Assembly (NCBI GenBank): GCA_030602545.1
Contig: JAUVZN010000003.1
Span: forward strand, 1 to 32,476
Origin: Candidatus Aerophobota bacterium
GTDB lineage: Bacteria > Aerophobota > Aerophobia > Aerophobales > AE-B3A
Direction of reading: 5' to 3'
DNA length: 32,476 nt
In this document: positions 1 through 32,476 of the stretch, piece after piece
How the letters are laid out: each line of letters begins with the position of its first letter
Numbering within the stretch: the stretch's first letter is position 1
Notes under the pieces: model-generated
What the model was told of the DNA's origin: nothing
Databases searched by the model: none
Seen by the model: the letters and a program-made list of their open reading frames with translations, nothing else
Program-made: the position numbers and the translations under genes

Positions 1-444
1 CTTTAAGTCGAGGGTGGACTCTACCCCCTCTACCTTCTTCCAAGTTAGGTAATGCTTGCCTAAACCCCTTCTGACTGCCTCAGGAACATCATTGGTGATG
101 GTGATCACGCCAACAGAGCTTCCCAGTATTCGAGATACAGCTGCTAAACTCTCCCCAGCCCCTATGACTGGGATATTTACTATCTCTTTGAGCTCCTTTA
201 CGGCAGGATCTGCTGCACAGCTAACGATAATCGCTTCAACACCTTTCTTTAACTCCTTTGTTAGGCTTATAATCTTCGGCTTTGCCTCTTCCTCGGATGT
301 CTTGTCGTATAGCCCTTTGGGATAGTTTTCTATACATCTGGATATGACTTTGAGTCCAGGAAAAACACCCTCAATTATCAAACCATGCCTATCAATCTCT
401 TTTTGATCTGACAGAGTTAATACCCTTATTAATCCGATATTCAT
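1..444 (-). CDS. Asp/Glu/hydantoin racemase family protein (partial, 3' end outside window)
   Basis: Not in the ORF track. Manual translation from the ATG at 444-442 is open for 148 codons to the window edge: MNIGLIRVLTLSDQKEIDRHG...EAIIVSCAADPAVKELKEIVNIPVIGAGES. SCAADP and IPVIG match the racemase family's first catalytic Cys region. The start overlaps the IclR stop (ATGA). Confidence 0.8.
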   Translation of the reverse strand, partial: MNIGLIRVLTLSDQKEIDRHGLIIEGVFPGLKVISRCIENYPKGLYDKTSEEEAKPKIISLTKELKKGVEAIIVSCAADPAVKELKEIVNIPVIGAGESLAAVSRILGSSVGVITITNDVPEAVRRGLGKHYLTWKKVEGVESTLDLK

Positions 445-1208
445 AGTATCCACCCTGCCTTATCTATCTGTTCAGCTATCTCGCTAGCAGCTTCTATTAG
501 TAAATGAGTGAACTTATCAACCTTTGGGCCATTAATACGGTCGAGCGGTCCAGCGATGGACAATCCTGCTATTATCTTTCTATGCTTGTCTAAGATGGGC
601 GCAGCGATAGCACGGGCTCCGGGATCCAACTCTCCAGTGCTTATCGCAAATCCCTTCTTACGAATGTTCTTGAAATCGGTTTTTAATCTCTCGGGGTCCG
701 TGATCGTATTCTCAGTGAACTTAGGAAGACCTGCTTCTTTGATAATCTTGTCTTGCTCCGCCTCATCAAGATAGGCCATTATCACTTTTGCCGATGCTCC
801 TGCATGCATAAACATCGTTCGACCTTGTTCGAACGAGAGTCTCAACGTATGGTTACTTTCAACCCGCTCGATACAGATAACTTTCTCTCCATAAATGGCT
901 GTTAAGACAATAGTCTCCTCTGTTTTTTTCAGAAGTTGTTGCATTACTGGCAGGGCAATATCGATAATGCTCAACTGTTCTCGCGCAACCTGAGCTAACT
1001 CTAGGATTTTAAGGCCGAGTCGGTAATATCCTGACTTTGTATCCTCCTCAATTAACCCTTGTGATTTCAGAGTGGCAACATATCTATAGGCTGTGCTCTC
1101 GGGGAGATTCGACCGGGCTGCTATCTCTGGAATGCTCATTACGGGATAGTCTTTATCAAAGAGCGACAGAATATTTAAACCCTTCTCTAAGGTGCTTAAC
1201 TCTACCAT
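441..1208 (-). CDS. IclR family transcriptional regulator
   Basis: N-terminal HTH (STLEKGLNILSLF...LPESTAYRYVATL...YRLG). C-terminal effector domain with HAGASAK, FTENTITD, IRKKGFA and AIAAPI. Confidence 0.95.
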   Translation of the reverse strand: MVELSTLEKGLNILSLFDKDYPVMSIPEIAARSNLPESTAYRYVATLKSQGLIEEDTKSGYYRLGLKILELAQVAREQLSIIDIALPVMQQLLKKTEETIVLTAIYGEKVICIERVESNHTLRLSFEQGRTMFMHAGASAKVIMAYLDEAEQDKIIKEAGLPKFTENTITDPERLKTDFKNIRKKGFAISTGELDPGARAIAAPILDKHRKIIAGLSIAGPLDRINGPKVDKFTHLLIEAASEIAEQIDKAGWIL

Positions 1209-1251
1209 CCTTAACCCTCTTTCCCAAATTCTAAGAACTCTTTCTCAGAAA

Positions 1252-1280
1252 CTGATACCATAAAGTATTCTCCTTGTCAA
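1252..1280 (-). promoter_or_regulatory. Putative sigma70 promoter for the iclR-racemase unit
   Basis: Minus strand TTGACA (1280-1275), 17 nt spacer ending TGG, then TATCAG (1257-1252). Confidence 0.5.
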
Positions 1281-1329
1281 GGGCGCGTCCCTTTTGTTAA
1301 TTTTTAATTAACAATCTGCTTCCCAGTAG

Positions 1330-1357
1330 TTGACAAAGTTTCTAATCATGGTAAATT
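1330..1357 (+). promoter_or_regulatory. Putative sigma70 promoter for the ABC transporter operon
   Basis: TTGACA (1330-1335), 16 nt spacer, then TAAATT (1352-1357) preceded by TGn (extended -10). Confidence 0.5.
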
Positions 1358-1650
1358 ACAATTGGTTTCCTGGAAAGACTTAACTGTTACATTCAGGGGA
1401 TAAAGCTATTCGATAAGAGGCTCTTTTTCTCTCTGGGAGGGTCAAAGATGCGACTTTCTCAAAAAGCGGCTCTTAATAAAGGTGTTGATCTTTGGCAAAG
1501 GAAGAGTTAAAAATGAGGCCAGAGGGAGGTGAGAGAGCAAGTATGGCCATTAGCTGGAACAAAGGAAAGGTTTCAGGGGAAAATAAACCAAGTCTATGAG
1601 TGAAAAATACAAGCTAGGGAAAGGAGGTGTACTAAGAAAAGCCAAGGAAG

Positions 1651-1688
1651 ACTCGAGTAATTGGGATGAACTCGAGTAATTGGGATGA
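1651..1688. repeat. Perfect 19-bp tandem duplication
   Basis: ACTCGAGTAATTGGGATGA occurs at 1651-1669 and 1670-1688. Confidence 0.95.
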
Positions 1689-1742
1689 AAAAGAGCTTGG
1701 AAACACGTTTTTAAACTGAAAGTTTTAGGAGAGGAGGCAAGA

Positions 1743-2873
1743 ATGAGAAGATTAGTAGATGTGGTGGTCACTAGTATCCTGCTGGGTCTTCTTATTAACG
1801 TGGGTGCGGTAGGTGGTGCAGAAGAACCTGTTCGAATCGGCCTTTTGTGTCCCATTACAGGAACTCAAGCTGTGATGTCGGAGGATATGCTGACAGGAGC
1901 AAAGATGGCAGTAGAGGAGACCAATGCGGCGGGTGGCGTATTAGGGAGACCTCTGGAATTAATTGTCGAGGACACCGAAACCCGGCCGGCACCCGGAATG
2001 GATGCCGCACGAAAACTGATAGGGGTGGATAGGGTTGAAATCCTAACAGGCGGTTTTTCTAGCGGCGTGTCCCTGCCAATTGCTGAGTATGCTCAAGAGC
2101 AAGGAGTTCTTTATGTTTTGGCCGTTCCAACTTCCCCGTTGTTCCGTGACGTCGGCCCGTGTTGTATGAGTATCACGGTGGTGGATAGCTTTAAAGGTAA
2201 AGCGGTAGCGGACTTTGCTGTTGAAGATTCGGGCAAGAAGAAATTTGCCTTGATCCATATGAATAATGCATTTGGACAAGCGATAAAGCAGGTAACCATT
2301 AACAGGCTCAAGGAGTTGGGCGCTGAAATAGTGACCGAAGTGGATTACGAGTTGAACAAGGTAGACTACAAAGCAGAGCTTCTGAGATTATTTGCAAAGG
2401 ATCCAGAAGCGATTGTCGGCACCTGGTATGCAAAAGAAGGCCTGGTGACCGCTAAACAAGCATATGAGATGGGGTTGCTCAACGTAGATAAGGTGCCCTG
2501 GTACGTGTCTGAAATAACATCAAGCTACGCAGAGGCATTAGACAAAATCCCAGAGGTCCTTGAAGGTATAAAAGGGCTTGATCCACTCGAACCCGGCAGA
2601 CTCTTTTCGGAGAAGTTCAAAGAAAGAATGGGACGTGAGCCGATAACGGCCTTTGCTGCTCACTACTATGATGCTGTAAGGATGATCGCAATGGCTATAA
2701 ACTTCGCCAATTCTACAGACCCGGCTGCGGTGCGAGATACATTGTTTGAAATCGATGACTGGTACAGAGGCATGTCTTATGGAGGAGACAAAAGATTTGA
2801 TGAAGATGGGATGCAGGACCATGCTCAATTCCGGAAGGTAATTATCCAAAACGGGAAAAAAGTTGATTATTAG
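1743..2873 (+). CDS. livK: Liv-type (branched-chain amino acid family) ABC transporter substrate-binding protein
   Basis: Signal-peptide-like hydrophobic N-terminus, VRIGLLCPITG, NAAGGVLGRPLELIVED and YDAVRMIAMAI. RBS GAGGAGG. Confidence 0.9.
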   Translation: MRRLVDVVVTSILLGLLINVGAVGGAEEPVRIGLLCPITGTQAVMSEDMLTGAKMAVEETNAAGGVLGRPLELIVEDTETRPAPGMDAARKLIGVDRVEILTGGFSSGVSLPIAEYAQEQGVLYVLAVPTSPLFRDVGPCCMSITVVDSFKGKAVADFAVEDSGKKKFALIHMNNAFGQAIKQVTINRLKELGAEIVTEVDYELNKVDYKAELLRLFAKDPEAIVGTWYAKEGLVTAKQAYEMGLLNVDKVPWYVSEITSSYAEALDKIPEVLEGIKGLDPLEPGRLFSEKFKERMGREPITAFAAHYYDAVRMIAMAINFANSTDPAAVRDTLFEIDDWYRGMSYGGDKRFDEDGMQDHAQFRKVIIQNGKKVDY

Positions 2874-2946
2874 GGAGAATGAGAATACTCTTGAGCAAGG
2901 TTGACTATTTCCTGGATATCAGTTGACGGTCCATGGAGTGAGTGGA

Positions 2947-2982
2947 AGACCCCACCGGCGCTTACCCTGGTCGGCGGGGTCT
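2947..2982 (+). terminator. GC-rich stem-loop between the binding-protein and permease genes
   Basis: AGACCCCACCGGC pairs with GTCGGCGGGGTCT (one mismatch, one G-U), followed by AATTTC. The U-tail is weak, so it may be a partial terminator or an mRNA stabiliser. Confidence 0.5.
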
Positions 2983-3070
2983 AATTTCATATGTTAAACT
3001 AGTAATACCTTTCCATTTTCTTCCACATGCTCGAGTTGACACCTATTCGAAAGTTTTGGGGTATTACAAT

Positions 3071-3985
3071 ATGGACTTTTCTCAAATCATAGCCAATAGC
3101 CTAGTCAGAGGAGCCGAACTGAGCCTGTTAGCTATTGGACTTACTATGGTTTTTGATATTTTGAAATTTGCCAACTTTGCTCACGCTGATTATGCCGTTT
3201 TGGGCGCCTTTTTGGTTTATTCACTTAATCAGGTGCTTGGGTTAAGCCTGTTCCTTGCGGTCATTCTAGCTGCCCCTGCCACTGCGTTGATCGGTATTTG
3301 TATAGACACAGCTATTTTCAAACCCCTGAGAAGAAAAGAAGCCAAAGTAGTAACTGCAATGGTATGCTCGCTGGGCATCGGCATCGCTTTAAGGAATATT
3401 TTGCGATTGATATGGACCAGTCGCACGAAGACATACGCAATACCAATACAAAAACCCATTGAAATACTTGGCGCAAGACTTACCTTTACCCAGATAGGCA
3501 TAGTGTTGACCGGATTCATTTCCATGGTAATCTTTCATTTATTGCTACATCGAACAAAATTCGGAAAAGCGCTACGGGCAATTTCTGACAATAGGGTATT
3601 GGCCAGTGCTTGTGCCATTGACTCCGAGAAAGTGATCAAATGGATGTGGTTTATAGCATGCTGCTATGGAGTTATGGGAGGAACTATGATTGCGATGGAG
3701 CACCTCCTTTATCCTAGGTTGGGTTTTGATATTTTAATCCCGGTTTTTTGTGCCGCTATATTGGGAGGTATTGGTAATCCTTATGGGGCTATGTTGGGAG
3801 CACTGACTCTTGCCCTAGCTGAAAATATTGTTCTGGCCCTAGACTTTAGTTATTTGATAAGTTTAGGCGGATTGTTCGAGGTTGGTCCGATTCAAATAAG
3901 TACAGGTTACAAACCGGCAATTAGCTTCGTCATTTTAGTAGCTGTTTTGCTCTTTAGGCCAACTGGAATTTTAGGAAGGAAATAA
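3071..3985 (+). CDS. livH: Liv-type ABC transporter permease
   Basis: LLAIGLTMVFDILKFANFAHAD, TKFGKALRAIS and AILGGIGNPYGA. The ATG at 3071 is preferred to the track's GTG at 2942 because that extension crosses the hairpin. Confidence 0.9.
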   Translation: MDFSQIIANSLVRGAELSLLAIGLTMVFDILKFANFAHADYAVLGAFLVYSLNQVLGLSLFLAVILAAPATALIGICIDTAIFKPLRRKEAKVVTAMVCSLGIGIALRNILRLIWTSRTKTYAIPIQKPIEILGARLTFTQIGIVLTGFISMVIFHLLLHRTKFGKALRAISDNRVLASACAIDSEKVIKWMWFIACCYGVMGGTMIAMEHLLYPRLGFDILIPVFCAAILGGIGNPYGAMLGALTLALAENIVLALDFSYLISLGGLFEVGPIQISTGYKPAISFVILVAVLLFRPTGILGRK

Positions 3986-3986
3986 G

Positions 3987-4907
3987 ATGCCTGTAATCTA
4001 CTTTCTCATATATCTTCTAACCATGATCGGTATATATAGCCTGCTTGCTATGAGCCTTAACTTTCAAGTTGGTTTTACAGGACTAATAAATTTTGGTCAA
4101 GTTGCCTTCTTCTGTATAGGGGCTTATGCATCGTCGCTTTTAGTGACAAAAGCAGGAGCGCCTCTAATATTGGGTTTTGTGGGGGGGATGGCTCTGAGCG
4201 GACTGTTCGGTTACATAATCAGTATTCCAACAAAGTCTTTAAAGGCTGATTATTGGGCAATCGCAACTCTCGCCGGTGGAGAGGTGGTCAGGCTACTCGC
4301 TCTAAATGAGGGGTGGTTGACAGAGGGTCCTTTTGGAGTTATGAGCATTCCTCAACCATTAAGGTGGCTCTTTTCCAAGGATAGTTACCCTCTTTTCTAC
4401 CTCTTCTTAATTGCTGCCTGCGTGCTAATAATCTACTTTGTCTTATCTTTACTAACCAACTCTCCATTCGGAAGGAATCTTAAAGCAATTAGGGATGAGG
4501 AAGATCTATGTTTGAGTTTAGGGAAAAATACTAGGAAATTAAAATTGCAGGCGATGGTTGTAGCTGGGATGGTCGCCGGCCTAGCTGGTGCGCTATTTGC
4601 CCACTATATAACCTATATTTCTCCAGAAAACTTCAAACCTATCGAAACTTTTCTTATGTGGGCCATGATTATAGTGGGGGGAAGAGGAAACCATCTAGGT
4701 GCTATCCTTGGTGCTGTGGTTATCCAGTTATTTAATGTCTCTACCAGATTCATTGGTGGTTACGTACCGTTGGGCTCCGATACTATGGCGGCGCTAAGAA
4801 TGGTCATAATCGGCCTTTTGATAGTCTTGTTCCTCCTGTATGCACCTGAGGGCTTGATAAGGGAGAGGAAGAAAGTGTATCATCTAAAACGCAAGCACAT
4901 CGAGTGA
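3987..4907 (+). CDS. livM: Liv-type ABC transporter permease
   Basis: SLNFQVGFTGLINFGQVAFFCIGAY, SPFGRNLKAIRDEE and MIIVGGRGN; multiple hydrophobic segments. Confidence 0.92.
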   Translation: MPVIYFLIYLLTMIGIYSLLAMSLNFQVGFTGLINFGQVAFFCIGAYASSLLVTKAGAPLILGFVGGMALSGLFGYIISIPTKSLKADYWAIATLAGGEVVRLLALNEGWLTEGPFGVMSIPQPLRWLFSKDSYPLFYLFLIAACVLIIYFVLSLLTNSPFGRNLKAIRDEEDLCLSLGKNTRKLKLQAMVVAGMVAGLAGALFAHYITYISPENFKPIETFLMWAMIIVGGRGNHLGAILGAVVIQLFNVSTRFIGGYVPLGSDTMAALRMVIIGLLIVLFLLYAPEGLIRERKKVYHLKRKHIE

Positions 4908-5677
4908 ACAATTCTATGTTAACGTTAACTATCAGAGATCTGCAAAAGAATTTCGGTAGCCTAAGGGCATTAGATCGAGTATCACTCGAAGTCCAAGGCA
5001 ATTCTATCGTAGGGCTAATAGGGCCTAATGGTTCGGGAAAAACTACTTTATTCAACGTAGTTTCGGGCTTTTATGAAAAGGATGGAGGGGAAATCTATTT
5101 CAAAGGAGAGAGGATAGATGGTCTAAGGCCGGATCAAATTGTAAAAAAAGGGCTCAGCCGAACTTTTCAGGTATGTAAAGCTCCTGAGAAATTAACAGTA
5201 TTAGAAAATATGATGCTAGCAGCAAAAAGTCAGATAGGAGAGGATCCATTTAGTGCACTGTTCAGGCGCCCGCGGGTCTCTATGTTGGAAAAAGCTAATT
5301 TAGATAGAGCGATGGATCTGCTTGAGGTGCTACAACTTGTTGATTTAAGAAACGAATATGCTGGCGATCTATCTGGTGGACAGAAAAAGCTTCTCTCGCT
5401 GGGAAGGGCTTTTATGCTGGACCCCGATCTAATATTGCTGGATGAACCTACCGCCGGTGTAAATCTTACTTTGGCCACGCAGTTACTGAAAGTGATAAGA
5501 GAACTCCAAAAAAAAGAAGGTAAAACTTTCTTTATAATCGAGCATAGTATGAAGGTCATCAGTGACATTTGTGATAAAGTTCTCGTATTGAACTTTGGGA
5601 AAATAATGGCTGAGGGAACACCAGAGGAGATTCGGAAGGATGAACAGGTACTAAAGGCATATCTAAGTGGCGCTTGA
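4904..5677 (+). CDS. livG: Liv-type ABC transporter ATP-binding protein
   Basis: Walker A GPNGSGKT, SRTFQ, signature LSGGQ, Walker B ILLDEP, C-terminal AYL. Confidence 0.92.
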   Translation: MNNSMLTLTIRDLQKNFGSLRALDRVSLEVQGNSIVGLIGPNGSGKTTLFNVVSGFYEKDGGEIYFKGERIDGLRPDQIVKKGLSRTFQVCKAPEKLTVLENMMLAAKSQIGEDPFSALFRRPRVSMLEKANLDRAMDLLEVLQLVDLRNEYAGDLSGGQKKLLSLGRAFMLDPDLILLDEPTAGVNLTLATQLLKVIRELQKKEGKTFFIIEHSMKVISDICDKVLVLNFGKIMAEGTPEEIRKDEQVLKAYLSGA

Positions 5678-5706
5678 GGAAGCCTGTTTCGGGAGGTTCA
5701 AGCAGA

Positions 5707-6414
5707 ATGCCTTTATTAAAGGTAAGTAATATAGTTTCAGGTTATGGGCGTACAGAGATCCTACACGGTGTTTCCATGTACGTTGATCAAGATGAGATTG
5801 TGACAATCATTGGACCTAATGGAGCTGGAAAATCCACGTTATTCAAGACAATAATGGGATATCTGATACCTAGTACTGGAAACATTCTATTTTTGGAAGA
5901 AGAGGTGGCCAAATTAGAGCCGAATAAAAAAGTGGAGAGAGGTATGGCCTATGTTCCACAACTTGAAAATGTTTTTCTATCCCTTACAGTTCAAGAAAAT
6001 TTGGAAATGGGAGGTTACTCAAGAGATAGCAAAAAGGTAAGAGAAGGGGTAGAGAATGCATATGATACTTTTCCAGTATTGAAAGAGAAGAGAAATAAAA
6101 AGGCACATACGCTCAGCGGTGGACAAAGGCAAATGTTGGGAATGGCTAGGGCACTCATGACTGAACCAAATCTCATATTGATAGATGAGCCGTCTGCTGG
6201 ACTCGACCCGAGAGCTACGGAAGCAGTATTTAATCAAATTAAGAATTTGCATAAAGAAGGGGTAGCAATCATAATTATTGAACAAGATGCCTATAGGTCC
6301 TTAAATATATCTGATAGAGGATATGTTTTGGCTATGGGGCAGAACCAATTTGACGACTCGGCTGATAGGATCCTTAATAATGACCAAATAAGAGAAGCTT
6401 ATTTGGGCGGCTAG
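5707..6414 (+). CDS. livF: Liv-type ABC transporter ATP-binding protein
   Basis: GPNGAGKST, LSGGQRQML, LIDEPSAGL, EQDA and C-terminal EAYLGG. ATG at 5707 follows GGGAGG. Confidence 0.92.
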   Translation: MPLLKVSNIVSGYGRTEILHGVSMYVDQDEIVTIIGPNGAGKSTLFKTIMGYLIPSTGNILFLEEEVAKLEPNKKVERGMAYVPQLENVFLSLTVQENLEMGGYSRDSKKVREGVENAYDTFPVLKEKRNKKAHTLSGGQRQMLGMARALMTEPNLILIDEPSAGLDPRATEAVFNQIKNLHKEGVAIIIIEQDAYRSLNISDRGYVLAMGQNQFDDSADRILNNDQIREAYLGG

Positions 6415-6649
6415 TTTCCGGTAGGATCTTGGTCAATGGACTTCCTAGCAATTGCAAATCCCTTGAAGAGGTAGCTAGGGGAACTTTCTCCTCAATACTA
6501 TGGAAAATCTCCTCTTGAGTTAGCAGGTGTTGACATAAGCGGTATAAATTGGGTCAAATACTCTCAAAGGAAATGAGCACCAACGAGATACGCAGCTAAT
6601 TTTTGTCAGTATTCATCAAAATATTTTCCCCAAAAAATGTGGGGCTGAC

Positions 6650-7459
6650 TCACATTGTAGGCTCTTCTCGCGTACATTCGGCCAATCGGTGGACTAGGTA
6701 GAACATACTGGCCTGCGACCCTCCATCGACGTTGATATCCTCCCCGGTGATGTAACTGGAGTCGCCCGATGCAAGAAAGATAGCGACCCTGGCCATCTCT
6801 TCCGGTGTTCCATGCCTATTCATTGGTATTGCCCTAGTCCTTGCTTCCAGAAGCTTTTCGCTTGGGTAGGCCTCTCGCTGTAAAGGGGTCATTACCGGTC
6901 CGGGACTGAGCGCATTGACCCGAATGCCGTATTTTGCCCATTCAACAGCAAGGAGACGGGTCAGTCCTATCACTCCGGCCTTGCTAGGCGTATAGGCACC
7001 ACTGTTGAGCTCAGGCATGTGAGCGGATATTGAAGCCACATTGATTATGGATCCTCCAGATTTTCTTTCGATCATGTGCCGCCCAACAGCCTGGCAGCAG
7101 AGAAACACACCTTTTAGATTAACTTCGATAACCCGGTCCCAATCCTCTTCTCTCAGGTTTTCAATGGGGCCAGCAACATAGATCCCGGCGTTATTGACCA
7201 GGATATCGATTCTGCCGAAAGTCCTTAAGGTCTGCTGGACCATCCGATCTACATCATTGCTTCTTGAAACGTCTCCCTGTATAGCTTCGGCTCGACGCCC
7301 CAGAGTCCGGATCTCATTTGCTACTGTATCTGCCCCATCAATGTTTCGATCACAGTTCACTACCACATCGGCTCCTGCTTCAGCAAATCCCAGGGCGATG
7401 CCCCTTCCTATTCCTTGGCTAGCACCTGTTACGATTGCGATCTTGTCTTTGAGTTTCAA
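6650..7459 (-). CDS. Short-chain dehydrogenase/reductase (SDR), NAD(P)-dependent
   Basis: TGASQGIG, LVNNAG, catalytic YTPSK, IRVNALSPG and INVDGG. TTG start with AAGGGG RBS. Confidence 0.93.
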   Translation of the reverse strand: MKLKDKIAIVTGASQGIGRGIALGFAEAGADVVVNCDRNIDGADTVANEIRTLGRRAEAIQGDVSRSNDVDRMVQQTLRTFGRIDILVNNAGIYVAGPIENLREEDWDRVIEVNLKGVFLCCQAVGRHMIERKSGGSIINVASISAHMPELNSGAYTPSKAGVIGLTRLLAVEWAKYGIRVNALSPGPVMTPLQREAYPSEKLLEARTRAIPMNRHGTPEEMARVAIFLASGDSSYITGEDINVDGGSQASMFYLVHRLAECTREEPTM

Positions 7460-7497
7460 CTGGAATTACCCCTTTTCTGAACCACATCTTTCACTCC

Positions 7498-7526
7498 ATA
7501 ATATTTGAGGCATTCCCCATTGTCAA
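7498..7526 (-). promoter_or_regulatory. Near-consensus sigma70 promoter of the SDR gene
   Basis: Minus strand TTGACA (7526-7521), 17 nt spacer, TATTAT (7503-7498), about 40 nt upstream of the start. Confidence 0.7.
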
Positions 7527-7542
7527 GAGAGGAATTAGCTCT

Positions 7543-8005
7543 TGTCGTTGCAAAGTGATAATGTCACCCCTTCATAAGATCTGATATACTACCTCCCAAT
7601 AATTGAGGGAGGTGAAAATGGAGAGGTGGCAATTGAGTACAAAAGAGATCAGAAGATATAACGTTATTGAAAATGCCATAGAGGGATATCTGAAAGCACA
7701 TCAAGCTGCCGAAGAGCTTCACCTATCTACAAGATAAATATTTAGACTCAAGAAAGCGTTGAGAGAGAAAGGAATGGAAGGACTTATCCACGGAAATAAA
7801 GGCAGACCATCGCCTCGGCGAATACCGGAATCTGTAAGAGGTACAATAAATTCTCTTTTCTTTTACAAGGGAGAACAACTTCCGTACAGACCTGTTATTC
7901 CTGTAGAAGGGGAAAGACATACTTCTCCTCAAATGAGAGCTTTAGCGGTGGGGGTATGACATTTCTATTTTGCAAAAAGTATGACATATTTACTTTGCAT
8001 TGACA
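7543..8005 (+). mobile_element. Internally deleted ISNCY/IS1202-like insertion sequence (463 bp)
   Basis: Left IR TGTCGTTGCAAAGTGATAATGTCA (from 7543) versus right IR reverse complement TGTCAATGCAAAGTAAATATGTCA (ending 8005), 19/24 identical. An extra subterminal copy lies at 7954-7974. The IRs enclose a transposase remnant. Confidence 0.8.
7618..7959 (+). pseudogene. Transposase pseudogene (N-terminal HTH fused in frame to a probable C-terminal tail)
   Basis: MERWQLSTKEIRRYNVIENAIEGYLKAHQAAEELHLSTR*IFRLKKALREKGMEGLIHGNKGRPS, with in-frame TAA at 7735-7737. AA-x2-L-x-LS-x-R(Q) and L-x-HGN-x-GR are typical of ISNCY/IS1202-type transposases. No DDE domain. Confidence 0.8.
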
Positions 8006-8023
8006 CGGCTCAACTTAAGAGAC

Positions 8024-8060
8024 TTGACAGATGTAAAGGATTGTGTATAATGTATACAAT
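8024..8060 (+). promoter_or_regulatory. sigma70 promoter with overlapping GntR-type operator
   Basis: TTGACA (8024-8029), 16 nt spacer, TATAAT (8046-8051). The imperfect palindrome ATTGTGTATA-A-TGTATACAAT (8040-8060) covers the -10. Confidence 0.7.
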
Positions 8061-8273
8061 CATTGAGGGGTGTTTTGATTGGTTGGAATTTCAGTAGAAT
8101 CCGAATGATTCAAAACAAGGAAGAGTTCCGTACTTAAAGTCGAAATTCTCTAAAAACGTAAGATCTCTAAAAATCAAGATATTCAGAGTAACAGCCCAGT
8201 TTTCCGAGAATTGCGTCAGAGATAAAATCAAGCCCGATGAGCTCGGGAGTTCAGAGGAAAGGATCAAAGGAAT

Positions 8274-8960
8274 ATGCAGTTTAAATTCCCAGAACCGCCA
8301 AGGCTCAATAGTCGTCCTAGTTTGAGTGAAGCTGTCTATGAGATGATCAAACAGAGGCTGCTCAGTCAGGAGCTGGAACCAGGCACCAAGCTCAGGGAGG
8401 AGGATTTAGCAGATCAGCTGGGGGTGAGTAGAACCCCGGTGAGAGAGGCCATAAACAAGTTGGAGCGGGAGGGATTGGTGGAGATCATTCCCCGCTATGG
8501 TACCTTCGTGGCCAATATCTCTTCCAAAGATGTGGAGGAAATTTACCAGATTAGAGAAGCTCTGGAGTGTCTCGCCATGAGATTAGCCCTGCCTCGATTC
8601 AGTAAGGATAAACTTCTAGAGCTGGCCCGTATTCATAAAGAGTGCAAAGTTCCTTTAGAGAAGGGGGACTTTGATCCCTTCATCAAAGTAGATACGGCCT
8701 TTCATGATCTTTTAGTAAAACTTTCAAAAAACAAGAGATTAATTCGTTTCATGAGTAATCTGAACAATCAGATAAGACTAGGAAGACTGGAGTCTTTCTC
8801 CGTACCGGGCCGAGCAAGAAAATCCCTTGCCGAACACCAGAGAATAATCGAGGCCATGCTGGAAGGGAATGCTGAGGAAGCAGAGAACCTGGTTAGACAG
8901 CACAGCCGAAACGTTAAAGATAATATACTCTATTTTCTGAAAATGAAAAAAAGAGACTAA
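8274..8960 (+). CDS. GntR family transcriptional regulator (FadR subfamily, FCD domain)
   Basis: wHTH LADQLGVSRTPVREAINKLEREGLV. FCD motifs D-TAFH and EHQRIIEAM...QH. Confidence 0.95.
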   Translation: MQFKFPEPPRLNSRPSLSEAVYEMIKQRLLSQELEPGTKLREEDLADQLGVSRTPVREAINKLEREGLVEIIPRYGTFVANISSKDVEEIYQIREALECLAMRLALPRFSKDKLLELARIHKECKVPLEKGDFDPFIKVDTAFHDLLVKLSKNKRLIRFMSNLNNQIRLGRLESFSVPGRARKSLAEHQRIIEAMLEGNAEEAENLVRQHSRNVKDNILYFLKMKKRD

Positions 8961-8982
8961 TTTTTGTAAAGGAGGTGTGATG

Positions 8983-10326
8983 ATGGTGAGGAAACTAAGC
9001 AAGGAGGAGCTTCTAGCCAAAGCTGAAGAGCCAAAAAAGTACGCTATGAAGTACCATCCCTTCTATCGTGGGAAAATCGGGGTGGAGCTTAAAGCTCCGG
9101 TAAGAGATTATAATGATTTTGCTATCTGGTACACTCCTGGCGTGGCTGAACCCTGTAAGGCCATCCATCAAGATACTTCAACTGTTTTTGAGTACACCAA
9201 TCGGGCAAATTTTGTGGCCATAGTTACTGATGGCACCAGAGTACTTGGTCTGGGTGATATTGGTCCAGAGGCTGCCCTACCGGTAATGGAGGGAAAGGGT
9301 ATGCTTTTTAAGTATCTGGGGGGTGTGGATGCTTTTCCCATATGCCTCGATACCAAAGATCCTGATGAGATAATCAGAGCCGTAAAATGGCTGGCTCCCA
9401 CCTTTGGGGGGATAAACCTGGAGGATATCGCCAAGCCCAAGTGTTTTTATATCCTGGATCAACTAGGAAAAGATCTGGATATTCCCGTGTGGCACGATGA
9501 TCAGCAGGGCACAGCCCTGGTTAATCTGGCGGGTTTAATGAGTGCTTTGAAGGTGGTGGGAAAGAGAATTGATGATATCTCCATAGCCTTTATAGGGGCA
9601 GGAGCGGCTAACATTAACTGCGTCAAATACATCATTCTGGCTGGAGCCGATCCAGATCGAATGATTATGGTGGACAGCAAGGGTATCCTCAATCCAGAAA
9701 GGACCGAACTCAAGGAAACCGAACCAACCAAGTGGGCACTTTGTGAGAAGACAAACAAAGAGGAGAGACGCGGCGGAATAAAGGAAGCTGTGAAGGGAGC
9801 CGATGTCTGCATCGCTCTTTCTCACTCAGGGCCGGGGGTCATTGAAAAAGAGTGGGTGGCTGACATGGCTGATGAGGCTATTCTTTTTGCCTGCGCCAAT
9901 CCTATCCCTGAGATATGGCCCTGGGAAGCAAGGGAGGCCGGAGTCAGGATTGTGGCTACCGGTCGTTCTGATTTCCCCAACCAGGTAAACAATTCTTTAG
10001 GTTTTCCCGCGGTTTTCAGAGGAGCTCTGGATGTAGGTGCTAAGATGATAACGGACGAGATGTGTATCACTGCCTCTCAGGCTATATCCGGGTATGCGGA
10101 AAAGAAAGGTCTTTCTGATGAATACATAATCCCTACTATGGGCGAGACAGAAATGTTTGTTGAGGAAGCGGTGGCGGTAGGATTGAAAGCCATAGAGCAG
10201 GGAGTGGCCAGAATGAAAAAGAGTGCTGAAGAGCTCAGAGAAAGCGCTTCCTCAGCCATAAAGATGGCTCAGGAAACGGTGAGGCTGCGGATGGATAAGG
10301 GGTTTATCCAGCCTCCTCCAAAGTAA
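8983..10326 (+). CDS. NAD(P)-dependent malic enzyme
   Basis: YTPGVAEPC, TDGTRVLGLGDIG, VMEGK, INLEDI, HDDQQGTA, GAGAA and TGRSDFPNQVNN. Start could be 8977, 8980 or 8983; 8983 has the best spacing from GGAGGT. Confidence 0.95.
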   Translation: MVRKLSKEELLAKAEEPKKYAMKYHPFYRGKIGVELKAPVRDYNDFAIWYTPGVAEPCKAIHQDTSTVFEYTNRANFVAIVTDGTRVLGLGDIGPEAALPVMEGKGMLFKYLGGVDAFPICLDTKDPDEIIRAVKWLAPTFGGINLEDIAKPKCFYILDQLGKDLDIPVWHDDQQGTALVNLAGLMSALKVVGKRIDDISIAFIGAGAANINCVKYIILAGADPDRMIMVDSKGILNPERTELKETEPTKWALCEKTNKEERRGGIKEAVKGADVCIALSHSGPGVIEKEWVADMADEAILFACANPIPEIWPWEAREAGVRIVATGRSDFPNQVNNSLGFPAVFRGALDVGAKMITDEMCITASQAISGYAEKKGLSDEYIIPTMGETEMFVEEAVAVGLKAIEQGVARMKKSAEELRESASSAIKMAQETVRLRMDKGFIQPPPK

Positions 10327-10371
10327 ACCCTCAAGGTGAGAGTCCCGGAACTATAGGACAAGGAGCCATAA

Positions 10372-11217
10372 ATGAAACAAATTCATGTGGACAGCATTAT
10401 AGAGGTGGTTCGAAATATTTGTCAGGAGGCTAATTTCTATTTAGGGGATGATGTTCAGAGGGCCCTTGAAGAGTCCCTTAAGATAGAGGAATCACCCACG
10501 GGAAAGACCATCATAGAGCAAATTCTGGAAAATGCTGAGATTGCCCGCAAACACCGCGTCCCCATGTGTCAGGATACCGGCGCAGCCGTTTTTTTCGTGG
10601 AGCTAGGGCAGGAGGCTCAAGTAGTAGGGGGAGATTTTACTGAAGCTATAAATGAAGGAGTGCGTCAGGGATACAGGGAAGGGTATCTGCGTAAATCTAT
10701 GGTCAATGATCCCCTCATGGATCGAAAAAACACTCAGGACAATACTCCTGCCATTATTCATACCCGGGTAGTTCCTGGCGACAAATTAAAGATAACCTTT
10801 GCTCCCAAGGGTGGTGGGTCGGAGAATATGAGCGTTGTCAGGATGATGAAGCCTGCTGATGGGGTTGAGGGAGTAAGGGATTTTGTGGTGGACTGGGTAA
10901 AAAGATCTGGAGGAAATCCCTGCCCCCCTATTATTGTGGGAGTGGGCATTGGTGGAACTTTTGAGAAATGTGCTGAGCTTGCTAAAATATCCCTCCTCAG
11001 GGAGTTGGGCAGGCTTAATGCGGATCCTCGCTTTGCCTCTCTGGAGAAGCAGCTCAAAGAGGAGATAAATGATTTGGGGATTGGACCCATGGGATTGGGA
11101 GGAAGAGTAACTGCTCTGGCTGTTCACATAGAAACCCATCCCTGTCATATTGCTTCTCTTCCGGTAGCGGTGAATATTCAGTGCCATGCAGCAAGACATA
11201 AGAGCGTCACTCTTTAA
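10372..11217 (+). CDS. Class I Fe-S fumarate hydratase, alpha subunit (fumarase/tartrate dehydratase family)
   Basis: PMCQDTG, KGGGSEN, GNPCPP, GIGPMGLGG and CHIASLPVAVNIQCHA. Confidence 0.92.
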   Translation: MKQIHVDSIIEVVRNICQEANFYLGDDVQRALEESLKIEESPTGKTIIEQILENAEIARKHRVPMCQDTGAAVFFVELGQEAQVVGGDFTEAINEGVRQGYREGYLRKSMVNDPLMDRKNTQDNTPAIIHTRVVPGDKLKITFAPKGGGSENMSVVRMMKPADGVEGVRDFVVDWVKRSGGNPCPPIIVGVGIGGTFEKCAELAKISLLRELGRLNADPRFASLEKQLKEEINDLGIGPMGLGGRVTALAVHIETHPCHIASLPVAVNIQCHAARHKSVTL

Positions 11218-11262
11218 GTATATCAAAAAGTGAGGGGGATTCAGAGCAAAGGAGGTTCATTC

Positions 11263-11823
11263 ATGTCAAGGAAAGTTAGACTAAACACTCCCCTGAAGGA
11301 AGAAAAGGTAACCAGTCTCAGAGCTGGTGATGAAGTTCTTCTTAACGGCACCATTTATACGGGTAGAGACGCTGCCCACCAGAGACTGCTTGATTTATTG
11401 GAAAAGGGGAAGGAGCTACCCTTTGATGTAAAAGGACAAATCATCTACTATGTGGGTCCCTCTCCTGCCAAGCCCGGCACTCCTATAGGTTCCTGTGGTC
11501 CTACTACCAGCTATCGGATGGATTCTTACGCTCCTGCTTTGATGAAAATTGGACTCAAGGGAATGATTGGTAAAGGCCCTCGGGGGAAAGAAGTCGTAGA
11601 GGCCATGAAGAGATACAAGGCGGTTTATTTTGCTGCGGTGGGAGGTGCAGCCGCCCTTATAGCCAGATCGGTTAAGTCTTCCCGGATTGTAGCCTATGAA
11701 AATCTGGGAACGGAGGCTATCAGGGAGCTTGAAGTTGAGGATTTTCCGGTAATTGTGGCCAATGATGTCCTGGGAAACGACCTCTATGAGGAGGGAATAA
11801 GGAAATACAGTCGGAGGAAATAG
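11263..11823 (+). CDS. Class I Fe-S fumarate hydratase, beta subunit
   Basis: GRDAAH, GPTTSYRMD, MIGKG and GGAAAL. ATG at 11263 follows AAGGAGG. Confidence 0.92.
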   Translation: MSRKVRLNTPLKEEKVTSLRAGDEVLLNGTIYTGRDAAHQRLLDLLEKGKELPFDVKGQIIYYVGPSPAKPGTPIGSCGPTTSYRMDSYAPALMKIGLKGMIGKGPRGKEVVEAMKRYKAVYFAAVGGAAALIARSVKSSRIVAYENLGTEAIRELEVEDFPVIVANDVLGNDLYEEGIRKYSRRK

Positions 11824-11838
11824 TAAAAGGAGGTAGAA

Positions 11839-12267
11839 ATGGCCAAGGTGGAAGAATATGATATGCCTGATGAGCTTTACTACCACAAGGAGTTTATGTG
11901 GGTAAGGGTAGAAGGTGAGGAGGCAGTGGTTGGTTTAAATGATTTCTCCCAGAAGCTAGCCGGTGAGATAAGTTATATTGAAATGCCTGAAGAGGGAGAT
12001 GAGGTCAAGCAGGACGAAGCCATAGGCTCTTATGAAACGGGCAAGTGGTTGGGTAAACTCTATGCACCTGTCTCCGGAGAGGTAACGGCTATGAATGAAG
12101 AAGTTGAGGATGAGCCAACTCTGGTAAATAAGGATCCTTATGGAGAAGGGTGGCTTTTTAAAATAAAGATGGGTGACCCTGCCCAGCTCGATAATTTAAT
12201 GAAGGGAGAAGAAGCGATTGAGTGGTTAAGAGGAGAAATAGCCAAACACGCCAAGGAAAAAAAATAA
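11839..12267 (+). CDS. gcvH: Glycine cleavage H-like lipoyl carrier protein (LbpA-like)
   Basis: H-protein fold motifs YYHKEFMWVR, VGLNDFSQKLAGEI, APVSGEV and VNKDPYGEGW. The lipoyl-Lys is in ETGKW. Confidence 0.9.
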   Translation: MAKVEEYDMPDELYYHKEFMWVRVEGEEAVVGLNDFSQKLAGEISYIEMPEEGDEVKQDEAIGSYETGKWLGKLYAPVSGEVTAMNEEVEDEPTLVNKDPYGEGWLFKIKMGDPAQLDNLMKGEEAIEWLRGEIAKHAKEKK

Positions 12268-13316
12268 TGTATGTATTTAATCTGGATAAACTTTCTGGGC
12301 AGCAATCTATGCTTATCTTCCATCTTCTTGCACGAATGGGTGTAGAAGCTTTAGTATTAGTTTCTCCAAAAATTCCTCTGGCAAGTATAGGATATTTCCA
12401 GAATGCTGAGGAAGAAATGGATCTCCGATTTTGCAAAAAGACGAATATTCCTGTAATGAGGCGAGAGGTGGGAGGAGGGGCTACATATTTAGATGAAAAT
12501 CAGATATTTCATCAAGTAATCATAAAGAGAGATAATCCCATATTTTCCCGAAACATAAGTGAAAATTATGAGAGATTTTCTCTTCCAGTAATAGAGACTT
12601 ACAGAGAATTTGGAATTGAGACAGGTTTTCATCCTGTAAACGATATTCTTACTAAAGAGGGAAGAAAGATTGATGGTGAAGGAAGTGGAGATATTGGAGA
12701 TTGCTTTGTTTGGGTGGGAGGAATTCTCTTAGATTTTGATTACCAAGTGATGAGCAGAGTATTAAAAGTCCCTGAGGAAAAATTTAGAGATAAGATATAT
12801 AAAAGCATGAAAGAGAATTTAACTACGATGAAGAAGGAGCTGGGGGAGATTCCTTCACGGGAAGAAATTAAATCTGTTTTAATTGAAAAATTTGAAAAGA
12901 TTTTTGGAAAGCTTGAGCCAGCGAATCTTACTTCCACAATGATTAGAGGAATGGAGAAGCTTGAAAAAGAGTTTACTTCCCCGGCTTTTCTTCTTAAGAA
13001 AACGCCGAGAATCTCCAAGGGTGTAAAAATAAGGGAAGGAGTAGAGGTTATTTACGGAATCCATAAGGCAAAAGGTGGATTGATAAGAGCTGCTCAGGAA
13101 GTAGAAAAAGAGATAATAAATGAGATTAGTCTCTCCGGTGATTTCACATTTTATCCAAAAGATTATCTTGAAGGATTGGAGGGAAAACTTAAAGGAAATG
13201 TTCGGGAAAAAAGTCTGTTAAACTCTAAAATAGAGGAATTCTATGATAAGGAGAAAGTTCAATCTCCCGGTGTTGAATCGGAAGACTTTTTAAAGGCAAT
13301 GAAAGTGGAGGAATAG
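12267..13316 (+). CDS. lplA: Lipoate-protein ligase A family protein (catalytic plus C-terminal domain)
   Basis: RREVGGGATYLD, PVNDI, RKIDGEG and C-terminal KAKGGLIR...SGDF. The ATG overlaps the gcvH stop (TAATG). Confidence 0.9.
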   Translation: MYVFNLDKLSGQQSMLIFHLLARMGVEALVLVSPKIPLASIGYFQNAEEEMDLRFCKKTNIPVMRREVGGGATYLDENQIFHQVIIKRDNPIFSRNISENYERFSLPVIETYREFGIETGFHPVNDILTKEGRKIDGEGSGDIGDCFVWVGGILLDFDYQVMSRVLKVPEEKFRDKIYKSMKENLTTMKKELGEIPSREEIKSVLIEKFEKIFGKLEPANLTSTMIRGMEKLEKEFTSPAFLLKKTPRISKGVKIREGVEVIYGIHKAKGGLIRAAQEVEKEIINEISLSGDFTFYPKDYLEGLEGKLKGNVREKSLLNSKIEEFYDKEKVQSPGVESEDFLKAMKVEE

Positions 13317-13318
13317 AA

Positions 13319-13726
13319 ATGAGGACGGAAATTTCTATTAAGAACACCAAAAGTAAGTTCTTAGGTAAGGTAGAAGAGTTGAGTGGAGAGAGCATTTACG
13401 CTTGTTATCAGTGCGGGAAATGTTCTGCAGGTTGTCCCAGTATATCAGAGATGGATATATCTCCCAGTGAGATCATCCGCCTGGTTCAACTAGGTGAGGA
13501 AAAAGAGGTTTTAAATTCTAAAACAATCTGGATTTGCGCTTCCTGTTTTACCTGTGTTACCCGTTGTCCTAAAGGGGTAGATTTAGCAAAAATTATGGAA
13601 TCTCTCAGGCAGATTAATCTGAGGAAAAATGTTGATTATGTTAGTCCTTTATCTATTCCCAAGGAGATACTTTCTCAAGTTCCTCAAATAGCTTTAGTTA
13701 GCAGTCTTCGTAAATTCAGTGCTTGA
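13319..13726 (+). CDS. hdrC: Heterodisulfide reductase subunit C-like (short, 2x[4Fe-4S])
   Basis: CYQCGKCSAGCP and IWICASCFTCVTRCP; adjacent to hdrB. Confidence 0.88.
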   Translation: MRTEISIKNTKSKFLGKVEELSGESIYACYQCGKCSAGCPSISEMDISPSEIIRLVQLGEEKEVLNSKTIWICASCFTCVTRCPKGVDLAKIMESLRQINLRKNVDYVSPLSIPKEILSQVPQIALVSSLRKFSA

Positions 13727-13748
13727 TAATATTATGAAAGAGGCAAAG

Positions 13749-14636
13749 GTGAAGATTTCTTATTTTCCAGGATGTACCCTAAAGACGATGGCAAAAGATT
13801 TTGAAGATTCAGCCTTAGCTTCTGCATCTTGTTTAGGTATAGAGCTGGTGGAACTTCCTCGATGGAACTGTTGTGGAACAGTCTATTCTTTAACTTCTGA
13901 TGACTTAATCCATCAAGTGGCTCCTATTCGTAATCTTATTCGGGTTAAAGAACAGGAAGATAACCGGGTGGTGACTCTCTGTTCTATGTGTTATCATACT
14001 TTAAAGAGAGCAAATAAATTAGTAAGAGAAGATAGAGAGAAACTGGATAAGCTTAATAATCTTATGTACAGAGAAGATGTGAAATATGATGGAGAAATTG
14101 AAGTTTTACATCTTTTGGAGATTTTAAAAAATGAGGTAAGTTTTAATCAGATTGCCAAGAAGGTAAAGATACCTCTTAAAGAACTAAAGGTAGCTCCTTA
14201 TTATGGTTGCCTGCTCCTGCGCCCTCCAGAGATAGGGTTAGATGATGCTGAAAATCCCACTATTTTAAAGGATTTTCTGGAATCTATTGGGGCAGAAGTG
14301 ATTGATTATCCCTATCAAACAGAATGTTGTGCTTCCTATCATACTGTGGTAAATGTAGATTTGGTTGTTGAACGGGCTCACGATATTTTGAGCTCAGCTA
14401 TTAATCAGGGAGCAGAAGCAATTGTTTTAAGTTGTCCCTTATGCGGATTTAATTTGGATAATCGACAAAAAGAGATAAAAGAGAAGTTTTCAGACTTTAA
14501 AGGTATACCGGTATTCTATTTTACTCAACTTTTGGCTCTTTCTTTAGGGCTTGATGAGAAGGTTTGTGGATTTGAATTGAATTTTGTGGACCCTCGCCAT
14601 TTGTTAAAAAGTAAACATTTAACAGGTAGAGTATAA
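13749..14636 (+). CDS. hdrB: Heterodisulfide reductase subunit B-like (two CCG domains)
   Basis: YFPGC, WNCCG, CSMC, YYGC, ECCA and CPLC. Start is uncertain (13734 ATG or 13749 GTG). Confidence 0.92.
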   Translation: MKISYFPGCTLKTMAKDFEDSALASASCLGIELVELPRWNCCGTVYSLTSDDLIHQVAPIRNLIRVKEQEDNRVVTLCSMCYHTLKRANKLVREDREKLDKLNNLMYREDVKYDGEIEVLHLLEILKNEVSFNQIAKKVKIPLKELKVAPYYGCLLLRPPEIGLDDAENPTILKDFLESIGAEVIDYPYQTECCASYHTVVNVDLVVERAHDILSSAINQGAEAIVLSCPLCGFNLDNRQKEIKEKFSDFKGIPVFYFTQLLALSLGLDEKVCGFELNFVDPRHLLKSKHLTGRV

Positions 14637-14637
14637 A

Positions 14638-16593
14638 ATGAGTAGAATAGGTGTTTTTGTTTGTCACTGTGGTTTAAATATTGCAGGTACAGTAGATGTA
14701 GAAAAAGCAGCCAGGCTTATGAGTAATTACCCGGGTGTTATATATGCTAGTGATTATGTATATATGTGTTCCGATCCCGGTCAAGATATGATAAAAGAGG
14801 TGGTCAAAGAGAAAAAGCTTGATGGTATAGTGGTAGCTGCTTGCTCACCCACAATGCACGAGATCACCTTTCGTAATACAGTAGCTTCCATAGGACTAAA
14901 TCCTTATAGATGTGAGATTGCCAATATAAGAGAACAATGTAGCTGGGTGCACCAAGATAATAAAGAGATAGCTACGGAAAAAGCAGTACAGATTATTGAG
15001 GCTACTGTAGAAAAATTGAAGTTAGACAAATCTCTCGTTCCTCTAAGTATTCCCATTACTAAAAAAGCCCTGGTCATCGGAGGAGGAATAGCTGGTATTC
15101 AAGCTTCTTTAGATATTGCTGATAGTGGATATGAGGTTGTTTTAGTAGAGAAGAATCAGTCGATTGGGGGACACATGCTTCAACTTTCAGAAACTTTTCC
15201 TACCCTCGATTGCCCTCAATGTATTGCTACTCCAAGGATGGTCCAGGTAGGTCAGCATCCAAAGATAAAACTTCTTGCCTATTCGGAGGTGGAAGAAGTC
15301 TCCGGTTATGTGGGGAATTTCAAAGTAAAAATTAGGAGAAAAGTTTCTTTTGTTGATTGGGATAAATGCACGGGTTGCGGTCTCTGTATAGAAAAATGTC
15401 CGGTAAAGGTTCTTTCGGAATTTGATGAGTTTTTAGCTAAAAGGAAAGCTATTTACACTCTATTTCCCCAGGCTGTTCCTAATAAACCTGTGATTGATAG
15501 TAATAATTGCCTTTATTTCACTAAAGGAAAATGTAGGGCCTGTGAGAAGAATTGCTCAGTAAAAGCTATCAATTTTGAACAAAAAGACTCTTTCATTGAA
15601 GAGGATGTAGGGGCAATCATTGTAGCCACGGGTTATGATCTTATGGATAAAGCAGAAATTGGTGAATATGGATATGGAAAATATGAGGATGTGATAGATG
15701 GTTTACAGGCAGAAAGAGTCCTTGCTCCTGCTGGTCCTACCAATGGTATACCTTATAGACCCTCCGATGGTAAGATTCCTAAAGAAGTGGTGTTTATTCA
15801 ATGTGTAGGTTCACGAGACCCGGAGCATTATTATCCATATTGTTCAAAGGTATGTTGTATGTATACTATTAAACAGGCTATGCTTTATAAACACGCTGTT
15901 CCTGATGGTCAGGCTTATGTATTTTATATGGATATTCGGTGCAACGGAAAGGGATATGAGGAATTTCTTCAGAGAGGAATAGAAGAAGACAGGATTCTTT
16001 ATATAAGAGGTAGGGTTTCCAAAGTATTTAAGGATGGAGATAAAATCGAAGTTTGGGGAGCGGATACACTTACGGGAAGGAAGATTGAAATTTCGGCGGA
16101 TATGGTTGTTCTGGCTATGGCTATGGTTCCCAGCCAAGGGGTAAAGAAATTAGCTGAGAAATTGAGACTGGCTACAGATGAGTATGGTTTCTTAACAGAA
16201 GCTCATCCTAAGCTTCGTCCGGTTGAAAGTCTTACTGCCGGCTGTTTTCTTGCTGGAGCTGCTCAGGCACCAAAAGATATTCCTGAAGCTGTGGCTCAGG
16301 CATCCGGGGCGGCAAGTAAGGTGCTCAGTCTTTTTTCTCAAGATGTATTTTACCACGAGCCGATTATAGGCAGTGTTGATGAGGAAGTCTGTGTAGGATG
16401 TGGCAACTGTGTAAATATTTGTGCTTATGATGCCGTTGAACTTGATTTAGTAACCAAGGTAGCCAAGGTTAATCCAGCTCTTTGTGAAGGGTGCGGTGCC
16501 TGTAGTGCTGCCTGTCCTTCGGGAGCAATGCAACAGAACAATTTTGGCAAAAGGCAGATATTTGAAATGGTAGATGCTTTTACTAAAGGTTAA
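14638..16593 (+). CDS. hdrA: Heterodisulfide reductase subunit A (canonical length)
   Basis: RIGVFVCHCG, NIREQCSWVH, GGGIAG, TFPTLDC, inserted ferredoxin, QCVGSRD...CSKVCCMYTIK, EAHPKLRPV and C-terminal 2x[4Fe-4S]. Confidence 0.95.
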   Translation: MSRIGVFVCHCGLNIAGTVDVEKAARLMSNYPGVIYASDYVYMCSDPGQDMIKEVVKEKKLDGIVVAACSPTMHEITFRNTVASIGLNPYRCEIANIREQCSWVHQDNKEIATEKAVQIIEATVEKLKLDKSLVPLSIPITKKALVIGGGIAGIQASLDIADSGYEVVLVEKNQSIGGHMLQLSETFPTLDCPQCIATPRMVQVGQHPKIKLLAYSEVEEVSGYVGNFKVKIRRKVSFVDWDKCTGCGLCIEKCPVKVLSEFDEFLAKRKAIYTLFPQAVPNKPVIDSNNCLYFTKGKCRACEKNCSVKAINFEQKDSFIEEDVGAIIVATGYDLMDKAEIGEYGYGKYEDVIDGLQAERVLAPAGPTNGIPYRPSDGKIPKEVVFIQCVGSRDPEHYYPYCSKVCCMYTIKQAMLYKHAVPDGQAYVFYMDIRCNGKGYEEFLQRGIEEDRILYIRGRVSKVFKDGDKIEVWGADTLTGRKIEISADMVVLAMAMVPSQGVKKLAEKLRLATDEYGFLTEAHPKLRPVESLTAGCFLAGAAQAPKDIPEAVAQASGAASKVLSLFSQDVFYHEPIIGSVDEEVCVGCGNCVNICAYDAVELDLVTKVAKVNPALCEGCGACSAACPSGAMQQNNFGKRQIFEMVDAFTKG

Positions 16594-16691
16594 TAAAAAG
16601 TTATCTTTGCTTTAAAACAGATAAATTATCCAAATTTAGATTTTCATGTTATCTTTATGATAAAATTTAATCATAGCCAGTAGGGGGAGAT

Positions 16692-17453
16692 ATGAAGAAA
16701 GAAAAGAGTATTATGGAAAAAATTGCTGAGGCAAATAAGACAGTTACCAAAGGGGTGGATGAGAAAGAGGTAAAACACTGGGTAACAATTTACATAATGG
16801 GAAAACCATGCAGGGTTCCAGCGGCTCTGACAATTATGCAGGCTATGGAGTATGCCGGGTATAAATTTATCAGGTCTTGCGGGTGCAGAGCAGGATTTTG
16901 TGGAGCTTGTTCCACTGTGTACAGAGAGAAAGGAGAATATAAACTCCAGACCGCTATGGCCTGTCAAACAAGAGTTGAGGATGGGATGTATCTGGTTCAA
17001 ATTCCATTTGCTCCAGCAGAAAAAGCTATTTATGATATTAATGAAGAAGAATATGATATATCCGTATTTTTCAAATATTACCCGGAAGTTGCCAGATGTG
17101 TCTCTTGTAATACTTGTACAAAATCATGCCCTCAGGATCTTGAAGTAATGGATTATGTTCAAGCAGCAATCAAAGGTGATTTTGCTCAAGTGGCTGAGGG
17201 CTCCTTTGAATGTATTCAATGTGGACTTTGTGCCATGAGGTGCCCTGCTGATATTGTGCAATATCATCTGGCTCAATTAGCAAGAAGAATGTATGGAAGA
17301 TATGGCTCTCTTGAAGAAAAAAATGTTAAAAAAAGGGTCGAGGAAATAAAAAAAGGTAAGTATGACAAGGAGTTTGATAGAGTTATGAGTCTTGGTGGCA
17401 CCGAGTTTAAGAATCTTTATACAGAACAACAAAGGACACGTGAAGTTTACTAA
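16692..17453 (+). CDS. Fumarate reductase/succinate dehydrogenase iron-sulfur subunit-like protein
   Basis: [2Fe-2S] motif CGCRAGFCGAC...AC plus CVSCNTCTKSCP and CIQCGLCAMRCP; immediately upstream of the flavoprotein. Confidence 0.8.
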   Translation: MKKEKSIMEKIAEANKTVTKGVDEKEVKHWVTIYIMGKPCRVPAALTIMQAMEYAGYKFIRSCGCRAGFCGACSTVYREKGEYKLQTAMACQTRVEDGMYLVQIPFAPAEKAIYDINEEEYDISVFFKYYPEVARCVSCNTCTKSCPQDLEVMDYVQAAIKGDFAQVAEGSFECIQCGLCAMRCPADIVQYHLAQLARRMYGRYGSLEEKNVKKRVEEIKKGKYDKEFDRVMSLGGTEFKNLYTEQQRTREVY

Positions 17454-17467
17454 AAAGGAGGAAAGAT

Positions 17468-19132
17468 TTGGCTGAACTTAAATTCATAGGCGGTTATCCT
17501 GAATATATGCGTGAATCAATCAAGCTTGTTGAAAGGACACGACCAGAGAGAATAGGAAAATTGCCTCCTCAGATGACCCCTGAGGAGAGAGAAGAAATTT
17601 TAAATCGTTATCATCCGGATTACGTTCCCGGCGGCAAAAGATGTATAAAAATTGGTCCCAATCGAGGAGACATCGCTCCTAACGAAGTAGTGGATCTGCT
17701 TGAGGCATATCCAGTGATAGACCCTGAAGAGATTGATCTAAGTGAAGTGGATTATGAACCGGATATTTTAATAATAGGAGGTGGTCTTGCGGGAACAAGC
17801 GCTGCTCTTCTGGCAAATGATTATGGAATTCCTGCAGAGAAGATTTTGCTTACCAATAAACTAAGACATGGAGATGCTAACTCTATGATGGCCCAAGGTG
17901 GTACTCAGGCAGCAGACCGCCCAGAAGATAGTCCACTAATTCATTATATTGATGGTCTGGGGGGAGGGCATTTTACGAATAAGCCTGATGTACTAAGAGC
18001 GCTTGTGGAAGATGCTCCTCTGGTAATGCAGTGGCTTGAGAAGCTTGGAGCTATATTTGATAAAGACCCTGATGGTAATTTTATGGAACTAACAGGTGGC
18101 GGCACCTCAAGAAGGAGGATGCACGCTTGCAGGGATTATACGGGAATGGAGGAGCTGCGAGTTCTAAGGGATGAGTTTAGAAATAGAAAAATTCCGGTTC
18201 TTGAATTTTATGCGGCTGTTGAACTTATTACTAATTCTGAGAATAAAGTAGCTGGTGCAGTCTTGTGGGGTCTGGAAACAGGGGACTATAAAATTGTAAA
18301 GGCTAAAGCAACTATCCTGGCTACCGGTGGTTTCGGAAGGCTTCATATAAGAGGATTCCCAACCACTAACCATTATGGTGCCACTTGTGATGGAGTTGTT
18401 CTTGCATATCATGTTGGAGCAAAGTTAAGGGATGCGGATACTGTTCAATATCATCCTACTGGAGCTGCGTATCCTCAGCAAATAATAGGCCTTCTTCTTA
18501 CTGAAAAATTAAGAACCAGCGGAGCCCAGCCAGTGAATAAAGACGGTGAAGCATTTGTATTTCCTCTTGAACCACGGGATGTAGAAGCTTCTGCCTTTAT
18601 AAGAGAATGTTATACCAGGGATAAGGGAATGGTGACACCTACAGGAATGAGAGGAATATGGTTAGACACTCCTCTTATTGATATTATTAATGGTGAAGGT
18701 AGAACTGAACGTTCTTTTCCAGCTATGGTGAGGATGTTTAAAAGATTTGGAGTTGATATGATAAAAGACCCTGTCCTTGTTTTCCCCACACTTCATTATC
18801 AGAATGGGGGGGTGGAGACAGACCCTGAAGGGAAGACAAATATAGAAGGCTTGTTTGTTGCCGGTGAGATATCAGGTGGTGTGCATGGCAAGAATAGACT
18901 TATGGGGAACTCAACTCTTGATTGTATGGTTTTTGGTAGAAGAGCGGGAATGTATAGTGCGGAATATGTAAAATTGGCTAAAAGCAACGGAAAACTATCC
19001 TTAGAGCATGTCAAAAAATATGTAAATATGGTCAAAGAAGCTGGTATAAAGTCTGAGAGAAAGGCTCCCATACTTCTTCCAGAGTATAGAGGCAGAGCAG
19101 TATTAGCAAGAAAAATTGATATATTTTATTAA
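17468..19132 (+). CDS. Fumarate reductase/succinate dehydrogenase flavoprotein (soluble, TfrA-like)
   Basis: GGGLAG, SMMAQGG, ILATGGFG, QYHPT, TEKLR, EPRD, HYQNGG and HGKNRLMGNS, i.e. the dicarboxylate-site His/Arg residues. TTG start after AAGGAGG. Confidence 0.88.
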   Translation: MAELKFIGGYPEYMRESIKLVERTRPERIGKLPPQMTPEEREEILNRYHPDYVPGGKRCIKIGPNRGDIAPNEVVDLLEAYPVIDPEEIDLSEVDYEPDILIIGGGLAGTSAALLANDYGIPAEKILLTNKLRHGDANSMMAQGGTQAADRPEDSPLIHYIDGLGGGHFTNKPDVLRALVEDAPLVMQWLEKLGAIFDKDPDGNFMELTGGGTSRRRMHACRDYTGMEELRVLRDEFRNRKIPVLEFYAAVELITNSENKVAGAVLWGLETGDYKIVKAKATILATGGFGRLHIRGFPTTNHYGATCDGVVLAYHVGAKLRDADTVQYHPTGAAYPQQIIGLLLTEKLRTSGAQPVNKDGEAFVFPLEPRDVEASAFIRECYTRDKGMVTPTGMRGIWLDTPLIDIINGEGRTERSFPAMVRMFKRFGVDMIKDPVLVFPTLHYQNGGVETDPEGKTNIEGLFVAGEISGGVHGKNRLMGNSTLDCMVFGRRAGMYSAEYVKLAKSNGKLSLEHVKKYVNMVKEAGIKSERKAPILLPEYRGRAVLARKIDIFY

Positions 19133-19191
19133 ATAAAAGAAAAAAGTATAATCCGGTTTTTGTAGAGTTTTAATAGGTGAGGGTTTCTAAG

Positions 19192-22100
19192 ATGGAGAAA
19201 AATGTTGGGGCGGTAATGGTAGTTGGCGGCGGAATCGGCGGAATTCAGGCCTCTTTGGATCTGGCAGAATCCGGATTTAAAATATATTTAGTTGATAAAA
19301 AACCTGGTATTGGTGGAGTGATGGCACAACTGGACAAAACTTTTCCTACCAATGATTGTTCAATGTGTATTCTTTCTCCAAAACTTTTGGGAACAGGAAG
19401 AGATGAGAATATTGAAATTATGAGTTACACGGAAGTAGAAAGAGTGGAAGGCGAAGCAGGAGATTTTAAGGTTACTTTAAGGAAAAAACCCCGATATGTA
19501 GATCTAGATAAATGCACTGGCTGTGCAGAGTGTGTGGAGAGCTGTCCTGTAGAAGTTTTAACTGAGTTTGAGGAGGGTTTAAGCAACAGGAAAGCTATTT
19601 ATCGATTGTACCCTCAGGTAGTTCCCAATGTTTTTACTATAGATAAAAATGAAAATAAACCTCCCTGTAGATTAACCTGCCCGGGAGGAGTAAATGTGCA
19701 AGGTTACATCGCTTTAATTTCCCAGGGTAAATTTAAGGAAGCTTATGAGTTAATCAGGGAGAGAGTTCCTTTTCCGGGAGTTTTGGGTCGTATCTGTCAT
19801 CATCCTTGTGAAGAGAAGTGTAATAGGAAGGATTTTGATGAACCGTTAGCTATTGCCTCTTTAAAAAGGTTTGTTGCTGATTATGTAGCTGAGCATCAAG
19901 AAGAACTTCTCTCTCCCAAAAAGGATGAAGAAAAAGAGTCTAAAGAGCCTCCAAAAATTAGAGAGGAAAAAGTAGCTATTATTGGAGCCGGGCCAGCGGG
20001 ACTGACCTGTGCTTACGATTTAGCGAAGTTAGGATACAAAGTTACTGTATTTGAAGCTCAAAGCTCTCCCGGAGGGATGATGTATGCAGGGATTCCCGGA
20101 TATCGCCTATCCAAAGAAGTTCTGAAAAGGGAGATTAAACAGATTGAAGAGATAGGGGTAAAGATTCTTCTTAATACCCCTATTCGCTCAAAAGAGGAGT
20201 TCGAGAAATTAAGGAGGAATTATCAGGCGATATTTACTGCCATTGGAGCCCGGAAAAGCAAGAAATTAAGATTGGAGGGCTCAGATTTAAAAGGTGTACT
20301 TTATGGAGTAGAATTTCTTAAACATGTCAATGAAGGAAAAGAGATTACCATAGGAGAAAGAGTAGCCGTAATTGGTGGAGGAAATGTGGCCATTGATGTA
20401 GCTTTATCCTCATTGAGAGTGGGAGCAGAGGAGGTTCATCTCTTCTGTCTTGAGTCTCGTGAGGAGATGCCAGCATTTGAATGGGAAATTGAAGAAGCAG
20501 TAAGGGAGGGAATAAACCTTCATTGTTCCAGAGGACCAAAGAGGATTATAGGTAAAGAGGAAAAAGTTGGTGGATTGGAAACTATTCTTTGTAGCTCAGT
20601 TTTTGATGCTGAAGGAAGGTTTAGCCCCAAGTTTAAAGAGAAAACGGAGTCAACTATTGATGTAGATACAGTAATAATCGCCATAGGTCAAGAAGCGGAT
20701 TTTGCAGGATTTAAGGAAGTTAGAATTACTCCTCACCAGACTATCGATGTGGATAAGATTAGTTTAGCTACTTCTGTTCCCGGTGTCTTTGCTGGAGGTG
20801 ATGTAGTCAGTGGTCCCGCTTCAGTAATTGAAGCTATAAGTCAGGGACATGAGGCAGCTATCTCCATTGATAGATCTTTAAAATCTGAAGACTTAATCGA
20901 AGGCAGAGAAAAGATAGAGGAAGAAGCAGCGGAAGCTCCAGAAAAAGAAGTTGCCTTAGAAAAGAGAGAAATAATGCCTGCTCTTTCTCTCCAGGATAGA
21001 AAAAGGGATTTTAAAGAGATTGAGTTGGGATTCACTGAAAAGATGGCAATAGATGAGGCAAAGAGATGTCTTGACTGTGGTATCTGTTCGGAGTGCTTAG
21101 AGTGTGTGAAGACCTGTAAAGCAGAAGCAATCCTTCCTGATATGGTTGAAGAGAAAGTGGAAATAAAGGTTGGTTCCATTATCCTCTCTTTTGGTTTTGA
21201 TGAATTTAATCCGAGGGTAAAAGGAGAGTATGGATATGGGAGATTTCCTAATGTGATATCCAGTATTGAATTTGAGAGAATTTTATCTGCCTCAGGCCCC
21301 TATGAAGGTCAGGTAGTGAGACCCTCGGATAAGAAATTACCTAAGAAAATTGCCTGGATTCAGTGTGTGGGCTCGCGGGATATAAAATCTGGCTATCCCT
21401 ATTGTTCGTCTGTTTGCTGTATGTATGCTACCAAGGAGGCAGTTATTGCTAAAGAACATGCGGGTTCTGAGCTTACCTGCCATATTTACTTTATGGATAT
21501 GCGCTGTTTTGGTAAGGATTTTGATAAATATTATGAGAGAGCAGAGAATGAGCATGGGATAGAATACAGGAGATGCAGAGTCTCCTCTGTAGAGGAAGAC
21601 CTCCCAACAGATAACTTAAGAATAAAGTATGAGACTGAAGAGGGGAATTTAAAAGAAGAAGAGTATGATTTAGTAGTGTTATCGGTTGGTCTAACGCCTT
21701 CTGAGGATGTATTAAGGATAAGTGAAAAGTTAGGCCTTCAATTAAATGAGTATAACTTCATTAAATCAGATGAGCTATTTCCTGTAGACACAACAAGAAA
21801 AGGAATATATGCTTGTGGAGCAATTTTAGAGCCAAAAGATATCCCGGAGACAGTAACTCAGGCAAGCGGAGCTGCAGCCAGGGCCTCATCTTTGCTTTCC
21901 TCTGCTCGGAGAACTTTAATCAAGGAAAAGGAGTATCCCCCAGAGATAGATGTGAGTGGAGAGGCTCCAAGAATAGGGGTATTCGTCTGCCACTGTGGAA
22001 TAAATATTGGAGGGGTGGTTGATGTTCCCGCTGTTGTTGAATATACCAAGAGATTACCCAATGTAGTTTATGCTGAAGATAATCTTTATACCTGTTCCCA

Positions 22101-23634
22101 GGATACCCAGGAAAGAATAAAGGAAGCCATAAAGGAGCATAAATTAAACAGAGTGGTAGTTGCTTCTTGCACTCCAAGAACTCACGAGCCTCTTTTCCAG
22201 GAGACCATAAGGGAAGCAGGCTTAAACCCTCATCTTTTTGAGATGGCTAATATTCGTGACCAGGATTCCTGGGTTCATATGAGAGAGCCAGAAAAAGCTA
22301 CGGAAAAAGCCAAAGATTTAGTAAGAATGGCGGTGGCAAAAGCTTGTTTAATAGAGTCCTTACCTAGTTTTTCCTCAGAAGTTATTCAGAAAGGGCTTGT
22401 TATTGGAGGGGGTTTAGCGGGAATGATAGCTGCCTTAAATATAGCTGAACAGGAGTTTGAGGTATATCTTATGGAAAAGGAAGCCGAGTTAGGGGGAAAT
22501 TTAAGAAATCTTCATTATACTCTGGAGAACGAAGATATGCAGAGTTATCTGAAGTCGATAGTTAAAGAGGTAGAAGAGAATCCGAAAATCAAAGTATACA
22601 GGAATGTAAATATCAAAAGTGTAGAAGGATATGTAGGAAACTTTAAGACAACCATAGTACAAAATGAGGAAACTGAAAAGATAGAACTAGAACATGGAGT
22701 AATAGTTGTAGCTACCGGTGCTAAAGAGTCAAAGCCTAAAGAATATTTATATGGAGAAGATGAGAGAATAGTTACTCAGTTAGAACTTGAAGAGATGTTA
22801 GCCAGGCCCGATTCCAAAATTCCCACTCTCAACACTATAGTGATGATTCAATGTGTGGGCTCCAGAGAGAATGAGAGACCCTATTGCAGCCGGGTATGTT
22901 GCAGTGATGCAATGAAGAATGCTCTCAAGATGAAAAAAGAGAATCCTAGGGCAAATATATTTATTTTATATAGAGATATGAGAACCTATGGCTTTAAAGA
23001 AAGCTTCTATCAAGAATCTCGGGAGAAAGGAGTAGTTTTTATAAGATATGATAAGGATAAAAAGCCTTATGTAACCAGAGACGCTGAGGGTTTAACAGTA
23101 GAAGTTTTGGATCCTATTCTTAAAGAGAAACTTCGTATAACTGCTGATCTTCTGGTATTGAGTACAGCTATTATTCCTAATGAAGATAACCAAACTCTTG
23201 CTCAATTATTAAAGGTTCCTTTAACAGAGGATGGATTTTATTTAGAAGCTCATGTGAAACTCCGCCCCGTAGATTTTTCTACTCGGGGTATATTTTTAGC
23301 AGGAATGGCTCATGGTCCAAAGTTTATCAAGGAGACTATTTCTCAAGCTTATGCTGCTGCTGAGAAAGCCTGCAGTGTAATTTGCAAAGATCGTGTTGAG
23401 GCAGAGGCAATTATTGCCCAAGTGAATGAGAGATGGTGCCGGGGATGTGGTATATGTGTCTCAGCATGTCCCTATGAAGCTATAAGTATAGATGAGGAGA
23501 CTAATTTAGCCAAGGTAACCGAGGTGCTTTGTCAGGGTTGTGGTGCCTGTAGCGCTGCTTGTCCCAGTGGAGCTATTCAACAGAAGGGTTTTCAAAGAAA
23601 TCAGATTCTTTCCATGGTGGATATAGCACTATAA
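19192..23634 (+). CDS. hdrA: Large HdrA fusion (HdrL-type): HdrA module with inserted GltD-like NAD(P)H oxidoreductase, followed by a second HdrA module
   Basis: GGGIGG...TFPTNDC; insert with PCRLTCP, GRICHHPCEEKC, GAGPAGL and GGGNVAID; two QCVGSR...CS-x-VCC motifs; internal RIGVFVCHCG and NIRDQDSWVH; C-terminal 2x[4Fe-4S]. Confidence 0.9.
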   Translation: MEKNVGAVMVVGGGIGGIQASLDLAESGFKIYLVDKKPGIGGVMAQLDKTFPTNDCSMCILSPKLLGTGRDENIEIMSYTEVERVEGEAGDFKVTLRKKPRYVDLDKCTGCAECVESCPVEVLTEFEEGLSNRKAIYRLYPQVVPNVFTIDKNENKPPCRLTCPGGVNVQGYIALISQGKFKEAYELIRERVPFPGVLGRICHHPCEEKCNRKDFDEPLAIASLKRFVADYVAEHQEELLSPKKDEEKESKEPPKIREEKVAIIGAGPAGLTCAYDLAKLGYKVTVFEAQSSPGGMMYAGIPGYRLSKEVLKREIKQIEEIGVKILLNTPIRSKEEFEKLRRNYQAIFTAIGARKSKKLRLEGSDLKGVLYGVEFLKHVNEGKEITIGERVAVIGGGNVAIDVALSSLRVGAEEVHLFCLESREEMPAFEWEIEEAVREGINLHCSRGPKRIIGKEEKVGGLETILCSSVFDAEGRFSPKFKEKTESTIDVDTVIIAIGQEADFAGFKEVRITPHQTIDVDKISLATSVPGVFAGGDVVSGPASVIEAISQGHEAAISIDRSLKSEDLIEGREKIEEEAAEAPEKEVALEKREIMPALSLQDRKRDFKEIELGFTEKMAIDEAKRCLDCGICSECLECVKTCKAEAILPDMVEEKVEIKVGSIILSFGFDEFNPRVKGEYGYGRFPNVISSIEFERILSASGPYEGQVVRPSDKKLPKKIAWIQCVGSRDIKSGYPYCSSVCCMYATKEAVIAKEHAGSELTCHIYFMDMRCFGKDFDKYYERAENEHGIEYRRCRVSSVEEDLPTDNLRIKYETEEGNLKEEEYDLVVLSVGLTPSEDVLRISEKLGLQLNEYNFIKSDELFPVDTTRKGIYACGAILEPKDIPETVTQASGAAARASSLLSSARRTLIKEKEYPPEIDVSGEAPRIGVFVCHCGINIGGVVDVPAVVEYTKRLPNVVYAEDNLYTCSQDTQERIKEAIKEHKLNRVVVASCTPRTHEPLFQETIREAGLNPHLFEMANIRDQDSWVHMREPEKATEKAKDLVRMAVAKACLIESLPSFSSEVIQKGLVIGGGLAGMIAALNIAEQEFEVYLMEKEAELGGNLRNLHYTLENEDMQSYLKSIVKEVEENPKIKVYRNVNIKSVEGYVGNFKTTIVQNEETEKIELEHGVIVVATGAKESKPKEYLYGEDERIVTQLELEEMLARPDSKIPTLNTIVMIQCVGSRENERPYCSRVCCSDAMKNALKMKKENPRANIFILYRDMRTYGFKESFYQESREKGVVFIRYDKDKKPYVTRDAEGLTVEVLDPILKEKLRITADLLVLSTAIIPNEDNQTLAQLLKVPLTEDGFYLEAHVKLRPVDFSTRGIFLAGMAHGPKFIKETISQAYAAAEKACSVICKDRVEAEAIIAQVNERWCRGCGICVSACPYEAISIDEETNLAKVTEVLCQGCGACSAACPSGAIQQKGFQRNQILSMVDIAL

Positions 23635-23669
23635 AGAGATTTACTATGAGTATATGAAGGAGGTAATTG

Positions 23670-24092
23670 ATGGCTAATTTTGAGCCAAAGATAGTTGGTT
23701 TTTTGTGTAATTGGTGTACCTATGCGGGAGCAGACCTTGCGGGTACTTCAAGAATGCAATATCCGCCAAATATTAGGCCTATCAGAGTGATGTGTTCGGG
23801 GTCGGTTGATTCTGCTTATGTCCTTCGGGCTTTATTAGAAGGAGCTGATGGAGTCTTTATTGGCGGATGTCATCCCGGAGATTGCCATTATGTGAGTGGA
23901 AATTATAAGGAGAGGAGAAGAATTACTGTTTTGAAAAGTATTTTGAAAACCTTAGGGTTGGATGATAATCGAGTCTGGATTAGGTGGGTCAGTGCCAGCG
24001 AAGGTAAGAGATATGCGGATACTATATCTGAGATGACATCTCATTTGAAAAAATTAGGTCCCAATCCTATAAGTAAGTACTGGTCTTTATAG
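23670..24092 (+). CDS. mvhD: MvhD/FlpD [2Fe-2S] adaptor subunit
   Basis: FEPKIVGFLCNWCTYAGADLAG, RVMCSG, GCHPGDCHY and WVSASEG. Confidence 0.95.
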   Translation: MANFEPKIVGFLCNWCTYAGADLAGTSRMQYPPNIRPIRVMCSGSVDSAYVLRALLEGADGVFIGGCHPGDCHYVSGNYKERRRITVLKSILKTLGLDDNRVWIRWVSASEGKRYADTISEMTSHLKKLGPNPISKYWSL

Positions 24093-24103
24093 AGGTGAAG
24101 GAA

Positions 24104-25231
24104 ATGACAAAAGAGGTAGTTATTGAGGTAAAGAATGGTAAAGTAAAAGAAGCGATTAATTCTTTTTTAAAAGGTCTTCTTGAAAAAAATCTGGTGAGTG
24201 CACTTCTAGTTTCTCGGGAGGTCCCCTCAAAAGATAATGTGGTTCAGAGTTTGGTGACTAATTCCCATGGACTAAAAGAGGCAAATGTTATTGCTCCTGT
24301 CCTTCCGGTTAATTCGGCAAGGATTATCTCTGAGATGACCAGACTCAGTCCCCATAAAAGTCCTGTAGGAATTGTTCTTAGGTCCTGTGAAATAAGAGCC
24401 TTGATAGAGCTGGTTAAATTAAAACAAGCTTCCTTAGATAATCTACTTATAATTGGAGTAGATTGCTTAGGGACCTATTCAGTTAGTGATTATCAGGGCC
24501 TCTGTAAGCAAGGTGATTCGCCTTTAGACGAACTATTAAGGAAATTTAAGGAGGAAAACGAAGATGCTAAATTAAGAGAGGCCTGTCGGGTGTGTGAATA
24601 CGCTATCCCCTCTAATGCCGATTTAGTTGTCGGCTTAATAGGGGTAGATTTTGAAAAGAATATTCTTCTTGAGTCTCGTACTGAAAAAGGAGAAGGAATT
24701 TTAGAAAAATTCTCTTTTCCAAAATTTAACCAATCAAAGGAAAGAGAAGAATCTGTCTCTAAGTATATTGATGAAAAAATAGCCAAAAGAGATGCTCTTT
24801 TTTCTCAGACAAAAAAAGAGGTAGGGAATTGGGAGAATTTGCTTTCAGTCTTTTCTACCTGCATTAGCTGTCATAATTGTATGAGAGTTTGTCCCATTTG
24901 CTATTGCAGAGAATGTTTCTTCAAGTCCCCTACTTTTGAATTTGATTCAGAAAAATACCTGGGGTGGGCTAAAAGAAAAGGCTCTATTAAAATGCCCAAA
25001 GATACTATTCTTTTTCATTTGGGGAGAATGAGTCATATGGCTACTTCCTGTGTAGGATGCGGAGTCTGTGAAGGGGCTTGTCCCAGTAATATCCCACTTC
25101 TTAGAATATTTAAAACAGTAGGCCATAATGTGCAACAGATTTTCAAGTATGTTCCCGGAAGAGATTTAGAAGAGCCATTGCCACTTACTACTTTTAAAGA
25201 AGATGAACTTCAAGGTGTGGGGGAGGAGTAA
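24104..25231 (+). CDS. FdhB/FrhB-like Fe-S protein associated with Hdr/MvhD
   Basis: RSCEIRALIELVK, IGVDCLG, REACRVC, CISCHNCMRVCPICYCREC, FHLGRMSH and CVGCGVCEGACP. ATG at 24104 follows GAGGTG. Confidence 0.8.
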   Translation: MTKEVVIEVKNGKVKEAINSFLKGLLEKNLVSALLVSREVPSKDNVVQSLVTNSHGLKEANVIAPVLPVNSARIISEMTRLSPHKSPVGIVLRSCEIRALIELVKLKQASLDNLLIIGVDCLGTYSVSDYQGLCKQGDSPLDELLRKFKEENEDAKLREACRVCEYAIPSNADLVVGLIGVDFEKNILLESRTEKGEGILEKFSFPKFNQSKEREESVSKYIDEKIAKRDALFSQTKKEVGNWENLLSVFSTCISCHNCMRVCPICYCRECFFKSPTFEFDSEKYLGWAKRKGSIKMPKDTILFHLGRMSHMATSCVGCGVCEGACPSNIPLLRIFKTVGHNVQQIFKYVPGRDLEEPLPLTTFKEDELQGVGEE

Positions 25232-25232
25232 A

Positions 25233-25757
25233 ATGAGTGAAAATGAAGAAAAGATTATCAAGGTAAATGAATTAAACCCCAATTTTAAATATGAGATTCA
25301 AGCGCAACCCGGAGGCGAGAATATTACTCGCTGCTTTGCCTGTGGCACCTGCAGCGCTGCCTGTCCTGTGAGAGAGGTAAACGAGAAGTATAATCCCCGA
25401 AAGATTATTAGAATGGCTTTATTGGGAATGAAAGAGAGGGTTCTTTCCAGCGATTTTATCTGGCTCTGTTCCAGCTGTTATACCTGCTATGAGAGATGTC
25501 CCCAGGATGTAAGAATTACAGAACTGATGAATGCTATGAAAAATATAGCTGTAAAAGAAGGATATATTCATCCATCTTTTGTAGCTCAAATGGAGGCTTT
25601 AAACTCTCATGGGAGACTTTATGAAATGGGGGAGTTCGATAATAAAAAGCGAGTAAAGGTTGGTCTTCCTCCCATAGAGGAAACTGCCGAGGATACCAAA
25701 AAATTATTTAAACAGGAAGGTGTGGATAAACTTATTGAGTTTAAGGAGGGAGGATAA
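25233..25757 (+). CDS. hdrC: Heterodisulfide reductase subunit C (second copy)
   Basis: CFACGTCSAACP, NPRKIIR and IWLCSSCYTCYERCP. ATG at 25233 follows GGAGG. Confidence 0.92.
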   Translation: MSENEEKIIKVNELNPNFKYEIQAQPGGENITRCFACGTCSAACPVREVNEKYNPRKIIRMALLGMKERVLSSDFIWLCSSCYTCYERCPQDVRITELMNAMKNIAVKEGYIHPSFVAQMEALNSHGRLYEMGEFDNKKRVKVGLPPIEETAEDTKKLFKQEGVDKLIEFKEGG

Positions 25758-26629
25758 TGAAATACGCTTTATTTTTGGGATGTACTGTTCCGGTGAGGGC
25801 TTTAAATTATGAAGTTTCTGCAAGGAAAGTAGCCCATAAGCTAAATATAGAGTTTGTAGATATAAATGATTTTAGCTGTTGTGGTTTTCCTGTAAAATCG
25901 GTGGATAGAGATACTTTTCTTTTAATGGCCGCTAAAAATTTAAGTTTGGCGGAAGAGAAGGGTTTGGATATATGTTCTCTTTGTAGTGCCTGCACTTCCG
26001 TTTTAACAGAAGCAAATAAAGAGCTAAAAGAAGATGAAGATTTACGGAAAGGGATAAATAAGGAGCTTTCAGTTTTAGGGAGAAAATATGAGGGAAGGAT
26101 AAAAGTAAAACATTTTGCCCGAATTTTATATGAGGATGTGGGTCTGGATAAGATAAGGGAGAATTTAAGGGTTGATTTGTCTAAATTTAGCTTTGCTGCT
26201 CACTATGGCTGCCATTACTTAAAACCTTCAGAAATATACGAGGGTTTTGATGACCCCGAAAATCCAAAAACTCTGGATGAGTTAATTGAGCTGACAGGAG
26301 CAAAATCTATTCCTTATGAAGATAAAAAGGGGTGTTGTGGTGGGGGAATTTTGGGTATAGATGAAATGACAGCTCTGAAAGTAGCTAAGACTAAGCTTGA
26401 CCATGTAAAATCTGCTGGAGCAGATGCTGTCTGCTTGATTTGCCCTTTTTGTAGTATTATGTATGAAGGAAGTCAAAAAAAGATGGAGAGGGAATTTGAG
26501 GCAGAGTATAATCTACCCGTTTTATATTATCCTCAAATTCTTGGTCTTGCTCTGGGAATTCCTCAAGATGAGTTAGGGTTCCGCATGAACCGGGTTAAAC
26601 CTCGGGAAATTATCGCTCAATTGAGCTAG
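25757..26629 (+). CDS. hdrB: Heterodisulfide reductase subunit B (second copy)
   Basis: FLGC, SCCG, CSAC, HYGCH, CCGGG and CPFC. TAATG coupling to hdrC. Confidence 0.93.
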   Translation: MKYALFLGCTVPVRALNYEVSARKVAHKLNIEFVDINDFSCCGFPVKSVDRDTFLLMAAKNLSLAEEKGLDICSLCSACTSVLTEANKELKEDEDLRKGINKELSVLGRKYEGRIKVKHFARILYEDVGLDKIRENLRVDLSKFSFAAHYGCHYLKPSEIYEGFDDPENPKTLDELIELTGAKSIPYEDKKGCCGGGILGIDEMTALKVAKTKLDHVKSAGADAVCLICPFCSIMYEGSQKKMEREFEAEYNLPVLYYPQILGLALGIPQDELGFRMNRVKPREIIAQLS

Positions 26630-26677
26630 TGCTCCTTCGGGGAAAAGTCCCGAAATATTCTTTACAGTGAGCACTAG
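26626..26677. repeat. Nested inverted repeat
   Basis: CTAGTGCTC (26626-26634) and GAGCACTAG (26669-26677) form a perfect 9-bp IR enclosing a TTCGGG/CCCGAA hairpin. Confidence 0.7.
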
Positions 26678-26758
26678 ATGAGGATGAGCTGGCGATTGAC
26701 GGTAAGAGACCATTTGATATAGCATGAGGGCAGACTTAACAGCAAAAAGGAGTAGGGT

Positions 26759-28027
26759 ATGAAGGAAATAGAGTTTCCCAGTATGGCAGGCATCCGGCAG
26801 AAACTCGAGGCTCCGAGATTAGAGAATATTGCTCACGAGCTAAGAGAGGGGATGGTCAGATCCAGACTTAAGGAAAGAGTAAAACCTAATGATGAGGTGG
26901 CGGTAACCGCTGGCAGTAGAGGTATAGCCAATATTGTCCAGATCACTGCCACCATAGTAGAGGAGTTGAAGAAACTGGGAGCTCGCCCCTTCATAGTCCC
27001 CGCCATGGGATCACATGGAGGAGCCACCGCTGAAGGACAGATCGAGATCCTGGCTGGTTATGGCATTACTGAGGATTCGGTTGGAGTGCCTATTCGCTCT
27101 TCCATGGAGGTGGTAAAGATAGGAGAGATAAAGGATCAGGTTCCTGTGTTCATGGATAAGATAGCCCTAAGGAGCGATGCTATTGTTGTGGTTAATCGCA
27201 TTAAGCCCCACACTTCTTTCAGAGGTCCATTTGAGTCGGGTCTGATGAAAATGTTGGCCATTGGTTTGGGAAAACATGAAGGAGCCTCTTTGGTGCACTC
27301 TTTCGGATCCAGGGGCTTAAGAGAAATGGTTCCAGAGGCAGCCAGAGTTATGATGAGTAAAGCTAATTTTGTCCTGGGGGTTGGTATACTGGAAAATGCT
27401 TATGATGAGACAGCCAGAATTGTGGTTCTTGATCCAGAGGATTTTGAAAAAGAGGAGCCACACCTGTTGGAGGAAGCCCGCCGGCTTATGCCCCGTCTTC
27501 CTTTCGATGAGATAGATATCCTCATTGTGGATGAGTTAGGCAAAAATATCAGCGGCACGGGTATGGATACCAATATTATTGGTCGCCTCCTGATAAGAGG
27601 AGAGAAGGAATTTGAGAAGCCCAATATCAACAAGATCATCGTTCTTGATGTAACTCCTGCCTCTCATGGGAATACTTTAGGGGTGGGACTGGCTGATATT
27701 ACCACCAGAAGGCTGGTGAACAAAATTGACTATCACGCTATGTACACCAATGCCTTAACCGCGGGGTTTCTTAACCGTGTCTTTGTTCCATTGACCTGTG
27801 AGACAGACAAAGAAGCCATAACCACAGCCATAAGCACTTTTAAGAGAAAAGATCCCCAAAGCCTCAAGGTGATGAGGATAAAGAATACTCTGAAAATAGA
27901 GAAATTGTATATTTCGGAGCCTCTACTTGAGGAGGCCCGAGCAAGGGATGATATCCAGATCCTTGGTGAGATAGAACCTATGAAATTTGACTCCCAGGGC
28001 AACCTGGCGGGAGGAGACTATGCTTAA
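26759..28027 (+). CDS. Lactate racemase (LarA N-terminal/DUF2088) domain protein
   Basis: AVTAGSRGIANI, PAMGSHGGATAEGQ, NRIKPHT, SGLMKMLAIGLGKH and GKNISGTGMD are recognisable motifs of this family. Confidence 0.75.
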   Translation: MKEIEFPSMAGIRQKLEAPRLENIAHELREGMVRSRLKERVKPNDEVAVTAGSRGIANIVQITATIVEELKKLGARPFIVPAMGSHGGATAEGQIEILAGYGITEDSVGVPIRSSMEVVKIGEIKDQVPVFMDKIALRSDAIVVVNRIKPHTSFRGPFESGLMKMLAIGLGKHEGASLVHSFGSRGLREMVPEAARVMMSKANFVLGVGILENAYDETARIVVLDPEDFEKEEPHLLEEARRLMPRLPFDEIDILIVDELGKNISGTGMDTNIIGRLLIRGEKEFEKPNINKIIVLDVTPASHGNTLGVGLADITTRRLVNKIDYHAMYTNALTAGFLNRVFVPLTCETDKEAITTAISTFKRKDPQSLKVMRIKNTLKIEKLYISEPLLEEARARDDIQILGEIEPMKFDSQGNLAGGDYA

Positions 28028-29444
28028 ACAACTGCGTGCTATCGTAGGAGAGGAGAATGTCTCCGATGATTTGGCGGATCGGTATATCTATGGCTCAGAT
28101 GCCTCTATTCATCAAAGCTCTCCTTCAGTGGTGGTAAGGCCAGGGAGCATAAAGGAAATTCAGGAAATCTTAAGATTTGCTAACAGAGAGAAGATTCCTG
28201 TAGTGCCCAGAGGTGCGGGGACGGGAGAGTCGGGAAGCGCTGTTCCCCTGGATGGAGGAATTGTCCTGGATCTTAAACGTATGGACAAAATACTGGAAAT
28301 TCGACCCCAAGATATGTTCTGTCGGGTGGAGCCCGGCGTCATCAACGATGAGCTGAATCGTGAGCTGAAACCCTACGGGTTTTTCTTCCCTCCCACACCT
28401 GCAAGTGGAAAAGTGTGTACCATAGGAGGGATGATTGCCAACAATGCCTCGGGAATGAGAGCTATCAAGTACGGAGCCACCCGGGATGCCGTTTTAGGGC
28501 TAAAGGTGGTTTTGGCCAACGGGGACCTGGTGAGGATGGGAACCAGCACTATCATTCAAGCTTCGGGTTATCAACTGGAAAGATTGATGGTGGGAAGTGA
28601 AGGTACCCTGGGAGTTATGGTGGAGGCCACCCTGCGTCTGAAGCCGCTGCCCGAAGAAAGAGCAGTGGGTAGGGCTCTATTCTATGAGCTGAGTCAGGCA
28701 GGAGATGCTGTCTCCAAGATAATTACTGAGGGAATCGTCCCCTCGGCCTTGGAACTGATGGATGAGGTAGCCATTAAGTCAGTTAATAAGGCTCTTAAGG
28801 CTGGTCTTCCTGAAGTAGAGGCGCTGATTTTATTTGAGTGCGACGGAATTAAAGCTAGTTTCAATCATGAAATACAGAAGATAAAGAAAATATGTGAGGA
28901 TTGCGGAGCTTTTGACATCATCATTAGTGATAATCCAGAGGAGATGGAGAAGCTCTGGGAGGTAAGATCTTCCATTTTCCCCGCCACCAGTATGTACAAG
29001 GAGGATCGGATTCGGGCAACTTTAGCCGAGGATATCACCGTTCCTGTCTCCAGGCTCCCAGAGTTAGTAGAAGGGATTCACCGGATTGCCAGGGAAAACG
29101 GCATCATCATCGGAACTTATGGGCATGCGGGTGAGGGGCTTATTCACACTGCTTTTCTGGTTAATCCCCGAGTGAGCGATGAGTGGGATAGAACCCGCAA
29201 GGCTGTGGATGAGGTCTTCGCTCTGGTGCAGCACCTGGGGGGAACCACCTCCGGGGAACACGGCATAGGAATTTCCAAAGCCCCGTATTTTAAGAAGGAG
29301 AGGAAGGAGCTTCTGGAGCTTATGAGGGGAATCAAGAAGGTCTTTGATCCCCATAACATTCTCAATCCTCATAAACTCATGGATGCTCCGGAAGATTTCT
29401 TCACCGCTACCAAACTCAGATATCCAGTCAAGGAGAGGAGATGA
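28020..29444 (+). CDS. FAD-linked 2-hydroxyacid dehydrogenase, GlcD/D-lactate dehydrogenase family
   Basis: PRGAGTG, TIGGMIANNASG, GSEGTLG, GHAGEGLIH and SGEHGIG...LNP. ATG at 28020 follows GGAGGAG. Confidence 0.9.
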   Translation: MLKQLRAIVGEENVSDDLADRYIYGSDASIHQSSPSVVVRPGSIKEIQEILRFANREKIPVVPRGAGTGESGSAVPLDGGIVLDLKRMDKILEIRPQDMFCRVEPGVINDELNRELKPYGFFFPPTPASGKVCTIGGMIANNASGMRAIKYGATRDAVLGLKVVLANGDLVRMGTSTIIQASGYQLERLMVGSEGTLGVMVEATLRLKPLPEERAVGRALFYELSQAGDAVSKIITEGIVPSALELMDEVAIKSVNKALKAGLPEVEALILFECDGIKASFNHEIQKIKKICEDCGAFDIIISDNPEEMEKLWEVRSSIFPATSMYKEDRIRATLAEDITVPVSRLPELVEGIHRIARENGIIIGTYGHAGEGLIHTAFLVNPRVSDEWDRTRKAVDEVFALVQHLGGTTSGEHGIGISKAPYFKKERKELLELMRGIKKVFDPHNILNPHKLMDAPEDFFTATKLRYPVKERR

Positions 29445-30526
29445 AGACCAAAGCGCTCGAGAGTTGGGAAAAAGATATACTTCGCTGTATCAGGTGTGCC
29501 TACTGTTTTGTAGATTGTCCTGTTCTTAAGGAACTGGGGTGGGAGTCGGCGGGAGCAAGATCCAAAATTATCCTCTCCTACGGCCTCAAAGAAGGTGAAA
29601 TCGAGCCTAATCAGCTCATTAAGGACAGGCTATTCCAGTGCTGTCTTTGTGCTCAGTGTGAGATAAATTGCCCGGCCAAGGTTAAGGTAGCGAGTGTGGT
29701 CAGGGCAGCCAGACGGGATTTGGTAGAAGCAGGGCATTATTTTGAAGCTCATCGAATGATGAAGGAGATGATAAAGAAAACCGGTAATCTGTATGGAGAA
29801 GAAAGAAAGGATTTCCATTATCCCAAGCTTGGTGCGGAGTTTGCTTTGTTTGTGGGCTGTGTGGGCAAATACCGGGAAGAGGAAAGTCTTAAGAGGACTC
29901 TAGAACTTCTCAAGGAACTAGGAGTTTCTTTTACTACTATTGAGGAAGTCTGCTGTGGGGGAGTATTTGGCGATGTGGGTTTTGAGGCAAGCCAGGAGGA
30001 TGCTGAGCATATCAAGGAGGAAATAAAGAAAACCAAAGCTAAAAAGCTTCTAACTACCTGCCCTATGTGTTACCGCACCTTTAAGGAGGATCCGCGATTC
30101 AAGGATCTGGGAGTCGAGGTTCTCCATATTACCCAGCTCCTGGAGAAGTTGGAGTTTCCCGTGAAGACAGAGCGGATAGTAACCTATCATGATCCCTGCG
30201 ATTTGGGAAGACACAGCGATCTCTACCAGGTACCGAGAAATGTCATCAGGAAGTTTGCCCCTAACTTTCAAGAAATGGTCAAGAATCGTGAAAATGCCCA
30301 TTGCTGCGGTGCAGGGGGTGGGGTAAGGGGATCTTTTACCCGACTTTCTATCAATATGGCTAAAAAGAGACTCCAGGAAGCTATAGACACGGGAGCAGAA
30401 GTTCTTCTCACCGAGTGCGCTTCCTGCCTTCATAATTTCAAGAACGCCAAAAAAAGGAAACAGAAAATTGAAATCTACAATATTTCCGAGTTCCTTTCCC
30501 TGCTTATGGATGGAGAGGTAAAATGA
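29441..30526 (+). CDS. GlcF/HdrD-like Fe-S oxidoreductase (2x[4Fe-4S] plus two CCG domains)
   Basis: CIRCAYCFVDCP, CCLCAQCEINCP, FVGC, VCCGG, CPMC, YHDPC, CCGAGGG and CASC. ATGA overlap with the upstream gene. Confidence 0.88.
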   Translation: MKTKALESWEKDILRCIRCAYCFVDCPVLKELGWESAGARSKIILSYGLKEGEIEPNQLIKDRLFQCCLCAQCEINCPAKVKVASVVRAARRDLVEAGHYFEAHRMMKEMIKKTGNLYGEERKDFHYPKLGAEFALFVGCVGKYREEESLKRTLELLKELGVSFTTIEEVCCGGVFGDVGFEASQEDAEHIKEEIKKTKAKKLLTTCPMCYRTFKEDPRFKDLGVEVLHITQLLEKLEFPVKTERIVTYHDPCDLGRHSDLYQVPRNVIRKFAPNFQEMVKNRENAHCCGAGGGVRGSFTRLSINMAKKRLQEAIDTGAEVLLTECASCLHNFKNAKKRKQKIEIYNISEFLSLLMDGEVK

Positions 30527-31656
30527 AGATCTATGAGTATCAGGCCCATGAGATTTTTTCCTCCCATGGCATCCCTACTCCCCCAATGGAAGTGGCGGAC
30601 AGTGCCGAGAAAGCCGAAGAGATAGCTAAAAGATTCGGCAGACCCGTGGCAGTCAAAGCCCAAGTCCTGGTGGGAGGAAGAGGGAAGGCTGGAGGAATCA
30701 AGATAGCCCGGGATCCCGACCAGGCTCATGAGACCGCCAGTAGGATTCTCTCCTCATCCCTTAAGGGCGAGCCGGTAAGGGAGGTTCTTATCCAGGAAGC
30801 TCTCCAGATAAAAGAGGAGTACTATCTGGGGATTACCGTGGATCGCTCCGAGAGAAAACCTGTGGTAATGGTTTCCCCGGCCGGAGGAGTAGAGATAGAA
30901 GAAGTAGCCAGGCTCAGTCCCCAAAAGATCTTCAAGCAGCACATCCACCCCTTGCTTGGTTTCCAGAACTACCAGGCGCTCTCACTCGCCTTTTCTCTGG
31001 GTGAGAGCAAAGAAAGAGCCAGGAGCATGGCCAAGATCCTGAGCAGCCTCTACCGCATATTTGAGGAAGTGGACTCTTCTTTAGTCGAGATCAATCCTCT
31101 TGTTATAACTCAAGACGACCAATTATATGCCCTGGATGCCAAAATCATCATAGATGATAATGCTCTTTATCGTCATCCTGAGCTATCCTCCCTTGGAAGC
31201 ACCCAAGTCGGGGATCCCCTGGAAGTAAAGGCGAAAGAGCAGGGTTTAAGTTATGTGCATCTGGATGGCGAAATCGGATGCATAGTTAACGGAGCAGGAT
31301 TGGCCATGGCAACTATGGATCTGGTTAAACGATACGGAGCTGAGCCGGCAAATTTTCTGGATGTGGGAGGGGGAGCTAGCAAAGAGAGGGTAAGCTCAGC
31401 TCTGGATATTGTTTGCTCTGAGGAGAAAGTAAAGGTGGTTCTGGTGAACATATTTGGAGGTATCACTCGGTGTGATGTGGTGGCTGATGGGCTCATAGAA
31501 GCCATCTCCCGGATGAGGCGAGATCTTCCTTTGGTTATCAGACTCTCCGGTACCAATGAAGAAGAGGGTCGGACGAAACTTTGCCAGACCAGGGCTATTT
31601 TAGCCACCACCATGGATGAAGCAGCCAGAATAGCGGTTAGAGAGGTAAAGAAGTGA
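30523..31656 (+). CDS. sucC: Succinyl-CoA synthetase beta subunit
   Basis: [58 protein letters not shown] and GTN. Confidence 0.95.
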
Positions 31657-32476
31657 GCATATTGGTTGATTCTGACAGTAGGGTACTGGTTCAGGGAATA
31701 ACCGGCAGGGAGGGAAGCTTCCATGCTGCCAGGATGAGAGAATACGGAACCAATATTGTTGGCGGTGTTACCCCGGGAAGAGAAGGGGAGAAAGTAGATG
31801 GGATCCCTGTTTACAATACAGTCAAGAAGGCTTGCCAGGAAACTTCAGCTAACGCCTCGGTGATTTATGTTCCTCATCAGTTTGCTCCTGATGCTATCCT
31901 TGAAGCCGTAGATGCGGGAATTGAACTCATTGTCTGTATCAGCGAAGGAATCCCCACTCTGGATATGATTAAGGTTTGCTCTTATGTTAGCCTCAAGGGC
32001 TCACGGCTCATTGGGCCCAACTGTCCAGGAGTCATATCCCCAGGTAAGGCAAAGGTTGGCATTATGCCGGGAGCCATTCATAAGCCAGGCTCGGTGGGAG
32101 TGATATCAAGAAGCGGCACCCTTACCTATGAAGTGGTGTATAATCTAACCATCAGTAATCTTGGTCAATCGAGCTGTGTAGGTATTGGAGGTGATCCCAT
32201 CATTGGGTCTTCCTTTATCGACATTCTCTCTCTTTTTGAAGAGGACCAGGAGACCAAAGCCATTGTTCTCATTGGTGAGATCGGAGGAAGGGATGAGGAG
32301 GAAGCGGCCCTGTTTATCAGGGACAAAATTACTAAACCGGTAGTGGCCTTAGTTGCGGGAAAAACTGCTCCTCCTGGCAAGCGTATGGGACACGCAGGTG
32401 CTATCATATCCGGAGGAGAAGGAACGGCCCAGGAGAAAATAAAAGCGTTCAAGAGGGCTTCTGTCCCTGTAGCTGA
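31653..32476 (+). CDS. sucD: Succinyl-CoA synthetase alpha subunit (partial, 3' end outside window)
   Basis: Not in the ORF track. GTG at 31653 overlaps the sucC stop. Reads [24 protein letters not shown]...GPNCPG...SRSGTLTYE...GIGGD...MGHAGA (phospho-His) and stays open to the window edge. Confidence 0.95.

Follow-up and report, generated by a model that had tools for sequence, protein, structure and literature searches.

A 21-gene run in Candidatus Aerophobota bacterium (JAUVZN010000003.1; the 32,476 nucleotides analysed are termed the window) is tentatively read as a fumarate-reducing heterodisulfide reductase (Hdr) system, in which an anchorless FrdBA fumarate reductase would form a branch inside the Hdr bifurcation machinery and a lipoylated GcvH protein would be its most likely partner. 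As predicted from the genes, the Hdr-Frd system is probably ferredoxin-generating and lipoyl-GcvH is likely to be a substrate of Hdr. Outside methanogens, the disulfide partner of Hdr-type modules has long been sought, and the run provides a candidate that can be put to the test. An initial annotation had proposed a lipoyl carrier connecting Hdr complexes to fumarate. A soluble, Hdr-wired Frd and a dedicated GcvH-ligase pair are retained from this proposal, but not the general co-conservation of the pair with Hdr and Frd, nor the succinate-oxidizing reverse arm.

ORF calling on the window revealed 21 genes between position 8274 and the contig end, all of them on the + strand. Their identities were assigned by Pfam and NCBIfam profile searches and agree with the content initially annotated for a tightly spaced, co-oriented run. 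In order, they are:

8274..8960, + strand: GntR/FCD-family transcription regulator, first gene of the run (Pfam GntR 84 bits, FCD 108 bits)
8977..10326, + strand: malic enzyme, short form, 449 aa (Pfam malic 107 bits, Malic_M 79 bits; NCBIfam NADP-dependent malic enzyme 334 bits, under the cut-off of 1178)
10372..11823, + strand: class I fumarase, alpha 10372-11217 and beta 11230-11823 (Pfam Fumerase 401 bits, Fumerase_C 215 bits)
11839..12267, + strand: second GcvH-type lipoyl carrier, 142 aa, without Cys, lipoyl Lys in E-T-G-K-W (Pfam GCV_H 136 bits)
12267..13316, + strand: dedicated LplA-type lipoate-protein ligase (Pfam LplA-B_cat 117 bits, Lip_prot_lig_C 28 bits)
13319-13726, + strand: HdrC1 (NCBIfam HdrC 76 bits, cut-off 160)
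13719-14636, + strand: HdrB1 (NCBIfam HdrB 182 bits, cut-off 345)
14638-16593, + strand: HdrA, 651 aa (NCBIfam HdrA2 790 bits, model positions 1-642 of 777)
16692..17453, + strand: FrdB-like FeS subunit with a 2Fe-2S domain and a two-[4Fe-4S] ferredoxin domain, 14 Cys (Pfam Fer2_4, Fer4 dicluster families)
17468..19132, + strand: FrdA-like flavoprotein, 554 aa, with a 95-aa N-terminal extension (Pfam FAD_binding_2 205 bits, residues 99-482 only)
19177..23634, + strand: HdrL, 1485 aa, HdrA-like, interrupted by a GltD/NfnB-like NAD(P)-binding module (NCBIfam HdrA2 1008 bits in five stretches)
23667-24092, + strand: MvhD (Pfam FlpD 180 bits)
24095-25231, + strand: FrhB/FdhB-like FeS protein (Pfam FrhB_FdhB_C 41 bits and Fer4 families)
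25203-25757, + strand: HdrC2 (NCBIfam HdrC 120 bits, cut-off 160)
25757-26629, + strand: HdrB2 (NCBIfam HdrB 297 bits, cut-off 345)
26759..28027, + strand: nickel-pincer-cofactor (LarA-type) isomerase, group 22 (NCBIfam NF052515 563 bits, cut-off 400)
27987-29444, + strand: GlcD-type FAD-linked 2-hydroxyacid oxidase (Pfam FAD_binding_4, FAD-oxidase_C; glcD 422 bits, cut-off 568)
29441-30526, + strand: HdrD-like Fer4+2xCCG subunit (Pfam CCG, Fer4_8; TfrB 162 bits, cut-off 385)
30523-31656, + strand: succinyl-CoA synthetase beta, SucC (NCBIfam ADP-forming succinate-CoA ligase beta 501.6 bits, cut-off 370)
31653-32474, + strand: succinyl-CoA synthetase alpha, SucD, open at the contig end (Pfam CoA_binding, Ligase_CoA)

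The successive intergenic gaps measure 16, 45, 12, 15, -1, 2, -8, 1, 98, 14, 44, 32, 2, -29, -1, 129, -41, -4, -4 and -4 bases, with about 8-9 of the 20 junctions overlapping. These values assume that lplA starts at ATG 12267, the likely start, which overlaps the gcvH stop by one base; orthologues begin with MY(L/V)FNL. The gene arrangement is not an assembly artefact: contigs of one independent public run (X4) span 10548-15908 and 15910-18965, a contig of another (X1) spans 15960-19300, and at least half of the sampled sequence words are present in 20 public runs from 8 studies. The host is an uncultured sediment bacterium. In agreement with the initial annotation, a crude 19-residue hydropathy scan identified no membrane-protein pattern in the 21 proteins; the only segments were one in LplA and two in HdrL, located at positions of dinucleotide folds. 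LivH and LivM, permeases encoded upstream that served as positive controls, yielded 8 and 5 segments, respectively.

The FrdA-like protein finds its top NCBIfam match in TfrA (294.6 bits, under the cut-off of 718) and shows no Succ_DH_flav_C domain in Pfam searches, and the FrdB-like subunit resembles SdhB only weakly (22 bits to one SdhB chain). Alignment to E. coli FrdA revealed that the HPT-His, RDK-Arg, HY-His and NRL-Arg are all kept, and this catalytic residue set is invariant in 24/24 family relatives. The covalent-FAD His (His44 of E. coli FrdA) is replaced by Asn. Known members of the Frd/Sdh family with non-covalent FAD, e.g., E. coli FrdA His44 variants, Tfr and flavocytochrome c3, are fumarate reductases that have lost succinate oxidation. 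The missing His therefore disfavours the reverse arm of the initial annotation and, more generally, a soluble succinate dehydrogenase that would operate by Hdr-type confurcation with reduced ferredoxin or dithiol, without membrane reverse electron transport, and feed malate and pyruvate formation. Such an oxidative direction would be served equally well by the carbon enzymes, since each of SucCD, fumarase and malic enzyme can work in both directions and a route from succinyl-CoA to pyruvate fits the gene set; succinate oxidation has also been considered for a Culexarchaeia SdhA-Hdr-GcvH cluster, according to the part of that report consulted (Kohtz et al., 2022). Methylmalonyl-CoA mutase, which would supply succinyl-CoA from propionate, was not found in the genome, and the oxidative direction is considered improbable.

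FrdBA constitutes a highly conserved two-gene family (relatives with 64-93% identity). In 76 of 80 loci, FrdB immediately precedes FrdA; the four exceptions lack upstream DNA. Among the 50 informative loci, defined by at least 6 kb of upstream sequence, 36 carry an HdrA/HdrL-like gene within 8 kb and 18 an HdrB-like gene within 3.5 kb upstream of FrdBA; like the other neighbourhood counts given here, these include related sequences and do not represent independent events. The Hdr-FrdBA loci stem from Aerophobetes, Aminicenantes, WOR-3, TA06, Bathyarchaeia, Thermoplasmata and others, and one of them (L024) exhibits the order OFOR, HdrA-MvhD, HdrC, HdrB, FrdB, FrdA. The other 14 informative loci have no HdrA/HdrL-like gene within 8 kb; in one, of WOR-3/Stahlbacteria type (L057), FrdBA has peptidase and glutamate dehydrogenase genes as neighbours. 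Within 8 kb of FrdBA, 13/80 loci carry genes for fumarase, malic enzyme or SucCD, in line with the initially noted association of carbon enzymes with Frd. A search of the genome (87% complete) for an Sdh_cyt membrane anchor, DsrC and ComA (CoM), whose absence had been expected, found none of them. These data support the conclusion that Frd is soluble and genomically wired to Hdr modules.

A membrane link could nevertheless be imagined if HdrB1, together with HdrC1, acted as the CCG "anchor" SdhE of a type E succinate:quinone oxidoreductase analogue and thereby tied FrdBA to membrane and quinone. HdrB1 indeed scores almost as well on the SdhE (MFR anchor) model, with 170.6 bits, as on HdrB, but the SdhE cut-off, 500, is far higher, the same unit includes HdrC and a complete HdrA, and no amphipathic or TM candidate was seen in the run. 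Moreover, the best solved relatives of HdrB1 are soluble methanogen HdrB chains (138-153 bits), which makes this arrangement very improbable.

Both CCG motifs of HdrB1 (C..CC..CxxC) are complete when read directly in the sequence, and an alignment of 17 HdrB2-family sequences (A2) contains eight invariant Cys columns (C41, C42, C76, C79, C152, C193, C194 and C229). The complete noncubane-cluster motifs of HdrB1 and the invariant HdrB2-family Cys therefore imply a disulfide substrate. The insert of HdrL (residues 158-665) matches the NAD(P)-binding protein model NF009410 with 552 bits, above the cut-off of 516; HdrL also matches Pfam Fer4_20 and Pyr_redox_2. The HdrL-MvhD-FrhB-like trio is present a second time in the genome (contig C69), following a 2-oxoacid:ferredoxin oxidoreductase.

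The run GcvH and LplA form an additional, dedicated pair: elsewhere, the genome encodes a gcvT-H-PA-PB operon, two other LplA/LipB-type genes, LipA and one E2. The run GcvH is 40% identical to the genome's own glycine-cleavage system (GCS) GcvH (contig C74), and in a GcvH tree a single branch with 100/100 support separates 18 LplA/Hdr-linked copies, among which the run GcvH falls, from 14 GCS-operon copies. The lipoyl Lys is invariant in 13/13 GcvH relatives. Since the run GcvH passes the ordinary NCBIfam gcvH equivalog cut-off (128.1 bits vs. 115.85) and the solved structures closest to it are those of ordinary H proteins, the sequence alone does not single it out. The ligase stays under all NCBIfam ligase cut-offs. 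Its clade habitually neighbours CCG (HdrB/HdrD-type) proteins: of 26 metagenome loci that were informative, with no less than 2.5 kb on each side, 21 encode a CCG protein within 6 kb of the LplA-clade gene (13 of 18 after dereplication at 85% identity), vs. 0/20 loci for housekeeping LplA/LipB-type genes of kin. GcvH is present in 10 of these 26 loci. The commonest neighbour is of the HdrC2B2 type, and HdrL, MvhD, NiFe hydrogenase and GlcD, the latter along with a CCG protein, recur beside the LplA clade.

Co-conservation of gcvH-lplA with hdr and frd, in contrast, was not borne out. The pair is found in 2/50 informative FrdBA loci, and the full arrangement including it in 3/31 genomes of the phylum. 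Thirteen other cases of GcvH near Frd were rejected as carrier pairs, as they represent ordinary glycine-cleavage operons. In the kin genomes G005 (84% complete) and G014 (78% complete), hdrC1 comes immediately after fumB, at a distance of about 100 and 47 bases, respectively, and an LplA-clade match was not found in either genome (E<=1e-30). These genomes carry the same cluster without gcvH-lplA, which means that no dedicated carrier is needed for the Hdr-Frd core to work. Accordingly, Hdr and Frd might be wired directly, without a protein thiol: HdrL and MvhD would pass NAD(P)H electrons to the HdrA flavin, from which bifurcation to ferredoxin and, via FeS chains, to FrdBA would occur, and gcvH-lplA would be a recent insertion of unrelated or auxiliary function (e.g., lipoate salvage, spare H protein). 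The ordinary gcvH score would suit such an insertion, as would the mosaic nature of the cluster: the Hdr genes of G005 are 86-93% identical to those of the run, its FrdBA only 55-57%, and another locus (L115) combines gcvH-lplA with the other FrdBA type. The same scheme was proposed for Flx-Hdr with AB-type fumarate reductase, and the published proposals, to the extent consulted, do without a lipoyl carrier. However, the disulfide substrate implied by the HdrB Cys sets, the association of the ligase clade with CCG proteins, which is hard to explain by chance insertion, and the GCS GcvH and other ligases already available in the genome argue against it, and we regard direct wiring as a serious but rather unlikely explanation.

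In the tentatively preferred scheme with lipoyl-GcvH as carrier, malic enzyme, class I fumarase, the two-subunit non-covalent-FAD FrdBA and succinyl-CoA synthetase would constitute a cytoplasmic fumarate-reducing branch. Fumarate, with a potential of about +30 mV, would serve as exergonic electron sink and thereby allow the HdrA/HdrL flavins to push a second electron onto ferredoxin. Electrons would enter from NAD(P)H via the GltD-like insert of HdrL and from 2-hydroxyacids via the LarA-like/GlcD/HdrD-like trio. Disulfide/dithiol sites may be provided by three CCG proteins, namely HdrB1, HdrB2 and the HdrD-like subunit, whose partner in this lineage would most likely be the extra lipoylated GcvH paralogue, loaded by its own ligase and turned over by HdrB. 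With this partner, HdrC1B1 and FrdBA would assemble into a unit that resembles a split thiol:fumarate reductase and works with a protein-bound dithiol. The potential of lipoamide lies near -290 mV; consequently, reducing the carrier would be uphill both with a 2-hydroxyacid and, in a bifurcating reaction, with NAD(P)H. Besides the absence of gcvH-lplA from most Hdr-FrdBA loci, it thus speaks against the lipoyl scheme that driving force would exist in the fumarate-linked step only.

The run resembles several known systems. The thiol:fumarate reductase TfrAB of Methanothermobacter, which reduces fumarate with CoM-SH and CoB-SH, is likewise soluble and anchorless with non-covalent FAD, and a CCG (HdrB-like) thiol site is wired via FeS clusters to its fumarate-reducing flavoprotein. 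The TfrB model is matched piecewise by the FrdB-like protein, HdrC1, HdrB1 and the HdrD-like protein, the last of which, initially annotated as GlcF-like, scores highest against the C-terminal FeS/CCG part of TfrB. However, all scores remain far under the Tfr cut-offs (294.6 vs. 718; at most 162 vs. 385), separate genes encode the FeS and CCG parts, HdrA and HdrL are present in addition, FrdA has its N-terminal extension but no C-terminal domain, and the genome lacks a detectable ComA. Hydrogenobacter thermophilus reportedly possesses a five-subunit soluble NADH-dependent fumarate reductase (said to have been described by Miura and co-workers in 2008), with soluble FrdAB and Hdr-like and GltD-like subunits but, unlike the run, without an HdrA-type bifurcating flavoprotein or a lipoyl carrier.

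Clusters for sulfur oxidation (shdr) have the layout hdrC1-B1-A ... hdrC2-B2 with a lipoyl protein and a ligase, which the gene order of the run recalls. Lipoyl-GcvH might hence, like LbpA, carry or process sulfane sulfur for the Hdr modules, with the C4 enzymes as mere redox-balancing neighbours. An orthologous pair in the kin genome G009 (GcvH 72%, LplA 58% identical) is in fact located with a YeeE-type sulfur transporter, a rhodanese and AsrA/HydB- and HydG-like NAD(P)H FeS flavoproteins. In the run, however, HdrA is of the long methanogen type and not the short form typical of sHdrA, DsrE, TusA and rhodanese genes were not found in the window (Pfam/NCBIfam), and the ligase, which is E. coli-like in the order of its domains, does not match the LplAB model (85.5 bits vs. 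550). Sulfur-trafficking genes are not recurrent near the LplA clade, and the context of the run is one of fumarate, NAD(P)H and hydroxyacids; a role as sulfur carrier is accordingly thought unlikely. By its published description, as far as consulted, sHdr-LbpA also combines a dedicated GcvH-fold lipoyl protein and ligase with hdrC1B1A...hdrC2B2-type genes, in hosts that possess ordinary lipoylation machinery as well (Cao et al., 2018).

The initial claim that no characterized system shows this combination holds for the characterized systems in the literature searched, but both key ideas are already in print as genomic proposals, in the parts of the sources consulted; these proposals are in line with the preferred scheme. 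The first, GcvH as a possible disulfide carrier for HdrB, was suggested speculatively from genomes for the Culexarchaeia Ehe cluster, in which a NiFe hydrogenase-HdrBC occurs with SdhA, CdhA, HdrA2B2C2 and GcvH (Kohtz et al., 2022). This cluster shares with the run the trio of SdhA-type flavoprotein, Hdr and GcvH but is archaeal and tied to a membrane hydrogenase; the consulted part of its description does not mention a ligase, fumarase, malic enzyme, SucCD or HdrL. The second is a soluble AB-type fumarate reductase coupled to Hdr-type bifurcation. According to the gene content published in the excerpts available, such a reductase adjoins Flx-Hdr in the "succinate operon" of Pseudoclostridium thermosuccinogenes, and tfrAB lies inside flxABCD-hdrABC in the rTCA clusters of Ca. 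Endoriftia and Thioflavicoccus; bifurcation from NADH to fumarate and ferredoxin was proposed. Like the run, these clusters bring together fumarase, an Hdr complex and a fumarate reductase encoded by two genes, whereas the run contains HdrL, MvhD and the FrhB-like protein in place of FlxABC, two HdrCB pairs, and GcvH with its ligase.

The window constitutes one entire 32.5-kb contig of a genome bin of 1.15 Mb in 111 contigs that is 87% complete, and a gene described as "not found" in this genome is consequently not to be equated with an absent gene. Twenty-one co-oriented open reading frames (ORFs) extend from position 8274 to the contig end. According to Pfam and NCBIfam, the run begins with a GntR/FCD protein, malic enzyme, the alpha and beta subunits of a class I fumarase, GcvH, an LplA-type ligase and HdrC1-HdrB1-HdrA. 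It continues with a protein carrying one 2Fe-2S and two [4Fe-4S] motifs (FrdB-like), an FAD_binding_2 flavoprotein (FrdA-like), HdrL, MvhD, an FrhB/FdhB-like protein and HdrC2-HdrB2, and ends with a nickel-pincer isomerase of group 22, GlcD, a Fer4+2xCCG protein and SucCD. These assignments agree with the gene list of the initial annotation, whose gene run is thereby confirmed. Overlaps occur at 9 of the 20 gene junctions and the widest gap measures 129 bases. The following features lie upstream:

1-453, strand opposite to the run: Asp/Glu racemase fragment
441-1208, strand opposite to the run: IclR regulator
1743-6414, upstream of the run: Liv-type branched-chain amino-acid ABC transporter
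6650-7459, strand opposite to the run: SDR

A hydropathy scan detected no membrane protein in the run, while the upstream Liv permeases, used as control, yielded 8 and 5 segments. Likewise, the 87%-complete genome gave no PF01127 match, which would indicate an SdhC/D or FrdC/D anchor. No Rfam family matched within the window at gathering thresholds. Contigs of independent public sequencing runs span both the fumA-to-hdrA and the hdrA-to-frdA intervals, and 20 runs from 8 studies contain 50% or more of the sampled words, with near-identical DNA found in samples of marine sediment, vents, groundwater and cold seeps. Therefore, the arrangement is considered to be real DNA. The G+C content of the gcvH-to-hdrB2 core (12000-26000) is 37-41% as compared to 44-49% in the flanks and 45.5% in the genome; for the hdr-frd core, G+C is 4-8 points below that of its flanks. 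Identities to related genomes are mosaic: the Hdr genes of one genome of the same phylum (G005) are 86-93% identical to those of the window, its FrdBA only 55-57%, and the closest FrdBA (93%) stems from another family of the order. In one locus (L115), gcvH-lplA is joined to the second, G005-like type of FrdBA. Judged from composition and identities, including loci L110 and L115, this looks like cassette exchange inside the cluster.

The FrdA-like flavoprotein (17468-19132) aligns to E. coli FrdA over residues 96-512 and retains the catalytic set of SdhA/FrdA proteins, namely the His of HPT, the Arg of RDK, the His of HY and the Arg of NRL, which we take to be the equivalents of E. coli FrdA H232, R287, H355 and R390. 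These active-site residues show no variation across the family alignment (24 of 24 members). It differs from SdhA/FrdA by lacking the His that binds FAD covalently, as an Asn occupies the position of the 8-alpha-histidyl residue (presumably FrdA His44), and by lacking a match to the C-terminal helical domain PF02910 (Succ_DH_flav_C), a domain that is present in both stand-alone FrdA-like paralogues of the genome (contigs C47 and C42). In the SdhA/FrdA family, a non-covalent flavin goes along with one-way fumarate reduction, as seen for FrdA His44 variants, Tfr and flavocytochrome c3. The FrdA-like protein is therefore taken as a fumarate reductase, and FrdBA probably operates in the fumarate-reducing direction. 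A 95-residue N-terminal extension (17468-17752) without Pfam match is conserved across the FrdA family and contains the invariant residues Y10, T24, R25, R28 and H49-P50-D51, among others; one possibility is that it serves as a docking element in place of the absent C-terminal domain. The FrdB-like protein (16692-17453) is nearer to an 8Fe ferredoxin with a 2Fe-2S head than to SdhB. The paralogue on C47, an FAD_binding_2 plus Succ_DH_flav_C flavoprotein, has as neighbors an ABC transporter of the sugar type and a further pair of GlcD and CCG protein.

NadB models score 189-257 bits on the FrdA-like protein. An assignment as L-aspartate oxidase is nevertheless unlikely given its fixed FeS partner and the fumarase and SucCD neighbors, and is further countered by the residue aligned to the Phe of FrdA "RFGG," which is Gly here but a conserved Glu in L-aspartate oxidases. 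As the main reading, a methylmalonyl-CoA (propionate) pathway was dropped, as MM_CoA_mutase was not found in the 87%-complete genome.

The best NCBIfam model for the FrdA-like protein is TfrA (NF004900), at 294.6 bits and thus far under the cut-off of 718. A single TfrB fuses the 2Fe-2S/4Fe-4S and CCG parts, whereas in the window these are split over the FrdB-like protein, HdrC1 and HdrB1; the top TfrB score (162 versus a cut-off of 385) comes from another gene, that of the Fer4+2xCCG protein (29441-30526). TfrAB uses CoM-SH and CoB-SH; ComA (PF02679) was not detected in the 87%-complete genome. Succinate dehydrogenases and fumarate reductases of classes A-D possess membrane anchor subunits, which were found neither in the run nor in the 87%-complete genome. 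Type E enzymes are similarly distant, with SdhE model NF042965 reaching 170.6 bits for HdrB1 and 143.8 bits for HdrB2 against a cut-off of 500.

Precedents exist at the level of gene organization. Reductive TCA clusters of a tubeworm symbiont and of Thioflavicoccus are described to interleave AB-type/Tfr-like fumarate reductase with Flx-Hdr genes (PMC6315080), a "succinate operon" of Pseudoclostridium thermosuccinogenes with such genes is up about 4-fold under CO2 limitation (PMC7282089), and a 2026 survey reports the same gene pattern and also cites co-expression (PMC13147460). NADH-driven bifurcation to fumarate and ferredoxin was proposed in all three. Compared by description, these clusters share with the window the combination of fumarase, an Hdr complex and a two-gene fumarate reductase; they carry an FlxABCD module, of which the window has only an MvhD/FlxD-type protein, with HdrL and an FrhB-like protein instead. 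As to the lipoyl protein, Kohtz et al. (2022; PMC9723716) describe a cluster from archaea that comprises SdhA, HdrA2B2C2 and GcvH and suggest GcvH as a possible disulfide holder for HdrB. No biochemical characterization of an Hdr-coupled soluble fumarate reductase was found in the literature searched, Buckel and Thauer (2018) featured fumarate reductase in the reference list only, PMC9324843, a WOR-3 preprint and a metaproteomics preprint contributed nothing of relevance, and no paper on this combination was found for Aerophobetes. Neither was a paper found that unites lipoyl carrier, ligase, Hdr and fumarate reductase, in a search that covered mainly open-access literature. The initial claim that no characterized system shows this combination thus holds for the literature searched, but its two central ideas have genomic precedents in the Flx-Hdr-Frd papers and in the GcvH suggestion by Kohtz et al. 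(2022). From its gene content, the window system is a bacterial variant, with HdrL, of the soluble fumarate reductases for which Hdr coupling has been proposed, and a dedicated lipoyl carrier and its ligase are added to it.

One genome per species was scanned, which yielded 218 FrdA relatives, and gene neighborhoods were drawn from the best 80 of these. The best 80 share 64-93% identity and are distributed over many candidate phyla and archaea, a level of conservation that points to lateral spread of FrdBA under strong constraint. FrdB is encoded immediately upstream of FrdA in 76 of these 80 loci, the remaining 4 having no upstream DNA. Where at least 6 kb of upstream sequence was available (50 loci), an HdrA/HdrL-like gene was located within 8 kb of FrdBA in 36 cases and in none of the other 14, and an HdrB-like gene was found within 3.5 kb upstream in 18. 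HdrA(-MvhD)-HdrC-HdrB-FrdB-FrdA is a frequent core, preceded in locus L024 by two 2-oxoacid:ferredoxin oxidoreductases. Fumarase, malic enzyme or SucCD genes lie within 8 kb at 13 of the 80 loci. FrdBA is surrounded by peptidase and glutamate dehydrogenase genes in L057, a WOR-3/Stahlbacteria-type locus, and in two WOR-3 loci (L051, 11666-14516, and L058) gcvT-gcvH-gcvPA follows frdB-frdA after 7 bases on the same strand with Hdr genes absent nearby; this adjacency may be due to chance or may reflect a link of FrdBA to the ordinary H protein. Overall, functional coupling of Hdr and Frd is regarded as quite likely.

Both C..CC..CxxC (CCG) motifs of HdrB1 are complete, as in methanogen HdrABC, and provide the full Cys set for noncubane 4Fe-4S clusters, and the HdrB2 family displays the invariant Cys columns C41, C42, C76, C79, C152, C193, C194 and C229. 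A third CCG site is contributed by the Fer4+2xCCG protein, the HdrD-like subunit of the GlcD enzyme. However, the CoB-CoM heterodisulfide reductase equivalog cut-offs are not reached by HdrB1 and HdrB2 (182 and 297 versus 345), HdrC1 and HdrC2 (76 and 120 versus 160) or HdrA (790 bits versus 1100). HdrA comprises 651 aa and covers positions 1-642 of the HdrA2 model, and the GltD-like insert of HdrL exceeds its cut-off (552 versus 516 bits). Searches of the genome, at its 87% completeness, detected neither DsrC nor ComA.

The GcvH-ligase pair (11839-12267 and 12267-13316) is situated directly upstream of hdrC1. The window GcvH passes the TIGR00527 cut-off for glycine cleavage H proteins (128.1 versus 115.85 bits) and has the lipoyl Lys; unlike ordinary H proteins, it is encoded apart from gcvT and gcvP. 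A complete gcvT-H-PA-PB operon on contig C74 possesses its own GcvH (40% identical), and two other LplA/LipB-type genes, LipA and one E2 are encoded elsewhere in the genome. The pair is therefore considered additional to housekeeping lipoylation. In a maximum-likelihood tree, one branch with a support of 100/100 divides 18 ligase/Hdr-linked GcvH copies, the window GcvH among them, from 14 copies of glycine cleavage operons, and in the linked copies the lipoyl Lys is invariant and followed by Trp. A dedicated lipoyl protein and ligase encoded with hdr genes is also a feature of sHdr-LbpA systems, compared here by description. Those employ an sLpl(AB)-type ligase, while the window ligase scores 85.5 bits on the LplAB model NF053751 (cut-off 550) with its catalytic domain N-terminal; DsrE, TusA and rhodanese genes are absent among the window's Pfam hits, and its HdrA is not the short sHdrA.

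Co-conservation of this pair with hdr and frd genes, which the initial annotation had named as a check, did not hold up. Immediately ahead of hdrC1, gcvH-lplA was identified at only 2 of the 50 informative genome loci and on three metagenome contigs (L114-L116), all of them the closest relatives of the window. GcvH genes near FrdBA in 13 more loci were not counted, as those copies sit in gcvT-H-PA-PB operons, and they are closer to the housekeeping GcvH (45-57% versus 37-45% identity). The ligase clade occurs in 5 of 31 species genomes of the phylum, and 3 of these exhibit the full arrangement. Two related genomes, G005 and G014, possess the same cluster with hdrC1 about 100 and 47 bases after fumB and no gcvH-lplA in between; no ligase-clade match was found elsewhere in these genomes (84% and 78% complete). 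Such clusters would accord with direct wiring of Hdr and Frd that dispenses with a lipoyl carrier, a reading that is judged unlikely in view of the CCG sites and the neighbors of the ligase clade. If lipoyl-GcvH is the carrier, the pair would represent an add-on that improves coupling, or kin without it would use their single GcvH or another thiol.

A scan of metagenomes with the ligase alignment yielded 147 relatives, of which 80 loci were retained and the ORFs within 6 kb clustered. The most frequent neighbors were HdrC-like (25 loci), HdrB-like (23), HdrD-like Fer4+2xCCG (21) and HdrA/HdrL proteins (20), followed by GcvH in 12 loci, a NarI/DsrM-like membrane protein in 10, NiFe hydrogenase subunits in 8 and 7, and an Lpd-like flavoprotein in 5. 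Of the 26 loci flanked on each side by 2.5 kb or more, 21 had a CCG protein (13 of 18 after dereplication at 85% ligase identity) and 10 had GcvH, whereas a CCG protein was found at 0 of 20 control loci centered on the housekeeping LplA/LipB-type gene in related genomes. In the genome under study, CCG genes outside the window contig occur at two places only. As control loci were taken from related genomes, loci are not independent and groups were set by context before comparison, these counts indicate association and not probability. This clade-wide association of ligase and CCG proteins appears to have no earlier description in the literature searched.

The full Cys set of HdrB1, the invariant Cys columns of the HdrB2 family, the third CCG site and the failure to find DsrC and ComA in the 87%-complete genome led us to propose lipoyl-GcvH as the dithiol of the CCG sites, for which we see an even chance. 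In this lineage, it would be the protein dithiol/disulfide served by the HdrB1, HdrB2 and HdrD-like sites. HdrC1B1 and FrdBA might form a split, Tfr-like unit, NAD(P)H would enter via the GltD-like insert of HdrL and MvhD, and bifurcation, if any, would take place at HdrA beside FrdBA and draw its electrons from either the dithiol or NAD(P)H. Midpoint potentials are about -290 mV for lipoamide, +30 mV for fumarate, -320 mV for NAD(P)H and -400 to -500 mV for ferredoxin, so that the fumarate-linked step alone could pay for ferredoxin reduction. A fumarate-reducing Hdr-bifurcation system with lipoyl-GcvH as carrier is the combined best explanation, although its probability as a whole stays just short of even. 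The interpretation of the initial annotation is thus supported in part.

A more general reading is doubtful when taken jointly. It holds that the distinct GcvH paralogue with its own LplA clade is a general protein-bound "heterodisulfide" of many CCG complexes, both Hdr-like and HdrD/DsrK-like, in anaerobic bacteria and archaea without CoM/CoB and DsrC. In the window, a shared dithiol pool would then join the NAD(P)H-linked HdrL complex and the 2-hydroxyacid dehydrogenase to the fumarate reductase, which would bifurcate dithiol electrons to fumarate and ferredoxin. The HdrB substrate of Hdr-type complexes (Flx-Hdr, HdrL and similar) in bacteria and non-methanogen archaea is a long-standing question, as known partners comprise DsrC for sulfate reducers only and CoM/CoB for methanogens only. 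The locus together with the neighborhood pattern of the ligase clade offers a concrete, clonable candidate, the lipoylated GcvH paralogue, and the run provides a compact, wholly soluble gene set to ask whether fumarate reduction drives ferredoxin reduction. If true, this would alter ATP-yield estimates for sediment fermenters and reductive TCA users.

Several ligase loci show other gene contexts. In G009, a genome of the same phylum, the GcvH-ligase pair is accompanied by NAD(P)H FeS flavoproteins resembling AsrA/HydB and HydG, by a rhodanese and by a transporter of the YeeE type, and a DDE transposase adjoins this cluster (L107, 11757-13022). The same flavoprotein pair also occurs inside large Hdr clusters with the ligase. 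Five metagenome loci (L167, L185, L187, L188 and L192) comprise big clusters of HdrL, HdrCB, NiFe hydrogenase small and large subunits, maturation protease and MvhD, together with the ligase, GlcD and a CCG protein, another HdrCB, further HdrL copies and AsrA/HydG-like flavoproteins; FrdBA was not found in these clusters. In three others (L140, L127 and L177), the ligase clade and GcvH are joined by a Fer4+2xCCG protein similar to HdrD/DsrK and by a membrane protein similar to NarI/DsrM, a set that would constitute a membrane module of the HdrDE/DsrMK kind with a lipoyl carrier alongside. Finally, contig C69 of the genome (L216, 309-9735) encodes the alpha, beta and gamma subunits of a 2-oxoacid:ferredoxin oxidoreductase; next come a second HdrL of 1527 aa with 58% identity, MvhD and an FrhB-like protein, and lastly an ORF of 245 aa without assignment that is truncated by the contig end. 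The location of this HdrL-MvhD-FrhB-like set next to a 2-oxoacid:ferredoxin oxidoreductase fits a ferredoxin link.

Follow-up and report, generated by a model that had tools for sequence, protein, structure and literature searches.

A GcvH-like lipoyl carrier protein and its ligase encoded directly before hdrCBA in a predicted fumarate-reductase operon of an Aerophobota bacterium

Analysis of a 32,476-nucleotide stretch of DNA from Candidatus Aerophobota bacterium (hereafter the window) revealed a carrier protein of the GcvH family that belongs to a paralogue clade separate from the cell's own glycine-cleavage H protein and is encoded, together with a lipoate-protein ligase, directly ahead of hdrCBA. 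Comparison with other genomes revealed that these two genes form an accessory cassette inserted between fumB and hdrC. Our best reading, held tentatively at a probability of about 0.4, is that the protein serves as an accessory lipoyl dithiol/disulfide carrier acting at the CCG sites of the Hdr proteins.

The carrier-ligase-hdrC junction and its host operon

The features of the operon are listed in Table 1. The carrier open reading frame (142 amino acids) has AGGAGG 7 nt upstream of its start. Its stop codon TAA (12265-12267) and the ATG of the ligase at 12267 have one A in common (TAATG), and hdrC starts 2 nt past the ligase stop; the gaps from the carrier to hdrA are -1, 2, -8 and 1 nt. From the ATG at 12267 the ligase has 349 amino acids. 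A GTG start listed for the ligase at 12222 is unlikely, because the MY.F methionine is the N-terminus, with no extension, in 13 of the 18 rows of ligase alignment A1 (12 homologues and the window). The GcvH-ligase-hdrC junction was also found in five loci of other assemblies (L008 and L011-L014; another locus, L015, starts within the ligase), and the pairing is therefore not due to chance.

Table 1. Features of the operon around the carrier and ligase genes in the window.
Feature	Position	Strand	Basis or remark
Sigma-70-like promoter upstream of the operon, TTGACA-16-TATAAT	8024-8051	+	12/12 consensus positions; consensus match only
GntR/FCD-family regulator at the head of the same-strand run	8274-8960	+	Pfam GntR, FCD
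Malic enzyme	8977-10326	+	Pfam malic, Malic_M
Class I fumarase alpha, beta	10372-11217, 11230-11823	+	Pfam Fumerase 401 bits, Fumerase_C 215 bits
Carrier gene (GcvH-like, K-W clade, lipoyl-Lys69)	11839-12267	+	Pfam, NCBIfam, AF2 model, trees, motif count
LplA-type lipoate-protein ligase, distinct highly conserved clade	12267-13316	+	Pfam, NCBIfam, alignments, tree
hdrC, hdrB, hdrA	13319-13726, 13719 or 13734 to 14636, 14638-16593	+	Motifs, NCBIfam
FrdB-like iron-sulfur protein, FrdA/TfrA-like flavoprotein	16692-17453, 17468-19132	+	Pfam, NCBIfam, FrdA alignments
hdrL (HdrA-GltD-HdrA fusion, 1485 aa), mvhD, frhB-like gene, second hdrC and hdrB	19177-26629	+	
LarA-family isomerase, GlcD-like FAD dehydrogenase, TfrB-like HdrD (third CCG protein)	26759-30526	+	
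Succinyl-CoA synthetase beta, alpha (sucCD)	30523-32474	+	Alpha extends beyond the window

The initial annotation of this DNA had described a GcvH-like carrier and a ligase right before hdrCBA, with TAATG coupling and a 2-nt gap to hdrC, and had reported the lipoyl-lysine context ETGKWLG in a cysteine-free protein. Open reading frame coordinates, Pfam domains and gaps agree with it on each of these points, the full context being YETGKWLGK and the cysteine count zero. Its statement that gcvP, gcvT and dihydrolipoyl dehydrogenase genes are missing from the window also held: a Pfam scan of the 29 largest open reading frames found no gcvT, gcvP, E2, E3, TusA, DsrE or rhodanese domains, and the only matches to dihydrolipoyl-dehydrogenase models were weak and partial and lay within HdrL and HdrA.

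The operon comprises 21 genes on one strand with a largest gap of 129 nt, and the gaps and common strand support the earlier view that the carrier and ligase genes are operonic with hdrCBA. The promoter in Table 1 is one of 24 promoter-like sites in total, a number not above that of shuffled sequences (mean 25.3). The malic enzyme scored 334 bits against the NCBIfam NADP-malic-enzyme subfamily, which is under the cut-off, and the GlcD-like enzyme is, as judged from its sequence, a lactate/glycolate-type dehydrogenase. The fumarate-reductase/C4-dicarboxylate operon around the carrier-ligase pair had been missed in the initial annotation.

Analysis of the Hdr proteins revealed two CxxCxxCxxxCP motifs in HdrC and two complete CCG motifs in each of HdrB, the second HdrB and the HdrD-like protein; in HdrB these read Cx31CCx35CxxC and Cx38CCx34CxxC. 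A two-CCG HdrB together with an HdrC bearing two [4Fe-4S] motifs is the composition of HdrABC, with scores under the equivalog cut-offs (HdrB 182 against 345, HdrC 76 against 160 and HdrA2 790 against 1100 bits). HdrB scored 171 bits against the SdhE anchor model, for which the cut-off is 500. Alignments to FrdA chains indicated that the flavoprotein keeps HPTG, RD, HY and NRL, which we take to be the dicarboxylate (fumarate) site, and that Asn replaces the His that presumably links the flavin covalently in E. coli-type FrdA; the protein probably binds FAD non-covalently. The FrdB-like protein has 253 amino acids and no CCG motif. Overall, the host operon is predicted to encode a cytoplasmic, Hdr-linked fumarate reductase.

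Clades of the carrier and the ligase

The carrier matched Pfam GCV_H with 136 bits and scored above the NCBIfam GcvH equivalog cut-offs (NF002270, 139 against 117 bits; TIGR00527, 128.1 against 115.85 bits). Its AF2 model (pLDDT 92.8) has the H-protein fold, with Lys69 at the tip of a beta-hairpin between strands 61-67 and 71-75, and matches the Thermus H-protein 1ONL with TM values of 0.86/0.95. The best solved-structure matches were glycine-cleavage H proteins throughout (1ONL at 101 bits), and no LbpA reference was among them. Model scores and structure matches alike would suit a second ordinary H protein serving gcvT and gcvP elsewhere, a reading that we consider very improbable in the light of the genome, the tree and the motif. 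The gcvT-gcvH-gcvPA operon, on contig C74, has an H protein of its own, to which the carrier shows 40% identity. In the carrier tree, from which the long-branch rows L066 and L089 were removed beforehand, 35 rows of the carrier's clade stood apart from 26 canonical rows with support of 100/99 and in every one of 200 bootstrap trees. The window carrier grouped with carriers sampled beside this ligase clade and not with the gcvT/gcvP-adjacent H proteins represented by the 26 canonical rows.

Lys69-Trp70-x-Gly72-Lys73 is the marker of the carrier's clade (hereafter the K-W clade). The K-W pair was present in 35 of 37 clade members and in none of 23 canonical proteins, and E66-T67-G68-K69-W70, G72 and K73 were invariant across 41 carrier sequences. 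ETGKW thus takes the place of the canonical context ES(V/S/A/I)K(A/T), which reads ESVKA in the genome's own gcvH. No member of the K-W clade in the sampled loci adjoins gcvT or gcvP, and no Hdr gene was found in the 23 canonical Aerophobota gcvH loci (about 3.3 kb each). The carrier belongs to a separate paralogue clade and, since a gcvT-gcvH-gcvPA operon occurs on another contig, it is distinct from the cell's glycine-cleavage H protein. The phylogeny against canonical GcvH, suggested as a check in the initial annotation and here including E. coli GcvH and two rows from another phylum on the canonical side, therefore agrees with its view of the carrier as an extra H-protein paralogue.

The ligase contains the domains LplA-B_cat (PF21948, 117 bits) and Lip_prot_lig_C (PF10437, 28.1 bits), both over the cut-off. 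Residues R65, R66, G70, G71, D76 and K134 (RR-GGG-D plus a lysine) were invariant in 18 sequences and line up with their counterparts in 6JOM and 1VQZ; we assume that they represent the RRxxGGG...D motif and, in K134, the aligned adenylate-binding lysine. Scores against the equivalogs were below cut-off (TIGR00545, 135.7 against 280 bits; LplAB, 85.7 against 550 bits), and the match to E. coli LplA reached 23 bits. In the ligase tree a branch of length 3.33 (100/99) set 27 rows apart from four LipS2-adjacent-type ligases, three of which directly adjoin LipS2-like genes, and E. coli LplA had a long branch of its own (5.55). The placement of the adjoining ligase in a distinct clade among these references is in line with the dedicated ligase proposed earlier. 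LipS2 was not found in the genome, the best match being 25.6 bits against a cut-off of 270.

The likeness to LbpA drawn in the initial annotation was not supported. Two conserved cysteines are the mark of LbpA in the main text of Cao 2018 (PMC6067878), and the text of a preprint (Kumpel 2026) puts the divide between GcvH and LbpA at a pI of about 4.5 and gives LbpA a basic ligase-facing surface; the carrier lacks the two conserved cysteines and, with a pI of 4.40, falls below that divide, as GcvH does. The E-S/T-GKW variants earlier ascribed to LbpA could not be traced to that source, as the string 'GKW' does not occur in the main text of Cao 2018 (PMC6067878).

The source genome, that of an uncultured sediment bacterium, is 87% complete and contains one dihydrolipoyl dehydrogenase (535 bits), one E2, LipB, LipA and Rnf. 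TusA, DsrE and DsrC were not found in this 87%-complete genome, and neither shdr genes nor sulfur transferases were found in the scanned open reading frames of the window, so the non-sulfur-oxidising context proposed at the outset is retained. Propionate fermentation via methylmalonyl-CoA was considered and dropped, as no mutase was found. With no LipS2 found, no cysteine, an acidic pI where LbpA has basic surfaces, and an operon centred on malate, fumarate and succinate enzymes, it is improbable that the carrier joins Hdr-type proteins in sulfane-sulfur oxidation or reduction after the manner of LbpA. What speaks for such sulfur handling comes from elsewhere: in another Aerophobota genome (G008) a carrier with 72% identity and a ligase with 59% identity are accompanied by a rhodanese of two domains, a YeeE-type sulfur transporter and an AsrB/HydG-like flavoprotein; in locus L159 DsrE and DsrH precede the ligase and NifU follows it; and among Hdr-lipoyl systems only sHdr-LbpA has been supported by experiment, as described in the main text of Cao 2018 (PMC6067878).

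Distribution across genomes and loci

In a sample drawn by the ligase, 28 loci had flanks of 3 kb or more on each side. Within 6 kb of the ligase a CCG protein was present in 20 of the 28, a GcvH-like gene in 16, both in 15 and neither in seven; the counts include near-copies and the loci are not independent. The density of CCG open reading frames was 1.84 per 10 kb up to 2 kb from the ligase and only 0.09-0.42 per 10 kb at distances of 4-10 kb, a 4- to 20-fold difference. The ligase clade is recurrently linked to CCG proteins. In two genomes (G013 and G014) the carrier directly abuts hdrC with no ligase between them, so that retention of the carrier-Hdr junction does not depend on the ligase. 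Locus L013 has the order carrier-ligase-hdrC-hdrB-(537 nt)-frdB-frdA, without hdrA, an arrangement that corresponds to a split thiol:fumarate reductase.

Two related Aerophobota genomes have the operon with no carrier or ligase at this place: G011 reads fumB-(99 nt)-hdrC-hdrB-hdrA-frdB-frdA-hdrL, and G007 reads fumB-(1 nt)-hdrCBA...frdBA. A profile search for the K-W clade gave no matches in G009, G010 and G011 (74-84% complete) and only canonical-clade copies in G007, G023, G024 and G021, plus a divergent 185-amino-acid relative without the motif in G007. Five of the nine Aerophobota genomes with this FrdA are without a K-W carrier; the Hdr-Frd complex therefore evidently works without it. 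The carrier and ligase genes are an accessory two-gene cassette inserted between fumB and hdrC, and the carrier-free versions of the operon in sister genomes argue that the carrier is an optional addition rather than the core substrate of the Hdr-Frd operon. In a second phylum the ligase was present in 10 of 151 genomes (E ≤ 1e-60), with clear Hdr adjacency in only three (G031, G032 and G182), and five of eight newly fetched ligase loci were without Hdr adjacency. More distant relatives of the ligase often lie without Hdr neighbours, in unrelated contexts.

The patchy distribution can be read in terms of housekeeping lipoate salvage or relay, in which the carrier and ligase would pass lipoate or octanoate to E2 and H proteins and the hdr neighbourhood would be an insertion site only. 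GcvH acts in this way in the Bacillus lipoyl relay. The carrier passes the GcvH cut-offs, the genome's one E2 and one E3 need lipoate, the cassette is missing from the otherwise identical operons of G011 and G007, a quarter of the well-flanked ligase loci (seven of 28) have neither Hdr nor carrier nearby, and distant ligases occur in unrelated contexts. We nevertheless regard this reading as unlikely: LipB, LipA and a canonical H protein are already present in the genome, the junction with hdrC is retained where the ligase is absent, CCG frames are concentrated next to the ligase, and the surroundings of the lipoyl lysine are invariant, unlike those of canonical GcvH.

Some loci suggest a protective function, in which a dihydrolipoyl carrier reduced by NAD(P)H-dependent HdrL/HdrCB would feed OsmC/Ohr-type lipoyl-dependent peroxidases or repair oxidised thiols or clusters in oxygen-sensitive enzymes. 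OsmC follows hdrC2-hdrB2-ligase-hdrL in four loci (L044, L066, L087 and L089), an OsmC-like peroxiredoxin adjoins the ligase-carrier pair in L128, downstream of carrier-ligase in L017 come thioredoxin and a thioredoxin reductase, and a GcvH-L paralogue guards S. aureus against oxidative stress according to PMC12440151. In the window, no OsmC, peroxiredoxin or thioredoxin gene was found in the scanned open reading frames, and the cassette is translationally coupled between fumB and hdrC in a catabolic operon; we assign this reading little probability.

Two neighbouring families were also considered and set aside. The 'unk163' protein, found upstream of the ligase in nine loci, was rejected as a hidden lipoyl domain, its only Pfam match being weak and HAD-like. 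A dedicated E3 in a 'PNDR/Lpd-like' cluster was dropped, as the cluster is mixed: the member in L017 is the thioredoxin reductase, and the member in L011 is nearest to CoA-disulfide reductase (266 bits against a cut-off of 579).

Proposed role and relation to known systems

If the protein is an accessory lipoyl carrier of the Hdr proteins, the ligase would load octanoate or lipoate onto Lys69, and LipA would complete the lipoyl group in the case of octanoate. The lipoyl/dihydrolipoyl group would then cycle at the CCG sites of HdrB as a protein-bound disulfide/dithiol, and the carrier would probably also serve the other two CCG proteins of the operon. Other dehydrogenases may in this way be joined to the Hdr-Frd machinery by a two-electron link, as may NADH via the cell's dihydrolipoyl dehydrogenase. 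The most likely flow would run from the dihydrolipoyl carrier through HdrB/HdrC, the HdrA flavin, FrdB and FrdA to fumarate, and HdrA may divert electrons to ferredoxin.

The potential of fumarate is about +0.03 V. That of lipoamide is -0.29 V as given in the main text of Cao 2018 (PMC6067878), so that reduction of fumarate by the dihydrolipoyl group should be feasible, and ferredoxin could be co-reduced in the process. At -0.29 V the lipoyl group would be too low for the high-potential acceptor role that CoM-S-S-CoB has in bifurcating Hdr, and its role therefore cannot simply copy the methanogen scheme. CCG proteins also occur in succinate:quinone reductases without a thiol substrate, which counts against our reading. 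A wider and more doubtful proposal is that K-W paralogues are a general protein-bound 'heterodisulfide' of non-methanogens, the substrate of HdrB/HdrD/DsrK-type CCG sites across many anaerobes, both bacterial and archaeal. HdrCBA-FrdBA would here be a lipoyl-protein-dependent, ferredoxin-coupled (electron-bifurcating) fumarate reductase, and it could be supplied with electrons, by way of the carrier pool, from a CCG-linked 2-hydroxyacid dehydrogenase and from NAD(P)H-dependent HdrL.

Known systems share parts of this arrangement. In the sHdr-LbpA-sLpl(AB) systems of sulfur oxidisers, whose hosts include Hyphomicrobium denitrificans, Thioalkalivibrio and Aquifex (Cao 2018, PMC6067878; Tanabe 2023, PMC10332631; Kumpel 2026 preprint), a GcvH-like lipoyl protein and a dedicated ligase are likewise encoded with Hdr-type CCG and HdrA proteins, and lipoate is likewise proposed as redox-active partner of an Hdr-like complex. 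Besides the differences in cysteines, pI and TusA, DsrE and LipS2 content, the window ligase is far from the LipS2-adjacent ligases, the gene order hdrC1B1A-hyp-hdrC2B2 is replaced by an hdrCBA of methanogen/HdrA2 type plus hdrL-mvhD, and the metabolic context is fumarate reduction.

The methanogen TfrAB (NF004900 and NF004898) also pairs a soluble flavoprotein of FrdA type with an iron-sulfur protein and CCG domains, and it oxidises a dithiol pair and reduces fumarate. Among NCBIfam models the window flavoprotein matched TfrA best, and the HdrD-like protein TfrB, at scores below the equivalog cut-offs (294.6 against 718 and at most 162 against 385 bits). No single TfrB chain joining iron-sulfur and CCG domains was found at equivalog score; the functions of TfrB are spread over the FrdB-like protein, HdrC and HdrB, and HdrA is inserted in most versions of the window type. 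The thiol of TfrAB is CoM-SH plus CoB-SH, whereas a lipoyl protein is proposed here.

In tubeworm symbionts and Thioflavicoccus tfrAB is interleaved with flxABCD-hdrABC, and the text of Rubin-Blum 2019 (PMC6315080) proposes that these Frd AB-type genes within Hdr sets form a complex that shuttles or bifurcates electrons to reduce fumarate. Electron input there is through Flx and not HdrL, in an autotrophic rTCA cycle, and neither 'glycine cleavage' nor 'lipo' occurs in that text (PMC6315080). The Ehe cluster of Culexarchaeia resembles the window in combining GcvH with SdhA and HdrA2B2C2, and the text of Kohtz 2022 (PMC9723716), the only one found in the literature searched to propose GcvH as a partner of HdrB, suggests GcvH as the bearer of the HdrB disulfide. 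The Culexarchaeia are archaea, and their cluster is associated with CdhA and a membrane-bound [NiFe] hydrogenase; the passages on it mention no dedicated ligase, and the carrier clade is not analysed there (PMC9723716). GcvH-L/LplA2 of Streptococcus and Staphylococcus (PDB 5A35) is likewise an extra H paralogue with its own ligase outside glycine cleavage (PMC4518038; PMC12440151), whereas the carrier matches 5A35 with 26 bits against 101 bits for canonical H proteins, and the window has no sirtuin or macrodomain genes. For a bacterial GcvH-like carrier and ligase encoded with hdrCBA and frdAB, no description was found in the literature searched.

HdrABC- and HdrD-like enzymes are widespread among anaerobes that produce neither coenzyme M nor coenzyme B. 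DsrC is the thiol/disulfide partner of such enzymes in sulfate reducers; outside sulfate reducers we know of no such partner. Carrier-free operons in sister genomes matter just as much here as the carrier finding itself. If our reading is true, the link to fumarate reductase would add a quinone-independent electron sink for fumarate in deep-sediment fermenters, possibly an energy-conserving one, and Rnf in the genome is noted in this respect. A small, expressible lipoyl protein encoded with its own ligase at the start of hdrC makes the question of the partner a bench assay, and protein-bound lipoate is a testable candidate for the thiol partner of Hdr-linked reductases.

Carrier, ligase and the surrounding operon

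The window corresponds to contig C72 of a genome 1.15 Mb in size and 87% complete, to which Candidatus Aerophobetes are the nearest named relatives. The carrier, a GcvH-like protein of 142 amino acids, matches Pfam GCV_H (136 bits), has zero cysteines and a pI of 4.40, and carries its lysine in the context YETGKWLGK. The ligase (349 amino acids; Pfam domains LplA-B_cat and Lip_prot_lig_C) begins at an ATG overlapping the carrier stop, and hdrC starts 2 nt past the ligase stop. The initial annotation had described this cysteine-free carrier with its ETGKWLG context, coupled ligase and adjacent hdrC, and ORF and Pfam evidence showed the description to be correct as written. Since the predicted structure is a plain H-protein fold and the protein exceeds the NCBIfam GcvH cut-offs, automatic annotation will name it GcvH.

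The rest of the operon, left undescribed in the initial annotation, brings the total to 21 genes on one strand with a largest gap of 129 nt. Each of its three CCG proteins (HdrB, second HdrB and TfrB-like HdrD) contains two complete CCG motifs. Alignment of the FrdA/TfrA-like flavoprotein to FrdA chains revealed that the fumarate-site HPTG, RD, HY and NRL residues are kept and that asparagine occupies the position of the flavin-linking histidine. Retention of the fumarate site together with replacement of this histidine is the mark of enzymes reducing fumarate, not oxidising succinate.

Operon features in order, with window positions
Feature	Operon gene	Position
Promoter, consensus match, upstream of the 21 genes		8024-8051
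GntR regulator, malic enzyme, class I fumarase alpha, beta	1-4	
Carrier	5	11839-12267 (+)
Ligase	6	12267-13316 (+)
hdrC, hdrB, hdrA, 3' of ligase	7-9	
Listed GTG start of hdrB and alternative ATG	8	13719-13734
FrdB-like [2Fe-2S]/2x[4Fe-4S] protein, FrdA/TfrA-like flavoprotein	10-11	
N-terminal extension of FrdA-like protein	11	17468-17755
HdrL (HdrA-GltD-HdrA fusion, 1485 aa)	12	19177-23634
MvhD, FrhB-like protein, 3' of HdrL	13-14	
Second hdrC, second hdrB	15-16	
LarA-family nickel-pincer isomerase, GlcD-like dehydrogenase, TfrB-like HdrD	17-19	26759-30526
sucC, sucD, last of the 21 genes	20-21	

Ahead of its FAD fold the FrdA-like protein has an extension of about 95 amino acids that has no counterpart in solved FrdA and SdhA chains; alignments to these begin at residue 96. 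From its listed GTG, hdrB encodes 305 amino acids and shares 8 nt with hdrC. As homologues mostly have 292-300, translation more likely begins at the ATG at 13734. The LarA-family isomerase scores 563 bits to NF052515 (cut-off 400). Its gene shares 41 nt with that of the GlcD-like FAD dehydrogenase, which in turn shares 4 nt with the gene of HdrD, a protein that best matches the C-terminal two thirds of TfrB. Together the three genes may encode a racemase and a D-2-hydroxyacid dehydrogenase that has a CCG subunit; pairs of GlcD and HdrD adjoin the ligase in other loci too. Two more giant HdrL-like frames (1527 and 1051 amino acids) occur in the same genome on contigs C69 and C28. GC content is 0.37-0.41 across the ligase-hdr-frd-hdrL stretch (12000-26000) against 0.44-0.49 in the flanks, and identity to a different Aerophobota family is 85-93% for the ligase, Hdr and Frd genes against only 56-62% for the fumarase genes, which hints at a separate history of the core cluster.

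Comparison with glycine-cleavage H proteins and LbpA

Contig C74 of the same genome encodes gcvT-gcvH-gcvPA, with an H protein of 128 amino acids containing ESVKA and 40% identical to the carrier. In a first tree, a branch with support 100/98 parted 23 canonical Aerophobota H proteins, 14 of which adjoin gcvT or gcvP, from 35 carriers that lie beside this ligase or Hdr genes or closely match the window carrier in sequence. A second tree included E. coli GcvH plus a pair of canonical-type proteins from another phylum and left out the long-branch rows L066 and L089; it gave a split of 35 versus 26 (100/99), present in 200 of 200 bootstrap trees. Lysine followed by tryptophan occurs in 35 of 37 members of the carrier clade (K-W clade) and in none of the 23 canonical proteins; E66, T67, G68, K69, W70, G72 and K73 are invariant among 41 sequences. 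Judged by phylogeny, motif and the separate gcvT-gcvH-gcvPA, the carrier is not the glycine-cleavage H protein.

The initial annotation had likened the carrier to LbpA, the lipoate-binding protein of sHdr sulfur oxidation systems, and this likeness was not supported. According to published descriptions, LbpA has two conserved cysteines (Cao 2018, PMC6067878), basic surfaces and a higher pI (Kumpel 2026), is encoded beside sHdr genes and sulfur transferases, and relies on sLpl(AB) together with LipS1 and LipS2 (Cao 2018, PMC6067878; Kumpel 2026). The carrier, in contrast, lacks cysteine and has its pI at 4.40, and neither TusA, DsrE, DsrC nor LipS2 was found in the 87%-complete genome. On sequence grounds, the published LbpA marks are absent from the carrier. 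The ligase falls in a tight clade of 27 rows, whose identity to it ranges from 45 to 100%. Four ligases from other Aerophobota, of the kind located next to LipS2-like genes, lie on the far side of a branch of 3.33 (100/99); E. coli LplA forms a separate long branch (5.55).

Gene neighbourhoods with and without the carrier

Linkage was analysed in 84 loci sampled by ligase (4 from genomes, 80 from metagenomes), which include near-copies, so that counts are not independent. Within 6 kb of the ligase, a CCG-domain protein was found in 40 of 84 loci and a GcvH-like ORF in 20 of 84. Among 28 loci flanked by 3 kb or more on each side, 20 had a CCG protein, 16 a carrier, 15 both and 7 neither. Up to 2 kb from the ligase the density of CCG ORFs was 1.84 per 10 kb; at a distance of 4-10 kb the same loci had 0.09-0.42 per 10 kb. 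Recurrent layouts were GlcD-HdrD-carrier-DsrK-like-NarI-like-ligase, ligase-hdrC-hdrB-hdrL-carrier and hdrC-hdrB-ligase-hdrL-OsmC. The fumarate-reductase layout occurred in 6 of 84 loci, all Aerophobota-type; in one locus (L013), hdrC-hdrB-frdB-frdA mimics a split thiol:fumarate reductase.

Other neighbours were also observed. In an Aerophobetes relative (L011, 8197-9534), a pyridine-nucleotide disulfide oxidoreductase of 445 amino acids, closest to CoA-disulfide reductase (266 bits; cut-off 579), lies between hdrA and frdB and could provide the same complex with a further thiol/NADH input. In four loci (L044, L066, L087, L089) OsmC comes after hdrC-hdrB-ligase-hdrL, and in L017 (11097-12354) carrier-ligase is followed by thioredoxin and thioredoxin reductase; these neighbours may tie the carrier to lipoyl-dependent peroxide defence.

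Of 31 Aerophobota genomes compared, 5 encode the ligase (at least 59% identity) and 9 the FrdA-like protein. Carrier-free versions of the Hdr-Frd core occur: genome G011 has fumB-(99 nt)-hdrC-hdrB-hdrA-frdB-frdA-hdrL and G007 has fumB-(1 nt)-hdrCBA-...-frdBA, with neither carrier nor ligase there. In searches of genomes 74-91% complete, the K-W-clade profile had no match in G009-G011; in G007, G023, G024 and G021 it found only copies in, or with the motif of, the canonical clade, besides one divergent G007 relative of 185 amino acids with the motif missing. Two genomes of the window's genus (G013, G014) have fumAB-carrier-hdrC and no ligase. These layouts indicate that some members of the phylum have the carrier, with or without ligase, as an insertion at a single fixed site. 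In a second phylum the ligase occurs in 10 of 151 genomes, with clear Hdr adjacency in three and DsrE and DsrH beside it in one; 5 of 8 further loci had nothing related nearby. Locus L166 of the Aerophobota genome G008 (contig C9, 1457-11451) has a carrier of the K-W clade, 72% identical, and the ligase, 59% identical; alongside them lie genes for a rhodanese with two domains, a sulfur transporter of the YeeE type, a flavoprotein resembling AsrB/HydG, FrhB-like proteins and a transposase. These distributions count against tight functional coupling.

Possible role at CCG sites

With a probability of roughly 0.4, the CCG sites turn over the lipoyl group of Lys69 as a protein-bound dithiol/disulfide. 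This tentative reading is favoured because the insertion point is fixed at the hdrC start, the carrier-hdrC junction survives without ligase, the L013 layout resembles a split thiol:fumarate reductase, and many different CCG enzymes adjoin this ligase clade. Lipoyl is ill suited to replace the heterodisulfide that serves methanogens as high-potential acceptor, which favours a carrier that would act as electron donor or exchange pool for the Hdr-Frd machinery. Fumarate lies near +0.03 V. With lipoamide at -0.29 V (Cao 2018, PMC6067878), dihydrolipoyl would thus be able to donate electrons for reducing fumarate, even if HdrA reduces ferredoxin at the same time. Through the one dihydrolipoyl dehydrogenase that the genome encodes, the carrier could be linked to NADH, and it could perhaps also be linked to the GlcD/HdrD dehydrogenase and HdrL. 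Here we infer lipoylation, binding, flow direction and ferredoxin coupling.

Experimental support for the Hdr-lipoyl idea is confined to sHdr-LbpA. In earlier work, a GcvH whose gene lies with those of SdhA and HdrA2B2C2 was suggested as one that might present a disulfide to HdrB (Kohtz 2022, PMC9723716), and tfrAB was described within flx-hdr clusters in text that does not mention a lipoyl protein (Rubin-Blum 2019, PMC6315080). What is new in this study is the fumarate-reductase context of the carrier-ligase pair, the clean split between the carrier and its paralogue in the gcvTHP set of the same genome, and evidence for the carrier as an optional cassette.
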